Source of the DNA: a candidate division TM6 bacterium GW2011_GWF2_38_10
Lineage (GTDB): Bacteria > Babelota > Babeliae > Babelales > RVW-14
Length of the DNA stretch: 61,881 nt
Reading direction: 5' to 3'
Assembly (NCBI GenBank): GCA_000992305.1
Contig: LBTY01000008.1
Location: forward strand, 889-62,769
The translations under genes and the position numbers were made by a program. The notes under the pieces were generated by a model. That model was not told where the DNA came from and searched no databases. It saw only the letters and a list, made by a program, of their open reading frames with translations. Positions 1 through 61,881 of this stretch are shown here, piece after piece; positions within the stretch are counted from its first letter, which is position 1; each line of letters begins with the position of its first letter.

Positions 1-567
1 CTTGATGTCATTAAACAACACATTGAAAAAACAATTGATGCAAAATTGAGTGCACACCAAACAACCTCCCAACCAAGCTCCAATGATATTGTTCAAGATA
101 TCATGGCCATGGTTCACCAAGAAGAACAACGCATACAAAAAAGAGCATCCAAGCAAGCGGCTCGTGAACGCCTGCGCGCCGTCGTTTTACGCTTTCTTGA
201 CCTTGCGCTTAATAAACTTATGTGGAATATTGATGCACCTGAAAGTATTTGGCAATCTTTTTTAACCATTACGCAACAACTCCAAATGCTCGGTGCTGAA
301 AATATTATCAACCATCTTGACGACCTTGATGATCTATTGTGGACAACAACACATCGCTTTTGTTATTTCATCGATCTCCTTGGAGGCCACCTTCCGCTTT
401 CTTTTTTTGAAGAAATTGAATACGATCTTACGAATAACCTCGTGTTTTTTTTAGAAGCTCCAGAACAAGATCACGAAATTACCTCAAAAAAAAATACTAT
501 AGCGCAAACACTTATAAAAGCAAAAGCAAAAGCTTATGCCTATGAAACGCAAGGATTAATGAGCTAA
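1..567 (+). CDS. Hypothetical protein, C-terminal part; gene starts before the window
   Basis: Frame 1 is open from base 1 to TAA at 565-567, so the ORF-track start at 46 is internal. No recognisable motif. Confidence 0.75.
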   Translation, partial: LDVIKQHIEKTIDAKLSAHQTTSQPSSNDIVQDIMAMVHQEEQRIQKRASKQAARERLRAVVLRFLDLALNKLMWNIDAPESIWQSFLTITQQLQMLGAENIINHLDDLDDLLWTTTHRFCYFIDLLGGHLPLSFFEEIEYDLTNNLVFFLEAPEQDHEITSKKNTIAQTLIKAKAKAYAYETQGLMS

Positions 568-628
568 AAATAATATTGATTTAAAAGATGTTGATATAAA
601 TCCTATTTAAGCAGGTGGAAATAATTCC

Positions 629-949
629 ATGATAAGTAAAGAAGTTTTAAACGAAGTAAAAAATCGCTTGATTGCTACATATAATCCTATAGCAATCTAT
701 CTTTTTGGGTCATATGCATGGGGTAGTCCAACCAAAGACAGTGATCTGGACTTACTGATTGTTGTCGATCAATCTGAAGAAAAATCTTATAAACGTCCAA
801 TTGCTGGGTATAAGGCGCTACGTGGCCTGGATATTTCTAAGGATATCATTATATATACCAAAAAAGAGTTTGACAGCAAGACAAACGACGTGTCTACACT
901 TGGATATAAAATCAAGAAAGATGGGAAGGTGCTTTATGCAAGAGCATGA
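629..949 (+). CDS. Minimal nucleotidyltransferase (MNT) antitoxin
   Basis: LFGSYAWG...DSDLDLLIV nucleotidyltransferase motif, 106 aa, overlaps the downstream HEPN gene. Confidence 0.9.
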   Translation: MISKEVLNEVKNRLIATYNPIAIYLFGSYAWGSPTKDSDLDLLIVVDQSEEKSYKRPIAGYKALRGLDISKDIIIYTKKEFDSKTNDVSTLGYKIKKDGKVLYARA

Positions 950-1349
950 AGACTGGCTCAGGATTGCCAGAGAAGATTTAAGCGTAGCACGCGCCTTGGT
1001 TAAGGGAGAATTTTTTTCTGCGGTTACATACCACTGCCAGCAATCGGCAGAAAAAGCCCTCAAGGGGTATTTATCTTTTAAAAAGCATGAAATTTTAAAA
1101 TCACATGACCTATCAAAGCTTATCGACCTGTGTAAAAAAAACGATCGAGGATTCGATAAGCTCTATGACGCAGCAGACTGTCTTAATCCATATGCAACAA
1201 GATTTAGATATCCAACTGAATTTGGAATTCCAGATTTAGCTGACTCAGAACAGGCTATAAAAAATGCCGAAAGTATACTGCGATTTGTGCTAAAAAAAAT
1301 AACTGAAACAACAACAGGACAGCAGAATATGTTTAACAGATCGGAATAA
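936..1349 (+). CDS. HEPN domain protein (MNT-HEPN toxin-antitoxin pair)
   Basis: Start re-called at ATG 936 (MQEHEDWLRIAREDL). Has CQQSAEKALK, HDL and RYP motifs typical of HEPN. Confidence 0.9.
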   Translation: MQEHEDWLRIAREDLSVARALVKGEFFSAVTYHCQQSAEKALKGYLSFKKHEILKSHDLSKLIDLCKKNDRGFDKLYDAADCLNPYATRFRYPTEFGIPDLADSEQAIKNAESILRFVLKKITETTTGQQNMFNRSE

Positions 1350-1403
1350 TGTACACTATCAATGTCAATACATAGGACTCTACAGGATTAAAAACAGGAT
1401 TTT

Positions 1404-1460
1404 AAAATAACGTCGCTACCGTACATTTGAGTCTCATTATGACGGTAGCGGCGTCATTTT
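1404..1460. terminator. Bidirectional hairpin between convergent HEPN and asnA genes
   Basis: AAAATAACGTCGCTACCGT pairs imperfectly with ACGGTAGCGGCGTCATTTT. Confidence 0.6.
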
Positions 1461-1534
1461 GCAAAAAAAGCTTCAATTCACGCTGCCAGAAATAATTTTG
1501 ATTGCATCACTTAATGCATTTTCATGATATTCAC

Positions 1535-2555
1535 CTATAACAAAAGAATTCCTTTATCGTGCAAATCCTTAACCATTGCCTCAGGCCAAATACTTGCTTG
1601 CACCTGCCCAATGTGCGTCTTTTTTAAATAAAGCATACACAAACGCGACTGCCCAATCCCTCCGCCGATAGATAATGGCAACTCACCCGCAAGCAGCATA
1701 CGATGGAATAAGAGTGACGCACGAACTTGCTGCCCATGGAGCGCAAGCTGCCGCTCAAGCGCCACCTTATCAACACGAATTCCCATGGATGATAATTCAA
1801 AAGCAGATTGTAAGGCAGCGTTCCATACGAGAATATCGCCGTTCAGCCCACAAAATCCATCGCCTGTTGGAGTTGACCAATCATCATAATCGCACGAACG
1901 ACCATCATGTGGTTTTCCACTCAAAAGCACGCCACCAATGCCTATAATAAACACAGCACCGTGCTGCTTGCATGCTGCATTTTCGCGCTCTTTTGGCGAA
2001 AAGGTAGGATAACGATCTTCCAATTCTTGCGCATGAATAAACGTTATTTCAGCCGGAAGATCAATTGGTTGCTCGTTAAATTCATGCGCAACAGCCTGAG
2101 CAACCTTATACACCACGCTATAAATACTTCGTACAATCGTTTTTAAAAAATCAATGGTACGATCCTCTGCGCGAATTACTCGCTCCCAATCCCACTGATC
2201 AACATACAACGAATGAATGGCATCAAGATCTTCATCAGCACGAATTGCATTCATATCAGCATAAATCCCCGCCCCAACCGGAATGTTGTAACGAGCTAAT
2301 GTCATGCGCTTCCACTTTGCAAGCGAATGGACAATAACCGCTTGGGTAGCGCCATCAGCCCGAACAGAAAAACTCACCGGCCGCTCAACCCCGTTAAGAT
2401 CATCATTGATCAACACGCATAAGATTAAGTTCCTGAGCCAACAATCGTTGAAATGTATCTTTAACAAATGTTATTCCTAATTCAGTCTTAATAAGCTCTT
2501 GCGCCGCTGCTCGTTTTTTTGCATCACCCTCAAGTATCATTTTTGACAAAATCAT
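1535..2555 (-). pseudogene. asnA: Aspartate--ammonia ligase, frameshifted by a short deletion near 2408-2411
   Basis: HSLAKWKR, HSLYVDQWDWE, ELSSMGIRV and IGGGIGQSR are AsnA motifs. The N-terminus (ATG 2555 after AAGGA; ...FVKDTFQRLLAQELNLMRV) is in another frame, and the usual xAPLFVxxxxG segment before INDDLNG is missing. Confidence 0.85.
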
Positions 2556-2586
2556 ATCAGATCCTTTCTGCGCATACGCACATAAC

Positions 2587-2625
2587 AAAAAGAGCCCCAA
2601 CTGATCATTCAGCTGGGGCTCTTTT
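2587..2625 (-). terminator. Intrinsic terminator (attenuator) about 30 nt upstream of the asnA start
   Basis: Minus-strand AGAGCCCCAGCUGA-AUGA-UCAGUUGGGGCUCU followed by UUUUGUU. Confidence 0.9.
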
Positions 2626-2649
2626 ATTTTTTTTATTTTTTCTAACGTA

Positions 2650-2829
2650 TCATAGGTGCATCATAAACATACAGCAAACCCCAGCGGAATAATGTTGATT
2701 ATTCTGATTATTATTTTGGTTATTATTATTTTGATTAAGCTGGAAATTTACCTGATTGCAAGCAGCACAAAAACCACGGCTAATCGCCATGGAAAAAAAT
2801 GAATGATGAGAAAGTAACACCATTTTCAT
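2650..2829 (-). CDS. Asn/Gln-rich leader peptide of asnA (59 aa)
   Basis: Manual translation: MKMVLLSHHSFFSMAISRGFCAACNQVNFQLNQNNNNQNNNQNNQHYSAGVCCMFMMHL*. It has 12 Asn codons, and GTGAG lies just upstream of the ATG. Confidence 0.8.
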   Translation of the reverse strand: MKMVLLSHHSFFSMAISRGFCAACNQVNFQLNQNNNNQNNNQNNQHYSAGVCCMFMMHL

Positions 2830-2885
2830 ACAAGCTCACTTTTTGTTACTGCTTTTTCATACACACTTTGATTATTGACCCAATC

Positions 2886-2915
2886 ATCGTAGCACTAAAT
2901 AATACCGTTTGTCAA
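2886..2915 (-). promoter_or_regulatory. Sigma70-type promoter for the leader-asnA transcript
   Basis: Minus strand TTGACA-N18-TACGAT, with TG at the extended -10 position. Confidence 0.7.
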
Positions 2916-2922
2916 TTGCAAA

Positions 2923-4767
2923 TTAGCAAGCAACCTTTTTTACACGTTTAAAAACTGTTTTTTTTGCACTCACTTTTTTTCGCACAGGCTTTTTTTTAGG
3001 CTCCGCAGAAAAGGCATCATGCCGAACAACCATGCCACCTTCTTCGACCTCAAACTCCCACGCCATCGCTTTGCCCCTAAATCCAATCCCTATTTTGATG
3101 ATTTTATTAATCTTACGTGCATGCATCACCGTTGTATACTTTTTACGTTTTATTTGATCAAGTGCCTGTGCCGCCAAAACATCAAGCGGATCTTCTGTCT
3201 CCATATCATATTTTTTGAATTCAATAATTGTCCCCGCCTTAGTATGATCATGAGGAATAATGCAGATATCGTATCGGCCCGTTCCACTTTCACGGTTAGT
3301 AGTAACTTCGTGCGTCTGGCCAAGACTTACCAAAATACCAAGTATAAATGCCTGATACACATTTTCACCATCATCGCCAATGTCAAAAAAACTCATGCTT
3401 GCCAAAACATTCTCTTGAAATAATGTTAAAAATGTTTTAGGCGCTCCATCATAAATACCCATCACCATTTGATCAAATTTTGCACGATTCATTTTTTCAT
3501 CATTAAACCATGCAATAACCATTGTTTTTAATGAATCGAGCACTTCAAAATTAGGAGCAACAAGTAACGCCGTTGTTTTTCCCACCATATTTGTACGGCT
3601 CTTCCACGTAAGATATCCGGTAAAGACCAAAAATGACCACATCGCATTGGAGTCATTATACATATCGCGAAATACAATCGTATCATTGATCGTTTTTTCA
3701 ATCGATCCACCCTCCAATATTTGCAATAAATTTTTCTTATCCTCCGCCGACGCTTTTCTCATTGTTTCTTGAATAAGCATGTGCCCGCCGGTGTTGATCC
3801 AATGAGCTCCAAGAGCCTTTTTGTTAATGCATTCGATAATTGACCAGGGATTATAGATCATCGTAAAATACTCATTCCCCTGCGTATCATACTTTGGCAA
3901 GCCAACACGATAACCATTATACCATTCACGAACCTTTGTCCGATCAATCGGTGTTTGGAAATAATCAAGTATTGCAGTCACTTCACCTTCAACAAAACCA
4001 AATTTATCGGCAAATGCATCATCAAGCAACGAGTATGATGCTGAATTATTCATCCCCGAAAAAAGACTATCTTTGGCGATGCGCAAAATACCGGTGATCA
4101 CCGAAAATTCAAGATAATTATTGTCCTTAAGACCAGCGCAAAAGAAGCTGTACATGAAGTTTTTTATTTCTTCATAATAATTAAATTCAAAGCCCGCTTG
4201 CATCGGCGCATCGTATTCATCGATTAATATAATTACCTTTTGATTATAAATGTTATAAAGATGCTCTGAAAGAAACTTTAATGCTTGTTCATAATGCGTT
4301 TGAGAAGCTTTTTGAGTTATTAACGCTTGAAAAATTGATTGGCTATGCTCATCAGTAAAAGAATTCTGAAGAACTATACCGTGACGTTTACATTCGGCAG
4401 TAATTAAAAGCATTATCGCTTCGTAACATCCTTGCCACGTCAAACTTTTTATCCCCTTAAACGTTATAAAAATCACCGGATATTTCGCTTGTTGTGCCAT
4501 AATCTCTGGATAGTTCGTTATGGCGAGGCCATCAAACAAATGACGACAATCAGGCCGACTTGGATGTTTTTCAAAAAAATATTGAAGCATCGACATATTC
4601 AATGTTTTACCAAACCTGCGGGGGCGAGGAATAATCGTAACTGTTTTTGTTTTATGCTTAAAAATGTCGTAAATAAACATTGATTTATCAACATAATAAC
4701 AATTACTTTCAATCAATGTTTTAAAATCGTGAATCCCAAGCCCTATATTTTTTTGTTCCATAGCCAT
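2923..4767 (-). CDS. AAA-ATPase-like protein with C-terminal PD-(D/E)XK nuclease domain (copy 1)
   Basis: YYVDKS, RPRRFGKT Walker A, LIDEYD Walker B, WYNGY, YNPWS and NRESGTGRYD...IIEFK; Lys-rich tail. Confidence 0.9.
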   Translation of the reverse strand: MAMEQKNIGLGIHDFKTLIESNCYYVDKSMFIYDIFKHKTKTVTIIPRPRRFGKTLNMSMLQYFFEKHPSRPDCRHLFDGLAITNYPEIMAQQAKYPVIFITFKGIKSLTWQGCYEAIMLLITAECKRHGIVLQNSFTDEHSQSIFQALITQKASQTHYEQALKFLSEHLYNIYNQKVIILIDEYDAPMQAGFEFNYYEEIKNFMYSFFCAGLKDNNYLEFSVITGILRIAKDSLFSGMNNSASYSLLDDAFADKFGFVEGEVTAILDYFQTPIDRTKVREWYNGYRVGLPKYDTQGNEYFTMIYNPWSIIECINKKALGAHWINTGGHMLIQETMRKASAEDKKNLLQILEGGSIEKTINDTIVFRDMYNDSNAMWSFLVFTGYLTWKSRTNMVGKTTALLVAPNFEVLDSLKTMVIAWFNDEKMNRAKFDQMVMGIYDGAPKTFLTLFQENVLASMSFFDIGDDGENVYQAFILGILVSLGQTHEVTTNRESGTGRYDICIIPHDHTKAGTIIEFKKYDMETEDPLDVLAAQALDQIKRKKYTTVMHARKINKIIKIGIGFRGKAMAWEFEVEEGGMVVRHDAFSAEPKKKPVRKKVSAKKTVFKRVKKVAC

Positions 4768-4845
4768 ATCCCCTCATCCTGAAATCACACTCAAGACGCT
4801 ACATCAATAATTTTTGTATAAACCTATCAATAAAAAAGCACCATG

Positions 4846-4885
4846 AGTATACCACAGCCCACAAAGATTGCATACGCCCTGTTTT
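4846..4885 (-). promoter_or_regulatory. Conserved upstream element and probable promoter of AAA copy 1
   Basis: AAAACAGGGCGTATGCAAT-N12-TGGTATACT; the same motifs with the same spacing occur at 20209-20248. Confidence 0.6.
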
Positions 4886-4921
4886 ATAGCAGCGTGCTGC
4901 TATAAATGAACAGATTTGAAT

Positions 4922-4970
4922 AAAAAAAGTGCCAGGAGGACGCTTTAAAAAGCAATCCACTCCTGGCACT
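4922..4970 (-). terminator. Intrinsic terminator after WD40 gene 1
   Basis: AGTGCCAGGAG/CTCCTGGCACT arms followed by a T run on the minus strand. Confidence 0.75.
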
Positions 4971-4978
4971 CAATGTAA

Positions 4979-7534
4979 TTAAACTACCGGATTATAAACA
5001 AGATTCCCGCTTAAAAGAACCCGAGCCCCTGAAAGCATCGTAACATCACAATCATGTTCAGGATTAACCCCATCACCAAAGATAATTGACTTACCAGTGG
5101 CGGGAATAAGTTCCTGCTTAAACTCTGTATTAAAAATATCAAGATTATTTGTATAACGCCCAAGCAAATGCGCACCATCGTCTGGTACCCAATGGACATT
5201 TTTTATACCTGGCATACTATCAAATGCAATCCCCGTATCAGTAAGCGAAACGCCATCAAATGCATAAATTTTAATGTCGTTAGTATACCCAACAGCAAGA
5301 TACTCACTATTGGCAAACCAATCAACCGACATCACTCCCGAAAGCGCAACCGAAACTTCTGTAGCCCCAAAATCACTTCCCGTCCATTGATACACCGTAA
5401 CGCCATTGTCACCACGGGCGGCAGCAATCCAATTACCATCAGGCGACCAAGCAACGTGCTTGCACCCTGTCACATTCTCTTTAGTTTTAAATAAGGTCAT
5501 CGCGCCATTTTTAGCAGAGTCTTTGTACACACGAATTTCTTCTGGCGATCCATCATCGAATAATGCTGGCACCACAGGCCACCCATCAGCTCCAAAACCA
5601 GGAAAGCCAAGCGCCACATAATAATCATCCCATAAATCTGGCGCCCATGAAATTGAGTTGCTAATAGCACCAATGTCACTATTGGTTACATTGGTGACCG
5701 AATTATCATTACGATTGAAACTATATACATAAAGCTTTTTATCATAATAATATGAAGATTCATCCCAACTATCCGCTTCAAACCCGCCTATGCTAATAAA
5801 ATCACCTTCTGGCGACCATACAACCTTATTGATAAACTCACTTAAAGACGATACGGAACCATCTTTAACCAAGGTAAGACCACTCACACCAACAGAATAA
5901 ATATACCATCGTCCATCATAAACGTAATAGCCCCCCATTAAATCACCATTTCTTCCCGTTCCCACCACAACGTAAGCGCCATCTGGCGACCACGCAATTG
6001 AAGTTACATAGCGAGAAAAATAAGTATCATAATCGTAATTTATTACACTTCCTTGTAGCGCAAGTGTAATTCCATCAAAAGAATACAATTGTATAGAATG
6101 CTGCTTATTTAAACCCTCTTCCCCATAGCCTACCAAAAGCATGCTCCCATCAGGAGACCATGATGCAACACGAATGTTTGGAATATTTTGCGTTAGTGTT
6201 TTTATTGGATTATCAAAACCTTCAAATAGTTCAGCCGAATGGTGATCTAAATGTGATAAGCCATCAAAAAGAACTTGGCCACGCATAAACTGTAAATCAT
6301 CTCCCGTTGTTATAAAATCAGCACCATTAAACATTAAACGCGATGTTGCAGAACCCAACTGTAATCGTTCAAGTGCTGCTGACTTTGGCGCAAAAGAAAA
6401 TGTTGCTCCAGTATCAAAATAAAGTGTTCCATGTGGCGCAATACTCAACAATCGAGGAGATTGATACAACAATGCACTTGTTCCACTCACCACCACATCA
6501 TTGTGCACAAAAATAGATCCTTGATCAATCTGCAAATCATTACTAAGGTTGAGAACGACATTGTCCAAGCACAATTTTCCTGAAGCATCGCATTCCAACG
6601 CTGGTGTTGCAGCTCCCATGCGTTCAGGAGATATAATCATGTTACGCAGCGTCACCGTACTATTAGCATCCGCCATAAGCTGCGCATGCGGCTCAAAATA
6701 CACCGTCCGTCCGCCACCATCAATAACTATATCGCCAGCACAATGAATTACCTTCCCCGCAGAAATTGATGTATCACCCTGAAGCAGTAACGTCGCACCA
6801 TCGACAGAAAAAATGTTTGTATTAGGTAAAACACCATGTAACGCATTGGTTATTGCCTGTTGAGCAACAAGAGCATCGGTACTAAGTGCAACATCGTAAT
6901 TAAAATCAAAAGCTATATTGTCTAACGTCACCAAACATCCTGAGGCGCCATTATCAATAAGTGGTAATGTATTAGTTGTACCCGTTGTTTTTAACGTCAT
7001 ATTTTTCATAACAATTATAGCATCACTTGCTGCTTTTAATTGTGCATCATCCGCAAATATAAGCTTATTACCATTACCATCGATCGTTATTGTCCCCTGC
7101 AGCGTAAGAATTTTACTCGCCGGAATCGTACAATCACCCTGCAACAACAACGTTGCACCATCAGCTTCAATGGTGCCGCCGCTCAACAACTGCACACCCG
7201 GAGCCAATACTAAATCATTTTCAAGCACAAGGCTTGCGGTATCATTCAAATCAATATCACCACTAACAGGTTGTAAAAGATCGAGATATGCAACATGACC
7301 AGAATCCAAAGAAAAACCATGATTAAAATATATCACACCACAATAGTGATTATTATTCTCCAAAGCAACTTGATCATTGTATACAAGACCAGATGGGGCA
7401 TATGTTCCAGAATCAAGTGTTGTTGAGGTATGGGATGACAATTCCCACGCTCCACTATTAATTATTTGCGCAGAAAGAGTAAAAACTCCCGCGCTTAAAA
7501 AAACTCCAGCAAATAACCACAAAAATTTCTTCAT
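4979..7534 (-). CDS. Exported scaffold + WD40 beta-propeller protein (paralog 1)
   Basis: Signal peptide MKKFLWLFAGVFLSAGVFTLSA; scaffold motifs IDGxG, AQL, DNVVL and HNDVVV; repeated WSPDG blades. Confidence 0.8.
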   Translation of the reverse strand: MKKFLWLFAGVFLSAGVFTLSAQIINSGAWELSSHTSTTLDSGTYAPSGLVYNDQVALENNNHYCGVIYFNHGFSLDSGHVAYLDLLQPVSGDIDLNDTASLVLENDLVLAPGVQLLSGGTIEADGATLLLQGDCTIPASKILTLQGTITIDGNGNKLIFADDAQLKAASDAIIVMKNMTLKTTGTTNTLPLIDNGASGCLVTLDNIAFDFNYDVALSTDALVAQQAITNALHGVLPNTNIFSVDGATLLLQGDTSISAGKVIHCAGDIVIDGGGRTVYFEPHAQLMADANSTVTLRNMIISPERMGAATPALECDASGKLCLDNVVLNLSNDLQIDQGSIFVHNDVVVSGTSALLYQSPRLLSIAPHGTLYFDTGATFSFAPKSAALERLQLGSATSRLMFNGADFITTGDDLQFMRGQVLFDGLSHLDHHSAELFEGFDNPIKTLTQNIPNIRVASWSPDGSMLLVGYGEEGLNKQHSIQLYSFDGITLALQGSVINYDYDTYFSRYVTSIAWSPDGAYVVVGTGRNGDLMGGYYVYDGRWYIYSVGVSGLTLVKDGSVSSLSEFINKVVWSPEGDFISIGGFEADSWDESSYYYDKKLYVYSFNRNDNSVTNVTNSDIGAISNSISWAPDLWDDYYVALGFPGFGADGWPVVPALFDDGSPEEIRVYKDSAKNGAMTLFKTKENVTGCKHVAWSPDGNWIAAARGDNGVTVYQWTGSDFGATEVSVALSGVMSVDWFANSEYLAVGYTNDIKIYAFDGVSLTDTGIAFDSMPGIKNVHWVPDDGAHLLGRYTNNLDIFNTEFKQELIPATGKSIIFGDGVNPEHDCDVTMLSGARVLLSGNLVYNPVV

Positions 7535-7578
7535 ATCATAATCCTTTTTAAACGAAACATATTTTCACTCATAATTAT

Positions 7579-9595
7579 TCAACTATGGGCAGGATCAACA
7601 ACCACGCTCCCAGAAACATGCAATGTTGTAGCCGCGGAGTAGCGAACATCACAATCCTGTGTTGCATCAGTACCACCGTTACCCAAGGTCAATGCCGCAG
7701 CAGGAGCACCGGATGTTATATAATTGTAGGTGACGGGGAATGTGCATAAATAATAATTTGATTTATAAGCCGCAATTTTTTCACCAGCCGGATGCCAAGC
7801 AACCAATTTATAAGGATTCCCATCAGTCGAAACTGTTTGAACAATTGTTGCCTGCCCGTTCCATATGCGATAAACCAAGAAATTATTATAACTTTGCGAT
7901 GATCTACCAACCAAAAGATACCGTGAATCTACTGACCATGACAAAGAATGTGCATATTGCGGCATAGATCCAGTTACACGTGCACCAAATGTTCCATCTT
8001 CTTGATTCATGTAATAAATATAGAGAGCATCTGTCGTACTAATCATTGAATAGGTTGCGGCAAGATAGGTTCCATCCGGTGACCATGTTATAGATGTTGG
8101 AGGAAAATTTCCACTCTTTCCCAATGCTTGAGTCAAAGTCCAGTTACCACTAACATCTACTGTCCCAACCTTAAGCCTATAATCATCAACCGATCCCCAA
8201 CTCAAAGCAAGGCATCTTCCATTTGGTGACCACGCTAAAGCAAACACTTGCGAAACACCGCTATGCGTTACAACCGTGCCCAACGTTTTATTTTCATTAA
8301 CGGGATAAATATAGAAATTAGCATCTCCACCAACAGCCAACCATTTTCCATCAGGTGAAAAAGCTAAAGAATAAATGGAATCTCCAACATTTTTCGCTTC
8401 TACTAAACTACAATTTCCAAGGCTATCAATACGATATACACTTATTAAGTTACTTCCTGAAGGAAAGACAAAACAATCACTATCAGGAGTCCATGCTATT
8501 AAATTAACCCCATCATTTGTAAAACTATTCATGAAGAATCCACCCATAGCTGCGGAAAATACAGAAGTTGTAAGATCGGAAGCTTTAAAAACATTCAAAA
8601 AATAAGGAGAGCCAAGACCTATTGCTAACCAAGCTCCATTAGGAGACCATACATTTGCTCTTATCAAACTATACGAAGTATCAGTTCGATCTCCTACTAC
8701 AGGAGTCGCAATCGCCGAGGTAACATTCACATCAACCGTGTTGTTTAACCCCAGCTGCCCCCGAGTTAACCGTAACCCCTGACCCACAACATCAAGCGAT
8801 GCATTGTCAACTATCAACCGTGATGAAGCATCTGCAAGCTTCACAAAACCACTATCATTCGCATACGGAGCATATAAAAATGTTGAACCATCTTGAACAT
8901 ACAAACTACTTTGTGAAGCAATATAAGCCGGCTTAGTAGAGCGATCTTCCAGTAACAACAACATCATGATGAAAAAAATGCTGACCACCCTTTAAATCAA
9001 GATCATAGCCAAGTGAAAAAATAACATTATCAAAACATAATTTGCTACTCCCTGAACAATCTAATTGCGTTTTGCTAACAGCAATACGATCAGTGCTAAT
9101 AATCATGTTGCGTAAGGTCACCGTAGCATTTGCATCTACCATCAACTGCGCATGCGGCTCAAAAGTCAACGTCCGCCCGCCGCCGTCAATCACCATATCG
9201 CCGGCGCAATGAACAACCTTACCCGAAGGGATTCTTAGATTACCCCCAAGCGTAAGCCCCTTGCCCGCCGATGAAAAATAACCGCCATCAGAGATAGTTA
9301 CGTGGCTATCAAGTGCAAGATCACGCGCTAAGTGCACCGCGCCCGTGCCCCGCAGATCAATGGCGCCAGAAACAGATGTTACGCAATCCATCGTAATGGC
9401 AGCACCCGGCAACACCGTAAACCCATCGGCAAAATAAACAAACCCCTGAGCCTGATCGCCGTCACGAAAAACATGGTTATACTGTTGAAAGGCAACCCCC
9501 GTTGTGCCATCAATTGACTCGGCACGAACCCCAATGGTCAACAATGCTACTCCCAGCAATGCGCCACAACAAAACATTATGCTACGCTTGAGCAT
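7579..9595 (-). pseudogene. Exported scaffold + WD40 protein (paralog 2), frameshifted near 8943-8946
   Basis: ORFs 8933-9595 and 7579-8988 are consecutive halves collinear with paralog 3. About five codons (the SALxY motif) are missing at the junction. Confidence 0.8.
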
Positions 9596-9657
9596 ACAAT
9601 CTCCTTCCTCTTTTTTTTAAATATTCCAGACAGGCCTTTCCCGTCTTTTTAAACTAG
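9578..9657 (-). repeat. Shared start and upstream sequence of WD40 paralogs 2 and 3
   Basis: TATGCTA(C/T)GCTTGAGCATACAATCTCCTTCCTCTTTTTTT...CTTTTTAAACTA recurs at about 18201-18281. Confidence 0.8.
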
Positions 9658-9687
9658 GTTAGCAATTTTTTTTCATTTTTTCATCCG

Positions 9688-11283
9688 TTACGCTTTCTCA
9701 ACTAACCATTTTAACGAAACACTCTTTCCCTTAGTAAAATAAAAGCTAATCCCAACATGCATAACCGGCAGCTTGCTCTCTACCACATACTTATAGGAAT
9801 AATTATTTTTTTTAATTTGCGCTAGCGCCGCCGCTGGATTACGATCCTTTTTAAACTCAATCACGAACACATTCGTTGGCGTAGTGATAACTCCATCAAT
9901 AAATCCAAGGTCGGTAGCTTCTTCAACAAACATATGCACACCCAACAACTTGCAGATAGTAAAAAAGGTTGCCTGATAGCACTTTTCTCGATTTACAATA
10001 ACGTTGTGCGGGATCAAACGCATAAAGTTTTGCATATGCATTAAAAACGTATCCACATCGCCGGCAAGCAACGCCCGACGAAACTTAGCAATCCAATCAG
10101 CAAATGCATCAAGCGAAACCTGCACAAGCTCAAGCATAATCTGCTCGGTGCACGAACGACGAACTTCTTCATTGGGATAGTGCAACCAATACATCGAAGC
10201 AAAATCATCATATTCTTTAATGGTCAAATATCCCGTCTGCAAAAACAATACCAACAAATTATCATACAATCGTGCAATATTAAAATTTTGAATCGATGAT
10301 GATGAAATTTTTTGCAATTCAAGCGTGAGTAACTGCTCCTTTAATTCGTTGCGCTTCTCTTCTGGCGCATCGGTGAGCGCGGTGAGCATAAATTTTGGCG
10401 TACCGCTTGAAAACCAATAGTTTTCTATTTTTTTATCATCTAAACAATATGCAATCGAAAAGGGATTGTATACCTTTTCGCCTTGATTTGAAAACTTAAA
10501 CCCGTTATACCATCGCTTAAGCTCTGCAAGAGCTTGTTGATATGTCCACCCCTTTGCTTGTGCCAACGCATTAATGTGTTCCTTAAAATTTTCTTCCAGT
10601 TCTTGTTGTGTATAACCACACATGGTTGCCACATCTTCATTCATAGAAAGATCTTTAAGATTATTCAACTCCGAAAAAAGTGAAACCTTAGAAAATCGGC
10701 TCACACCGGTAATAAATAAAAAACGCATGCAGCTGCCAACATTATTCCCCTTGAAAACACCATAAAGGCTGCGCATAAGTTGTTGCATTTTTTCAACCAT
10801 CGCTTTATCATCAATGTGGTCCAAAATCGGCTTGTCATATTCATCAATAATCACCGCAACTGGGCCATGCTTTTCATGCAATTTTATAATCAATTGAGCC
10901 AAATAAGTTCCAGGAGCAATTGATTGATCAATGCTTACACCATATTTTTGTGCACAATTGTGTAACGTAACTTTTACGTTATCGATTAATTCCGTATCAG
11001 TTTTATGACTCACCTCGGCAAAACTGATATGGATCACCGGATGTTTTTTCCAATCATACTCCATGCAGCTTATTGCAAGGCCATCAAATAATTCTTTTTT
11101 ACCCTGAAAAATAGCTTCTAATGTTGAACAAGTTAATGACTTGCCAAAACGACGAGGCCGTGATAAAAAAAATGCACCATAGTTTTTAATAAGCTTGCAA
11201 AGATGAGCAGTTTTGTCAACATATGCACACCCCTGATTAATCAATAATTCAAAGCTTGAAATCGATACGGCAAGTTTTTTCAT
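9688..11283 (-). CDS. AAA-ATPase-like protein with PD-(D/E)XK nuclease domain (copy 2, divergent)
   Basis: YVDKT, RPRRFGKS, IIDEYDKP, WYNGF, YNPFS and GFID...VIEFK. Likely start is MKKLAV at 11283. Confidence 0.88.
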   Translation of the reverse strand: MKKLAVSISSFELLINQGCAYVDKTAHLCKLIKNYGAFFLSRPRRFGKSLTCSTLEAIFQGKKELFDGLAISCMEYDWKKHPVIHISFAEVSHKTDTELIDNVKVTLHNCAQKYGVSIDQSIAPGTYLAQLIIKLHEKHGPVAVIIDEYDKPILDHIDDKAMVEKMQQLMRSLYGVFKGNNVGSCMRFLFITGVSRFSKVSLFSELNNLKDLSMNEDVATMCGYTQQELEENFKEHINALAQAKGWTYQQALAELKRWYNGFKFSNQGEKVYNPFSIAYCLDDKKIENYWFSSGTPKFMLTALTDAPEEKRNELKEQLLTLELQKISSSSIQNFNIARLYDNLLVLFLQTGYLTIKEYDDFASMYWLHYPNEEVRRSCTEQIMLELVQVSLDAFADWIAKFRRALLAGDVDTFLMHMQNFMRLIPHNVIVNREKCYQATFFTICKLLGVHMFVEEATDLGFIDGVITTPTNVFVIEFKKDRNPAAALAQIKKNNYSYKYVVESKLPVMHVGISFYFTKGKSVSLKWLVEKA

Positions 11284-11362
11284 CGCATTCCTTTTCATCA
11301 TAACATCACTGTCCTATCCCGCAAACACATAGACAAGCGTAAGTATATCACATAAATTTCAG

Positions 11363-13975
11363 CTACACCTGTTTTTTCAATTCCCAAAGTATATCATATG
11401 CTTGCCGAGGGGTTAATCCATCAAGATCAAGATTGCGAACACGCTGCAGCCACTCCATTACTTTTTTATCAACACAATACTCACAATGCAAGGCCTGCGG
11501 CGGCGTATCAAGAGCAGAACTTAAGGTTGTTTCATGCCGTTCCATAGCTTTTAAAAGTTGCGCCGCACGCGTTGTAATAGCCGCTGGCACTTGTGCAAGG
11601 CGCGCAACATCAACACCAAAACTACTTTGAGCAACACCAGGAATAATGGTATGTAAAAAAACAATATCATCATCAACTTTTTTACAATCGGCATGATAAT
11701 TGGCAATGACAGGAATCGTTTGTTGCAACATGGTAAGTTCATGATAATGAGTTGCAAACAAGCATCGAGCCCCAAGATACTGCGCTATGTACTCAATAAT
11801 TGCTTGCGCAAGCGCCATACCATCAAAGGTGCTCGTCCCACGCCCAACCTCATCCAAAATAACTAAACTTTGCGCACGAGCTTGCGTACAAATCGTAGCT
11901 GTTTCTTCCATTTCCACCAAAAAGGTACTTTTACCTAACGCAACATTATCCCCCGCCCCAATACGCGTAAAAATACGATCAACGATAAAAAGATCTGCAG
12001 CCTCGGCAGGGACAAAACTACCTGCCTGCGCCATAATGCTGATTAACGCAACTTGCCGCAAATACGTTGACTTACCACCCATATTAGGACCGGTTATAAT
12101 CAATAACGATTGCTGATCATTTATCTGCGTATTATTTGGAATAAACGCCGCACCAACATTCTGTGCAACAACCGGATGTCGTCCTCCAACAATATTAATC
12201 GACCGTTTATCATTAAATGTTGGACGAACATAATGATTATGGTAAGCAATCCACGCAAAACCAAACAACCCATCAAGATATGCGAGCGCTTGAGCACAAA
12301 GACGCAATGATGACAAATACGTACGAACATTTTGCTTAACGCGCGCAAAAACTTCTTTTTCAATTTCGCCAAGCTCGTTACGGGCCTTAAACAAATCAGC
12401 CTCTATACCTTTCAGCTCCGGCGTGGTAAATCGTTGACGATTTGAAAGCGTTTGCTTATGAACATAGCGCTCTGGAATTTTGGCAAGATGCGTCTGAGTA
12501 ACCTCAATGTAGTATCCCGATAAATCGGTAAACCCTATTTTAAGGCTTGCAATTCCCGTCGCCGCAACCTCGCAAGACTCCAGCGCTAAAATGTCTTGAT
12601 GGCTATGCGCCAACAAATGACGCAGTCGGTCCAACTCTGGGTTAAATCCTGATTTAATGACCACATCAACGGCAGGATCATCATTTAAACTTGATTGCAA
12701 TAAGGTAATTAACGATGAAAAATCGGCAATTTTTTGCACAAGCATCATTGCAAGCTGCGGCTTTGGCTCAAGCTGAGCAAGCTGAGACAATAATGATGTG
12801 ACGTCCCCTAATAACAATAACGAATCACGCAATGCTTTATAATCGGCAACCGTTGCGCGATCAAGCGCAATGCGTCCAATAATCCGCTCAAGATCTGCAA
12901 CCTGCCCTAACGTGCGCTCAAAAGCCTGCAAAAGAGCAACATTGTGAACGAGTGCCGATACCACATCAAGCCGCTGTTCAATACTCACGCGCTGCATCAA
13001 AGGACGTAAAATCCATTTTTTAATGGTACGAGAACCCATCGCCGTTTTAGCTCCATCCATAACGGCAAATAGCGTTTTAGCCCCGCCACTCTGTTTTTCG
13101 GCTCCATACCCACCGGCAACTACCAAATCAAGATTTTTTTGCGTAGCAGCATCAAGAAGAAGATAATCATCGGGCTCATAAAAATGTACACTTTTAAAGT
13201 GCTCAAGGGCCCCCTGCTGATGTTTATGCAAATACCCAAACAACTGCTCCATGCCGCCATTGAGCGCCGGCTTTGATCGAAGCTGCTGCACAATAGCATC
13301 AGAAAATTGTTGTTCAATAACCGCGCGAGCAATCGACGGCAATGCATAATCATCCCTGCTGTCTTCGTTCATAATTACAGGAGTTGTACAATAACCAAGT
13401 TGTCCAAAATAAGTTACCAACCCAGCCTGAGTACGCATGGTAGGAATAAGAATTTCATCGGGCGAAAAACGAGCCAACTCAGCCTCAAGCAATCGATGTT
13501 CACCAACCGCAACCGTTGTAGCAAAAAGCTGTGCCGTTAACAATTCAGAAAAAACAAGAGCCCATTGATCATCACACGGAAAAAACGATAATAAATACGA
13601 TGCTGTTTTTTCATCAAGTAACGCTTGGTCGGTCAAGGTGCCGGGAGTAAAAACATGAGTAACCCCGCGCTGCACAACCGTTCCGGGCATAGGTTTGGTA
13701 AGCTGATCGCAAACCGCCACTCGATATCCTTGCCGAATAAGTTTGGGAACATAATGATTCAGCGCATGAACTGGAATCCCACACAATGGAACATCAACGC
13801 CTTTATTTTTGCCCCGCTTTGTTAACGTAATCGCCAACGTAGCCGCTGCTTTTTGTGCATCCTCAAAAAATAATTCATAAAAATCACCAACCTGAAACAA
13901 CAATAAAGCATCAGGATACTGGCTTTTAATGGTAAAATATTGCTCCATTAATGGGGTATTTTTTTCAGCGACCAT
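11363..13975 (-). CDS. mutS: DNA mismatch repair protein MutS
   Basis: TPLMEQY, GDFYELF, GPNMGGKST, STFLVEM, DEVGRGTS and FATHYHEL motifs. Confidence 0.98.
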   Translation of the reverse strand: MVAEKNTPLMEQYFTIKSQYPDALLLFQVGDFYELFFEDAQKAAATLAITLTKRGKNKGVDVPLCGIPVHALNHYVPKLIRQGYRVAVCDQLTKPMPGTVVQRGVTHVFTPGTLTDQALLDEKTASYLLSFFPCDDQWALVFSELLTAQLFATTVAVGEHRLLEAELARFSPDEILIPTMRTQAGLVTYFGQLGYCTTPVIMNEDSRDDYALPSIARAVIEQQFSDAIVQQLRSKPALNGGMEQLFGYLHKHQQGALEHFKSVHFYEPDDYLLLDAATQKNLDLVVAGGYGAEKQSGGAKTLFAVMDGAKTAMGSRTIKKWILRPLMQRVSIEQRLDVVSALVHNVALLQAFERTLGQVADLERIIGRIALDRATVADYKALRDSLLLLGDVTSLLSQLAQLEPKPQLAMMLVQKIADFSSLITLLQSSLNDDPAVDVVIKSGFNPELDRLRHLLAHSHQDILALESCEVAATGIASLKIGFTDLSGYYIEVTQTHLAKIPERYVHKQTLSNRQRFTTPELKGIEADLFKARNELGEIEKEVFARVKQNVRTYLSSLRLCAQALAYLDGLFGFAWIAYHNHYVRPTFNDKRSINIVGGRHPVVAQNVGAAFIPNNTQINDQQSLLIITGPNMGGKSTYLRQVALISIMAQAGSFVPAEAADLFIVDRIFTRIGAGDNVALGKSTFLVEMEETATICTQARAQSLVILDEVGRGTSTFDGMALAQAIIEYIAQYLGARCLFATHYHELTMLQQTIPVIANYHADCKKVDDDIVFLHTIIPGVAQSSFGVDVARLAQVPAAITTRAAQLLKAMERHETTLSSALDTPPQALHCEYCVDKKVMEWLQRVRNLDLDGLTPRQAYDILWELKKQV

Positions 13976-14068
13976 TGATCATCAACCTCTTGCATTCCAT
14001 GGTAATCTAACTTTTGCCAACCTACTCCCCACTACCGAATCCTTTTATCTCCTGTACTGTAGCATAAC

Positions 14069-14503
14069 TTACTCACCCTGCATAGCCTCAATACTTACCA
14101 ACCGATTTTCATACACCCCACCCAAAAAAGGCGTAGCCAACCACGCCGCAACAATTGCCTGATTATCACCACTTGAAACAAATTCAGCCGATAACACTAA
14201 GATATTTGCTCGATCATGAGCCGCCGCCGCTTGAGCAACCTCAACAGACCAACACAACGCCGCATAAATCCCACAAAACCGATTTGCCGCTATTGACATC
14301 CCCACCCCAGACCCACAAATTAAAATTCCACGTGATTCTGGAGTTTTTTGTACAGCCTTGCACACAAGTTGCGCATAGCGAGGATAGTCGGTTCGATTAT
14401 CAGAAAAAGCTCCTTGGTCAACAAACTCAAGCTCAGTAAAATGTTCAATAAGCTGCGCCTTTAACGCAACCCCGCGGTGATCAGCCCCAATAAAAATCTT
14501 CAT
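14069..14503 (-). CDS. rpiB: Ribose-5-phosphate isomerase B
   Basis: IGADHRG, DYP and CGSGVGMSIAAN motifs; start re-called at MKIFIG. Confidence 0.95.
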   Translation of the reverse strand: MKIFIGADHRGVALKAQLIEHFTELEFVDQGAFSDNRTDYPRYAQLVCKAVQKTPESRGILICGSGVGMSIAANRFCGIYAALCWSVEVAQAAAAHDRANILVLSAEFVSSGDNQAIVAAWLATPFLGGVYENRLVSIEAMQGE

Positions 14504-15161
14504 ATCGCTTATCCTTAGCACCGGTATTTTCCAGCGCCTGTAAATCCCACACCAATGACATTTTTTCTTGAATTGATTGTACTGTTAACGTAATAACCCC
14601 CTGCACGGGCTGATCAGCCGGCAATGGTGGAAATTTAACCATATATGCCGTTTTAAACATAACACGTTGCGACCCAAAAAATACCTGATATTCAGGTTCA
14701 AGATCAACTTCTTTAACACTCAATGGTGCATACGATTTATTTTGATAGTTCATTGAAAACGTCCAAGGAGCATGAGCATCAGATAAACTCAATCCAGATC
14801 GATCTCGAACATCAGCTAAAACGCAAAAGGTTGTCCAATGATTATTTTCTTCTCGCGCTCGCGCAATAAATGCTTCCGCAGCATCACCCACAATACCACG
14901 TTTTTTACAATGAAAATTTCCATACGCAACACGCACATCATCTGAAAGCCATAAAACATCAAAAAGCGCTTTCGTGCAAAATTGCTCATACACGCGCGTT
15001 GATCGTATATAATTAAGTGCTACATCATCATATCGTTCTTGTTTTTCCGGTTGCGGAAATTCACTCGGCAAGGTTTTGTGATATTTAATACATCCAGGCA
15101 CAATACATGCGATAACCGCACACATAAGCATTATGCCATATCGACTTTGTATAATTTTCAT
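14481..15161 (-). CDS. Putative lipoprotein
   Basis: Basic N-terminus, hydrophobic stretch and lipobox-like VPGC; overlaps the rpiB start. Confidence 0.7.
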   Translation of the reverse strand: MKIIQSRYGIMLMCAVIACIVPGCIKYHKTLPSEFPQPEKQERYDDVALNYIRSTRVYEQFCTKALFDVLWLSDDVRVAYGNFHCKKRGIVGDAAEAFIARAREENNHWTTFCVLADVRDRSGLSLSDAHAPWTFSMNYQNKSYAPLSVKEVDLEPEYQVFFGSQRVMFKTAYMVKFPPLPADQPVQGVITLTVQSIQEKMSLVWDLQALENTGAKDKRYEDFYWG

Positions 15162-15275
15162 ATAAAGATACCTCGTAAGAATAGCTATTCTACTTAAACC
15201 ATAAACCTAGTATACTCTAAGCAGCCACGTGGGCAAAGATAAAATTATATCCATTAACCCCCAAAAAGGATACCC

Positions 15276-16220
15276 ATGATGTTACAAACCCCAAGCCGCA
15301 TTCTCATCGTTAGCAATGATCCATCAACACACACACAACTGAGTCAAGAACTCCAAGCAACCTACGAAATACTTACCGCCACAACCCTCAAAGAAGTTAT
15401 TGAGCAAGCACACGGAGCTCCGACACCCGTATGCATTATCATAGACCATCAACCACCAACAACCGATGCTCTCGTCATCACCCACGAAATAAAAGCACAT
15501 TTTACCACCTACCACATTCCCGTCATTATCATAACAAAAACAGTTGATCAATCCTTTGTAAGCAATGCCGTTCACGTTGGCGCCGACGATTTTATTCAAA
15601 AACCACTGATTGCTCACCACTTACAAAGCCGCATATTTATGAACATACAGCGCGCAGAGCGCGACCAAAATGCCAACCCATTAACCAAACTTCCCGGCAA
15701 TGCAACCATTAATCGCCTCATGGTCGCTCGACTCGGACGACCACTAGCAATTTTGTACATCGATTTAGACTACTTTAAAGTCTACAACGATACCTATGGT
15801 TTTGATAAAGGGGATGCCCTTATTTGTGCTGCAGCTCACATTATTTCAACAGCAACCCAACAACACGGCAATACAAGTGACTTTGTTGGACATCTTGGCG
15901 GCGATGATTTTATCGTACTTTCAACACCAAACAAAGCTATAGCAATTGCGCACACAATCTGCTCAACCTTTGACGCAACTGTTCCTTCTTTTTATGATAT
16001 TCAAGCGCAACAACAAAAAACTATACGCGCCAAAGATCGACAAGGTGTTGAGCGAACATTTCCGCTCACGTCAGTTTCTATCGCGATTATTTCAAACGAA
16101 CATCAACCATTTTATTCAATTGCACACATCAGCCAACAGGCAACAGACCTAAAAAAATATGCAAAAAGCAAGCCCGATGGAATTCAAGCAAGTAATTATG
16201 TCATCGAGCGACGTATATAA
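15276..16220 (+). CDS. Response regulator-diguanylate cyclase (REC-GGDEF)
   Basis: REC domain with GADDFIQKP, then NPLTKLP, DLDYFKVYNDTYG and GGDDF. Confidence 0.9.
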   Translation: MMLQTPSRILIVSNDPSTHTQLSQELQATYEILTATTLKEVIEQAHGAPTPVCIIIDHQPPTTDALVITHEIKAHFTTYHIPVIIITKTVDQSFVSNAVHVGADDFIQKPLIAHHLQSRIFMNIQRAERDQNANPLTKLPGNATINRLMVARLGRPLAILYIDLDYFKVYNDTYGFDKGDALICAAAHIISTATQQHGNTSDFVGHLGGDDFIVLSTPNKAIAIAHTICSTFDATVPSFYDIQAQQQKTIRAKDRQGVERTFPLTSVSIAIISNEHQPFYSIAHISQQATDLKKYAKSKPDGIQASNYVIERRI

Positions 16221-16267
16221 AAAAGCCCATTGCGTGCGCATTTCAGGTGCGCACGCAATGGGCTTTT
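16221..16267. terminator. Bidirectional terminator with 20-bp perfect arms
   Basis: AAAAGCCCATTGCGTGCGCA-N7-TGCGCACGCAATGGGCTTTT between convergent genes. Confidence 0.85.
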
Positions 16268-16277
16268 AGCTCAACTA

Positions 16278-18218
16278 TTACACAGCGTTATAAACAACAT
16301 TACCACCAACAATAACACGCGCATTAGATAAAATGTTTACCGAACAATTATTGCTTGCATATTCTCCATCTCCAAAAGAAATCTCTTTATTAATAGCCTT
16401 TCCCGAATACGTTACCGGATACAGCTCAAGATCATTAGACCCAGACTGTTTTCCAATGGCACAATATCCCCCATCAGCTGATACCGATATTTGTGCTGAA
16501 CTCGATAGTGCGAAAGATGACACATATGCCGCCTGCCCACCAACAAATGAAAACCAACGCACCGTATTATTCCCAACACTCAATAGAAAATTTCCACCAG
16601 ACACCCAATCTATTCCTGAAATTGACGAACCAGAAACAGTTGATGTTAATTGCAACTGAGCATTGGCAAAAGAATAAATACGTAAATTCGAACTCCCAAT
16701 CGCTACATAATTACCATCGGGAGACCATGCTAACGTCGAAACAGATCCATCACTAACAGTCTGGACCCAATCAAAAGACTCATCAACAAGTCGATACAAA
16801 CGCAGATCAGAGGCACCGACCGCTAAATACCGTCCATCACGAGACCACTTCAAACTATTCACACTACTTCCCACATTCACCGTCTGCAAATACGTAAGTT
16901 GCCCGTATTTAAAAGAATATAATTCAAGCCCAACCGTATCGGTATAATATTTACCAATCGCTAAAAATCTACCATCAGGAGACCAAGCAACCGGCCGCAC
17001 CTGATTACTAATGGTAAACGTTTGCTTGGACTGTAACAATCCATCTTCTAATGCATATAAAACAAGACGAGGTGTACTATCTCGTCCAATGGCAAGATAG
17101 TTACCATCGGGAGACCAGGCAACACAATGAACGCTATTAGCACCACCGAGTGATTGCTTATGCACCAACTGCCCACCTTCTAAAGCATAAAGATGCAACC
17201 TATCAGTACCAGATAATGTACCAACCGCAACATAACGCCCATTAGGAGAAAATGCTAAGGTAAAAACTGATACAAGGTTAACTGATTGAAGCTTTGATGC
17301 ACTTACCACAGATAGATTGAAATCACGCTGCTCAATAGATACTAAATCATCAAAATACACGTCCCCATTGGTAAGTTGCATACCAGTCCCAGTTGCTTTA
17401 AGCGTTGCACCATCAAAAAATAATGAAGCTGTTTCATCAACAAACTTTAACAAATCCCTATGCGAAGTACATGGAGAAAATGAAAATGTTGTTCCATAAT
17501 CAAAATATAATTGACTTGCAGGAGCAACAAAACTTGGCACCGACGCCGCATACACAAGCGCACTAGTTCCGGTCACCACCACATCATTATGGAAAAAAAA
17601 CTGCCCTTTATTCAAATATAAATCATTACCCAAATTGAGTACCACATTATCAAAACAAAGCTTACTCAACGACGTAGAAACGTGAAGAGCCGGTTGGCCA
17701 GGGTACGATCGATCAACCATTAACACCATATTTTTTAGAGTAAGCGTACTATCAGTATCCAAAAATAATTGCGTATCGGGCTCTAAATGAAGTGTATTTC
17801 CATGCCCATCAATAACCATATCACCCGCACAATGCACGACAACCCCTCGCGGAACCGTAACATCAGAATGTAAAGCGACACCACTCCCCTCAGACAAAAT
17901 ATATCCCCCTTGGGTAATGGTACTTTGATTATCAAGCGCAAGACAACCTTCTAACACAAGATTACCAGTTCCTCGCAAATCAATGCTTCCTGCTACAGGA
18001 TACAAACAATTCACAGTCGCAGTTGCATTATTAAGCACCGTAAAACCATCATCTAAATATACAAACCCCTTGGCTTGCTCACCATCACGAAAAACATGAT
18101 GATCTTCTTTAAAAATAACACTCGACGTTCCATCAAGCGACGCCGCAGAAAGCCCAATAGTCACCAATGTTATTCCCAACAATGCGCCACCCCAAAAAAC
18201 TATGCTATGCTTGAGCAT
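16278..18218 (-). CDS. Exported scaffold + WD40 beta-propeller protein (paralog 3)
   Basis: Signal peptide, SLDGT...KGFVY...IDLRGTG scaffold, about seven WSPDG-type blades and a conserved C-terminal cap. Confidence 0.85.
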   Translation of the reverse strand: MLKHSIVFWGGALLGITLVTIGLSAASLDGTSSVIFKEDHHVFRDGEQAKGFVYLDDGFTVLNNATATVNCLYPVAGSIDLRGTGNLVLEGCLALDNQSTITQGGYILSEGSGVALHSDVTVPRGVVVHCAGDMVIDGHGNTLHLEPDTQLFLDTDSTLTLKNMVLMVDRSYPGQPALHVSTSLSKLCFDNVVLNLGNDLYLNKGQFFFHNDVVVTGTSALVYAASVPSFVAPASQLYFDYGTTFSFSPCTSHRDLLKFVDETASLFFDGATLKATGTGMQLTNGDVYFDDLVSIEQRDFNLSVVSASKLQSVNLVSVFTLAFSPNGRYVAVGTLSGTDRLHLYALEGGQLVHKQSLGGANSVHCVAWSPDGNYLAIGRDSTPRLVLYALEDGLLQSKQTFTISNQVRPVAWSPDGRFLAIGKYYTDTVGLELYSFKYGQLTYLQTVNVGSSVNSLKWSRDGRYLAVGASDLRLYRLVDESFDWVQTVSDGSVSTLAWSPDGNYVAIGSSNLRIYSFANAQLQLTSTVSGSSISGIDWVSGGNFLLSVGNNTVRWFSFVGGQAAYVSSFALSSSAQISVSADGGYCAIGKQSGSNDLELYPVTYSGKAINKEISFGDGEYASNNCSVNILSNARVIVGGNVVYNAV

Positions 18219-18286
18219 ACAATCTCCTTCCTCTTTTTTTTAAAACCATTCCAACCAAACTTCTCACACCTTTTTAAACTAAACTA

Positions 18287-20086
18287 TCACTTTTTTGTTC
18301 CTCGTTTTTTGCTCTGTTTTTTAGGCTCTGCAGAGTAAGCTCCCTTACTTATTAACATACCCGAATTGTACACCTGGTACATCCATGCCATATGCTTGCC
18401 TTGAAACGCAATACCTATTTTGGCCACCACTAAAATCCCTCGCCGCTGCATTTCAAGATCATACGCATATTCATCAATCTGCTCACGAGCTCCTTTGGCA
18501 TACGTTGATAATGGTTTTTTTTCAGAAAGCTTGCGTCGCTTAAACTCAATAATCATCCCCATTTTTTTTGTATCCTTGGGAAAAATACATACATCATAGC
18601 GGCCGTATCCACTTTCACGATTTGATGCTGTTTCATACGTATGACCAAGGCTGGCAAAAATCCCCAACGCAAAAGCCTGATAGGCATTTTCCCCTTTATC
18701 ACCAACATCAAAAAAACTTAAACTTTCTAAAACCGCTTGCTCAAAATTTTGCAAAAATTCCTCAACATCACCCGTTTTAATCCCATTAATCATGTGATCA
18801 AAATAAACACGACTTGCGGGAACTTCATTAAACCATGACGTAACCATTGTTTTTAACGAATCCAAAACTTCAAAATTAGGAGCAATAAGCGCCGCTGTTG
18901 TTTTACCCACCATATTTGTGCGACTCTTCCACGTAAGGTATCCAGTAAACACTAAAAATGACCACAACGCACTTGAATCATTGTACACATCGCGGAATAC
19001 AATCGTATCGCTAATTGTTTTTTCAATCGAACCACCATCTAATATTCGCAGCAAATTCTCTTTATCCTCTGCCGATGCCTTACGCATAGATTTTTCAATA
19101 AGCATATGCACGCCCGTGTTGATCCAATGAGCACCAAGAGCCTTTTTATTAATGCATTCAATAATTGACCAAGGATTATAGACCATCGTAAAAGACTCAT
19201 GCCCCTGCACATCGTACTTTGGCAAACCAACACGATAGCCATTGTACCATTCACGAACTTTTTCTCGATCAATCTGCGTTTGAAAATAATTAAGCACTGC
19301 TGTCACTTCATCTTCTAAAAAACCAAATTTATCGGCAAACGCATCATCAAGCAACGAGTATGTTGCTGCATTATTCATCCCCGAAAAAAGGCTATCTTTG
19401 GCAATGCGCAAAATACCCGTTATCACCGAAAATTCAAGATAATTATTGTCTTTCAAGCCAGCGCAAAAAAAATTGTACATAAAATTTTTTATTTCTTCAT
19501 AATAATTAAATTCAAAACCAGCTTGCATTGGCGCATCATATTCATCGATGAGAATAATTACTTTTTGATTATAAACATTATAAAGATGCTCTGAAAGAAA
19601 TTTCAACGCTTGTTCATAATGTGTTTGAGACGCTTTTTGAGTTATCAACGCCTGCCAAATTGACTGATTATGCTCATCAATACATGAATTTTGAAGCACA
19701 ACACCATGACGTTTACATTCGGCAGTAATTAAAAGCGTTATCGCTTCGTAGCATCCTTGCCACGTCGAACTTTTTATCCCCTTAAACGAGATAAAAATAA
19801 CAGGATATTGCCCTTGCTGCGCCATAACTTCAGGATAGTTTGTTATGGCAAGACCATCAAACAAATGACGATTATCAGATTGTTTTGGATTTTTTTCAAA
19901 AAAATATTGAAGCATCGACATATTCAATGTTTTTCCAAACCTGCGGGGGCGCGGAAGAATCGTTACCGGTTTTGCTTCATGCAAAACATCGTAAATAAAC
20001 ATTGACTTATCAACATAGTAATAACCACGCTCAATCAATGTTTTAAAATCGTGAACACCTAATCCAAGTTCTTTTTTCATCATCAT
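18287..20086 (-). CDS. AAA-ATPase-like protein with PD-(D/E)XK nuclease domain (copy 3, close paralog of copy 1)
   Basis: Same motifs as copy 1, with long identical peptide stretches in the ATPase part. Confidence 0.9.
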   Translation of the reverse strand: MMMKKELGLGVHDFKTLIERGYYYVDKSMFIYDVLHEAKPVTILPRPRRFGKTLNMSMLQYFFEKNPKQSDNRHLFDGLAITNYPEVMAQQGQYPVIFISFKGIKSSTWQGCYEAITLLITAECKRHGVVLQNSCIDEHNQSIWQALITQKASQTHYEQALKFLSEHLYNVYNQKVIILIDEYDAPMQAGFEFNYYEEIKNFMYNFFCAGLKDNNYLEFSVITGILRIAKDSLFSGMNNAATYSLLDDAFADKFGFLEDEVTAVLNYFQTQIDREKVREWYNGYRVGLPKYDVQGHESFTMVYNPWSIIECINKKALGAHWINTGVHMLIEKSMRKASAEDKENLLRILDGGSIEKTISDTIVFRDVYNDSSALWSFLVFTGYLTWKSRTNMVGKTTAALIAPNFEVLDSLKTMVTSWFNEVPASRVYFDHMINGIKTGDVEEFLQNFEQAVLESLSFFDVGDKGENAYQAFALGIFASLGHTYETASNRESGYGRYDVCIFPKDTKKMGMIIEFKRRKLSEKKPLSTYAKGAREQIDEYAYDLEMQRRGILVVAKIGIAFQGKHMAWMYQVYNSGMLISKGAYSAEPKKQSKKRGTKK

Positions 20087-20208
20087 CCTATTTCCATAAT
20101 TTTTTAAGATGAATTTTTGCGCTTATCACCGCGGGTATCGATCCGGGGCAAAACCGTCGTTGTAGCATGTCACCCGTAGGAGCGTATCAACGCTCGCCGA
20201 CTGTTGCC

Positions 20209-20248
20209 AGTATACCAAAGCGCACCAATATTGCATACGCCCTGTTTT
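20209..20248 (-). promoter_or_regulatory. Conserved upstream element and probable promoter of AAA copy 3
   Basis: Matches 4846-4885: an identical 19-mer plus TGGTATACT at the same spacing. Confidence 0.6.
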
Positions 20249-20353
20249 CATTTTAATTATTAACAATGAATTTTACATTTTGCTCAACGTTTAATAAACT
20301 CATTTCTCAATTACACTATCATAATATAACACCTTAATTCCATAAGGACACTC

Positions 20354-21268
20354 ATGATTTATAAAGTTGCAATTATTGGATCAGGCCCCGCAGGACTTAC
20401 CGCTGGCATTTACATGGCTCGAGGAAAGTATTCCACAATTGTTCTTGAAGGGCCGATGCCCGGCGGACAACTCACCACAACCACCGCAGTTGAAAACTGG
20501 CCAGGATCTCTTTCAATTATGGGACAAGAACTCATGGAAAACATGAGAGCGCAAGCACAAAAAAATGGGTGTTTTATGCTCCAAGAATCGGCAACACAGG
20601 TTGATTTTTCCCAGCGTCCATTTACCATCACAACCGATGGCAACAAAACAATACAAGCAGAATCAGTCATTATTGCAACAGGATCACGCCACAAAAAACT
20701 TGGCTGCCCCGGCGAAGATGCCTACTGGGGAAGTGGTGTAGCGGTGTGCGCAACATGCGATGCTCCCTTCTATCAAAACAAAACCGTTGTGGTAGTGGGA
20801 GGCGGCAACTCAGCCATGGTCGAAGCTGACCACCTTGCGCACTTTGCCAACAAAGTTATTATTCTCAACCTCCTTGAAAACCTCACCGCAACAGATCCCA
20901 TTAAAGACAAAGTGCTTGCAAATCCAAAAATCGAAATAAAATACTCAACAAAACTTAATGAAATTAAAGGCGACAAACTTGGAGTTACGCATGTTATTCT
21001 TGAAAATACAATAACTCACGCAACAGCAGAACTCAAAACCGATGGCGTATTTGTTGCCATTGGCCTTATTCCAAATTCAGAGATTTTTAAAGACTCATTA
21101 AAAACCGATGCATACGGATACCTTGTAAGCCATGAAAACACCAAAACCACTATCCCAGGAGTTTTTGTAGCAGGCGAAATAGCTGATCATAAATATCGCC
21201 AAGCTGCAACATCAGCTGGACAAGGGTGCATGGCCGCACTCGACTGCCAAGCTTTTTTAAATACATAA
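20354..21268 (+). CDS. trxB: Thioredoxin reductase
   Basis: GSGPAG, GGQL, ENWPG, CATCD and GGGNSA motifs. Confidence 0.97.
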   Translation: MIYKVAIIGSGPAGLTAGIYMARGKYSTIVLEGPMPGGQLTTTTAVENWPGSLSIMGQELMENMRAQAQKNGCFMLQESATQVDFSQRPFTITTDGNKTIQAESVIIATGSRHKKLGCPGEDAYWGSGVAVCATCDAPFYQNKTVVVVGGGNSAMVEADHLAHFANKVIILNLLENLTATDPIKDKVLANPKIEIKYSTKLNEIKGDKLGVTHVILENTITHATAELKTDGVFVAIGLIPNSEIFKDSLKTDAYGYLVSHENTKTTIPGVFVAGEIADHKYRQAATSAGQGCMAALDCQAFLNT

Positions 21269-21271
21269 TGC

Positions 21272-21329
21272 TATTTTTTAACAAAGAGCCGCGGATGTTA
21301 TAACATCCGCGGCTCTTTGTTAAAAAATA
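21272..21329. terminator. 58-bp perfect palindrome, probable bidirectional terminator
   Basis: TATTTTTTAACAAAGAGCCGCGGATGTTA|TAACATCCGCGGCTCTTTGTTAAAAAATA between convergent genes. Confidence 0.75.
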
Positions 21330-21346
21330 ATTTTACATGTTATATG

Positions 21347-23272
21347 CTAATCAGCGCCAGCTATAAACTTAATAAATCCAAATCCTTGAGATAGCCCCCA
21401 CTTTGCTGTAGAAAGCCCAATATTAACCATTCTACTAGTAATAAACCCTCTTACAATGGAACTCCCGGCCATTAATAAACGTTGCTTTAAGGGCGCATCA
21501 GGATACATTAAATATCCTTCCATAAACGGAATCATATTTGTTAAAGGAAAAGAAAAATACCACGGCATAGCAGGTATCGACGACAAAGAAGGCCATAACG
21601 ATGTAATTTCATTAAAAATTCCTGACCAAGCCCATGAAGAAGCCGTACTCAATGCAACACTCATCCATGGCTCCCAACTACTAACCGCTTCACCAACATT
21701 TTCAACAGCCTGTTGATGTACATCAGCATCTGATACTATAACTTTTTGATTATCACCTTTTTCAACAACACTATTGCTTGGCAATCCGATTAATTTTGGC
21801 TCACCCAGATTATCTTGCTCATCTAAAAAAAGCGGTTCAGGTAACATAAGATCCTGAGCAACCCCAGGCGCTACATCATCATGATCTAAAGATTCCGTCA
21901 CAATATTTTCTATTTCATTCATATCAAAAGCTAGCGATTCTCCTTCAACTTCTAAATCTTGTTCTTGGCATAGGTTCTGATAATCATCCAAAGAAATTTT
22001 ATCAAGGCTTTTCGCCCATTTTTTATCAAGAATATGATCATTATCAACATCCTTACATGGATCACACGCTTTTTGTCCCATAGCTATTTTAAACTCAGCC
22101 TGAGCATAAGCACCACGCAACTTTTTCATTTTCTTATCATAAAAATATTCTATTAGATTCTTATTGGCTACAAAACCAGGTGCGTTTTTTTTCTTAAGAT
22201 CATCATAAAAATCATCAAATTTTTTAATTTTAAGGTTAATACAATGACGCTGCGCATACTCTTCTTCAAGCGTATTTCCAAAAAAAATGATTTTCACTAT
22301 CATAGCTTTTTGCAAAAGAACATTTTGCAAATTTTCTTCTTTTTTTCCGCTTACGGCACTTACCAATGCGCAAGTAACCTCATCAGCAATATCTTTTGTT
22401 ACAGCATTTAAAGAAATTGAACGCTCCGTGAGCCATGCATGCACAAAATCAACAGCGGCCTGGCTATCCATACATTCCCAAAAAGATCCACTTGCCATGA
22501 TCATAAACGCCTGATTTCCTGTAATATTCATTTGATTAACACAGGGCTCAGTTAATAATGCTGATTCTTTTTTTCCTAAACCCAAAAATCCTGTTGATCC
22601 TTTTTTATATGCCGCCAACCCAAATCCACGAGAAATAGAAACAAAATCACCACAAAAATTGTTAGCATTCCCAAGGAACACAAAACCTGGAATTTGTTTC
22701 ACCCTATAAAAAGATTCACCAGCCTGTTCGATTCGTGTACGCTCCTGAGGGAAATATATTTTATGATCCTGCGTAAGGTCACGCGCAATAAGGTTTAAAT
22801 TACCATTATCAACTTCCTGATCAAGATATGCAACAACCGCACGTGAGTCTCCAAGGTTTACCGTATACACCGCATTATCTTTAATGGCAGCAAAAAGCGC
22901 AGTCGCGCCAAATGCATCACCTTCTTGAATGTTTTTATTAATTTCCGTATCAATATCCAAAAATAATGTAGTAAAAAACTTTTGCATAGTGGTCAGAATA
23001 GTTTGCGGCGCCAACTCTTGTAAAAATAATTCACGCATCTTTACGTGGCACTGCCCTGCAATAGCCTCAGAAATTGAAGAATTATCAAAACCAACAACAG
23101 TATCAACCAATGAAAAAAGCGCAAGAGAATCTTCTTTCTGATCAAAGGAATAACTCATCGTTGGATTATTAAAGCCAGCACTTCCAACCGACAAGCCTAA
23201 ACAACTGTGGAAAAATAATAAACAAACAGAAAACAAGCTATAAAAACTCGTACGTTTCATGATAACCTCCAC
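21347..23272 (-). CDS. Exported PP2C (PPM)-like phosphatase-fold protein
   Basis: GATA, NLGDSRAV, LTQDHK, ERTRIEQAG and ISRGFG motifs; N-terminal signal peptide; hydrophobic C-terminus. Confidence 0.8.
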   Translation of the reverse strand: MEVIMKRTSFYSLFSVCLLFFHSCLGLSVGSAGFNNPTMSYSFDQKEDSLALFSLVDTVVGFDNSSISEAIAGQCHVKMRELFLQELAPQTILTTMQKFFTTLFLDIDTEINKNIQEGDAFGATALFAAIKDNAVYTVNLGDSRAVVAYLDQEVDNGNLNLIARDLTQDHKIYFPQERTRIEQAGESFYRVKQIPGFVFLGNANNFCGDFVSISRGFGLAAYKKGSTGFLGLGKKESALLTEPCVNQMNITGNQAFMIMASGSFWECMDSQAAVDFVHAWLTERSISLNAVTKDIADEVTCALVSAVSGKKEENLQNVLLQKAMIVKIIFFGNTLEEEYAQRHCINLKIKKFDDFYDDLKKKNAPGFVANKNLIEYFYDKKMKKLRGAYAQAEFKIAMGQKACDPCKDVDNDHILDKKWAKSLDKISLDDYQNLCQEQDLEVEGESLAFDMNEIENIVTESLDHDDVAPGVAQDLMLPEPLFLDEQDNLGEPKLIGLPSNSVVEKGDNQKVIVSDADVHQQAVENVGEAVSSWEPWMSVALSTASSWAWSGIFNEITSLWPSLSSIPAMPWYFSFPLTNMIPFMEGYLMYPDAPLKQRLLMAGSSIVRGFITSRMVNIGLSTAKWGLSQGFGFIKFIAGAD

Positions 23273-23367
23273 GCTATCACACGAAATTTATAATAAATAA
23301 CTAATCCATTTTAACAATAGTACCATGCACAGGCCAAACCATCAACCGCCCCACCTCTGGCAAACAT

Positions 23368-23412
23368 AAAAGAATACAGCCTGACATGTTAATGTGTCAG
23401 GCTGTATAAAAA
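23368..23412 (-). terminator. Terminator after WD40 paralog 4
   Basis: ATACAGCCTGACA-N8-TGTCAGGCTGTAT followed by TCTTTT on the minus strand. Confidence 0.7.
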
Positions 23413-23433
23413 ACTGTAAATAACAGATAATAA

Positions 23434-26400
23434 TTATCGATAAGAAACATTCCCCCGTACACAAACCTGCGTATCTCCCAACATGCAAACATCAACGCCT
23501 TGAGCCTCATCATCGATTCCTGCGTCAATACGAAGCGTGCTCGACATATCAATATTCGCTGGATCAAGTTTAACAAAACGATCTATAATGAGCACAGCTC
23601 CAGCTCCTCCTGCAAGTGGTGTATTTTGCGCTACGGCAAAAACAGCATTATCATAACGCCATGCAATATCTTGAACCGCAGCAGGTAATTGAAGTGAGGC
23701 ATGCTCCCGCAATGAATAATCCGCAGAATAAAATTCATACAATCGCGCATAGGAGTCACTCCCAACCGTAGCAAGCCAAAGACCCTCACCATCCCAGCGC
23801 GCACAGCTAAACGAACCGCTCACTGTTTTACGGTGAGTCAATACATTACCAACTTTATCATACTCGTAAATATAGAGCGTTGTTCCCTGTACGAACGCAA
23901 TAAATCGATCATCGTAACTCCATGAAACAGCCCCCATAGAAATCGCTGCACTTATAAAAGAATTCACTTCGGTCAACGTATTAAGAACCCGATTAAACTG
24001 ATAAATTTTAAACGGACGAGGACTTCCATCACCAGCTCTTCCTGTCACCGCAATATAATCTCCAGTATGTGACCATGCACAATCAGCAGGAAATAGATAC
24101 TCACCTTCCATAAACCGAACATGTGCAACAAGAGTAAACATATTCTCAGGAAGAGCCAAAGGATCAAAGGCATAAACACGCACATTTTGGTTTATAAGGC
24201 TCTCTGGCTCACCTGGAAATCGAATGGGGAAAATACCTGTTACAGCAAGATATGCTCCATCAGGCGACCACGATAATCCATTTACCGCAGGAATAGTATC
24301 ACGTACATACTGAGGTGAATTCCACATATCCCTAAAGCCAAATGACGTTAAGGGCTCTAACTGATCTCCATTACGCTGGTACACACGTACATCGTGTCTG
24401 CTATCTATAAATCCAGTCATTGTTTCATCGGGCCAAATACCAGCGGTAACGAGCGTTTGCCCATCTGGCGACCAACGCAATGCATAAACACCATAATTTT
24501 CACCTGAACTAGAAAAACGCACCTCATCCCTAAGAGAAATTGTTTGCGCTTGATCATCATAAGCATATAAAAAAATATGGCCAGCCGGATTACCAAGCGC
24601 TGCATGCACCATGCTTGCAGCTAGGTATTCTCCACTCATATTCCAATCAACACGCCAAGCTGGAAAAACAACGGGGAAATTATCATACGAATCACGGATA
24701 AGTAAGGAACGATCATCACGCAATGGCGTATTTATAGGCTGCCAAACAATAAGCGTTTTCGTATCATCTGCCGTAACTAAAACCTGACTATCCATACTCC
24801 ACGCCAAAGCTTTTGTGCTATTGAGCATATTAATTGGATGAGCTAATGTACGTAAAAACCCATTGCTATGGCTAAACAACTCAAGCTGCTCAGCGGATTT
24901 ACTACTTCCAACTGCAACAAAATTACCATCCCGTGAAAATGCTGCAGCATAGACCGTTCGTCCATCATCATACAATGACTGAGCCAATTGAATCTGAGCA
25001 ATCGAAAACTCATACATCCGCAATGCCCCTTGAACATCATCCGACCCAACAAGAAGGTATGAACAATCGGGCGACCAACTTACCGCATACACATGCGATA
25101 AAATACTTGTACTCGGCCCAATAGCTAAAGAACTCCCATCAAAAATAAATACACGAAGCTGGTTGGCTAGTGCATCCGACCCTATAGCAAGATATCGCCC
25201 GCATGACGACCACGCAATTGAAAAAATTTCACCATCAGCGTCTTGCGTTAATAATTGCGTTAATGTTTCTCCATTAAAGGTATAGATAATCAACTCTTGA
25301 TTGCTTGTACTACACCCGGCCGCAAGATGCCGACCATCACTTGACCACGTTACGGCATTTACCGATGATGCTCTATTGTTTGAATCTTTAAGCACAAGAC
25401 CATTTCCATTCCAATAATACACATACACATCGCCCCCAGCTGTTCCACAGGCAATATATTGCCCATCAAACGACCAGGATATGGACTTAACAACAGAACC
25501 AACAGATACATGTGCTATGAGGGTTAGGGATGCGCTCTCGCATTCATACACACGTAATTGCGTACTAACCGTCGCTGAACCAACTGCAACATAACGTCCA
25601 TCAGGAGAACATGCAACAGCACTTGGAGCATTACTAAATGTAACCGTGATAGTCTTTGAAAAATCGTTAACGATAGCGCCCGCACGATCAAAAAATAACT
25701 GTCCACACGTAAGATGCATTCCAGTAAACGTTGTTTGCAATGACGAACCATTCATAATAAGCGCCGCAGAATCATCGGCTAATGTAATAAGATCATCCCG
25801 CGCCGAAGATGGTGCATACGAAAAGGTTGTTCCATGATCAAACAAAACGGTTGATTGAGCCATGACACAACTTAGTGAGGGTGATGAATACACAAGTGCA
25901 TGATTCCCAGAAAAAACAACATCATTATGAAAAAACAAAGATCCACGATTAATTACCCAATCATCGCCAAGCACTATTGTTGCATTATCCAACGTTAATG
26001 ATGTAAGTGGAGAACAAAGAGAGATGGCTGGCGCCCCCGACATAGAATCCGCTATTTTTATGGTAATATTGCGCAGCGTCACCGATGTTTGATTATCAAG
26101 AAAAAGCTGCGCATGAGAAGCAAACTCAAGTGTATTACCCCCACCATCAATAACCATATCACCCTTTACATGCAACACCTGGTTTGCAGGAATAACAAGA
26201 TCCCCCGAAAGATGAATATTCTTACCATCGGATACTATATACCCACCGCTTGATAACGTTACATGTGAATCAAAAATTACATCGCGCTCAAGCTCAAGTT
26301 CTCCTGAAACACGAAAATCAATCCCCCCCGCAACGGTTATTTGCGATCCCATTATTGCGTTCGCCCCCGGTTCTATGGTAAAACCATTGCGAAGGGCAAC

Positions 26401-26541
26401 CGCGCCACGAACAAAATCGGCATTATGCAAAACATGGTGATCTTGCACGTAGTGAACAGTAGTTGTACCATCAATACTTGTTGCCATAAGCGACCGCAAC
26501 AAAACACCAATGGCCATAGCAACATATACACAATAATTCAT
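23434..26541 (-). CDS. Exported scaffold + double WD40 propeller protein (paralog 4)
   Basis: SIDGTT scaffold, roughly 14 WSxDG-type blades, C-terminal DV...V.VRGNVSY cap. Confidence 0.85.
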   Translation of the reverse strand: MNYCVYVAMAIGVLLRSLMATSIDGTTTVHYVQDHHVLHNADFVRGAVALRNGFTIEPGANAIMGSQITVAGGIDFRVSGELELERDVIFDSHVTLSSGGYIVSDGKNIHLSGDLVIPANQVLHVKGDMVIDGGGNTLEFASHAQLFLDNQTSVTLRNITIKIADSMSGAPAISLCSPLTSLTLDNATIVLGDDWVINRGSLFFHNDVVFSGNHALVYSSPSLSCVMAQSTVLFDHGTTFSYAPSSARDDLITLADDSAALIMNGSSLQTTFTGMHLTCGQLFFDRAGAIVNDFSKTITVTFSNAPSAVACSPDGRYVAVGSATVSTQLRVYECESASLTLIAHVSVGSVVKSISWSFDGQYIACGTAGGDVYVYYWNGNGLVLKDSNNRASSVNAVTWSSDGRHLAAGCSTSNQELIIYTFNGETLTQLLTQDADGEIFSIAWSSCGRYLAIGSDALANQLRVFIFDGSSLAIGPSTSILSHVYAVSWSPDCSYLLVGSDDVQGALRMYEFSIAQIQLAQSLYDDGRTVYAAAFSRDGNFVAVGSSKSAEQLELFSHSNGFLRTLAHPINMLNSTKALAWSMDSQVLVTADDTKTLIVWQPINTPLRDDRSLLIRDSYDNFPVVFPAWRVDWNMSGEYLAASMVHAALGNPAGHIFLYAYDDQAQTISLRDEVRFSSSGENYGVYALRWSPDGQTLVTAGIWPDETMTGFIDSRHDVRVYQRNGDQLEPLTSFGFRDMWNSPQYVRDTIPAVNGLSWSPDGAYLAVTGIFPIRFPGEPESLINQNVRVYAFDPLALPENMFTLVAHVRFMEGEYLFPADCAWSHTGDYIAVTGRAGDGSPRPFKIYQFNRVLNTLTEVNSFISAAISMGAVSWSYDDRFIAFVQGTTLYIYEYDKVGNVLTHRKTVSGSFSCARWDGEGLWLATVGSDSYARLYEFYSADYSLREHASLQLPAAVQDIAWRYDNAVFAVAQNTPLAGGAGAVLIIDRFVKLDPANIDMSSTLRIDAGIDDEAQGVDVCMLGDTQVCVRGNVSYR

Positions 26542-26555
26542 AAACTCTCCCTACT

Positions 26556-29500
26556 CTAATTACACACAACATTACCACGAATAGATACTTGCGCTCCTGC
26601 ATGCACCGCAACATCAAGCTGACCATCATTATGCGCTTGATCAGTTTTTAATACCAATGCAGCGTGATTATCACAATACCCAGGATCATTATCCTCATAT
26701 AGATCGTATAGCAATAATTGGGCCCCCGTAGTAAATATAACCGCCACAATCCGCCCATTGGGATGAAAAGAAGCACAAGTAGGGGCATCCCCAACCATCT
26801 GAACAATATGAGGTCTACCGTAATACCAGGATTCATAATTGTTGCTAGGCTTTGCTGGCATAACTTGATTTAATGCATTCATTTGATCAAGAGAACGAAT
26901 AATAAGAGCATTTTCCCCAGAGGTATCTGGCCGCTTATTTAATAAACTACCAAAATGGTATCCATCATGCGACCAAACTAAAGAAGTTGCAATAGGCGCC
27001 CCCCCGAAATCACTATATGCCGCCAAAGGAGCTAGCTGTTCGTTTTCCCACGTATAAATACGTACAACCGAATAATTCAAATAACCATTACCAAATGCAG
27101 GATCAGAACCCGTAGATTCCCCCGAAACATATCCACCAAAAGCAATATAACGCCCATCGTTACTCCATGCTATTGCCCGAATGGCTGGAGCATCTGTTTC
27201 TGACTGAGTTGTACGCGCATACGGCTTTGACGTAATTGCCGTAAGCGTATCGGCCTGCCGATCAAATTGATACATTCTAAACGCATCTTTGTTTCCTATT
27301 GGAAATCCAGCATTATATCGAGGAACCCCTCCTCCCATTGCAACATACTGCCCATCAGGCGACCATGCAACTGCATATACGGTTGTATTCAAACCCGTCA
27401 TACCACGCGATGCCACAACTGTAAGCGAGCTTCCCTCAAAAGAATAAACCTGTAAATCGGCTGGATAACTATCAAGCGTAACAGGACTCCTGCCAACAGC
27501 AGCAAGATACTGGTCATCGTACGACCAGTCAAGAGATTTTACCTGTCCACCATAATGTATAGAAGCTACAGGGCTTAACGTATGGTTTTCCAATACCTCA
27601 TAAACCCGACACGTATGGGTGTTAGAAAACCCACCAACAGCAGCAGCAGCTTGCCCACCGACTGCAAGATAGCGCCCACTATGCGACCATGATAGTGCAT
27701 GAACACCATCGTCAGCATTCGTTGAAGACGAATAATACACCGCATCCTGCAATGTTAAAGTATGTGTTTGATGATCATATGCATACACATAAACCTGTTC
27801 AATATTTTGCTGACCACACCCAACGGCCAGCAAGTTCCCATCGGGCGACCAAGCAACTGCACGACCAATAAGCGTTGCTCCATGGCCTTGCGTAGAACGT
27901 AACGTTACGGTATATGCATCATGCTCTGAACTATTAGTGCGCTTAAAAACACGTAAGCAGCCTAAAGAGTCCCCAACAAGCATGTATAACCCTGCAGCAT
28001 CCCAATGCACGGTATTAACCGTATTGCTTGTGGTTACAGGATATGTACCAAGGACAAACGAAGTAAGAAATAAACCCGCATTTTCATCAAAAGGAGTATG
28101 AATCGCATAAAGCGCATTTTGTGTATATCGATAACTTTTAATTTGCCCGCCTTGTTCATCACAGCCAACAGAAAAAGCTGACCCATCAGCATTCCATGAC
28201 AAGGAATACGCAACACCCCCGACATCAGCCGAGCAACACAATGAAAGGGGAGCAGCTAAATCTGAAAAATGATAACAATAAACGACATGATCATCACCCC
28301 CAACAACCACCACGCGCCCATCCGACGAAACATCAGCACTCAATAACCCAGCAGACAATGATGCAACCGCCGCAGTAGAAGCAAGCCCTGTTACCGAATC
28401 AAACTGCAACACCTGCACTTTATTGCCAACACCAGCATAATTACATGCAATAAAAATAACATCTTCGTTTGCTCCCCATACCACAGAAGAAACATCCCCT
28501 CCTGCATCAAAAAAACCACCTACTTGAACAAGAGCGGTTCCGGTAAAGCTATAAGCACTTACCTGCTGGGCATTATCCTTTGAACCAACAACAAGATATG
28601 TTCCATCTGGCGACCAAGACAATGAGGTTACCGCCGCACCAAGAACAACCGGTGTAATCGCAGCACTAAGGGCTGTTCCAGTAAACACATAAATACGCAG
28701 CGTCCCATTCTCCTGCCCTACGGCAAGATAACAACCATCAGCAGACCACACCAATGCGTTAACTGCCGATGTAATTGATACCGGCGTTATCACGGGAGTC
28801 ATCACTTCATCAACAATCGTCTCAATGTGCAATAATCCATTAGCCTGGCCTAATGCAACATAACGCCCACATGGCGACCACCGCGCAACCAAGACAGGCG
28901 ACTGGGTTGTTGTATTGTACACTTTATTACTTGCAATATCATTTTCTATAACTACTGGCCGAATATCATTCCACACGGTCCCTGCAGAAGCATCAAAAAG
29001 TACCGCATTATCGCAAAGGAGCGCACCACGAGAAATTTCCATCCCTGTAAACGTTGTTTTAAGGCTCGCACCATTGCACACCAACCGCGATGATGAATCT
29101 TTTAAGTAGAACAAATCGTTGGCTGCTGTTGCAGGGGCATAGGAAAAGGTTGTACCAAGATCAAAGATAAGCTTGCTTGACGCTGCAACATAACTTTGCA
29201 ATGGAGAGCGATACACCAGCGCCCCAACACCAGAGACAGCAACGTCATTATGAAAAAAAATATGACCATTATTACAATAAAAATCGCTTCCCAACGACAA
29301 AACAACATTATCAAAAGCAACCTTACTCGTCCCCCCACTCAAGGCAATAGCCGGAGAGCCAGGAGCCGTGAGGCCTGTTTTGATAACCATATTACGAAAT
29401 GTTACCGTTGCATGCGTATCAACAAATAATTGGGCAAAATCATCAAAATATAACGTATGCCCATTGCCATCAATAACCATATCGCCCATACAATGAACTA

Positions 29501-29864
29501 CATTACGTTCCGTCATATGCACGTCATTACCAAGGAGAATAGCTGCCCCTTCGGCAGCAATGGTTCCACGAGACGCAAACGAGGCATTACCCTGCATCAA
29601 AAGATCACGCTCAAGAATAATCTTTCCAGAGCGATTAAGTTGGATAGGCCCTTCAACCGCAAAATTAGTACCTAACGAAACACTCCCTGCTGCGGGGACT
29701 GAAAATCCTCCCCCCAAAAACACAAGTCCTCGTGCAAAATCCCCATTAGCAAATGCGTAGGATGTTGTTTTATGAATAACCTCAGAACGTCCATCAAGAC
29801 TTACCGCTCCGCCTGAGGAAAAAAAATTCAATGCAAAAACGCATGCTATCGCAAAACGCTTCAT
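26556..29864 (-). CDS. Exported scaffold + double WD40 propeller protein (paralog 5)
   Basis: Signal peptide MKRFAIACVFALNFFSSGGA, SLDG scaffold, many WSPDG blades, same C-terminal cap. Confidence 0.85.
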   Translation of the reverse strand: MKRFAIACVFALNFFSSGGAVSLDGRSEVIHKTTSYAFANGDFARGLVFLGGGFSVPAAGSVSLGTNFAVEGPIQLNRSGKIILERDLLMQGNASFASRGTIAAEGAAILLGNDVHMTERNVVHCMGDMVIDGNGHTLYFDDFAQLFVDTHATVTFRNMVIKTGLTAPGSPAIALSGGTSKVAFDNVVLSLGSDFYCNNGHIFFHNDVAVSGVGALVYRSPLQSYVAASSKLIFDLGTTFSYAPATAANDLFYLKDSSSRLVCNGASLKTTFTGMEISRGALLCDNAVLFDASAGTVWNDIRPVVIENDIASNKVYNTTTQSPVLVARWSPCGRYVALGQANGLLHIETIVDEVMTPVITPVSITSAVNALVWSADGCYLAVGQENGTLRIYVFTGTALSAAITPVVLGAAVTSLSWSPDGTYLVVGSKDNAQQVSAYSFTGTALVQVGGFFDAGGDVSSVVWGANEDVIFIACNYAGVGNKVQVLQFDSVTGLASTAAVASLSAGLLSADVSSDGRVVVVGGDDHVVYCYHFSDLAAPLSLCCSADVGGVAYSLSWNADGSAFSVGCDEQGGQIKSYRYTQNALYAIHTPFDENAGLFLTSFVLGTYPVTTSNTVNTVHWDAAGLYMLVGDSLGCLRVFKRTNSSEHDAYTVTLRSTQGHGATLIGRAVAWSPDGNLLAVGCGQQNIEQVYVYAYDHQTHTLTLQDAVYYSSSTNADDGVHALSWSHSGRYLAVGGQAAAAVGGFSNTHTCRVYEVLENHTLSPVASIHYGGQVKSLDWSYDDQYLAAVGRSPVTLDSYPADLQVYSFEGSSLTVVASRGMTGLNTTVYAVAWSPDGQYVAMGGGVPRYNAGFPIGNKDAFRMYQFDRQADTLTAITSKPYARTTQSETDAPAIRAIAWSNDGRYIAFGGYVSGESTGSDPAFGNGYLNYSVVRIYTWENEQLAPLAAYSDFGGAPIATSLVWSHDGYHFGSLLNKRPDTSGENALIIRSLDQMNALNQVMPAKPSNNYESWYYGRPHIVQMVGDAPTCASFHPNGRIVAVIFTTGAQLLLYDLYEDNDPGYCDNHAALVLKTDQAHNDGQLDVAVHAGAQVSIRGNVVCN

Positions 29865-29936
29865 ATCCTCTCTCCTTTGTAAAATATGGCACCGATAAAT
29901 TCACTATGAATACGTTTAGAATAACACAGAACAGTC

Positions 29937-30158
29937 TTAGCGCAATTTTATTTTTATACGCCACAATAACCGAGTTATAGGATTACATGACAAAAGACGA
30001 ATAACAATTAATGGCAGCGCACGATAAAGCGGCTTTCCTAAAAGCTGCTTCCGCGCATACTCACGACACGAAACAGGATAAATACAACACCCTGATGGGC
30101 CTAACAATGGGCGAACAATATCAATACAAGCAATAATAATTCGAGCTATGAGCTTCAC
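29937..30158 (-). CDS. yidD: Membrane protein insertion efficiency factor
   Basis: CIYPVSCREYA...RLLSCNP three-Cys pattern; lies directly downstream of rnpA. Confidence 0.85.
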   Translation of the reverse strand: MKLIARIIIACIDIVRPLLGPSGCCIYPVSCREYARKQLLGKPLYRALPLIVIRLLSCNPITRLLWRIKIKLR

Positions 30159-30192
30159 GCATCCCCCAGACTCAAAAAACCCTCCCCTCCAC

Positions 30193-30528
30193 CTAACAAC
30201 TCATTTTTTTTACCAAAAAGTCTTGCAATTCAGCAAATGATGTTTGAGCTGCCTGATGCCCAACAAGAGCAATCCAAACTCCAGGACTTTTATACAATGC
30301 CTGCTGATAAAAAATATTCTTGATCCGACGCCGAATAAGATTACGTACGTGAGCCTTGCCCGCTCGCCGTGGGGTAATAACAAGCAATTTGCCTTCAATA
30401 TGCGTATCACTAGAAGGATTTGCATGAAGTAACTTTATACCACAACCATAACACTTACGATCGATAGCTTTAAAAAGCATATCGACCTGGCTAGATGAAA
30501 AACGAAATAATTTTCTAAATGAAATCAT
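30193..30528 (-). CDS. rnpA: Ribonuclease P protein component
   Basis: GKAHVRNLIRRRIK (RNR-type motif); lies downstream of rpmH. Confidence 0.9.
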   Translation of the reverse strand: MISFRKLFRFSSSQVDMLFKAIDRKCYGCGIKLLHANPSSDTHIEGKLLVITPRRAGKAHVRNLIRRRIKNIFYQQALYKSPGVWIALVGHQAAQTSFAELQDFLVKKMSC

Positions 30529-30531
30529 AAT

Positions 30532-30560
30532 AAAAACCGCCGGGCTTTACTCCGGCGGTA
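30532..30560 (-). terminator. Terminator-like hairpin between rpmH and rnpA
   Basis: Minus strand ACCGCCGG-AGTAAAGC-CCGGCGGT-TTTT. Confidence 0.7.
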
Positions 30561-30565
30561 CATTT

Positions 30566-30700
30566 TTAGGCGCTTAAACGTTTGCGACCAACTGCCCTGC
30601 GGCGATTAATGGTCTTACGGCCCGCTTTAGTAGACATACGCTTTAAAAAGCCAAGTTTTCTTTTTCTACGTCTATTGCTTGGTTGATAGGTTACTGACAT
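30566..30700 (-). CDS. rpmH: 50S ribosomal protein L34 (below the ORF-track size cutoff)
   Basis: Manual translation [44 protein letters not shown]. Confidence 0.97.
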
Positions 30701-30833
30701 GCTAAGCTCCCATGTATACATAATTTTTTGTTACATTCATTCAAAATTGAGAATTTATTCTATCGTAGAAAAAAACAGAAGGCAAGGGGTTTTTGCGTAG
30801 CCACCAAAAATCATACCATTTGCAAAAATCCCC

Positions 30834-32201
30834 CTAGTGCGTAAGCACGTGCAAAACATAATTAAGTGTTTTTTCACGCAAAACCGCTTCTTCTAAAAGG
30901 CTTGCATTAATAGGAGGCGTATGCTCATCAATACAATCAATACTTGGCTTAAAATAAACAAATTCCTTAAGACGCCTATGATTAAAAAGATGCAGATACT
31001 GATGCATATCCCGTACCTCAACAGAAATATTTTCCTGATATGCAATTTGATCCATCAAAACTTCTTCTCTCAGCTGTTTTTCAGCTAACAACTCAATAGA
31101 ATCATGAAAATCAGGTTGGGAACGATAAATCTGATAATCAGCTTGCCGAACAACACAATCCAAAATAGATTCTTGACGCCTAATAATTAAATGCTTAGGA
31201 ATCTCAAATCGATGCTTTGACATAAACAACCCAAACATATCCTCAATCGTTGTTTTGCGCTGCGAAAGCTCATTTCTAAACGAAAAAACTTCCATAAGTT
31301 TATTATGAACATCATTTTTATTTTTTAGTCGATAGGTCTGCTTAAAAAGTTCAACCGAAAAATGAGATCCTTTTACAATCGATATAACCGTTACACAAAA
31401 ATTGTAATACGGTGCGCTTTCATCATTTGAATATTCCTCAAGATCAAGCGCCTGTGTTACAAAAGAATCCCCAACACACTTGCCATACAACAATGAAGAA
31501 ATTTGGTCAGAAAGATCCTCAGGCTTAATTTTTATCCAAAAAAAACTTTTTATTGCCGCAGATAGCGACTGCTCCTGCTCATCAAGCAGACACGCCTCGA
31601 TACCAACCCAATCAGAAGCCTCAATTTCAAATACTTCACGTTTTTTATATACCACTGACTCCTGATCCATAAATTGCATTACTTGCTTGTCAAGGTCCTT
31701 ATACCGCTTTCGACGCGAAGCTTTAAACGAAAAATCCCGCCATTCTTTGAGCGAAAAAGGATCCGTTAATGAAACATCAAAGAAAAAAAATAAACTTTTT
31801 CCCGCAACATACTCAACATTTGCAAGCCGTGGCTGATTGGCATAGGGAATTTTTTGCGCAACCAGTTCCTGCATAAGACCATCAATAACATGATGATGTA
31901 AAAAAAAAGCTTTTATTTTTTTTGCAATTTCTGGACCAAATGTCTCTTCTAAAAATTCTTTAGGCGCAGCTTGATAATCAAACCCCTCTATTTTTTTTCG
32001 CTTAAAAAACAATACTGTTTGATCATAAACAAGAGCAACAACAGCCTGATTTATTTCTACACGAACCCTCATAAGATGAGAAGACATTGAAATAAATTTA
32101 AAACTCATAAGCTCCCCGCGTGATTGCGCGGGACGAGTACCTAACTCTGGCTGTGCTATACTTTCTAAATCAAAAGATTGTAGTGAGTTATTAACATCCA
32201 T
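30834..32201 (-). CDS. Divergent trigger factor-like protein
   Basis: Size and layout resemble Tig: IEGF...AP signature region, FKBP-like LYGKCVGDSF segment, C-terminal LREKTLNYVL. Confidence 0.65.
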   Translation of the reverse strand: MDVNNSLQSFDLESIAQPELGTRPAQSRGELMSFKFISMSSHLMRVRVEINQAVVALVYDQTVLFFKRKKIEGFDYQAAPKEFLEETFGPEIAKKIKAFFLHHHVIDGLMQELVAQKIPYANQPRLANVEYVAGKSLFFFFDVSLTDPFSLKEWRDFSFKASRRKRYKDLDKQVMQFMDQESVVYKKREVFEIEASDWVGIEACLLDEQEQSLSAAIKSFFWIKIKPEDLSDQISSLLYGKCVGDSFVTQALDLEEYSNDESAPYYNFCVTVISIVKGSHFSVELFKQTYRLKNKNDVHNKLMEVFSFRNELSQRKTTIEDMFGLFMSKHRFEIPKHLIIRRQESILDCVVRQADYQIYRSQPDFHDSIELLAEKQLREEVLMDQIAYQENISVEVRDMHQYLHLFNHRRLKEFVYFKPSIDCIDEHTPPINASLLEEAVLREKTLNYVLHVLTH

Positions 32202-32245
32202 CGCCTATCCTTTTTTTTGAAGTAATAAAGAAATAGCGGAGGACG

Positions 32246-32332
32246 TGGTGCAAGAGAGGGGACTCGAACCCCTATCCTCTTTCGAGGACTGGCTCCTAAG
32301 GCCAGCGCGTCTACCAATTTCGCCACCCTTGC
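32246..32332 (-). tRNA. tRNA-Leu(UAG)
   Basis: Cloverleaf with anticodon arm CTGGC-CTTAGGA-GCCAG, long variable arm, GTTCGAG and encoded CCA. Confidence 0.95.
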
Positions 32333-32438
32333 AAAACCATATTGACGAAAAAAAATACTCTAATTTTTTCAGCCCTCCTCAACATCCTTCAACTCTATAC
32401 AAAACGCATATAAAAAATCAAGATTTTTGTTGAAGACT

Positions 32439-32514
32439 TGGTGGGTCGCTAGGGACTCGAACCCTAAACCTGCAGATTAAGAGTCTGTTGCTCTACCAAT
32501 TGAGCTAGCAACCC
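32439..32514 (-). tRNA. tRNA-Lys(CUU)
   Basis: GGGTTGCTAGCTCAATTGGTAGAGC..., anticodon loop CTCTTAA, GTTCGAG and CCA. Confidence 0.95.
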
Positions 32515-32679
32515 GTACGCCAAAAAACGTGTGATGGTAGAATTTTAACAGAATACCTCAGAAAATAAAGTTATTTTTTATATTTTTTTACACCTGCATA
32601 AAACTTTATGATAAACTACATACTCATAATTTACTTGAGATGAAAATTATAGCACTTATAACCAATAAGGTCAGAGCAC

Positions 32680-33726
32680 ATGATTGAAAAAAAAGATCTT
32701 GATGGACCTGTAGAACTTTTAAGCATGCAAGAAACAACAGATGACTTTGCAACTATTTTTGAGCCAAGTTGTTTTGACGATTATCTGGGACAACATGAGG
32801 TCAAAAATAAAATTAAAGTCTTTGTTACTGCATCAAAAATGCGCGGCGACCCGCTTGACCATATGCTTCTCTTTGGCCCTCCTGGCCTTGGTAAAACAAC
32901 ACTCGCCAAAATTATGGCCAAGGAGCTCAACGTTCCCTTTCGCATAACCAGTGCGCCGATATTGGAACGCACGGGAGATTTGGTTGCCATACTTTCAAGC
33001 ATTACCGCACGCGAGATTTTATTTATCGATGAAATTCATCGCCTACCTAAAAACGTTGAAGAAATTTTATATAGCGCCATGGAAAATTTTTGTGTTGACG
33101 TCATTATCGGTCAAGGCGCAGGTGCTAAATCAATTCGTCTTCCACTGCAACCCTTTACGCTTATTGGGGCAACCACCAAAACATCGTTGATATCAGGCCC
33201 TCTGCAAACACGCTTTGGTATTGTTGAGCGACTCGATTTTTACCAACCAGAAGACCTTGCGCACATTGTTATGCAAAATGCGGATTTTATGGGAATTCCA
33301 TGTCTACCAGAGGCCGCACTTACCATCGGACAACGTGCTCGAGGCACCCCACGAATTGTCAAACGTATCATCCGACGCGTTCGCGATTTTGCACAAGTTC
33401 ATAACTATAATATTATTGATACAACCGTAGTTAACCAAGCACTCACCTTTTTAGGCATCGACGAAGATGGCCTTAACAAACTTGATCGTGCCATCCTTAC
33501 ACACATATTGCAAGATTTTGACGGCGGCCCTGTAGGCCTTGACACACTTGCCGCCATGACTGGAGAAGACAAAGAATCTATCGAAGATGTATGCGAGCCC
33601 TTTCTCTTACGCATTGGACTCTTGCAAAAATCACCACGCGGACGCCAAATTCCTGCAAAAAAAATTCCCTATCTCCGTCGCAAGCTCTTGGGGCAAATAA
33701 CCCCAGAACAAAGTGAACTTTTTTAA
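32680..33726 (+). CDS. ruvB: Holliday junction branch migration helicase RuvB
   Basis: GPPGLGKTT, FIDEIHRL, FTLIGATT, RGTPR and GGPVG motifs. Confidence 0.97.
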   Translation: MIEKKDLDGPVELLSMQETTDDFATIFEPSCFDDYLGQHEVKNKIKVFVTASKMRGDPLDHMLLFGPPGLGKTTLAKIMAKELNVPFRITSAPILERTGDLVAILSSITAREILFIDEIHRLPKNVEEILYSAMENFCVDVIIGQGAGAKSIRLPLQPFTLIGATTKTSLISGPLQTRFGIVERLDFYQPEDLAHIVMQNADFMGIPCLPEAALTIGQRARGTPRIVKRIIRRVRDFAQVHNYNIIDTTVVNQALTFLGIDEDGLNKLDRAILTHILQDFDGGPVGLDTLAAMTGEDKESIEDVCEPFLLRIGLLQKSPRGRQIPAKKIPYLRRKLLGQITPEQSELF

Positions 33727-33952
33727 AAAAAGGACGATCATGCTTATGACCATAGCCCTCACACTTTTTTTTGTGACACTGCTTACCATAATCCTATCCC
33801 TCAGACAAATCCAACGCATCAAACAGTTTTACAAACAACTACCACCGTCCATCATTGTTCCTGCGAAAAAAATATACCACCAAAACCCCTTGCAAAAAAA
33901 CTATGCTCCACATCACGCTTCAAGCACCCAACAACAGCAACAAAAAACATAA
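33713..33952 (+). CDS. Small hypothetical membrane-anchored protein
   Basis: Single hydrophobic N-terminal helix; overlaps the ruvB stop; exact start uncertain. Confidence 0.45.
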   Translation: MNFFKKRTIMLMTIALTLFFVTLLTIILSLRQIQRIKQFYKQLPPSIIVPAKKIYHQNPLQKNYAPHHASSTQQQQQKT

Positions 33953-33984
33953 GAGGTTCAGACACTCAAAAAACCTTACGAATA

Positions 33985-35178
33985 TCATTCATCATTTTTT
34001 TCTAAATGCTCAATAAGATCACCTGACAATTGCCATCCCATAATAGTACCCTGCGAACGCTTTTGAGTTTCATTGCCACCATAAATAACATAACCATCTT
34101 CTGGACTCGTTTGTGCTATGCTCTTCCACTTTGTAAGGCTATCAAAATAGTTAGTAACAATTGTTTGCCCCGATTTAACCTCTATAGGGACAAGCGTATT
34201 GCCTTGATTAATAAGACAATCTACTTCAATCAAACCATTTTTATCACGCCAAAAATAGAGCGGAGCTTTGGTTCCACGATTGTAATACTGCTTATAAAAA
34301 TCAGCAATTATCAAAGATTCAAAAAGATGCCCCCGAAAAGGACTTAACGCTACTGTTTCTGGATTTTTTAGCTCAAGTAAAGAACAAGCCAGCCCTGTAT
34401 CATAAAAATAAATCTTTGGCGTTTTGGTAACCCTCTTATTAAAATTTTCATGAAATGGCTGTAACAAAAAAATAATATAGCTTGCTTGTAAAATTGAAAG
34501 CCACTTATCTGCCGTTCTATTGTTAATTCCGCAATTAGTTGCAATGTCAGAAATATTAAGGAGCTGCCCAATCCTCCCCGCACACAGTTGCATAAACTTT
34601 TGAAACGTTCTTAAATTTTCAACGTTAACTAATTGCCGAATATCCCTTTCAACATACGAATGAATATACGAAGGATAAAGCTCCTCAGGTTCAAACTGTG
34701 ATGTAAAAATTCTAGGATAACTTCCTTTGCATAACAATTCATCAACCGATTGCGGCAATTGATTATTAAAAGCAAGTTCCGAAATTGAAAATGGCAACAA
34801 GGTCAAAATCCCAATTCTACCAGCCAAAGATTGCGTAATAGCCTCATTCATTAAAAAATTTTGTGACCCTGTTACTACAAAATATCCCGGGCGATCTTTT
34901 TCATCAGCTATGAGTTGAACATACGAAAGAATGTGAGGAATATATTGAAATTCATCTAAAATAATCCCATAATCATTTTCATAAATATCAAAAAACCTTT
35001 TAGGATCGCTTACGGCAAGCTCTCGCGTCTCTGGATCTTCAAAATTTAAATACTTATGATTTTTAAAAATTGATTTAACAAGCGTTGTTTTTCCCGACTG
35101 CCGAGGCCCAAAAATCCCAACAACAGGAAACTTTGCATAACGCAATAACGCTTTTTTTATTTTCCGCTCTAAAAACAT
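33985..35178 (-). CDS. AAA_14 / DUF4143 ATP-binding protein
   Basis: GPRQSGKTT, LDEFQ, TGSQ, SLAGR, KIYFYDTGL and EVD...IEVK motifs. Confidence 0.92.
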   Translation of the reverse strand: MFLERKIKKALLRYAKFPVVGIFGPRQSGKTTLVKSIFKNHKYLNFEDPETRELAVSDPKRFFDIYENDYGIILDEFQYIPHILSYVQLIADEKDRPGYFVVTGSQNFLMNEAITQSLAGRIGILTLLPFSISELAFNNQLPQSVDELLCKGSYPRIFTSQFEPEELYPSYIHSYVERDIRQLVNVENLRTFQKFMQLCAGRIGQLLNISDIATNCGINNRTADKWLSILQASYIIFLLQPFHENFNKRVTKTPKIYFYDTGLACSLLELKNPETVALSPFRGHLFESLIIADFYKQYYNRGTKAPLYFWRDKNGLIEVDCLINQGNTLVPIEVKSGQTIVTNYFDSLTKWKSIAQTSPEDGYVIYGGNETQKRSQGTIMGWQLSGDLIEHLEKNDE

Positions 35179-35193
35179 ATTTTTAAACTCCCG

Positions 35194-35225
35194 TGCTATT
35201 TATGTAGTTAACTACATAAATAGCA
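35194..35225. repeat. 32-bp perfect palindrome, copy 1
   Basis: TGCTATTTATGTAGTT|AACTACATAAATAGCA. Confidence 0.95.
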
Positions 35226-35319
35226 TAACATTTTTAGCCGTAAAAACCTAAGCCCACGCTAAATTGTATAATTTTCCCCCTAAAATAGAGAAAATAACGA
35301 ATAGATCAAAACCCAAAAA

Positions 35320-35365
35320 GAATTCGTGCTATTTATGTAGTCAACTACATAAATAGCACGAATTC
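35320..35365. repeat. 46-bp palindrome with the same core, copy 2
   Basis: GAATTCGTGCTATTTATGTAGT-CA-ACTACATAAATAGCACGAATTC. Confidence 0.95.
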
Positions 35366-35391
35366 GTCAAATCAATTGATCAGATCGCTCA

Positions 35392-36135
35392 TTAGATAAA
35401 CGGAAGCCCATACTCCTTGGCAAACCGATCCAAGGTGTATCGCAGCTGCTTAGTCCACAAAGGACTAAACCACTCCGAATCTCTCATCTTTTGTTGTTGT
35501 ACAAAACGTTCTATTTGCTTACACACCGCCATGCGATCAACGTTATGATAAAAGGTTGAAAAAATATGCTCAACCCCATTATGATCAACAACCACACGAT
35601 AACGCCCCCAGCGCGAAAAATTACGATCAGAACAGACACCATCGCGAGTTATGGTGTATTGGAAAGACCCAATTTCAACCTCACATGCCAATCCACTATC
35701 GGCGTCAAAATAAATAATTTCCCCAGGAATATTCCACACATTTACATCGCCAGGAAACCGATCGGTCCCCGCAAGATTAAGATTTTGAAAAAGCAGAGTA
35801 TCAACACCCCAGGAGAACGTTTTATAAAAATAATCTTTATTATATTTATCGGTCACAAGATGTTTATAACCATGCATTTTACCAAGCAAGGCAAACTCAC
35901 GTTGCAAATCATAAAAATATGAACCAAGCGAGCGGTCATAACTAAACTGAGATGGTATTTGTTTTCTATATTTTGGCTTTGTCGGTATTTTATATAAACG
36001 AATAAGATTATAATTTGTATCGTGCAAAAAATTTGTTGAATCAAAAATAGTCACATACCGATCATCCTCGACAATAATAGGAGCACAGATTATCGATTGA
36101 GTTATCAAAAGCCCTAGTAACACAATCTTTTTCAT
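35392..36135 (-). CDS. Exported hypothetical protein
   Basis: Signal peptide MKKIVLLGLLITQSIICA; strong GGGGAGGG ribosome-binding site upstream. Confidence 0.75.
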   Translation of the reverse strand: MKKIVLLGLLITQSIICAPIIVEDDRYVTIFDSTNFLHDTNYNLIRLYKIPTKPKYRKQIPSQFSYDRSLGSYFYDLQREFALLGKMHGYKHLVTDKYNKDYFYKTFSWGVDTLLFQNLNLAGTDRFPGDVNVWNIPGEIIYFDADSGLACEVEIGSFQYTITRDGVCSDRNFSRWGRYRVVVDHNGVEHIFSTFYHNVDRMAVCKQIERFVQQQKMRDSEWFSPLWTKQLRYTLDRFAKEYGLPFI

Positions 36136-36296
36136 GATCCCCTCCCCGTTTATTATGGGTTAAAAAAAATAAGCACAATATTATCCTTGCGCATTCAATC
36201 ACCATAAGTCAACAATTGATAAAAAAGTAGATATCGTGATACACTAACAAAAATAAAAAGCCGCGCAAAAATTATGCGAAAGGATTTACAAACACC

Positions 36297-37502
36297 ATGA
36301 ACTATAAAAAATTTTTCTTTAATTTTTTTTTAATCAGTGCCCTTACAAGCATAAGTTATATCACATATCATTTTTTCTATCCCCCTAAAAAACAACAACT
36401 TTTTACCACCGAACAACCACAGCGCCGCACCATAAAATATAAAATTACCAGCACAGGGATATTAGAAATAAAAAATACCTATAAAATTGGTTGCCAGCTT
36501 CCCGGTATCATAAAAGAATTATACGTCCACGAAAACGATATCGTTAAAAAAGGAGATATTTTAGCGCGTATAGAAACAGGCAAAGAAGACAAAGACGTTC
36601 AACACGCCCACCACAATCTTGAGCGCGCTAAGCAAGAAGCTGCCTATCAAAAAGCTTATTTTAAACGACAAAAAGCTCTTTTTGATGCGGGACAATTGGC
36701 ACAAAATGCATTTGATAAAATTCGTGCCGACTATCAAAAAGCACGAGAAGAAGAAAACATGGCAAAAATTAACCTCGAAAAAACACAACTGGAATATGGG
36801 CTTATAGCCATAAAATCTCCCTGCGATGGGTTTGTAACAGCGGTGCAAGTGAGTGTCGGCGCCTCTGTTATGAATGACTTTCAAAATATCTTATTTGAAA
36901 TTGCCCACAACATAACACAAATGAAGGCAATTTTTGATATTGATGAAAGTGACATTGGAGATATTCAACCAGGCCTGCCCGTCAAAATAATCATCAATGC
37001 ATTTCCCGAACAACCTATTATCGCAACGCTCCATGAAATAAACTACGCCCCTAAAGGTACTAAAAATAACGATGAAACAACAACGTACAAAGCAACTGTT
37101 TTTATCGACAATACCGATCGTCGCCTACGCCCCGGTATGCGTCTTACCGCTCACATTCTCGTTAGAAAAGAAGCAAACGCACTCAGCTTAAGCGGTATGC
37201 CCTTTCAAATAAACTCTGACACCATGGGCATAATAGCACAACAAATGAAGCTCTCCTTTTCTCCGATAAGCAAAGAAGAAAAAGCGTCTTTCAAAAAAAA
37301 GCACCCGTTGCATCAACGCAAAAGTGTATTTTTGGTCCACGAACAATCGATAACAGACCAGCTTGTTGCGATGGGAATTAATAATACAAGCCACTGGCAC
37401 ATTATAGATGGACTTGATGAATCAGACATTGTGGTTAAAGATATTGCCGCCGCAAATGAACTAGAAAAACTTTATAAAGACTGGTTTAAAGGGAGCCTAT
37501 AA
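36297..37502 (+). CDS. Efflux periplasmic adaptor subunit (MacA-like)
   Basis: N-terminal membrane anchor, lipoyl-like VKKGDILA and IKSPCDG segments, IDESDI and LRPGM. Confidence 0.88.
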   Translation: MNYKKFFFNFFLISALTSISYITYHFFYPPKKQQLFTTEQPQRRTIKYKITSTGILEIKNTYKIGCQLPGIIKELYVHENDIVKKGDILARIETGKEDKDVQHAHHNLERAKQEAAYQKAYFKRQKALFDAGQLAQNAFDKIRADYQKAREEENMAKINLEKTQLEYGLIAIKSPCDGFVTAVQVSVGASVMNDFQNILFEIAHNITQMKAIFDIDESDIGDIQPGLPVKIIINAFPEQPIIATLHEINYAPKGTKNNDETTTYKATVFIDNTDRRLRPGMRLTAHILVRKEANALSLSGMPFQINSDTMGIIAQQMKLSFSPISKEEKASFKKKHPLHQRKSVFLVHEQSITDQLVAMGINNTSHWHIIDGLDESDIVVKDIAAANELEKLYKDWFKGSL

Positions 37503-37503
37503 C

Positions 37504-38736
37504 ATGAACTCAATGGTATTAATCACCACGGCGCTCCGAGCCATGTTTCACCATATTGGACGCTCCTTACTTACGACGCTTGGCATAACGATTGGCGTCG
37601 CCTCCCTTGTTGCAATGCTCGCACTCGGCTCCGGTGCAAAAGAAAAAATGAGTAGAGAAATTCTTGCGATAGGGAACAATTCAATCTACATCAGCGCAGG
37701 TAATATTATGGATATTGGAAAAGCATCGAAAAAAAAATCAATCATCAAGCCATTAACCAATAATGATGTCCACGCACTCAAACAACAATGCCCACTTCTT
37801 GCATACGCTTCACTAACAACATCTCGTACCGTTGTTTGTGAATACCAAGGAGCTTCCGCTTCTATTGAACTAAAAGCAGGAAATCATGAACTATTTCCTA
37901 TCCTCAATCGCAAAATGAGCTCTGGCTTTTTTTTTACCGAACTTCACAATCAAAAAAGCATACGCGTAATTGTTATGGGAAGCAAAGCAACGAGCCAGCT
38001 CTTTGGTTTTTCTAACCCACTGGGGAAAAATGTTATCATTAATAACATTCCATTTGTAGTAATTGGGGTGTTACAACCGCTTGAAAACCAAATGAGTAAT
38101 CCATTTTATGACGCTAACAATGACTGTTTTATTCCATTTACAGCATATAAAAAATATATTGAAAAATCCTACAATGACCATGGAAGAGACATTATTGCCT
38201 CAACCTATCGTGCTCAAGATATGCCCACCGCAGTAATTCAATGTTCAAAAATTCTTAAAATACAACACAATAAAGGCCCTCATGACCCCAATGATTTTAC
38301 TATTTTTGACCAACAATCCATGCTCAATGCGGCTAAAAAAAGCGCTGACATTTTTACGCTTTTTTTATTTTTTGTTGCCGCCATTGCCCTATTGGTTGGC
38401 GGCATCGGCGTTATGAACATCATGTCGGTTACGGTTCAAGAACGAACTAAAGAAATAGGCATTCGCATGGCCATTGGCGCTACGCAAAAAAATATTCTTT
38501 TACAATTTTTGTACGAATCTCTTTTACTGTGCCTGGCGGGCGGCATTTTGGGAATAGCTCTTGGCACCATAATCCCATTAATCATTGCAAAATTTACTGG
38601 CTGGGGAGTAATTATAACCCCCTTGAGCATCGTTATCGCTTTTGGAGCAATGATGGCTGTTGGCATTATTTTTGGTTTTTACCCTGCATATAAAGCCGCA
38701 AACCTTAATCCTGTGCAGGCCCTTGAAGATCGCTAG
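37504..38736 (+). CDS. ABC transporter permease (MacB/FtsX family, no fused ATPase)
   Basis: RSLLTTLGITIGV, GGIGVMNIM, ERTKEIGIRMAIGA and YPAYKAA motifs. Confidence 0.92.
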   Translation: MNSMVLITTALRAMFHHIGRSLLTTLGITIGVASLVAMLALGSGAKEKMSREILAIGNNSIYISAGNIMDIGKASKKKSIIKPLTNNDVHALKQQCPLLAYASLTTSRTVVCEYQGASASIELKAGNHELFPILNRKMSSGFFFTELHNQKSIRVIVMGSKATSQLFGFSNPLGKNVIINNIPFVVIGVLQPLENQMSNPFYDANNDCFIPFTAYKKYIEKSYNDHGRDIIASTYRAQDMPTAVIQCSKILKIQHNKGPHDPNDFTIFDQQSMLNAAKKSADIFTLFLFFVAAIALLVGGIGVMNIMSVTVQERTKEIGIRMAIGATQKNILLQFLYESLLLCLAGGILGIALGTIIPLIIAKFTGWGVIITPLSIVIAFGAMMAVGIIFGFYPAYKAANLNPVQALEDR

Positions 38737-38780
38737 CACCATAACTATCGCATGTCATTTAAAAACAGTAACCTACTACC

Positions 38781-39626
38781 CTAATAATATTCACTAATAA
38801 AACATATCCCTTTTTTACCAGGATTTTTGTTCTTCCACTCTTCTAGCAAGGCTATACATTTTGTGCGCTGTTCAATATTTCTCGTTATTAATGCAGCATC
38901 AACCGTAATATGAGTCCGCAAAAAATCATATTGATTTGCCAAGAAAAAAACATTGGCCCCAGCACCATTGGTAATAAATGGATTTACCTCTTTTTTTGAT
39001 AACAACAATGCAATCATTTCAGGATTATTGTATTTTATTGCACAATGCAATGGTGTATTACCATCACAATCTTGTACCGCAACGCTCGCACCCGCATCAA
39101 GCAATAACGTTGCAAGTTCAACATTGTCATTTTTTAAAGTATAATACAAAGGGGTTTTTCCGTAACTATCTTTAACATCAACCTCAAACCCTTCATGTAA
39201 CAACATATCTACCAATGCAAAAATCCCAAAATCAACGGCAAAAAAAAGCGGATTTTCATTACCTATGGATAATGAACGCAAAGAAACTTCGGCAATATTG
39301 AAAGTACTTAAAACACATGTCTTAAGCAATGCATCTTCATGATTACGAATAGCTGAAAGGAAATATTTGCTAACAGGATGTACTAAAAAGTCATTAGTGC
39401 TGATGGTGCGCGGCAAATAACCAGTATGCCGTAATAATCTCTCAATTTTATTTTTTAACGTTAAACAAGCCTCTTTATTGGCTTGCATATCTTCGAAGCT
39501 TACACATAGTTGAGTACGTTGCAACTTTTCTAATTTCATAGCACAACAAGGTAAATAGAAGGCAATCACCATTAACCATACATACTTATTTTTTTTGATA
39601 TCCATCGTAGAATCTCCCTCTACCAT
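38781..39626 (-). CDS. Ankyrin repeat protein, probably exported
   Basis: GKTPLYY, GNTPLHCA and ENPLFFA repeats; hydrophobic N-terminus. Confidence 0.88.
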   Translation of the reverse strand: MVEGDSTMDIKKNKYVWLMVIAFYLPCCAMKLEKLQRTQLCVSFEDMQANKEACLTLKNKIERLLRHTGYLPRTISTNDFLVHPVSKYFLSAIRNHEDALLKTCVLSTFNIAEVSLRSLSIGNENPLFFAVDFGIFALVDMLLHEGFEVDVKDSYGKTPLYYTLKNDNVELATLLLDAGASVAVQDCDGNTPLHCAIKYNNPEMIALLLSKKEVNPFITNGAGANVFFLANQYDFLRTHITVDAALITRNIEQRTKCIALLEEWKNKNPGKKGICFISEYY

Positions 39627-39628
39627 AT

Positions 39629-40597
39629 TTATAGTAAAACACCTACAACTCGTTTGATAATTGTATCAATTGGCTCTTGGCTAATAAATCCAGCAGCATT
39701 TTTATGCCCTCCTCCACCAAATTGCCGAGCAACAGCATTAACATCATAACGCTTTGACCGCAATGAGCACTTAATATTGCCATTCTCCATTTCATAAAAT
39801 AACACAGAAACATCCACTAACGAAATGTGTGATAAAAAATTATGAAACCCCACAAGCGCCGGCAAATGAATGTTATAATGTTGTAAATCACCTTGCCGAA
39901 CAACGGCATAGACAGCTTTTTCGTTATCCGTTACCACAACCGAGCTCAACACCTTCCCCCACAAAGCAATAACGTGGGGATCTTTATGTGCTATAAGTTC
40001 AGTTTTTAATGCATATAGATCAGCTCCTTTATGCATAAGTTCAGCGGCAATAGTAAGCGTTTGCGCCGTGGTTGCTTGTGTTTGAAAAATTTGACTATCA
40101 TATAAAATTCCATACAAAAGCAACTCTGCAATCGTTGTATCAATGCACTCGGGAGCCAAAATCTTCAAAATGAGGTACAAAAGCTCGCACGTACTTGACC
40201 ATTCAAAGGCAACAAAGTTATACACACCATCAATACTATTACTCACATGATGATCAATATTAATCAATGGGATACCTTTAAATGCGTCGGGGTAATAAGC
40301 TCGATCGTAATTTGCCGTATCACATATGATAATCAAATCAGGATGCTGTCGATGTTCATTAATATAAACCGTTTTTGGTTGACGCGTAAACGCAAATTCT
40401 GGAGCACTAGGATAAATAGTCTCAACAAATTTTCCTTTTTGTAAAAAAAGATGCTCAAGGGCAGCACAAGCAGCAATTCCATCACCATCAGGCTTAAAAT
40501 GCGTTAACAAGGTAATTCGCTGTGCTGCTTGCACCTTGCTCCACGCCGCCCCCAACCGATCCTTATTCAAAATATCATCTTGCGAATGACAAACCAT
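39629..40597 (-). CDS. nrnA: DHH-family oligoribonuclease/PAP phosphatase
   Basis: HFKPDGD, IDHH, SLRS and GGGGHKNAAG motifs. Confidence 0.9.
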   Translation of the reverse strand: MVCHSQDDILNKDRLGAAWSKVQAAQRITLLTHFKPDGDGIAACAALEHLFLQKGKFVETIYPSAPEFAFTRQPKTVYINEHRQHPDLIIICDTANYDRAYYPDAFKGIPLINIDHHVSNSIDGVYNFVAFEWSSTCELLYLILKILAPECIDTTIAELLLYGILYDSQIFQTQATTAQTLTIAAELMHKGADLYALKTELIAHKDPHVIALWGKVLSSVVVTDNEKAVYAVVRQGDLQHYNIHLPALVGFHNFLSHISLVDVSVLFYEMENGNIKCSLRSKRYDVNAVARQFGGGGHKNAAGFISQEPIDTIIKRVVGVLL

Positions 40598-40984
40598 ACT
40601 ATTTCCTTATGCTATGTCGACGTTATACTTTTCACGTACACCTTGAAACAAAAAACGCTCATCCCCACCCCAGAAGCATCAATAAAAGGGGAACTTAGAT
40701 AAACCCATGCGTTTGACAATTATACAAATATCCCCTAATCTGAAGTCAATAAATTTAAATTTGACATATGTTTTTTGATTACACAACCTGTAAACTCCTA
40801 ATTGAATTTTAAGGTTTTTTAGCACATATGTCCTTGTAACAACCCAAAAGTATATAGGAAAACGTTACAAAACAAAAACCTAAATATTGTGAGAATTCAC
40901 GTGTTATTTACGCAAAAATTATAGTAAGCAGATGCTATAATTTTTAGCATGACATAATAAAAACTTTAAGGTAAGGGAACGATT

Positions 40985-42394
40985 ATGATGACAAATACAC
41001 CAGACCGGTTAAAGCAAACGACCGGCGCCATCGTTGGCAAAGTACGAACATATAATGATGTTGTTGAATATCTTGATGGATTAAAACCATCAGAATATTC
41101 TGAAGCCGTTATAACCAGAATGCAAAAACTTGATCAACTTCTTGGCAACGTATCAACAAAACTTGATACCATCTTGGTTGCTGGATCCAATGGCAAAAGC
41201 TTAACTATGCACTTTGCTGCAAAATTACTCAAAGAAGAAGGCTTTAAGGTTGGTGTTGCATACTCATCACATTTTCTTACCTACAACGAACGCCTGTGCT
41301 TTGAAGCTCAACAAATTAACAATAAACAGTTTACCGACGTTGTAAACGAAGTTATTAACACCGCACAAACGCATAACATCCAGGCTACCGCTCATGAAAT
41401 CATGACCATGGCAGCGTTGCTGCATTTTGTAAATGAAAAAGTTGATATTATTCTTTTGGAAGTTGCATGCGGCGGCAAATGGGATCCAACAACAATTTGT
41501 CATCCCAAAATCGCTGCTATTACACGTATAGCGCAAGATCAACGCAACATCAACAATCAAGATCTTGATGCTGTAGCGTTTGAAATGCTCGAAATAACAA
41601 AACCAGGAACCTGGTTTATTTCAGCAGAACAAAGTAAAATTCGTTTACAAAAAATGAGAACATTCACACTTGAACGTGGAGCACAATGGGCGATGCCTAT
41701 TCGTAAATTAGCCTTTCTTCCCTATATTTATGAACAACTTTATGGCCGTATTGCATCTCTTGGTGAACGCATTGCTCAAATGTATGTTGAAGATATCAAA
41801 GGTAAATTTTCCCCATTCCTTCGCGGCAATCTTCTTGCCACACAAAAAGGACAACGTGGCAGACCAACGCTTGAAGCTAAGCGTTATTCAGAACTCAACC
41901 CCCTCAGAACACTCAAGACATTTTGGGCTGAACACTTTGATCTTCCAAAGGGACGCTATGAATTATTTGATAAAGAAAAACCAACCATAGTCCTTGATAA
42001 TGCTACAAATCTTGATGCCTATGAAAACTTATTCTTAGGCGTACGTCTTTTGCATTACCAAAAACCACTTGAAGGATTTGCATTAGTTCTTGGCGTGGAA
42101 AAAAACATTGCACTTGATGAAGCAATGAAAACAATCCGCTACTTATTCAAAAAGGTTCCAGGCCAACTCTTTTTTGTTCCAATCCCTGGTCATACCGTAC
42201 AATACCATGAGCCTCAAGAATTAGTTGCAAAAGCAAAAGAACTAAATATAAAAGCAACCGCCTGTTCAAACTTAGCGCAAGCTTTTGAACAAGCAAAACA
42301 AGTTGTTGATGAACGCAACGGACTTGTTGCCATTGCCGGTGCTGCGCAAATTATTTCAGAATACTGGAACAATAGAGGAATTAAAAAGTTTTAA
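40985..42394 (+). CDS. Divergent FolC-like (Mur ligase fold) protein
   Basis: VAGSNGKS, SSHFLTYNER and LLEVACGGKWD align with FolC motifs, but several catalytic motifs are altered. Confidence 0.75.
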   Translation: MMTNTPDRLKQTTGAIVGKVRTYNDVVEYLDGLKPSEYSEAVITRMQKLDQLLGNVSTKLDTILVAGSNGKSLTMHFAAKLLKEEGFKVGVAYSSHFLTYNERLCFEAQQINNKQFTDVVNEVINTAQTHNIQATAHEIMTMAALLHFVNEKVDIILLEVACGGKWDPTTICHPKIAAITRIAQDQRNINNQDLDAVAFEMLEITKPGTWFISAEQSKIRLQKMRTFTLERGAQWAMPIRKLAFLPYIYEQLYGRIASLGERIAQMYVEDIKGKFSPFLRGNLLATQKGQRGRPTLEAKRYSELNPLRTLKTFWAEHFDLPKGRYELFDKEKPTIVLDNATNLDAYENLFLGVRLLHYQKPLEGFALVLGVEKNIALDEAMKTIRYLFKKVPGQLFFVPIPGHTVQYHEPQELVAKAKELNIKATACSNLAQAFEQAKQVVDERNGLVAIAGAAQIISEYWNNRGIKKF

Positions 42395-42410
42395 GATATA
42401 CACCTTTTTT

Positions 42411-42454
42411 AAAAAAATAGGTTGTTGACTCATTAATCAACAACCTATTTTTTT
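42411..42454. terminator. Bidirectional terminator
   Basis: AAAAAAATAGGTTGTTGA-N8-TCAACAACCTATTTTTTT between convergent genes. Confidence 0.85.
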
Positions 42455-42472
42455 TATCGATCAGATCAATGA

Positions 42473-42844
42473 TTAGATGACAGGAAGTATTGGCATTTGT
42501 TCCTTTTTTACCACTGTCATTCTTTTTGATGTAACTCTTTTAGGAGCTTTTTTAGCTGCCTTTTTAGCTACTTTTCTGACTGGTTTTGCAACCTTTTTTA
42601 CGACCTTTTTGGCAGGTTTTGCTATTTTTTTAACAACCTTTTTCTTAGGAGCAGCTTTTTTTACAGCCTTTTTGACTGCTTTTTTTGCTACAACTTTTTT
42701 AGCAACTTTTTTAACTGCCTTTTTTACAACCTTTTTAGGGGCTGCTTTTTTAACAGCTTTTTTAGTTACTTTTTTAGCAACCTTTTTGACTGCCTTCTTT
42801 GCAACAGCTTTTTTAACTGCAGCTTTTTTCTTCATAATTGCCAT
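42473..42844 (-). CDS. Histone H1-like Lys/Ala/Val-rich DNA-binding protein
   Basis: Tandem KKAV/KKVA/AAPKK repeats; AAGGAG ribosome-binding site upstream. Confidence 0.85.
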   Translation of the reverse strand: MAIMKKKAAVKKAVAKKAVKKVAKKVTKKAVKKAAPKKVVKKAVKKVAKKVVAKKAVKKAVKKAAPKKKVVKKIAKPAKKVVKKVAKPVRKVAKKAAKKAPKRVTSKRMTVVKKEQMPILPVI

Positions 42845-42915
42845 GATACTTCTCCTTCTAAACTCCCTTTAAGGAAACAACACACTTACATTACCATTTC
42901 AAAACTATTTCACAA

Positions 42916-45570
42916 CTATTCTTTTGTTCTTCCTATGGTGACTGTCCAAAACCGACTTCGCTTACAGTACTGTTTTGCTCGCTCATTTACATCTTCTAAT
43001 TTTAGTATAGACAATAAACTAGGCTGTTTGTCAAATAAATTAAAATTTAAATTAAATCTTTTTAGAAATAGAAATGTCTGAGCAATATTAAGATTATTCT
43101 CAAAAAGCTCTACAGATGAAGATATCGCAACATCCTTTGCCATCAAAAATTCTTCCTTCGTTACACCTTTTTTTTCAAGCAACTCAAGTGCACCAAAAAT
43201 AATTTCTATTGCACTTTTGGTTTTTTCAGGTGAAACAAGTGTCTTAATAAACGCCAGCCCAGGAGCTTCCTGAGCACCATGCAACAACGATCCTCCAATT
43301 GCATAAAAAAGTCCATGCTGTTCTCGTAACTCAAAAAGACGAGAGTTGCTTGAACTTTGAGCACCTCCAGTAAAAATAATATCCAACAAAGCCAAAGCAT
43401 GAAAATCACTATCTAGCCGAGCAATCGAAGGGGCCGCAAACGCAAGCGCTACTTGATCTCGAGACACGATTATTTTTTTATCACGAGGTTGTTGTACCAC
43501 CAACGAAGGAAAAATAAATGGATCTACAACCGGCCCATGCCACGCCCCAAATGAAGCATCCAACTGCTGTTTTATACGAGTACGATCAACATCTCCTACA
43601 ACAACCAGTATAGACCCTTGAGGCGAAATAAGGCGAGTAAAACAATCTTGTAAATCTTGAACCGTCAACGCTGCAATACTTTCTTTAGTCCCTTCCGAAG
43701 GCTTGCCATAAGGATGATCGCCATACACTAACGATTTAACAACTTGGTCAATAAACACAATAGGCGTATCCCAATAATCATGCAACTCATGCAAAATTTG
43801 AGCTCTAATTTTTTCAATATTCTCATGCGAAAATGACGGTCTTGTGAGTAAATGCGCCATCATTTCAAGCAACGCAGCACTATCTACGCCAAGGCTAAGA
43901 CCAGAAAGATAATCGCCACTCGCACCAATATACAAACCATTTTGCTCAAGCAACGTACTCAGCTCCTGAGACCCATAATCGGCCGAACAATCAGTCAACA
44001 AACGCAACAAAAATAAAAAGCACCCTTCTTTGCCCGGCAGATCATACAAAGAACTTCCCTTGCACTTTAACATCACCGCAACATTAGGCGCCAAGGTATT
44101 GTGGTAATAAACAACCTCTAACCCATTGTCAAGCGTAAATATTTCTGGTTTTGGAAATGAAAATTCAGCATGCTTACCATACACCAGCGTATCTGCAAAT
44201 TTAACTGGCTCAATTGGAGATGTTCTTATCAATTGAACCGAAAGCGCATCTTCATGTGCAAGTTGCTCGGCTTGCATTTTTTCAAGCACAGCATGCCGAT
44301 CATCACACGGCAATAAAACGCCACGACAAGCATACCCTTGGCACAAATATGAGGTAACAAACTGTGTAATATCCTCCGACTTTAATGCATCAAGTTGGTC
44401 AAAATAATCCTGCAAAAAAGTTGTTTTTTGCGTTGCAAGATACGCCGTTCCAATCAATGAAGCTTGTTTTTCAAAACTTTCCAAAAGAGCCGAATAATCA
44501 AATAACGCTTTTTTTCGCGCCCCTTGCAGCTCCCAATCTTCCACTCCATCGTGAGATAATCGCTCAATTTCTTGAGCAATAATAACCCAAATGCGCTCGA
44601 TATCTTCTTTGGATTTTGGATACACAGAAATACTCAATACTCCAGCCTGGAAAAAACTTACCAGAGAACACTCAACATCAAGAGCAATCCCCTCTTGTTC
44701 AACTAACCGCCGATATAAACGAGAACTTTTTCCATTGCCTAAAATAAGCGCCGCAATGTCAAAAATAACATTAACACCAGCCTCGGCCCCTGGCACCAGA
44801 TACAAAAAGCAAACCCATGGAATAGACACCGGGCGATAAAGCGTTACTTCACGTGTCACAAGGTCTGAAAATAACGGTATGCTTTTTTTGGTATATGCCT
44901 TTGGAGCAGGAATGCTTCCAAGCAACCGCTGCGCGGCATCAAAAACATCCTCCACCTGCACATCACCAACCACAACAAGCGTTGCGTTTTTAGGATGATA
45001 ATGCTGGTGATAAAAATCAAGTAAATCATCATGCGTTAATGAACAAATAGAAGCATGGCGCCCAATAACCGGAACCCCATAGGGATGCTCAGGCCAAAGG
45101 GCAGCAAACAATAAATCATAAAGATAACTGGCATAATCATCTTTATACATGCGCAATTCTTCAATAATGGCCTGTAATTCAGAAGCCAACATCTGCTCAT
45201 CAAATCTTGCCGACTGCATACATTCTGCAAAAACCTGCACCGCCACCTCCCAGTGAGCCCGAGGCAAGCGAAACGTATACCCAGTATAATCTTGCGATGT
45301 AAACGCGTTAGCAACGCCAGTAAGCTTATGCGTAATCACATTGATATCGGTCTCAGAAAGAGCCGCTGTACCTTTAAAAAGCATATGCTCAATAACATGG
45401 GCTATTCCCTTTTTATCGCAAGGCTCATCTTTGGCCCCAACATGATACAACAAATGAGTCTCAACGCGAGGGATATGATGACATGAGCGCACCAATACCG
45501 TCAGCCCATTAGCTAAAACTCTTTTTTCAGGAATAACCATGATATCGCTACTATGCTTTTTTTTTACCAT
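42916..45570 (-). CDS. M16 family zinc peptidase (two fused halves)
   Basis: HVIEH (HxxEH) motif, NAFTS, HPYG repeated, second LDNGL start. Confidence 0.92.
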   Translation of the reverse strand: MVKKKHSSDIMVIPEKRVLANGLTVLVRSCHHIPRVETHLLYHVGAKDEPCDKKGIAHVIEHMLFKGTAALSETDINVITHKLTGVANAFTSQDYTGYTFRLPRAHWEVAVQVFAECMQSARFDEQMLASELQAIIEELRMYKDDYASYLYDLLFAALWPEHPYGVPVIGRHASICSLTHDDLLDFYHQHYHPKNATLVVVGDVQVEDVFDAAQRLLGSIPAPKAYTKKSIPLFSDLVTREVTLYRPVSIPWVCFLYLVPGAEAGVNVIFDIAALILGNGKSSRLYRRLVEQEGIALDVECSLVSFFQAGVLSISVYPKSKEDIERIWVIIAQEIERLSHDGVEDWELQGARKKALFDYSALLESFEKQASLIGTAYLATQKTTFLQDYFDQLDALKSEDITQFVTSYLCQGYACRGVLLPCDDRHAVLEKMQAEQLAHEDALSVQLIRTSPIEPVKFADTLVYGKHAEFSFPKPEIFTLDNGLEVVYYHNTLAPNVAVMLKCKGSSLYDLPGKEGCFLFLLRLLTDCSADYGSQELSTLLEQNGLYIGASGDYLSGLSLGVDSAALLEMMAHLLTRPSFSHENIEKIRAQILHELHDYWDTPIVFIDQVVKSLVYGDHPYGKPSEGTKESIAALTVQDLQDCFTRLISPQGSILVVVGDVDRTRIKQQLDASFGAWHGPVVDPFIFPSLVVQQPRDKKIIVSRDQVALAFAAPSIARLDSDFHALALLDIIFTGGAQSSSNSRLFELREQHGLFYAIGGSLLHGAQEAPGLAFIKTLVSPEKTKSAIEIIFGALELLEKKGVTKEEFLMAKDVAISSSVELFENNLNIAQTFLFLKRFNLNFNLFDKQPSLLSILKLEDVNERAKQYCKRSRFWTVTIGRTKE

Positions 45571-47864
45571 AACACATCCTCACCTACTCCCTTTTTTTTC
45601 ATTAATAATTCTGGGGCGCAACTCACATCTGAAGCCTTATCTAAAACCCCACCATGTACCTTGAATCCCAAATTCACAATCGTATCAATAAACTCCATGG
45701 GCTTAACCCCAAGTTCCGCCGCCTGATGAAACAGGCAAGTCGCTGGCGTAAGCGCAGGCAACGTATTAAACTCTATAATAACAACCCGCGGCGCGCCTGT
45801 TTTGCTTTGAGCCGCCGACTGATAAAAACAATCAATACGAGCGTACCCCTTGCACCCAATTGCCTTGAATGCCGCTGCCATTGTTTTTTGCACCAAGGCT
45901 ATTGCATCGCTTGAAATCAATGCTGGGGTTTGATTTTCACCAGCACCTGGCAAAAATTTTTCCTCTAATGACAATATGCCCTTGTTGGCAACAACTTGAG
46001 ATGGCACAAGCGCAGTAACATCATCATTACCAACCACCCCACACGTCAGCTCTGTTCCAACAATGCATTCTTCAATAAGTGCATGCTGTTTATTGGTAGC
46101 AAACATTGCTGCAATTTTTTCCTCAAGTTCTTGAGGATTGTGGGCTTTGCCCACCATAACGCTGCACCCATCATCATGCGGCTTTATAATCACAGGGAAC
46201 GTAATGCCGGGTAGGTTATTGCAAAAACGCGCGCGGCGCTCAACATCGTACTCTTCCCACTCTTTACGCGCCAACAAAAAAGAATCCGGCACATCAAAAC
46301 CCTGATGGCGTAAATATGATGTTGTTTTAAATTTATCCATACACAAAGCACTAACAAGCACGCCAGAACCATTATATGGCAATTTGAGCATTTCAAGGGC
46401 ACCTTGAACCGACCCTCCCTCACCTTTACCACCATGTAATCCCAAAAAGACAAAGTCCGCAAGTTGTGGCAATTCAGACCACGATATGCGCATTGCATCA
46501 TCAAGATGAGCTGCTATTTCGCGCGTTGAATTTTTAATCAAATGACGCTGAGATAACCGGTACAACTCCATGGTTTCATGCACAAAAACAGGAATAACTT
46601 CATATTTTTTAGGTGATAGTTTATAACAAACATTACGTCCCGATTCTAGTGAAATTTCTCGTTCATTAGAATCCCCACCCAAAAGAACTATAACCCGTTT
46701 TTTCTCTTCTGCCGCTGCTACCATAATCCCTTCCTTTTCACGCTGATGCGAAGCCATTGCCGATAATCCATAATGCACCAATTCATTCTCAATTAAAAAA
46801 TTAATTAACGTTGTATGGCTCATCCCGATCTCTGCCGCCTGATGAAATAAAAATGTTGCAGGCGACATTCCAGTAAGCGTATTTGGATCAATCAAAACAA
46901 TCCGACCATCCCGCGCCACAAAACCATCGATGCGAGAAATAGTAGTAAAACCAAGAAGATCAGATGCTTGCATGCACGTTTTTACAATTGCATCAGCCTG
47001 CTCGCAAGAAAAAGGAGCTGGAGTAATTTTAGTGGCTCGCCCCGGCATATATTTTTGTTCATAGTCAAAAATATCAGAAGTCATCTCTGGAATAACCTGT
47101 GTTAACGGAAGAGCCATCCATTCCTTAGTTACAAGCGCATTGTGCTTTGAAACTTTTTGCAATAAAACACAAACAAATTCCATTCCATCAATTTTTTCTT
47201 CAACGATAACATCTTGCTTATGATGAGCATCAGCAGACGAAGCTGCAACAACTGCAGCATGAATATCTTCTATGTTTTTAACACACGAGATACCAAGACT
47301 CGATCCTTCGTGAAAAGGTTTTACGATTACTGGCAAGTGAACACCAACTCCAGATAACCGCTCAACAACATCCTCGGCCGTTAACGATTCAATTTCATAA
47401 GCCGCAAGCGTAATACCTCGTGGAACCTCTATGCCATGCGCCTTAAATAAATCCTTTTGTTTGGATTTATTCATTCCCAAAGCACTCCCAAGCACCTTGG
47501 TGCCCAAGTAAGGAATACCCAAAACATCAAGCATCCCTTGCAAAGTTCCATCTTCCGCATACCGCCCATGAACCGCAACATACACAAAATCAACCATTGT
47601 TTTAAGCTGATCCCATGTTATACATTGAGCCTCTTTTTGTAACCGATGATAAAAATCAGAAATCTTGCCACGGTGCAAAAAATGCCACGGCAAAACATAC
47701 AAAATGCCCTCTGCCGTCTGAAAAATAGGCACTATTTCATAAGCATCAGTATCAAGATGATCACAAATTGTTCGACCGGAATTAAACGAAACCTCGCGTT
47801 CAATCGAGCGGCCACCCATAAAAACGCCAATCCTTAACTTATGTGCACTACGCGCCCCAAACAT
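45564..47864 (-). CDS. ddl: Tandem double-domain D-Ala--D-Ala ligase
   Basis: Two full Ddl units: GGRSIEREVS...HGRYAEDG...GSSLG and GGDSNEREIS...HGGKGEGG...IEFNTLP. Confidence 0.9.
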   Translation of the reverse strand: MFGARSAHKLRIGVFMGGRSIEREVSFNSGRTICDHLDTDAYEIVPIFQTAEGILYVLPWHFLHRGKISDFYHRLQKEAQCITWDQLKTMVDFVYVAVHGRYAEDGTLQGMLDVLGIPYLGTKVLGSALGMNKSKQKDLFKAHGIEVPRGITLAAYEIESLTAEDVVERLSGVGVHLPVIVKPFHEGSSLGISCVKNIEDIHAAVVAASSADAHHKQDVIVEEKIDGMEFVCVLLQKVSKHNALVTKEWMALPLTQVIPEMTSDIFDYEQKYMPGRATKITPAPFSCEQADAIVKTCMQASDLLGFTTISRIDGFVARDGRIVLIDPNTLTGMSPATFLFHQAAEIGMSHTTLINFLIENELVHYGLSAMASHQREKEGIMVAAAEEKKRVIVLLGGDSNEREISLESGRNVCYKLSPKKYEVIPVFVHETMELYRLSQRHLIKNSTREIAAHLDDAMRISWSELPQLADFVFLGLHGGKGEGGSVQGALEMLKLPYNGSGVLVSALCMDKFKTTSYLRHQGFDVPDSFLLARKEWEEYDVERRARFCNNLPGITFPVIIKPHDDGCSVMVGKAHNPQELEEKIAAMFATNKQHALIEECIVGTELTCGVVGNDDVTALVPSQVVANKGILSLEEKFLPGAGENQTPALISSDAIALVQKTMAAAFKAIGCKGYARIDCFYQSAAQSKTGAPRVVIIEFNTLPALTPATCLFHQAAELGVKPMEFIDTIVNLGFKVHGGVLDKASDVSCAPELLMKKKGVGEDVLW

Positions 47865-48142
47865 AACAAGCCTTTCACAACAACATGCAATACTTATATT
47901 TTCTTATATATTTAATTTTTTTTATATTACCCTCAACACGCTTGTGTTTTATAGGTATATTTTTCTATCTATTGTACACAAAAAAAAATAAAAAAAGGAA
48001 TCAATTTGACAAGGAACGTTCTTTTTTTATAACAGGAATTTTTCTAAACAAACAAAGCAACAAAAGAGCATTGCAATAACCCTCAAATTCGCTATGCTAC
48101 AAATCGACACTTTACCAACAAATTATCCCAACCCTCAATATA

Positions 48143-48730
48143 ATGACTATGATAAAAAAACTATTTAAACAATTAAAAAACACACAATTTATCAACACTG
48201 CGTTTCACTATCTAGCATACGGCATTGCCCGCTTGCTCATAAGTACGTATCGTGTACGAGTAACCTACGCTCCTGGCGTTGATAAAAATCTCATGGCAAA
48301 CAAAGGTGTTTTTTATTTTTGGCATCAACAAATCATTCCTGGCATGACATTGTTTTTCAAAGAAAAAGCAACAGGCTACTGCGTTGTAAGCCCAAGCGGC
48401 GACGGAAAGATTGCTGGTTTTATTTGCCAAAAGCTTGGCTTTACCGTGCTCTACGGCTCATCAAACAAGTCGCCCATTACGCTTCTACGCAACGCACTAA
48501 AAGCACTTGAAGAAAGGAACCAACTGTGCATTGTTGGCGATGGATCACGCGGCCCAGCATTTCAACTACAACCCGGCATTCGCTATCTTGCCCAAAAAGG
48601 CAATGTCCCCATTATTTTTGTAGAATGCTCCTCATCACGGCATATTACCCTCAAAAAAAGTTGGGATCAGTTTCAAATTCCGCTGCCGTTTAGCACCATT
48701 ACCATAACCATCCATGCACCCGAATGGTAA
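48143..48730 (+). CDS. DUF374 lysophospholipid acyltransferase-like protein
   Basis: FWH, SPSGDG, GSS, DGSRGP, SWDQFQIPLPF motifs. Confidence 0.88.
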   Translation: MTMIKKLFKQLKNTQFINTAFHYLAYGIARLLISTYRVRVTYAPGVDKNLMANKGVFYFWHQQIIPGMTLFFKEKATGYCVVSPSGDGKIAGFICQKLGFTVLYGSSNKSPITLLRNALKALEERNQLCIVGDGSRGPAFQLQPGIRYLAQKGNVPIIFVECSSSRHITLKKSWDQFQIPLPFSTITITIHAPEW

Positions 48731-48733
48731 GTT

Positions 48734-50710
48734 ATGTACGTTACGGTTCGCCTTTTAAACAGATTCGATAAAGACCTTTGGTACCACGTTCCCGCAAAAC
48801 ACCAAACCACGATAAAGCCCGGCATACTCATTATGGTGCCGCTACAAAAACGTCAAGAATATGCTCTGGTTACTGACTGTTTTTCAAAACTCCCACAAAA
48901 GCCAACCTTTACCATCAAAGACATCCTTGGGCCCATTGACTTCCCTTCAGACGCACATTACCAGCAATTTATAGAAAAAATAGCACGCTACTACCTTATC
49001 TCCCCACTACACTTTTATGCTCGTATTACCACCTTTTTGCATGATAAAAAACAAGAAGACATCCCCGCCCCAAACTCACACATATTCACCACCCCAGAAA
49101 AAATACACCTTACCGATGAGCAACAAGCGATTGTAGATTACCTTGCTCCCCACCTTGACCACCCCACCTATACTCCTACGCTTATTCACGGCGTCACCGG
49201 ATCTGGTAAAACCGAAGTGTATAAAAAAATCATAGAACAGTGTATTCACAATAACAAAACAGTTATCATGCTCTTACCGGAAGTTTCTTTGAGCCTCCAG
49301 TTTGAACGTCTTTTTAAAACGCACCTCCCCCATATTGTAAGTTTTGGTTTTCATTCAGCAACCACACCAGCAGAACGCCGAGCATTATGGGCGGCGCTCA
49401 AGGCTCAACAACCACTCCTTATTTTAGGGGTTCATCTTCCCATCATGCTCCCCATAAGTAATCTTGGGGCAATCATCATTGATGAAGAACACGAGCAAGG
49501 CTTTATCGAAAAAAAACATCCTAAAATTAACAGTAAAGAAGTTGCAATTTGGCGTGCACACACCTACCAAATTCCAATTATTCTTGGTTCGGCAACTCCA
49601 TCAATAACTTCTCTGCACAATGTCCAAAACAAACAATGGAAGCTGTTTCGTATTACCAAACGATTTGCCGGAGCTTTTCCCACCGTACGCAAAGTGTTAC
49701 TCGACACACAAGGAGCCAAGCGCCGCAAACATTTTTGGATTTCTCAAGAACTTGAGCTAGCCGTTGCTCACTGCCTTGAGCACAAAGAACAAGCGATTAT
49801 TTATCTTAACCGCCGAGGATATAGTTTTTTTGTCCAATGCAAAGCATGTGGATTTATCTTCGAATGCCCCCACTGCACGGTAAGCTTAACCTTGCACACC
49901 GTTCAGGGCAATGTACTACGCTGCCATTACTGCGACTATAAAAAAGACCTCCCAACCACCTGCCCAACCTGCTCTGCACCCGAATCACAATTTCTCAAAA
50001 AAGGGCTCGGCACCCAACAGGCAGTCAATATTTTTAAAGAACTTTTTCCCACCGCACGCATTGAGCGCGCCGACCTTGACACAACAAGTAAGAAAAGAAC
50101 ATGGAAGCTCACCGTTGAACAATTTGAACAAGGAGAAATAGATATCCTGATTGGAACACAAACCATCACAAAAGGCTATCATTTTCCGGGTGTTACTCTT
50201 GTAGGAGTTTTATGGGCCGACCTTAACCTTCACTTTCCGGTTTTTAACGCTGCCGAAAGCACATTACAACAACTTATCCAAGTAGCAGGCCGCGCCGGCA
50301 GATGCAGTTCTCAAAGCACGGTGATAATCCAAGCGCTGCAAGACCATAGCATTTTTTCGTACGTTAATGAAACATCATATCTTGATTTTTGCGCCAAAGA
50401 ACTTGAGCAACGCTTACAAATCCTTTATCCCCCAGCATGTCATCTTGCCTACGTAGAATTACGACACGCAAGCACCCAAATAGTCAAGCTTGACGCACAA
50501 ACATGCATAGACACCCTTATGGCCCTTTGTACGCAGAACAATCTCAATGTTACCCTCTTAGGCCCCGCAGAACCATTAATTTCACGTATCCAAAATGTTG
50601 AGATTCGACATATTTTTTTTAAAGCCCAATCCTTTAAAGATCTGCATACCCTTTTAAAAAACATCAACCAAACCAACTACAAAAGTTCGCTATTTGTCGT
50701 TTTTTCTTAA
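48734..50710 (+). CDS. priA: Primosomal protein N'
   Basis: GVTGSGKTEVY, DEEH, GSATPS, LNRRGY, four CxxC pairs and QVAGRAGR. Confidence 0.97.
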   Translation: MYVTVRLLNRFDKDLWYHVPAKHQTTIKPGILIMVPLQKRQEYALVTDCFSKLPQKPTFTIKDILGPIDFPSDAHYQQFIEKIARYYLISPLHFYARITTFLHDKKQEDIPAPNSHIFTTPEKIHLTDEQQAIVDYLAPHLDHPTYTPTLIHGVTGSGKTEVYKKIIEQCIHNNKTVIMLLPEVSLSLQFERLFKTHLPHIVSFGFHSATTPAERRALWAALKAQQPLLILGVHLPIMLPISNLGAIIIDEEHEQGFIEKKHPKINSKEVAIWRAHTYQIPIILGSATPSITSLHNVQNKQWKLFRITKRFAGAFPTVRKVLLDTQGAKRRKHFWISQELELAVAHCLEHKEQAIIYLNRRGYSFFVQCKACGFIFECPHCTVSLTLHTVQGNVLRCHYCDYKKDLPTTCPTCSAPESQFLKKGLGTQQAVNIFKELFPTARIERADLDTTSKKRTWKLTVEQFEQGEIDILIGTQTITKGYHFPGVTLVGVLWADLNLHFPVFNAAESTLQQLIQVAGRAGRCSSQSTVIIQALQDHSIFSYVNETSYLDFCAKELEQRLQILYPPACHLAYVELRHASTQIVKLDAQTCIDTLMALCTQNNLNVTLLGPAEPLISRIQNVEIRHIFFKAQSFKDLHTLLKNINQTNYKSSLFVVFS

Positions 50711-50853
50711 AATTCAACACCCCGCCGAGCATCCTCCCATACACCATTTTACAAAAGCCTAAAAGCCCCTTATAATAGCAAACTCACACAACAATGACAT
50801 ACATTACGCCCAGCTTTAATTTATATCTATTAGTCTTTTATGATTGGAATTTT

Positions 50854-53571
50854 ATGAAAAAAACATGGTTATTTATACTTTTTTACACATATGCCTTGGC
50901 AACACTAATTATGCTTCCACTCGAAGCAACACTTGTTCCCGTACCTCAACCAGCGTTCACATTAGAAAACGAACGTATTACAATTGCTGAAGATTTTTAC
51001 ATCAAAGCACTTACACCACAAAAAGAATCACTCCTTTCACACCTCCATAAACACTTTCAAGAAAAACCAGGCAGATATATTCATGGCATTTTCAACCCCC
51101 AACAATTAGCAACTTATATTCCATGGAGCGATAAAGACGAAAACTTTGCTCGTAATATTAACAACCTCATTTCATTTGTTGTCACAAGTGATAATAAAGC
51201 AATAGCCACCATTTTAGCTAAAAAAAATGACCATCATGTGTTCAATATTCCTTTTTCATTTGACAAAACTATAGGAATAGTCAAAAAAAAGAATGAACAG
51301 CAGATTGATACCGATACAATCATTATTGTATTAACTCATTCGGTAAAAAATAATAAACAGTTAAAAATAAAAACCATATATCCCATTGAAAAAAAATCAA
51401 GCTACAATGATACCACGCATCTACCACTTAAAATTAAAAAACATAATAATGAAGAACTGATAAGCTATGTAAACAAAACCTTAAACAAAGAAGACTCCTC
51501 ATTTAATAAGGATTTGGAAAAATTTGAAAAAACAATTCATAATCTTGAAACTAAACTAAAAAACTCATATCTCAATCAAAAAACTGAAGATTTTTTTAAA
51601 AGCTACCAAGATTTCCTTGCAAGCCTTGCAAACTCCCAACATCACATACTTCAAATTCAAAACGAAATAACAACCATTGCGAATGACCCTCAATTTAATA
51701 AAAATATGAGCAAGCTCATGGCTAAAACATCCAATGAAGAGGCAAAATATCGACAAAAATGCTCAAGGCTAAAAAAAAGATTAAAAGAAGAAACTAAAAA
51801 CCTTACCGAAACGCGTGGTTCAAGCACACACTATCTTAAAGAAAATATTCAACAAACCCAAGAAAAAATAGATTCACTTAAAAACCTCTACTCAACACAG
51901 TTATTTATACCACAAGCAGAACAAGCAAAAATAATACTCAATGGCATTATGTCGCGATTTAATGTTTTACAAATACAACTTGAAGACATCAATAAAGATG
52001 AAAATCACAAAATTCTTGATACAAAACCACATGTACCCTCTTTCATCACAGCAAAAATACCTATTTGGGCAAAGCTTTATGCAATAGAAAAAACAGATAA
52101 CTACCAAGCGCTCAGAAACATAATCATAGAACAAGAAGAGCTCACAAATCCCCATATAGGTGCAGCAAAAATAGCAGAACTGTATGACAACGCAATGCAA
52201 GCAATTTGCGAACTAACAACCGATAAAAAAATACAAAACCAAATGGTAAAAACATTAATAGAAGATCTATCAATAACGCAAACAATGCTTTTTTGCCGCA
52301 ACATAACTAAACAAATAACAGCTCCTCTATTTAAAAGTCTATCATCCCTTTTTCTCAACTTTTATTCGATGGGATTAGCATTATTCACAAAACAAAAACA
52401 TATACTCAAATTTATCAAAAAAATAGGAGGCGACCCTGTAGTAAGTCATTTTTGCTTTTTAACTACATATTTCAGCAAAGATCATACAGAAGAAGATATT
52501 TATAACCAAAGCCCAACCTTTACATTCTTTACTCCTTTTATTAATGAAAGTATAACCTCTCTCAAAAATCTAAATCTTCCAGGCAATAAAATAAATAAAT
52601 GGGCCATTTATGAATTTTTACACACCATTGCTTTCAACTCATTCGTTGATGAAAAGTTTCATAATTCAGCACTCAAAATAATATATGAAAACAAACAGCA
52701 ATTTATTGAAAAAATTCAAAAAGTTCAAGATCTGTATGAAAATATAAAAAAAGAACACTCGTTACAATCTTATAAATCTTTATTATCAACCACGCTCAAC
52801 CTTCTCAATATTCGCAAAGCTTTTTTACCTATAGGATCAGATGCGTTTAATTATATTATTGGAAATTTAATCCCCAAAAAGGAAAAACTTAACGACATAG
52901 AAACAATATTTTTAACATTTACCCAAACCATCACTCCAGAAGAAAAAATAAAATTTCACAGCATGCTACCAAGCCCCCAAAAACAAGAGCAAATGCTACA
53001 AGAACAACAAACAATACTAGCTAATCTAGACTTTACTATTACATTACTACGCGAACAAAAATGTACCGAGGGTTGTTTTTTTGCAGGCTTTTGTAAAAAA
53101 ATATTTGAATATTCCCCATCAACCAAAATAGCCACCGAAATCATTATAGAATTATTGAAAATAAACGGACAAAAAACAGACCCCGCAACAACTCATGCTT
53201 TAAAACTCATAAGACAACTCTCCCATAATCAACATGAATCATCGGCCAAGCACATATGGAATATCATGCAAAAAAAATCGAATCCCTCACCAACAATAAC
53301 ACCTCTATGCTCACGAATCATCTCCTTTTTACAAACAACAATAACAACGCTTGCTTCACTAAAAGATGAAAAAACCGCACCTTTTATTACTATTAACGCA
53401 GAATCTATCATATGGGAGCTTTTTAATAAAAATATTAAAAAAGACAAAACATATATAAACAAGCAACATTTTGACGCAACAATAACGAGCATTCCAGATA
53501 CAATAAAAAAAACAATTATGAGAAAAATTATGGAATCAAGAAGTACACCAATTAATGAGACTTTTGATTAA
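50854..53571 (+). CDS. Large exported hypothetical protein with coiled-coil region
   Basis: Likely start MKKTWLFILF (signal peptide); very A-rich, Lys/Ile/Asn-rich open frame. Confidence 0.75.
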   Translation: MKKTWLFILFYTYALATLIMLPLEATLVPVPQPAFTLENERITIAEDFYIKALTPQKESLLSHLHKHFQEKPGRYIHGIFNPQQLATYIPWSDKDENFARNINNLISFVVTSDNKAIATILAKKNDHHVFNIPFSFDKTIGIVKKKNEQQIDTDTIIIVLTHSVKNNKQLKIKTIYPIEKKSSYNDTTHLPLKIKKHNNEELISYVNKTLNKEDSSFNKDLEKFEKTIHNLETKLKNSYLNQKTEDFFKSYQDFLASLANSQHHILQIQNEITTIANDPQFNKNMSKLMAKTSNEEAKYRQKCSRLKKRLKEETKNLTETRGSSTHYLKENIQQTQEKIDSLKNLYSTQLFIPQAEQAKIILNGIMSRFNVLQIQLEDINKDENHKILDTKPHVPSFITAKIPIWAKLYAIEKTDNYQALRNIIIEQEELTNPHIGAAKIAELYDNAMQAICELTTDKKIQNQMVKTLIEDLSITQTMLFCRNITKQITAPLFKSLSSLFLNFYSMGLALFTKQKHILKFIKKIGGDPVVSHFCFLTTYFSKDHTEEDIYNQSPTFTFFTPFINESITSLKNLNLPGNKINKWAIYEFLHTIAFNSFVDEKFHNSALKIIYENKQQFIEKIQKVQDLYENIKKEHSLQSYKSLLSTTLNLLNIRKAFLPIGSDAFNYIIGNLIPKKEKLNDIETIFLTFTQTITPEEKIKFHSMLPSPQKQEQMLQEQQTILANLDFTITLLREQKCTEGCFFAGFCKKIFEYSPSTKIATEIIIELLKINGQKTDPATTHALKLIRQLSHNQHESSAKHIWNIMQKKSNPSPTITPLCSRIISFLQTTITTLASLKDEKTAPFITINAESIIWELFNKNIKKDKTYINKQHFDATITSIPDTIKKTIMRKIMESRSTPINETFD

Positions 53572-53604
53572 TCGCACACATATTGTATCCTGAAAAAAAG
53601 TCTA

Positions 53605-54276
53605 TTAAATAGCACGGCACGCAACAACAACCGTTATACTTGCCGGATTATAACACGCAAGTACCTGGGCAGCGGCCTTGACCGTTGCTCCCGTTGTGTA
53701 TAAGTCATCAACAAGTACAATATGTTTACCGGCAAGATAATGCTCAGCTAAATGGCGATACTTGGGCACAAGAACAAATGCACCTTCAAGATTTTTTTGT
53801 CGATCAGATTTAGAAAGCGTCGACTGATAAAGTGTTTTTTTAGTGCGACGCAACAATGAAATCACTGGTGCTTTCATGACCGGCGCAATGGTTTTTGCAC
53901 TATACCACGTTTGATTATATCCTCGGCGTGCATACCGAGTCCAATGCAATGGAATCGGTATAATAAGATCACATGAAATTGATTGCAAAGGAAGCAGTGC
54001 AATCATACACGTCCCAAGCTGCTTACTTGCCAGAATATCCCCTTTAAGTTTTTGTAAAACAAGACACCGCAACGGGCCTTCATAGGCACCCGCAGCATAA
54101 ACGGTCACCATCCTTTTTTGCGAAAGAGCAAACATAACCGTAACAACCGGCTTGATTGTCGCAAAACATGCATCACAAAAAACATCCTCCCGCAAAACCA
54201 AACATCCACATGATCGACATGCGGGAGGAAAAAATCCTTGTAAAAAAAAGGAGAACAGCCCCACCTTATCCCTCAA
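53605..54276 (-). CDS. comF: ComF family phosphoribosyltransferase-like protein
   Basis: CxxC...CxxC, PIPLH, RGYNQ and LVDDLYTTGAT motifs. Confidence 0.92.
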   Translation of the reverse strand: MRDKVGLFSFFLQGFFPPACRSCGCLVLREDVFCDACFATIKPVVTVMFALSQKRMVTVYAAGAYEGPLRCLVLQKLKGDILASKQLGTCMIALLPLQSISCDLIIPIPLHWTRYARRGYNQTWYSAKTIAPVMKAPVISLLRRTKKTLYQSTLSKSDRQKNLEGAFVLVPKYRHLAEHYLAGKHIVLVDDLYTTGATVKAAAQVLACYNPASITVVVACRAI

Positions 54277-54724
54277 AAAATAATGCTCGAACCATTAAGC
54301 CCGAAACACCAATAACAATAAAAATATCAGCGACATTAAAAGTCGGCCAGTACCAAGAACCAAGGTGAAGCTGAATAAAATCAATAACAGCCCCGTACAA
54401 AAATCGATCAACACTATTTGAGATTGCTCCACTCAAAACACAGATTTCAAATACAATAAAGGCCCGCTGACAATAGTAACGATAGTAGAACGTATACACC
54501 GCAAAAAACAGCGTAACAAGAACAATAAACCCTAATAAAATATAAAAACCAACCTCAGCCGTATCATCAAAAAGCCCCCACGTAACCCCACGATTCCACA
54601 AGAGAGAAAAATTCATGCACGAGCAGAGAGTTGTATCAACGCTGGTGGTCATCGCCCACCACTTGGTAACACGATCAATACCTATGCCACCAACAAGCAG
54701 CATAACATACCACAATATATTCAT
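54266..54724 (-). CDS. lspA: Lipoprotein signal peptidase II
   Basis: DRVTK, NRGVTWG, GAISNSVDR, VIDFI and FNVAD motifs. Confidence 0.95.
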   Translation of the reverse strand: MNILWYVMLLVGGIGIDRVTKWWAMTTSVDTTLCSCMNFSLLWNRGVTWGLFDDTAEVGFYILLGFIVLVTLFFAVYTFYYRYYCQRAFIVFEICVLSGAISNSVDRFLYGAVIDFIQLHLGSWYWPTFNVADIFIVIGVSGLMVRALFFEG

Positions 54725-54726
54725 GG

Positions 54727-57090
54727 CTAAGCTCCTGCTCGCAATTGCGCCCCAAGCGATGACACAGCATCAACAACCCGCTGCCATACAGCATCTATCT
54801 CTTCTTTTCCCATCGTCTTTTCAACACTAGAAAGCCAACAGCGCATGGTCACAGAACGTCGATCAGCCCAGGCTTTGTTTTCAAAAAAATCAACCAACTC
54901 AACGCGTTTCAATAATGGACTTACTGCAGCAGCGGCCTGTTCAAGACAAGCAAAGGTTAATGACAATGGAATCATAAGACTCACATCAAAATAAGTATCC
55001 TGAAACCGAGAAATTGGTGTATACCGCTTTGGGGCGTCTGAAAGCGTTAACAAAAGATCAAGATCTAATTCAAATACAAATGCCGTGCTTTCGGGTAGTG
55101 CATCAATTTTAGCAAGCATTGCCTGATCCATCATGCCGGCATAACCAATTATATGATCTTGATATTGACAAACAGCTGTTTGAAAACCTAAATACCAAGG
55201 GGAAATATTCTCAGATGCTTTATGCCATGATAATGCAGATCCATCTAATCCAATATCATCAAACAACCTCAACAGCTGATCTTTAACGTGATAAAAATCA
55301 ACGGTAGCACGACGTTCAAACACGATACCCGCAAGTTGCTTGCGCTCTTGTGCTGAACTTTGCGTTGGAATCCATATACGACCACACTCAAAAAAGGCCA
55401 ATGACTCACGCTCCATCTGATTATCATACATATTTTTTAATAACCCAGGAACCAACGACGTAGCAAGACGAGCATAATTTTCTGACACAGGATTTAAAAC
55501 GGCAAGCGCATGCAACTCGGTTAATCCAAGACGTTGCAAAAAAGATTCATCAAAAAAAGCATAATTTAACTGTTCCATCATGCGCGCGCCCGAGGCTAAA
55601 AAATGCTTAATCTTTCGCTCACGCATCACCGCCTGCATTGCATACGGTTCGCGCGTAATAACCGGTAATTCATGAGGAATGCGAACAAAGCCATAACAAC
55701 GAGCAACTTCCTCTAAAATATCCTCTTGAATACGAATGTCCTTACTTGCACGAAACGATGGAATCTCAACATGATACACAACCCCATCTTGAGTATTTTC
55801 TTGACGCACAATACTAAAACCAAGACGCTCAAGCGGCTCAACCACATCTCGCGTTGCTAACGTCACACCAATACGCTGCTCCAAGAAACGATGACTTATT
55901 TCGATTGCACCTACCGCTTTTTCATAACTTCCCACAAGCGCAAGCGCCTGCGCAGGAATGTGGACAATTCCCGTTTTTTCTAACAAAAACAAAAATCTAA
56001 ACACCGCAGTCGCCGCCCCTTCAGGATCGAGTGACTTTTCAAAACGTGCCGATGATTCGGTACGCACTTTATGCCGTAATGCTGCACGGCGAACCGTAGC
56101 CGCATCAAAGTGCGCTGCCTCAATAAACGCAGCCGTACTTGCCAACGTAACACCGGAATGGGCTCCACCCATAACCCCAGCCAAACACATAGGAACATGT
56201 GCGTTGGCAACAACCAAATCTTGATCAGTAAGCGTAAGTTCTTGCCCGTCCAATAACAACAACTTTTCACCTGCGTGCGCAAAGCGCACCACAACCTCAT
56301 TCCCCTTGATGTGCGCCGCATCATACACATGCATCGGCTGCCCAAAGTCAGCCGCAACATAATTAGAAATATCTACCAGCGCATTAATCGGACGATTACC
56401 AATAGCAATAAGTCGACTTGCAATCAATACATCGCACGGCTTATTACACACCGAAGTAAGCGCAAGACCTGCAAATTTTTTACTTGCATCACCAGCCAAT
56501 GATCTTAATCCAATAGGAAAGGCTTCAGAAGACGCAACAGAATGAGCATCGCTTTTTACTGCATGTTGTCTTAAAAACAACGATTCGTCTTTTAGGGGTA
56601 ATCCCAAAAATGCTGCAATTTCTCGCGCAAACCCACGATGCCCCCACATATCAGGGCGATGATTCAGCGTTTTATTATCAACATCAAAAATAACATCATC
56701 TGCATGAAAAAGAGCCTTCCAGCCATCAACAAGATCAGCATCGCCAACCGATAACGCAGGCATTAAGCCTTCCTTGTCCAATCCAAAATCTTTAAGCGTT
56801 GCCCACACATAACCATGTTCTGTCTTTTTTACCATGTAAGCAGCACCCACATATGCATCATTTCGCACACTCACAATAAGTTCTTGACCAAGCGCCGGGG
56901 CAAAAAATCTTGTCACACCACGTTCTGACATTGCTTGTACTAAAAAGTAAGGAGCTAGATCGTAATGTATTTTTTCAACATGTTCAATTTCAGCAACGAT
57001 TGCGTTAAACTTTTGAACAATAACCTCAACATCCTGTTGCTTCCAGCACGCATCAATATGATCAAAAATCCATGCAAGTGATAACTTCAT
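54727..57090 (-). CDS. pheT: Phenylalanine--tRNA ligase beta subunit
   Basis: HRPD, GQPMHVYD, LAGVMGG, SSARFEK and EDILEEVAR motifs. Confidence 0.95.
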   Translation of the reverse strand: MKLSLAWIFDHIDACWKQQDVEVIVQKFNAIVAEIEHVEKIHYDLAPYFLVQAMSERGVTRFFAPALGQELIVSVRNDAYVGAAYMVKKTEHGYVWATLKDFGLDKEGLMPALSVGDADLVDGWKALFHADDVIFDVDNKTLNHRPDMWGHRGFAREIAAFLGLPLKDESLFLRQHAVKSDAHSVASSEAFPIGLRSLAGDASKKFAGLALTSVCNKPCDVLIASRLIAIGNRPINALVDISNYVAADFGQPMHVYDAAHIKGNEVVVRFAHAGEKLLLLDGQELTLTDQDLVVANAHVPMCLAGVMGGAHSGVTLASTAAFIEAAHFDAATVRRAALRHKVRTESSARFEKSLDPEGAATAVFRFLFLLEKTGIVHIPAQALALVGSYEKAVGAIEISHRFLEQRIGVTLATRDVVEPLERLGFSIVRQENTQDGVVYHVEIPSFRASKDIRIQEDILEEVARCYGFVRIPHELPVITREPYAMQAVMRERKIKHFLASGARMMEQLNYAFFDESFLQRLGLTELHALAVLNPVSENYARLATSLVPGLLKNMYDNQMERESLAFFECGRIWIPTQSSAQERKQLAGIVFERRATVDFYHVKDQLLRLFDDIGLDGSALSWHKASENISPWYLGFQTAVCQYQDHIIGYAGMMDQAMLAKIDALPESTAFVFELDLDLLLTLSDAPKRYTPISRFQDTYFDVSLMIPLSLTFACLEQAAAAVSPLLKRVELVDFFENKAWADRRSVTMRCWLSSVEKTMGKEEIDAVWQRVVDAVSSLGAQLRAGA

Positions 57091-57237
57091 CGATAATCCT
57101 CAAGGTATTAACAGAGCATTGCACTCAGTACTCACGTCACAATAACAAACTCAACCGATCACAACATACGCATAGCATCTTATGATCGATCATGAAAAGT
57201 GTTCACTATGTCTTATGCATCAACACAAGATGTACTA

Positions 57238-58182
57238 TTATAACGGAATTCCAATTTTTTTAAGAAATTTTTCTACTTTATGTTTATAAGATTCAGAATA
57301 GCCCGAATGAAGCCATCCATGACGGCATTGAGGACCTATCCACAGTTTGGTATGCGGCGCATGGGTATGTTCGTACAAACGCATACTATGAGAAGGCTTG
57401 ATGAAACTATCATTGCACGAATGAATGAACAAAACTGGAATAATAATCGCTTCCGCTGCTTTTTGATTATCCATTGTATCAATACTGCAAGAAGCAAAAT
57501 ATTCCAACATCGCCTTTGTGACATATAAAAAAGGAAACATTGGCAAACCTACTTTGAGACTAAATCCACGACGAATCATCTTATTAAGGTTAGAAAATGA
57601 TGAATCAATAATAAGTGCATCACAAAATCGACGCTCAACCGAAGCCGCCTTAACGGCAGAAGCACCCCCCATAGAAATGCCAAGGACAACTAATGGCAAT
57701 ACATGTCCATCATCACCGCGAACCTCATTTTTCATATACTCAGCCGATGCTAGAACATCTTTGTACTCATGACATCCAATAGTAATAATTTCACCATCGC
57801 TTTCCCCATGTGCACGAAAATCAAACATTATAATATTGCATTGAGGAAACATTTCAATGTAGGCATACATAAACTCTTTGGTATTACGATACCCATGACA
57901 CAACAATAAATTGGCTTTGGCATTCTTTCGTTTAACAAGATACGCAGAAAGGCGAAGGCCATCTCTCGAGGGATACGAAATTTTTTCAATATCAGTGCGT
58001 TTAAATAACTCATCGCTAATCATCTTAGCAATTTCAGACTGGCGTCCCTCATAGAGCATTGGATCGGAAACAAATGTTAATTGCGATAAAATATAATATG
58101 ATACCCCCAAAACCGCCGCAGAAATAACCAAAAAAGTTATAGCTAGAATAACCAAGAGCTTACGCCGTTTGATGTTCATCAC
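57238..58182 (-). CDS. Membrane-anchored alpha/beta hydrolase
   Basis: HGY, DFRAHGES, GISMG nucleophile elbow, downstream Asp and His. Confidence 0.9.
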   Translation of the reverse strand: MMNIKRRKLLVILAITFLVISAAVLGVSYYILSQLTFVSDPMLYEGRQSEIAKMISDELFKRTDIEKISYPSRDGLRLSAYLVKRKNAKANLLLCHGYRNTKEFMYAYIEMFPQCNIIMFDFRAHGESDGEIITIGCHEYKDVLASAEYMKNEVRGDDGHVLPLVVLGISMGGASAVKAASVERRFCDALIIDSSFSNLNKMIRRGFSLKVGLPMFPFLYVTKAMLEYFASCSIDTMDNQKAAEAIIIPVLFIHSCNDSFIKPSHSMRLYEHTHAPHTKLWIGPQCRHGWLHSGYSESYKHKVEKFLKKIGIPL

Positions 58183-58532
58183 AATAAAAACCCACCATCA
58201 GTTATAGATTTACCCGAAAGAAAATGCATGTGTAAATGAAAAACACTTTGTCCTGCGTCAGCACCATTATTCATAACTAAATTAAATCCACGCCCCTGGC
58301 ATAAATCCTTACTTATATCACGAGCCATTTGAAGCATATACCACGCATACTCAGCATGAACATCTTCCATGGTAGCAACATTAATGATATGGATTTTAGG
58401 AATTAAAAGAAGATGAACTGGCGCCTTGGGCGACCTATCCTTGATAGCTACAACATGGTCATTTTCTTTTACGACTTGGGCCGGAATATGCCCTTGAATT
58501 ATTTTACAAAAAACACACGAAGAATCAAACAT
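58179..58532 (-). CDS. HIT family protein
   Basis: CVFCKI and QSVFHLHMH motifs; start re-called at MFDSS because the longer ORF runs through a tRNA. Confidence 0.93.
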   Translation of the reverse strand: MFDSSCVFCKIIQGHIPAQVVKENDHVVAIKDRSPKAPVHLLLIPKIHIINVATMEDVHAEYAWYMLQMARDISKDLCQGRGFNLVMNNGADAGQSVFHLHMHFLSGKSITDGGFLL

Positions 58533-58553
58533 TGAAACCTCATCTAGAAAAAT

Positions 58554-58640
58554 TGGTGCCGAAGGTCGGATTCGAACCGACACAGTATCGCTACCGCGGG
58601 ATTTTGAGTCCCGTGCGTCTACCAGTTTCGCCACTTCGGC
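58554..58640 (-). tRNA. tRNA-Leu(CAA)
   Basis: Anticodon arm CGGGA-CTCAAAA-TCCCG, long variable arm, GTTCGAA and CCA. Confidence 0.95.
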
Positions 58641-58851
58641 AAAGCTTTATATGCTTGCAACCTTATGTTACCAAAAGAGGAAACCGCGTCAAGAAAAGTT
58701 TATCATTTTTTTATTTTTTTTGTCCCTTTTCAACTCAAATAAAAAAAATGCAAAAAAATGATAAAAACCATAACAAAAAGTTTGACAAAGTTTGGTTTTA
58801 CTTATAAATTTTAACCATCAATTGAAATTCAGGTCACCAAATAAAAAGTGT

Positions 58852-58926
58852 GCGGGAATAGCTCAGTGGTAGAGCATTGCCTTGCCAAGGCAAGGGTCGC
58901 GGGTTCGAATCCCGTTTCCCGCTCCA
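58852..58926 (+). tRNA. tRNA-Gly(GCC)
   Basis: GCGGGAATAGCTCAGTGGTAGAGC..., anticodon loop TTGCCAA, GTTCGAA and CCA. Confidence 0.97.
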
Positions 58927-59106
58927 TTTCTATAAAAATATGGCGAAACAGACAATTATTTGCAGCTGTACCCAAAATTTGCTAGTTTTATTTCACGTAG
59001 AGTAAGCACCCGGCGCCTTGCGTTACCGGTTTTTCGTTGAATTTAAGGCGTTGAGACAAGCCATGTGCTTACAGGATGATGCATTTATTATGAAAGGTTT
59101 TTTCTC

Positions 59107-59817
59107 ATGAAATCGATGCTACACGAAGCTTCGTCTGTTTCAAAGGCTATCGAAAAGGCATGGACCGATGCCGGCAAGCCCTCTGAATTCACCATTAAAG
59201 TACTTGAACCTGGTGAAAAAAATTTTTTAGGCATGTCAAAGCGTCCGTCAATCGTGTCGATCTCCTATGATCCAAAACGACAAACAGCTCCTGCTCAAGA
59301 TACACAAAAAAAAGACGCGCCCAAACTCCAACCGCAAAAACCTAAACAAGAGCAGCCTGCAAAATCCAGAACTCCAGAACGAAAAGAACCAGTAAGACAA
59401 CAACGCCCTGCGCAACCATTACAAGCTCAAACAGAAACAAAAAAAACTCCACAGGCGCAACCAATAAAACCTATGCAAGCACCGCAACCTAAACGCCAAC
59501 CCCAAGAACCGCAACATCAAGGTCTAGCGCAGCAAGAACCACAATCAGCAGAATCATTAGCCTGGCAAAACGAATGGGTTGAATTTGTAGGAACAGAACT
59601 TAAAGCATTACTCGCCACTTTGCAAAAACCCGTATCGTTTTCCACCAAAATTGATAAAAAAAGTTTGCTTATAACGTTTGATCAAAAACTTCACGAAGAA
59701 TCGCAAGATGAGCGTGCTATGTTTGTAAGCCTTTCGTATCTTTTAATGCAATTTCTTAAACGCACACATAAGAAAAAGTTTAGAGGATTCCAACTAACGC
59801 TCAACTCAAAAAGATAA
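59107..59817 (+). CDS. jag: Jag (KhpB/EloR)-like protein, Jag_N domain, truncated C-terminus
   Basis: AIEKA...IKVLEPGEKNFLG Jag_N motif; P/Q/K-rich linker; directly upstream of mnmE. Confidence 0.75.
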   Translation: MKSMLHEASSVSKAIEKAWTDAGKPSEFTIKVLEPGEKNFLGMSKRPSIVSISYDPKRQTAPAQDTQKKDAPKLQPQKPKQEQPAKSRTPERKEPVRQQRPAQPLQAQTETKKTPQAQPIKPMQAPQPKRQPQEPQHQGLAQQEPQSAESLAWQNEWVEFVGTELKALLATLQKPVSFSTKIDKKSLLITFDQKLHEESQDERAMFVSLSYLLMQFLKRTHKKKFRGFQLTLNSKR

Positions 59818-59832
59818 CGCACTGGCTTTGTT

Positions 59833-61257
59833 ATGAATCACCTTGCCCTACAAGCATTATCAAGCGATCAAGAACCTATAATTGCTTTATGTACGCCCCG
59901 CGGTAGTGGGGCAATTGCACTTCTTCGACTTTCAGGTTCTCATGCAATTGAAATAGCCGATGCAATGGGCAGGCTTGCGTCTGGAAAAAAATTATCTGAT
60001 TCACCATCCCACACCATTCACTTTGGATCACTTGTTAATCCTGACGGGACTACCATTGATGAAATTTTATTTCTTCTTATGAAAGGGCCGAAGACATTTA
60101 CTGGCCAAGACACTATCGAATTTACATGCCATAATAATCAATTTATCATTGAACACGTTATCGCATGTGCCTGCGCTCATGGCGCCCGACTTGCCCGCGC
60201 AGGAGAATTTAGCAAACGCTCTTTTTTAAACGGCAAACTTGATCTTATTCAAGTTGAGGCTATTAATGATATTATTCATGCACAAACCGAAGAGGCGCTG
60301 CGTCGATCGATGCAACAACTACAAGGATCGCTTTCGTACCATCTTGCCGATGTGCAAGATCAACTTCTTAAACTACTTGCTCTTACAGAGGCTAGCTTTG
60401 AATTTTTAGAAGAAGAGCAACGCGATTTTGACATGCAAGCTCATATAACAACAGCACTGGCACACCTTCACACAACACTCACAACACTGCAAGAAGAATT
60501 TGCTCACCAAAACACCTTACGCCAAGGCGTAACGGTTTGCTTAATTGGTAAAGTTAATGCAGGCAAATCGACGCTCTTTAACGCTTTGGTCAAAAAAGAA
60601 CGTGCAATTGTATCACCAATAGCAGGAACAACACGTGATAGCATCGAAACAAACTTATACAAAAACGGTATTTTTTGGACCTTTGTCGACACCGCTGGAC
60701 TTCGAACAACACATGATACTATAGAACAGCAAGGTATTGACCGTTCGCATGCTCAAGCAGAAATCAGCGACGTAGTACTCATTGTTATCGACACCAGCAC
60801 CCCATTGAGTGAACAAGAAGCTGATATTTATAAAACGCTTTTACAAAAACACGCTCACAAAGCACTTATGGTGCTCACGAAACATGATATCACTCATCCT
60901 CATTTTTCATTATCCGCACTTGAACAAACCAATTCTCAAACACTGCCGCCGCTGTATGTCTGCGCACAAACAAAAAGAGGCATTCCAGAACTCGAAGCAA
61001 TGATTGATACAAAAATACAAGCATTATTTGCTCACCTTAATGCACCTTTTTTACTCACGCAACGACAAGCGACGCTTATCAATGAAATTGAAAAAATAGT
61101 TGATTTTATTGAAAAAAAATTCATACATACCGTAGAATACGAATTAGTGGCGTACCATCTTATGCAAGCACTCGAAAAAATTGCCGAGCTTACAGGCAAA
61201 AATATCCATGAAAAAATGCTTGACGAAGTTTTTGGTGGATTTTGCGTTGGGAAATAG
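59833..61257 (+). CDS. mnmE: tRNA modification GTPase MnmE
   Basis: FTGQD, GEFSKR, GKVNAGKS, GTTRD, DTAG and terminal FCVGK. Confidence 0.97.
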   Translation: MNHLALQALSSDQEPIIALCTPRGSGAIALLRLSGSHAIEIADAMGRLASGKKLSDSPSHTIHFGSLVNPDGTTIDEILFLLMKGPKTFTGQDTIEFTCHNNQFIIEHVIACACAHGARLARAGEFSKRSFLNGKLDLIQVEAINDIIHAQTEEALRRSMQQLQGSLSYHLADVQDQLLKLLALTEASFEFLEEEQRDFDMQAHITTALAHLHTTLTTLQEEFAHQNTLRQGVTVCLIGKVNAGKSTLFNALVKKERAIVSPIAGTTRDSIETNLYKNGIFWTFVDTAGLRTTHDTIEQQGIDRSHAQAEISDVVLIVIDTSTPLSEQEADIYKTLLQKHAHKALMVLTKHDITHPHFSLSALEQTNSQTLPPLYVCAQTKRGIPELEAMIDTKIQALFAHLNAPFLLTQRQATLINEIEKIVDFIEKKFIHTVEYELVAYHLMQALEKIAELTGKNIHEKMLDEVFGGFCVGK

Positions 61258-61299
61258 CCATAAAAAAGGGGTTTAGGGTTTAAAAGGGAGATAGGTTTA

Positions 61300-61881
61300 A
61301 TGAACACAATAGCTACAAAATATTCGAAGCATACCATGGTGTTTTATTCGATTATTTGCATGATGTACGTCCATTGTTTTCTACAACTCACTAATACACT
61401 CAACGCCGCTCCTGCAAAAAAAAAATATCGAATCATTAAAAAAAATGTACGGCATCCCCGCCGTACGCATCAAAAACAAAAACAATCATTTTCAACAACA
61501 TTCACAAAATTTTTTGATCACAGCTCATCCGCCCCAGCCCAAGAGCTTCTCTGGGAAACTCCATCAACACAACCTTTCACCGAATTAATTCTTTCATGGA
61601 ACGCACTGCGTCCAGCAACCGGATCATTCACGTTTTGGATAAGTGTAAAATACGGTAAAAATGACTGGTCAGGATGGCAACGCATGTCAGAATGGGGCGC
61701 CCAAACCCAACGATCATTTGTAAACAAAAAAAATCCTTACGTCCATACCAAACACGTCCGTGTTGAAATGCAAAAAAAAACAATGGGACGCGGATTTAGA
61801 ATAAAAGTAACAACCAGCAATGGTGCAAAAACCGACCAGATTAAAGCTCTTTTTGCCTGTCTTTCCAATCTTCATCTATTT
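61300..61881 (+). CDS. Partial gene running off the window; N-terminus resembles C39-like peptidase family proteins
   Basis: Open frame from ATG 61300 to the window end. PFTELILSWNA...WSGW...EWG pattern; catalytic domain not visible. Confidence 0.6.
   Translation, partial: MNTIATKYSKHTMVFYSIICMMYVHCFLQLTNTLNAAPAKKKYRIIKKNVRHPRRTHQKQKQSFSTTFTKFFDHSSSAPAQELLWETPSTQPFTELILSWNALRPATGSFTFWISVKYGKNDWSGWQRMSEWGAQTQRSFVNKKNPYVHTKHVRVEMQKKTMGRGFRIKVTTSNGAKTDQIKALFACLSNLHLF

What the first reader, a model, noticed from the sequence alone, without database searches (positions are those of the whole stretch)
2555..2915. Complete asparagine-sensing ribosomal attenuator upstream of asnA
Seen on the minus strand, in order: promoter TTGACA-N18-TACGAT; a 59-codon ORF (2829-2650) containing NQNNNNQNNNQNNQ, 10 Asn and 4 Gln in 14 codons; GCUGGGGUUU (2685-2676) just after the tract; and a U-tailed terminator (2625-2587) before the asnA start. 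GCUGGGGUUU can pair over 10 bp with the terminator 5' arm GAGCCCCAGC (2621-2612), making an antiterminator. It can also pair with AAAUUUCCAGC (2749-2739) upstream of the tract, making a protector helix. Established: this is the four-segment layout of trp/his/thr attenuators, whereas asnA is controlled by AsnC in E. coli and by T-boxes in Firmicutes. Inference: ribosome stalling on Asn codons frees the antiterminator and turns asnA on, and the regularly spaced Gln codons may add sensing of amide-nitrogen status. I cannot check whether this has been reported for this lineage.
Basis: partly seen in the sequence, partly recalled or inferred. Interest (0 to 1): 0.9.

Follow-up and report, generated by a model that had tools for sequence, protein, structure and literature searches.

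The report
Asparagine-codon leader attenuator before asnA
A short reading frame packed with asparagine codons, followed by alternative RNA hairpins and a terminator, sits in front of the asparagine-making gene asnA and most likely switches it on when asparagine runs low, a textbook kind of switch not yet catalogued for this amino acid.

Summary
The 59-codon frame (2829-2650, minus strand) is the most Asn-dense open frame in the 1.05-Mb genome. A 17-bp U-tailed terminator follows it. In 19 of 23 asnA-bearing genomes of the same order the layout recurs upstream of asnA: Asn/Gln-rich short ORF, GCUGGGGU-like segment, terminator. The antiterminator (segment 2:3) and the terminator both keep pairing through double changes. 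The protector helix (1:2) shows no covariation. I read it as a ribosome-mediated, Asn-tRNA-sensing transcription attenuator. This is inferred, not tested. Comparable Asn leaders precede asnA in Hymenobacter, a Marinifilaceae MAG and an Anaerolineales MAG. Rfam 15 has no family for it, and eight full-text searches found no report. In the window asnA is frameshifted at 2411/2412. Contigs of three other runs carry 32 extra letters there that restore the frame, and no contig of the probable source run bridges the junction, so the break is probably an assembly fault. Verdict: a new member of a known kind, of moderate interest.

The parts
2886..2915 (-). Promoter-like site: -35 TTGACA (2915-2910), 18-nt spacer, TG-extended -10 TACGAT (2891-2886)
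   Evidence: 10 of 12 matches. A TTGAC[ATC]-N15-19-TAnnnT site lies within 160 nt upstream of the leader ATG in 12 of 20 related leaders under a strict pattern.
2650..2829 (-). Leader ORF, 59 codons plus stop (TGA 2652-2650)
   Evidence: It is the most Asn-dense open frame in the genome. ORFs of 27-76 codons with the same tract occur in relatives.
2739..2749 (-). Segment 1 (AAAUUUCCAGC), the proposed protector partner of segment 2
   Evidence: It pairs with segment 2 in the minimum-energy folds. There is no covariation, and 76 of 1000 shuffles reach its energy.
2695..2736 (-). Regulatory tract NQNNNNQNNNQNNQ (10 Asn and 4 Gln codons)
   Evidence: In a related contig of run X6 the tract is 15 nt (5 codons) shorter, in frame. 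An AAC>AAT synonymous change is seen at 2719 in X4.
2676..2685 (-). Segment 2 (GCUGGGGUUU), inside the leader ORF (codons A49-C52). It pairs either with segment 1 or with segment 3.
2609..2625 (-). Segment 3, the terminator 5' arm. Positions 2621-2612 (GAGCCCCAGC) pair with segment 2 to form the antiterminator.
   Evidence: Antiterminator: 10 bp, -19.2 to -19.4 kcal/mol. Over 20 leaders 85.5% of cells are paired and 6 of 10 pairs show double changes.
2580..2604 (-). Segment 4, the terminator 3' arm (2604-2588), and the T-rich tail
   Evidence: 17-pair stem 2625-2588. Terminator covariation: 6 of 12 pairs with double changes, 24 cells. RNAalifold predicts this helix on its own.
2553..2569 (-). 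asnA ribosome-binding site (AGAAAGGA) and ATG start (2555-2553)
   Evidence: The N-terminal frame aligns with the AsnA N-termini of relatives.
1535..2555 (-). asnA (aspartate-ammonia ligase), the regulated gene. In the assembly it is split at 2411/2412.
   Evidence: Pfam PF03590, 7.6e-87. Relatives read RVTAPLFVKxGTGINDD where the window reads RV/INDD. 32 extra letters lie at 2411/2412 in contigs of runs X3 and X6, and as loose ends in X4.

Best explanation
This is a classical ribosome-mediated (leader-peptide) transcription attenuator specific for asparagine, and it controls asnA.

Transcription starts at the TTGACA/TACGAT promoter. A ribosome then translates the leader ORF while RNA polymerase moves on.

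- If charged tRNA-Asn is scarce, the ribosome stalls in the 14-codon Asn/Gln tract, which lies between segment 1 and segment 2. Segment 2 (GCUGGGGUUU) stays free. As soon as segment 3 emerges, the two pair into a 10-bp antiterminator. The terminator cannot form, and asnA is transcribed.
- If Asn-tRNA is plentiful, the ribosome runs through segment 2 to the stop codon. Segment 2 is then occupied or re-captured by segment 1. Segments 3 and 4 form the 17-bp U-tailed terminator, and transcription ends near 2585.

Shown here: the anatomy, its conservation upstream of asnA, the open Asn frame, and covariation of the 2:3 and 3:4 helices.

Inferred: stalling, coupling of ribosome and polymerase, and the direction of regulation.
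For: 1. Anatomy confirmed. The frame is the most Asn-dense of the genome.
2. Of 23 asnA-bearing genomes among the 261 of the order, 19 have the Asn-rich ORF, segment 2 and terminator upstream of asnA. Three more are cut by contig ends, and one (G053) has an Asn-rich ORF without a convincing terminator.
3. In the 20 codons before segment 2 of 20 leaders, 149 of 400 codons are Asn, against 4.75% genome-wide. The Asn frame is open in all 20.
4. Antiterminator: 85.5% of cells paired, 6 of 10 pairs with changes on both sides, 0 of 500 shuffles reach the covariation score, and pairing falls to 49-57% when the partner is slid by one column. Examples are GCCGGGGU/ACCCCGGC, GCUGAGG/CCUCGG and CUAGGGC/GCCCUGG.
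5. Terminator: 86.6% paired, 24 double-change cells. It is also predicted de novo.
6. With a ribosome footprint placed on Asn codon 36, the transcript ending at segment 3 folds into 2:3 (10 pairs). Without it, it folds into 1:2.
7. The regulated gene makes the amino acid that the tract encodes (PF03590). AsnRS is present in 32 of 34 genomes of the family, including every asnA-bearing genome among the 60 relatives searched. There is one tRNA-Asn(GUU).
8. A covariance model of the leader gives 11 hits of 79 bits or more in 151 genomes, all upstream of asnA.
9. Independent analogues upstream of asnA in other phyla have their own antiterminator complementarity: 0-2 of 200 shuffles reach it in 4 of 5 cases.
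10. The Rfam His_leader model gives a sub-threshold match over 2585-2704 (38.5 bits, E = 1.7e-4), which fits a shared architecture.
Against: - There are no functional or transcript data. No RNA run holds the stretch, which is no evidence either way.
- The protector helix has no covariation (0 double changes, 343 of 500 shuffles reach its paired fraction). In the window it is not beyond chance (76 of 1000). RNAalifold does not predict it.
- The leader is long (59 codons; 27-76 in relatives) compared with the 14-32 codons that I recall for classical leaders. Start codons are assumed to be the first ATG.
- In the window and 6 other leaders the stop lies 6-9 codons beyond segment 2. By the footprint I recall, a terminating ribosome would not cover segment 2.
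- With footprints on later Asn codons (41, 44) the simple masked fold still pairs 1:2. That fold ignores sterics.
- Two of 20 leaders (G003b, G175) have only 3-4 Asn codons.
- AAT-repeat slippage also produces indels in multiples of 3, so in-frame length variation is weak evidence for translation.
- The 20 leaders are related, so the shuffle controls overstate independence.
- asnA is broken in the assembled window.
Confidence: 0.8

Rival explanations
1. It is the same attenuator, but a dual sensor. The regularly interspersed Gln codons make readthrough respond to Gln-tRNA as well as Asn-tRNA, which would link asnA (an ammonia-using enzyme) to amide-nitrogen status.
For: Gln codons make up 74 of 400 codons in the 20 codons before segment 2, against 4.39% genome-wide, and 17 of 20 leaders have 3 or more. 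gatB is present in 5 of 5 relatives tested, so amidotransferase-dependent charging exists in the lineage.
Against: The analogous Asn leaders in Hymenobacter, Flavobacteriales and Anaerolineales have 0-1 Gln codon in the tract, and the Marinifilaceae leader has 2. CAA may simply break up an unstable AAT repeat while keeping the tract unstructured.
Confidence: 0.15
2. In this particular genome the element is a relic. asnA carries a real 32-nt frameshifting deletion, so the attenuator no longer controls a working gene.
For: As assembled, frame 2555-2403 ends in a stop, and Pfam AsnA covers only positions 36-227. AsnRS was not found in this genome, and an asnB-type synthase is present.
Against: In the probable source run X1 no contig bridges 2411/2412. 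One contig ends at 2411. Another starts 26 letters before 2412, and those letters do not fit the window. Contigs about 90-95% alike in X3 and X6 (and loose ends in X4) carry 32 extra letters that, translated by hand, read TAPLFVKAGTG and restore the frame. The leader itself is intact. The genome is only 89% complete, so the missing AsnRS is weak evidence.
Confidence: 0.2
3. The short ORF encodes a functional Asn/Gln-rich peptide with its own terminator, and asnA is transcribed separately. The complementarity is incidental.
For: The ORF is long for a leader, 59 codons. In 11 of 20 related loci 100-450 nt, a further small ORF, and in one case a whole gene lie between the terminator and asnA.
Against: Only the tract and the RNA segments are conserved; the N-terminal parts of the peptides are not. 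Segment 2 co-varies with the terminator arm. The unit is tied to asnA in 19 of 23 genomes. No promoter-like site was listed between the terminator and asnA in the window.
Confidence: 0.04
4. Termination is controlled by a protein, a small RNA or a ligand that binds the conserved GCUGGGGU/ACCCCAGC segments, not by the translating ribosome.
For: The segments are more conserved in sequence than pairing alone requires.
Against: No T-box or other Rfam family matches. The RNA between the segments is A/U-rich and unconserved. An open frame enriched in the cognate codon is not needed under this model, yet it is kept in 20 of 20 leaders. Analogues in other phyla use different segment sequences but the same codons.
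Confidence: 0.04

Closest known systems
his operon leader of enterobacteria (Rfam RF00514, His_leader)
   Same: A short ORF holds a run of codons for the end-product amino acid. Mutually exclusive protector, antiterminator and terminator hairpins follow, then an intrinsic terminator before the biosynthetic gene. The Rfam model matches 2585-2704 below threshold (38.5 bits).
   Different: The score is below the gathering cut-off of 49. The codons are Asn (and Gln), not His. The leader is much longer. The tract lies in the loop between segments 1 and 2, whereas, as I recall the his leader, the codons lie inside segment 1. The target is a single gene, asnA.
trp operon leader (classical four-segment attenuator; recalled)
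   Same: The four-segment logic is the same: 1:2 versus 2:3 versus 3:4, with segment 2 freed by a stalled ribosome.
   Different: trp uses two regulatory codons; this leader uses 10 in 14. Here the 1:2 helix has no comparative support. The stop codon lies 23 nt past segment 2 in the window.
T-box leaders upstream of Asn genes in Firmicutes (Rfam RF00230; their role at asnA is recalled)
   Same: They sense tRNA charging and choose between a terminator and an antiterminator.
   Different: T-boxes bind uncharged tRNA directly and need no translation. No T-box match was found at the locus or in the genome.
AsnC-dependent control of asnA in E. coli (recalled)
   Same: It controls the same gene and, presumably, responds to the same physiological signal (asparagine).
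   Different: It is a protein transcription factor acting at the promoter. No AsnC_trans_reg domain was found in this 89%-complete genome, and the upstream gene is an AAA-ATPase_like/PDDEXK_9 protein.
Asn-rich leader ORFs upstream of asnA in Hymenobacter endophyticus, H. frigidus, a Marinifilaceae MAG, a Flavobacteriales MAG and an Anaerolineales MAG
   Same: Each has a short ORF with 5-8 Asn codons near its end, a segment in or just after the ORF that is complementary to the 5' arm of a U-tailed terminator, and then asnA.
   Different: The segment sequences differ (for example GGAAGGCU/AGCCUUCC). The leaders are shorter (19-29 codons) and have few or no Gln codons. Their AsnA proteins are not sister to those of the window's order, except loosely L098. 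L096 has weak complementarity (14 of 200 shuffles reach it).

Membership tests
Leader-peptide (ribosome-mediated) transcription attenuators | A short ORF with a start codon that contains a run of codons for the regulating amino acid | tested here: met
   59-codon ORF with 10 Asn in 14 codons. It is the top Asn density in the genome. The frame is open in 20 of 20 related leaders, and 18 of 20 have 6 or more Asn in 20 codons.
Leader-peptide (ribosome-mediated) transcription attenuators | An intrinsic terminator between the leader ORF and the structural gene | tested here: met
   17-pair stem plus U tail at 2625-2580. It is conserved with 24 double-change cells and predicted by RNAalifold.
Leader-peptide (ribosome-mediated) transcription attenuators | An antiterminator helix that is mutually exclusive with the terminator and uses a segment inside or next to the ORF | tested here: met
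   10 bp, -19.4 kcal/mol, reached by 2 of 1000 shuffles. 6 of 10 pairs co-vary, and 0 of 500 shuffles reach the score.
Leader-peptide (ribosome-mediated) transcription attenuators | A protector or pause helix (1:2) that sequesters the antiterminator strand when translation is not stalled | tested here: inconclusive
   It is present in the minimum-energy folds of the window and of most relatives. It shows no covariation, and 76 of 1000 shuffles reach its energy.
Leader-peptide (ribosome-mediated) transcription attenuators | The controlled gene belongs to the biosynthesis, charging or uptake of the same amino acid | tested here: met
   The downstream gene is AsnA, PF03590, 7.6e-87. The same linkage holds in 19 of 23 genomes.
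Leader-peptide (ribosome-mediated) transcription attenuators | Readthrough depends on leader translation and rises on starvation for the amino acid | not testable with these tools
   No RNA holder was listed. This needs reporter or 3'-end experiments.
Rfam RF00514 His_leader | A score at or above the family's gathering cut-off (49 bits), and a His codon run | tested here: not met
   38.5 bits. The tract holds Asn and Gln codons and only one His codon, which follows it.
Rfam RF00230 T-box | A match to the T-box model (specifier loop, T-box sequence) | tested here: not met
   No T-box among the 46 matches with E up to 10 at 2300-3100. None in the genome.
AsnC/Lrp-controlled asnA | An AsnC-type regulator gene, typically divergent from asnA | tested here: not met
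   No PF01037 match in G000, which is 89% complete. The neighbouring gene is AAA-ATPase_like/PDDEXK_9.

The most novel reading that the evidence does not exclude
An uncatalogued 'Asn leader' class of ribosome-dependent attenuators exists in at least three phylum-level lineages. In the window's small-genome order it may be more than a single switch. It travels with asnA as a self-contained cassette: the AsnA tree mixes the order's families. A related leader-terminator also fronts an APC-family amino-acid permease, which would define a small asparagine-supply regulon and predict the permease's substrate. Its conserved Gln codons would make it a dual Asn/Gln sensor.
Probability: 0.3. Interest if true: 0.65.

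Novelty: new member of a known kind. Interest (0 to 1): 0.55.

Why it matters
Leader-peptide attenuation is textbook for Trp, His, Phe, Leu, Thr and Ile/Val. An asparagine version controlling asnA is not in Rfam 15, and I did not find it in eight full-text searches.

If real, it would do three things:
- It adds a third regulatory solution for asnA beside AsnC and T-boxes.
- It gives annotators a recognisable RNA element: a covariance model built here separates the asnA leaders (79 bits or more) from background.
- It shows that very small, probably host-dependent genomes keep a protein-free way of matching Asn synthesis to demand.

Analogues occur in cultivable Hymenobacter species, so the mechanism can be tested directly at the bench.

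A practical point also follows. The apparent asnA pseudogene in this assembly is probably an assembly fault, which matters for metabolic reconstructions of this organism.

Tried and rejected
- Taxon: no 16S rRNA gene in the assembly. The protein atlas search with MutS was not decisive. The only label seen is that of a same-genus contig, 'uncultured Pseudomonadota bacterium'. I leave the lineage open.
- Expression: no RNA holder was listed for the stretch. All four runs laid were DNA contigs, so nothing can be said about transcript ends.
- Weak covariance-model hits of 36-50 bits in many genomes look like A/U-rich terminators. I did not follow them. The hits at G026:C13 and G177:C17 (57-62 bits) have a terminator but no Asn run.
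- The closest homologue in the window's genome (46% identity, contig C12) of the leader-fronted permease has no leader or terminator upstream.
- Of the 10 of 80 genome-contig loci flagged by the Asn filter, one (L021) is a same-genus contig. I folded six others (L065, L074, L079, L086, L096, L098). L065 has an Asn-rich ORF and a hairpin but no U tail. I did not examine L033, L067 or L091 further.
- Sister-group loci L030, L042 and L045 show no Asn leader. L097 has a 13-codon N/Q-containing ORF without a terminator.
- Ribosome-masked folds are crude. They ignore sterics and kinetics, and the full-length fold always prefers the terminator, as I would expect for a kinetically controlled switch.
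- Literature: eight full-text searches gave no paper describing an Asn-codon leader for asnA. I saw only listings and abstracts, plus passages of PMC4833913, which does not mention asn. Subscription papers that I recall as surveying attenuators (Vitreschak 2004; Lopatovskaya 2010, cited in PMC4833913) are not in the library and may bear on novelty. Supplementary files were not consulted.
- Structure and complex prediction, and the large protein searches, were not used because they were not needed.
Full report
**What is there.** On the minus strand, in order:
- a promoter-like TTGACA-N18-(TG)TACGAT site at 2915-2886;
- a 59-codon ORF at 2829-2650;
- a 17-pair intrinsic terminator with stem 2625-2588 and a U-rich tail;
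- 30 nt further on, the ATG of asnA at 2555 behind AGAAAGGA.

Codons 32-45 of the ORF (2736-2695) read NQNNNNQNNNQNNQ. GCUGGGGUUU (2685-2676, codons A49-C52) lies nine nucleotides after the tract. It is complementary over 10 bp to GAGCCCCAGC (2621-2612) in the terminator's 5' arm. It is less well complementary to AAAUUUCCAGC (2749-2739), just upstream of the tract.

**Is it more than chance?**
- Over all six frames of the 1,051,759-base, 38.3% G+C genome, this open frame has the highest Asn density, 10 of 14. Three frames reach 8 of 14 and none reaches 9.
- The 325-nt leader folds with z = -4.59.
- The antiterminator duplex (-19.4 kcal/mol) is reached by 2 of 1000 mononucleotide shuffles of the leader. 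The protector duplex (-13.1) is reached by 76 of 1000.

**Relatives.** The window's order is represented by 261 species genomes, most between 0.7 and 1.9 Mb. asnA (PF03590) is found in 23 of them, the window's genome included.
- In 19 of these 23 I found the same arrangement upstream of asnA: a short ORF of 27-76 codons (taking the first ATG) with an Asn/Gln-rich tract, then a GCUGGGGU-like segment inside the ORF, a stop 1-9 codons later, and a U-tailed terminator whose 5' arm is ACCCCAGC-like.
- One genome has two copies, so there are 20 leaders.
- Three further genomes are cut by contig ends. One of these still shows the terminator's 3' arm and U run. Another shows only the stretch after the terminator.
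- One genome (G053) has an Asn-rich ORF without a convincing terminator.
- In the 20 codons before segment 2, the 20 leaders hold 149 Asn and 74 Gln codons out of 400. Long open frames of the genome hold 4.75% and 4.39%.
- 18 of 20 leaders have at least 6 Asn. Two (the second copy in G003, and G175) have only 3-4.
- The Asn frame is open in all 20. At least one of the two other frames carries stops in every case, from 2 to 8 in the more closed of the two.

**RNA structure.** On a MAFFT alignment of the 20 leaders (A2) I counted three named structures.
- Antiterminator (2:3): 85.5% of 200 cells paired, 6 of 10 pairs with changes on both sides (13 cells), and 0 of 500 column shuffles reach the covariation score. 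Pairing drops to 49% and 57% when the partner is slid by one column.
- Terminator (3:4): 86.6% of 238 cells paired, 6 of 12 pairs with double changes (24 cells). RNAalifold predicts this helix by itself.
- Protector (1:2): 70.5% paired, no double change, and 343 of 500 shuffles reach that percentage.

The sequences are related, so the shuffle figures overstate independence. The slide control and the distinct variants argue that segment 2 really tracks the terminator arm. Those variants are GCCGGGGU with ACCCCGGC, GCUGAGG with CCUCGG, and CUAGGGC with GCCCUGG.

Folding each transcript up to segment 2 pairs that segment with a stretch just 5' of the tract in most leaders, for example UCCCAGC. 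A protector is therefore plausible, but its position varies and the evidence for it is weak.

**Mechanism.** I read this as a classical leader-peptide attenuator. With a 30-nt footprint centred on Asn codon 36, the transcript ending at segment 3 folds into 2:3 (10 pairs). Unmasked, it folds into 1:2. The full transcript always prefers the terminator, as I would expect for a switch decided during transcription.

Two points fit less well:
- Footprints on later Asn codons no longer cover segment 1.
- In the window segment 2 ends 23 nt before the stop codon. A terminating ribosome, by the roughly 15-nt upstream footprint that I recall, would not cover it. In 13 of 20 leaders the stop lies within 5 codons of segment 2, so it would.

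Consistent with Asn-tRNA as the signal, AsnRS (TIGR00457) is present in 32 of 34 genomes of the family and in every asnA-bearing genome among the 60 relatives searched. The genome has a single tRNA-Asn(GUU). AsnRS itself was not found in the window's 89%-complete genome. gatB exists in 5 of 5 relatives tested, so an indirect route to Asn-tRNA cannot be excluded.

**asnA in the window.** The gene is split: frame 2555-2403 ends in a stop and the rest lies in ORF 2467-1535. Relatives read RVTAPLFVKxGTGINDDLNG where the window reads RV, one base, then INDDLNG.

Laying contigs of four runs on 1500-3000 gave these results:
- Contigs of X3 and X6, about 90-95% alike, carry 32 extra letters exactly between 2411 and 2412.
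- X4 shows the same letters as loose ends on both sides.
- Translated by hand on the minus strand, the letters read TAPLFVKAGT plus two bases of the next Gly codon, which restores the frame.
- In X1, the best holder and probably the source, no contig bridges the junction. One contig ends at 2411. Those letters were not shown to me.

I conclude, at about 75%, that the frameshift is an assembly fault or a minor variant.

The same contigs show the leader in close relatives. X6 has an in-frame 15-nt deletion inside the tract, and X4 has a synonymous AAC>AAT change at 2719. None of the 40 listed differences falls in 2676-2685 or 2588-2625, but 104 further differences were not shown.

**Beyond the order.** A scan of one genome per species with an AsnA profile returned 80 loci, mostly Bacteroidota. 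Ten had an Asn-rich frame within 600 nt upstream, and one of these is a same-genus contig.

I folded six of the others and tested five for complementarity. Those five combine an Asn-rich short ORF, a U-tailed terminator and a segment complementary to the terminator's 5' arm: two Hymenobacter species, a Marinifilaceae MAG, a Flavobacteriales MAG and an Anaerolineales MAG. The complementarity is reached by 0, 0, 0 and 2 of 200 shuffles in four of them, and by 14 of 200 in the Flavobacteriales case. Their segments differ in sequence from those of the window's order.

In a quick maximum-likelihood tree of 100 AsnA proteins:
- The 21 proteins of the order lie on one side of a branch (SH-aLRT 93, not starred).
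- Inside that group the order's families are intermixed.
- The Bacteroidota leader-holders lie elsewhere.

The design is therefore either old and often lost, or it arose more than once. Within the order, asnA and its leader may move together.

**Other targets.** A covariance model built from A2 (150 positions) found 11 hits of 79 bits or more in 151 genomes of the order, all at asnA. Four hits scored 57-64 bits.
- Two of the four, in G001 and G057, are short ORF plus terminator units directly upstream of an APC-family permease (AA_permease_2, 1.1e-35).
- Orthologues of the permease in G002, G025 and G018 have similar units.
- Only the G001 leader has a clean Asn run (SNNNNK), so the signal for this second group is unclear.

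**Known systems and novelty.**
- The closest catalogued family is His_leader, which matches below its threshold (38.5 against 49 bits).
- No Rfam family reaches its gathering score in 16 asnA loci with leaders.
- There is no T-box at the locus or in the genome, and no AsnC domain in the genome.
- Eight full-text searches found no description of an Asn-codon leader. Older subscription surveys of attenuation are not in the library, so priority cannot be settled.

I file the element as a new member of a known kind.

**Limits.** Everything functional is inferred. The lineage is not named with confidence.

Noticed in passing
window 2411/2412 (asnA): The assembled asnA lacks 32 letters. Contigs of runs X3 and X6, and loose ends in X4, carry them, and they restore the reading frame. 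In the probable source run X1 no contig bridges the junction. This is probably an assembly fault, not a pseudogene.
   Followed up: partly
L010 (G002), L005, L008, L004, L007, L006, L014, L016, L011, L101, L103: between the terminator and asnA: In about 11 of 20 related loci a second small ORF follows the terminator, behind a GAAAGG ribosome-binding site. It starts M-N-(N/T/Q/D)-(D/E) and is rich in Asn and Asp codons, for example MNNDDNQS. In some loci it ends at or overlaps the asnA start. It is absent from the window and from the four loci of genus g15. Its role is unknown; translational coupling or a second sensor are possibilities.
   Followed up: partly
L126 (G001:C6), L125/L134 (G057:C1), L131 (G002), L132 (G025), L133 (G018): A related short-ORF plus GGCCGGG-type segment plus terminator unit stands directly upstream of an APC-family amino-acid permease (AA_permease_2). 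Only the G001 leader has a clear Asn run (SNNNNK). This may be an uptake arm of the same regulon.
   Followed up: partly
L008 (G001) about 676-1188: A 170-codon ORF lies between the Asn leader-terminator and the small ORF plus asnA. It would therefore sit under the attenuator. It looks like peptide deformylase only by a motif that I recall (HEYDHLDG); it was not scanned against any family library.
   Followed up: no
L005 about 1140-1385 and L010 about 1310-1420: Inverted-repeat, MITE-like insertions (GGATCC-containing arms) lie in the long 5' UTR between the terminator and asnA in same-genus genomes.
   Followed up: no
window 2792-2765, minus strand: A 7-pair hairpin (CCAUGGC...GCCGUGG) followed by UUUUU lies inside the 5' part of the leader ORF and is flagged as terminator-like. 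It could be a polymerase pause site that lets the ribosome catch up. Its conservation was not checked.
   Followed up: no
window 2923-4767, 9688-11301, 18287-20086 (all minus strand); 7579-8988 and 16278-18218: There are three paralogous AAA-ATPase_like + PDDEXK_9 genes and at least two WD40 beta-propeller proteins within 20 kb. That is an unusual load of such genes for a 1-Mb genome.
   Followed up: no
genome G000 (whole): AsnRS (TIGR00457) was not found in this 89%-complete genome, although 32 of 34 genomes of the family have it. An asnB-type synthase (PF00733, 651-codon frame on contig C10) is present. gatB appears only as a fragment at a contig end.
   Followed up: partly
L019 (G003:C150) and L106 (G175): Two leaders keep segment 2 and the terminator but have few Asn codons (NHNSNSSIS; NNYFFWCNFAN). 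They may be decaying or re-tuned copies. G003 has 5% estimated contamination, so its second copy may come from another organism.
   Followed up: no

What the first reader, a model, noticed from the sequence alone, without database searches (positions are those of the whole stretch)
4979..29864. Family of five exported proteins with a variable WD40 propeller inserted into a conserved scaffold
Seen: all five have a signal peptide and a conserved scaffold of about 270 aa (GFTV, IDL, GDxVIDGxGxTLxF, AQL, DN, HNDV, TFSxAP, LxxG). Then come one propeller (paralogs 1-3) or two (paralogs 4-5) with little mutual similarity, and a conserved cap of about 35 aa (V...(A/T)xVxVxGxVxY). Inference: the alternating hydrophobic/Gly/Asn pattern suggests a beta-helix that resumes after the insert. 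That would make a constant stalk displaying interchangeable binding heads, a candidate adhesin or host-interaction system.
Basis: partly seen in the sequence, partly recalled or inferred. Interest (0 to 1): 0.72.

Follow-up and report, generated by a model that had tools for sequence, protein, structure and literature searches.

The report
Swappable propeller heads on beta-helix rods
Five genes of an uncultured bacterium of the protist-parasitic Dependentiae group encode signal-peptide-bearing proteins predicted to be beta-helix rods with a WD40 propeller spliced into one loop; the propellers have likely been exchanged between gene copies by recombination, and the proteins likely act as a variable set of host-binding heads displayed on the cell surface.

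Summary
Observation largely confirmed. All five genes are on the minus strand, in a Babeliales (Dependentiae) genome with 29 family ORFs. The cap is not a propeller blade. Insert-free paralogues run from scaffold straight into cap, and one folds as a single right-handed beta-helix (pLDDT 95.5; Z 16.3 to Vag8). Propellers also occupy a second loop. Scaffold and propeller trees conflict while scaffold and cap agree: gene 3 shares 82% scaffold but 36% propeller identity with its ortholog, and 68% propeller identity with another paralogue. Across the family the most variable blade positions map to WD40 top-face binding hotspots. In relatives the family co-occurs with an unnamed FapF-like barrel (40 of 47 genomes) and lies next to it (11 of 12 family genomes); this 89%-complete assembly lacks it. 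Corrections: gene 2 is frameshifted in the assembly but in frame in a related strain, gene 1 has extra rungs, and the propellers are one homologous family. No ligand, location or oligomer was shown. No paper describing the family was found; the scan noted the optional propeller and the barrel earlier on other genomes.

The parts
4979..7534 (-). Paralogue 1 (851 aa): signal-like N-terminus, beta-helix scaffold with partial duplication (about 6251-7378), one WD40 propeller (about 5126-6250), C-terminal end of the helix or 'cap' (4979-5125)
8933..9595 (-). Paralogue 2, 5' piece (220 aa): signal-like N-terminus and first two thirds of the scaffold; frame breaks at 8945/8946
7579..8945 (-). Paralogue 2, 3' piece: rest of scaffold (to about 8731), one propeller (about 7726-8730), cap (7579-7725)
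16278..18218 (-). Paralogue 3 (646 aa): scaffold 17337-18119, seven-bladed propeller about 16425-17336, cap 16278-16424; mosaic gene whose scaffold and cap follow P0002 while the propeller follows the contig-21 paralogue
23434..26541 (-). Paralogue 4 (1035 aa): scaffold 25675-26457, double-length propeller insert 23581-25674, diverged cap 23434-23580
26556..29864 (-). Paralogue 5 (1102 aa): scaffold 28998-29780, double-length propeller insert 26703-28997, cap 26556-26702; 14 bases upstream of paralogue 4, likely one operon

Best explanation
These proteins are predicted right-handed beta-helix rods with a WD40 propeller inserted into a loop just before the last rung; they are likely exported to the cell surface, where the propeller would act as a host-binding head that has likely been reassorted between gene copies by recombination. 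Steps: (1) Sec export, inferred from signal-like N-termini. (2) Outer-membrane passage, likely through a dedicated FapF-like barrel encoded in the family's operons in relatives; inferred from gene neighbourhood and co-occurrence, and the barrel is missing from this assembly. (3) Scaffold and cap fold as one beta-helix; predicted for an insert-free homologue and carried over by homology. (4) The propeller buds out as a split-domain insert; shown by sequence. (5) Recombination moves whole propellers between scaffolds; supported by trees, sharp identity breakpoints and silent sites. (6) The variable top face binds protist surface or vacuole molecules; inferred.
For: Insert-free members run scaffold into cap. 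The AlphaFold2 model of L013:14626-15570 has pLDDT 95.5 and pTM 0.93, with a confidence dip at the insertion loop. It aligns over residues 1-315 to Vag8 (Z 16.3, rmsd 4.8, 288 aligned) and Fap2 (Z 16.2, rmsd 3.9, 291). A second insertion loop after profile position about 85-90 is used by other members. Among 58 single-propeller proteins, mean identity is 46% for scaffold, 30% for propeller and 36% for cap, and the AU test rejects each part's tree for the other (p 1e-55 and 1e-43, 2000 replicates). Half-versus-half control on 57 proteins: strong-branch conflicts are 0-1 within scaffold and cap, 0 within the propeller, and 1-7 between scaffold or cap and propeller. Reciprocal pairs exist, with silent sites moving the same way: G081 pair scaffold 59% aa / 0.61 fourfold difference, propeller 79% / 0.26; a G143 pair 88% / 0.41 versus 41% / 0.74. 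The three most variable of 36 blade offsets (-4, -6, +12) correspond to top-face hotspots R1, R1-2 and D-1 (PMC3419727). A strong barrel match is found in 40 of 47 genomes with a strong scaffold match, versus 8 of 104 without (my tally at E<=1e-10). The barrel is adjacent to a scaffold gene in 11 of 12 relatives of the same family. Atlas structure hits for it are Phenol_MetA_deg-type barrels, and it has a near-invariant PTG motif, as FapF has two.
Against: There is no direct evidence of surface location, expression or ligand. The barrel and its upstream giant partner were not found in this genome; it is 89% complete and 6 family ORFs break at contig ends. Six other scaffold-positive genomes also lack a strong barrel match. 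The genome has three secretin matches, so type II export is an alternative route. No anchor is visible in the five proteins. In 11 close paralogue pairs, offset -4 changed only at an average rate (0.21; range over offsets 0.04-0.36), and offsets -6 and +12 sit beside indel-rich loops that inflate entropy. Scaffold and propeller identities still correlate overall (rho 0.49). Kin are not independent, so co-occurrence statistics overstate. In the single-sequence model of gene 3 the cap was unresolved (pLDDT under 50), so cap packing in a propeller-bearing protein was not seen directly.
Confidence: 0.55

Rival explanations
1. They are released effectors: exported by Sec plus type II secretion or outer-membrane vesicles into the host vacuole or cytoplasm, where the WD40 domain engages host proteins and the beta-helix serves as carrier or secretion tag.
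For: WD40, ankyrin and similar repeats in TM6 are proposed host-interaction domains (PMC4776705 passages). In Chromulinavorax 44% of proteins carry signal peptides and vesicles are seen in the food vacuole (PMC6561590 passages). The genome has three secretin matches. The five proteins show no anchor.
Against: Many members have no propeller, or are multi-module rods up to 4562 aa with coiled-coil repeats, in tightly packed operons with a barrel. That is the anatomy of a structure, not of diffusible effectors. Named propeller relatives were prokaryotic WD40 proteins at 23-38% identity, with no close host-like match among the 120 listed.
Confidence: 0.2
2. They form a protective coat whose exposed propellers vary to evade phages or host recognition and digestion; the variation is defensive rather than for attachment.
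For: The family takes 5.8% of this small genome, the scaffold is under strong purifying selection (88-93% aa identity at about 0.4 fourfold difference in G143 pairs), and variation concentrates on one face. All of this also fits a coat under diversifying pressure.
Against: The family is found in only 51 of 151 phylum genomes searched. The variable positions match the binding hotspots of WD40 domains, and split-domain inserts are ligand-binding in RTX adhesins (PMC12077191 passages).
Confidence: 0.13
3. The beta-helix is a glycan lyase or hydrolase that opens protist coats, and the propeller is an accessory binding module.
For: Polysaccharide lyases and tailspikes are tied with adhesins among fold matches (PL6 lyase Z 15.6). 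There are very weak sequence matches to VexL (E 0.046) and Jun a 1 (E 0.12). Several Asp and Asn positions are conserved.
Against: No Arg, Lys or Glu reaches 60% conservation in well-filled columns of the 106-row alignment, and the only His is in the N-terminal part. No member passes a lyase family convincingly. Modules are repeated up to nine or more times in one chain.
Confidence: 0.07

Closest known systems
Type Va autotransporter passengers (Vag8 7akv, Fap2 9qe7, pertactin 2iou, TibA 4q1q, Ag43)
   Same: Right-handed parallel beta-helix behind a Sec signal; best fold matches, Z 12-16. That some passengers carry domains budding from helix loops is recalled, not tested.
   Different: No fused C-terminal barrel: the proteins end a few residues after the cap, and PF03797 was not found in the genome. 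Sequence identity 7-15%. The insert is a whole WD40 propeller that is exchanged between paralogues.
Split-domain RTX adhesins (Aeromonas AhLap; PMC12077191, passages read)
   Same: A binding domain buds out of a host domain that resumes after the insert, including out of a beta-solenoid.
   Different: Those use type I secretion, Ig-like and RTX folds, and one giant gene; the word 'propeller' does not occur in that paper. Here the host is a Sec-exported beta-helix in dozens of paralogues.
Pseudomonas Fap system (FapF channel with FapB/C/E; PMC5557850, passages read)
   Same: Operon of Sec-exported subunits with a barrel. The barrel in relatives resembles Phenol_MetA_deg barrels, shares a PTG motif and often has a charged helical N-terminus. 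That FapF belongs to that Pfam family is recalled.
   Different: No sequence match of the barrel profile to FapF in the PDB. Substrates here are large folded beta-helix modules with inserted propellers, not short amyloid repeats. No C39 protease was noticed in the loci, though it was not searched for.
Two-partner secretion TpsA adhesins (EtpA, FHA)
   Same: Free beta-helix protein with a separately encoded outer-membrane partner.
   Different: No TPS secretion domain among Pfam hits. The partner is not Omp85-like by the Atlas.

Membership tests
Right-handed parallel beta-helix fold | Continuous three-stranded parallel coil | tested here: met
   Model pLDDT 95.5; residues 1-315 align to many beta-helices at Z 12-16; Atlas model of gene 3 agrees, TM 0.5-0.7
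WD40 beta-propeller | Seven four-stranded blades with WD40-type repeats | tested here: met
   PF00400 over cut-off in all five; 27 strands at residues 318-601 in the gene 3 model, consistent with seven blades; seven blades in the family alignment
Type Va autotransporter | C-terminal 12-stranded translocator fused to the passenger | tested here: not met
   All five end within about 10 residues of the cap motif; no PF03797 hit in them or in the genome (89% complete)
Two-partner secretion (TpsA/TpsB) | N-terminal TPS domain in the substrate | tested here: not met
   No haemagglutination-activity domain among Pfam hits of the five proteins or 106 modules
Two-partner secretion (TpsA/TpsB) | Linked Omp85-type TpsB transporter | tested here: inconclusive
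   PF03865 search found nothing but also rang in no control genome; two Omp85 matches lie on C14 and C11, away from family genes
Fap-type secretion | FapF-like barrel in the operon | tested here: inconclusive
   Present and adjacent in 11 of 12 family relatives and Phenol_MetA_deg-like by the Atlas; not found in this assembly; no sequence match to FapF
Fap-type secretion | Short amyloid-forming repeat subunits as substrates | tested here: not met
   Candidate substrates are 350-4500 aa beta-helix proteins
Pectate lyase-like enzymes (PL1, PL6) | Conserved catalytic base (Arg or Lys; recalled) with metal-binding acids | tested here: not met
   No Arg or Lys at 60% conservation in the 106-row alignment; the spatial clustering of conserved Asp residues was not tested
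PF20585 Pectate_lyase_5 adhesive domain | Score over the curated cut-off (24.3 bits) | tested here: inconclusive
   Gene 1 scores 19 bits; 16 of 106 modules hit at E<=0.01, best 6.1e-5, with bit scores not shown
Adhesin (functional class) | Surface exposure and ligand binding | not testable with these tools
   Needs experiment

The most novel reading that the evidence does not exclude
Babeliales carry an undescribed secretion-and-display system. A FapF-like outer-membrane barrel exports a kit of beta-helix modules (plain rods, multi-module rods, coiled-coil stalks and propeller-bearing rods) that stack into a heteropolymeric surface fibre. The WD40 heads are reshuffled between scaffolds by recombination and form a tropism repertoire for protist hosts; the five window genes are dispersed extra heads of that kit.
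Probability: 0.3. Interest if true: 0.85.

Novelty: new variant of a known kind. Interest (0 to 1): 0.66.

Why it matters
Dependentiae are widespread obligate parasites of protists, and host specificity is called an open question in PMC4776705. This family has 3248 clusters at 50% identity and no curated family model, and it takes about 6% of this reduced genome. It offers concrete, testable candidates for host recognition: isolated propellers can be expressed and assayed for binding. It also shows a beta-helix tolerating a 300-760 residue propeller insert at two different loops, with the insert exchanged as a unit. If the linked barrel is its exporter, this would be a new route of outer-membrane protein export.

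Tried and rejected
Cap as last blade: rejected. A 700-aa Phe-ending barrel seen near arrays in four genomes as dedicated partner: rejected, since it is in 150 of 151 genomes. Foldseek found no match at E<=0.001 in the PDB or in viral models, only weak beta-helix rows. Prophage or plasmid origin: no relative in viral contigs, plasmids or phages, at those tools' sensitivity. Range outside the phylum could not be scanned in named genomes, because the alignments were too diverse for that tool. Other insert types: among gaps of 150 aa or more in 154 top proteins, most looked like propellers or NSNA coiled-coil repeats by eye and motif counts; about ten gaps in P0037, P0082, P0095, P0143, P0175 and P0176 stayed unassigned. 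Expression: no RNA holder listed. The AU test was run with 2000 replicates only; a rerun with 10000 returned no output. No DNA repeats suggesting an invertase or cassette-switch site were seen in 4900-30000, only coding repeats and paralogy. Literature searches found no description of this family. The library lacks most subscription papers, including the 2023 Environ Microbiol review of Dependentiae seen only as a reference, and I opened no supplements; either could mention it.
Full report
Observation. Five paralogues lie on the minus strand at 4979-7534, 7579-9595 (split), 16278-18218, 23434-26541 and 26556-29864. All begin with a signal-peptide-like stretch and have no clear later membrane segment (hydropathy heuristic). 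Scaffolds are 39-48% identical and propeller regions 23-33%; scaffold BLASTP E-values are 1e-45 to 1e-80. Pfam gives WD40 and propeller families for the inserts and nothing over cut-off for the scaffold; NCBIfam gives nothing for it. Gene 1 has a partial duplication of the scaffold. Gene 2 is frameshifted at 8945/8946. Contigs of the possible source runs abut exactly there and do not bridge it, while one contig of a related strain bridges it with 14 more letters. So the break is an assembly gap or a recent lesion, and the gene appears in frame in a relative.

Organism and family size. Homologues are named Candidatus Babeliales, Dependentiae or TM6 where a taxon is given. The 1.05-Mb genome has 29 ORFs with the scaffold, 5.8% of its DNA. 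A 303-position profile finds it in 51 of 151 phylum genomes searched, including 12 of 12 of the same family, and in 3248 clusters at 50% identity. No relative was found in viral contigs, plasmids or phages.

The cap belongs to the scaffold. Several paralogues have no propeller and run from scaffold straight into cap. A profile of such C-termini recognises 4 of 5 window caps (gene 4 missed, E 0.033); a blade profile recognises none. An insert-free member of the window's subfamily, folded with a 106-row alignment, gave pLDDT 95.5 and pTM 0.93. It aligns over its whole length to right-handed beta-helices: Vag8 Z 16.3 (rmsd 4.8, 288 aligned), Fap2 16.2, a PL6 lyase 15.6. These are near ties, so the fold gives no function. 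Foldseek found no significant match. The single-sequence model of gene 3 resolved the propeller at residues 318-601 and left the cap unresolved, so cap packing in a propeller-bearing protein is inferred by homology. Among 132 non-redundant members, propellers sit either before the cap (profile position about 262, the window type) or after position about 85-90. Other members are plain modules, tandem multi-module rods, or carry NSNA-type coiled-coil repeats.

The heads are exchanged. I kept 58 single-propeller proteins of the window type. From 64 candidates I dropped 3 wrong architectures and 3 double-propeller proteins, genes 4 and 5 among them. Mean identities are 46% scaffold, 30% propeller and 36% cap. 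Only 14 of 55 splits are shared, and AU tests reject each part's tree for the other (p 1e-55 and 1e-43 with 2000 replicates). As a control on 57 proteins, the halves of the scaffold, and the scaffold and cap, conflict in 0-1 strong branches, and the halves of the propeller in 0. Scaffold or cap against propeller conflict in 1-7. Gene 3 is itself a mosaic: against P0002 it is 82/36/65% identical (scaffold/propeller/cap), and against its contig-21 paralogue 61/68/43%, with sharp steps at both borders. Fourfold-degenerate sites shift in the same direction in several pairs (0.61 vs 0.26; 0.49 vs 0.27; 0.41 vs 0.74), which faster protein evolution alone would not give. In a few of the 15 pairs tested they did not shift, and the lowest value is 0.26, so the events are old. 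Gene conversion of scaffolds and swapping of propellers cannot be told apart here; both reassort heads and stalks. Overall identities still correlate (rho 0.49).

The variable face. Of 36 blade offsets, -4, -6 and +12 relative to the WSPDG tryptophan have the highest entropy, both in all 58 proteins and in ten G143 paralogues. By the pattern (V/L/I)-R1-R2-(V/L/I) and the 16th, 18th and 34th residue spacing in PMC3419727 (first of six parts read), these are R1, R1-2 and D-1, the top-face binding hotspots; the mapping is mine. Against this, two of the three lie beside indel-rich loops, and in 11 close pairs offset -4 changed only at an average rate.

Export. The genome has two Omp85 and three secretin matches and no autotransporter barrel. 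In relatives the family forms long, tightly packed operons that include an unnamed 460-820 aa exported protein usually ending in Phe. The Atlas matches it to Phenol_MetA_deg-type barrels, and it keeps a PTG motif, as FapF has two (PMC5557850 passages); it has no sequence match in the PDB. At E<=1e-10, 40 of 47 scaffold-positive genomes have it, against 8 of 104 others (my tally). Within the mixed family f3 the counts are 9 of 15 against 6 of 40 (kin are not independent). It is adjacent to a scaffold gene in 11 of 12 relatives of the window's family. This genome lacks both it and the giant gene upstream of it; the assembly is 89% complete and six family ORFs end at contig edges. A second barrel near some arrays is a core gene (150 of 151 genomes) and was rejected as partner.

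Mechanism and rivals. Most likely (0.55) these are surface-displayed beta-helix rods with reassorted WD40 binding heads. The fold is predicted, the insertion is shown by sequence, the exchange is well supported, and export route and binding are inferred. Rivals are released effectors (0.2), a variable protective coat (0.13) and a glycan-degrading enzyme (0.07; no conserved Arg or Lys).

Comparison and novelty. It works like a split-domain adhesin (PMC12077191 passages) built on an autotransporter-like passenger, but it fails membership of type Va and TpsA. Papers on the phylum mention WD40 proteins or secreted repeat proteins only in general terms (PMC4776705, PMC6561590, PMC12172432; passages read), and six searches found no description of the family. 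Earlier unchecked notes of this scan recorded the optional propeller (e1-2072293) and the barrel link (e1-3573766 and e1-2072322) on other genomes. I read each after reaching the same point from my own calls, and they are not independent support. Verdict: new variant of a known kind, interest 0.66.

Noticed in passing
window 2923-4767, 9688-11301, 18287-20086 (all -): AAA-ATPase-like plus PD-(D/E)XK genes (PF09820 + PF08011) flank genes 1-3. In the genome 4 of 13 such ORFs lie within 500 bp of a family gene, against 19 of 640 other long ORFs (Fisher p 7e-4). Not seen as a shared neighbour in relatives' loci, so probably a common insertion hotspot.
   Followed up: partly
window 9413-9671 and 18036-18296: Genes 2 and 3 share their 5' ends and leaders (209 nt at 80%; same ribosome-binding context preceded by an A-run), pointing to a duplication or conversion that included the leader.
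   Followed up: partly
G000:C23:4117-6198 (L038): An unnamed 694-aa exported protein ending in Phe, with no Pfam hit, is present in 150 of 151 phylum genomes: likely a core outer-membrane barrel of Dependentiae.
   Followed up: partly
L062-L078, L096, L097, L105 (gene upstream of the barrel): Genes directly upstream of the FapF-like barrel often end in a shared motif with GDH(D/N), an aromatic residue and GxD, both in giant stalk proteins and in 160-330 aa proteins, including in genomes without the scaffold. It may be a barrel-binding or targeting domain.
   Followed up: no
G000:C9:3-1361, C24:10851-12053, C1:71981-73738, C3:10083-12797: Family members carry 11-residue repeats of the INSN(A/T)L type, resembling Asn-core trimeric coiled coils of fibres (resemblance recalled); several assembly breaks fall inside them.
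   Followed up: partly
window 21347-23272 (-): PP2C-type phosphatase (PF00481) with a signal-like N-terminus and a long acidic tail, directly downstream of gene 4; possible secreted effector.
   Followed up: no
G000:C3:12846-16469 (L034): A member whose propeller region lies N-terminal to a partial scaffold, a third arrangement.
   Followed up: no
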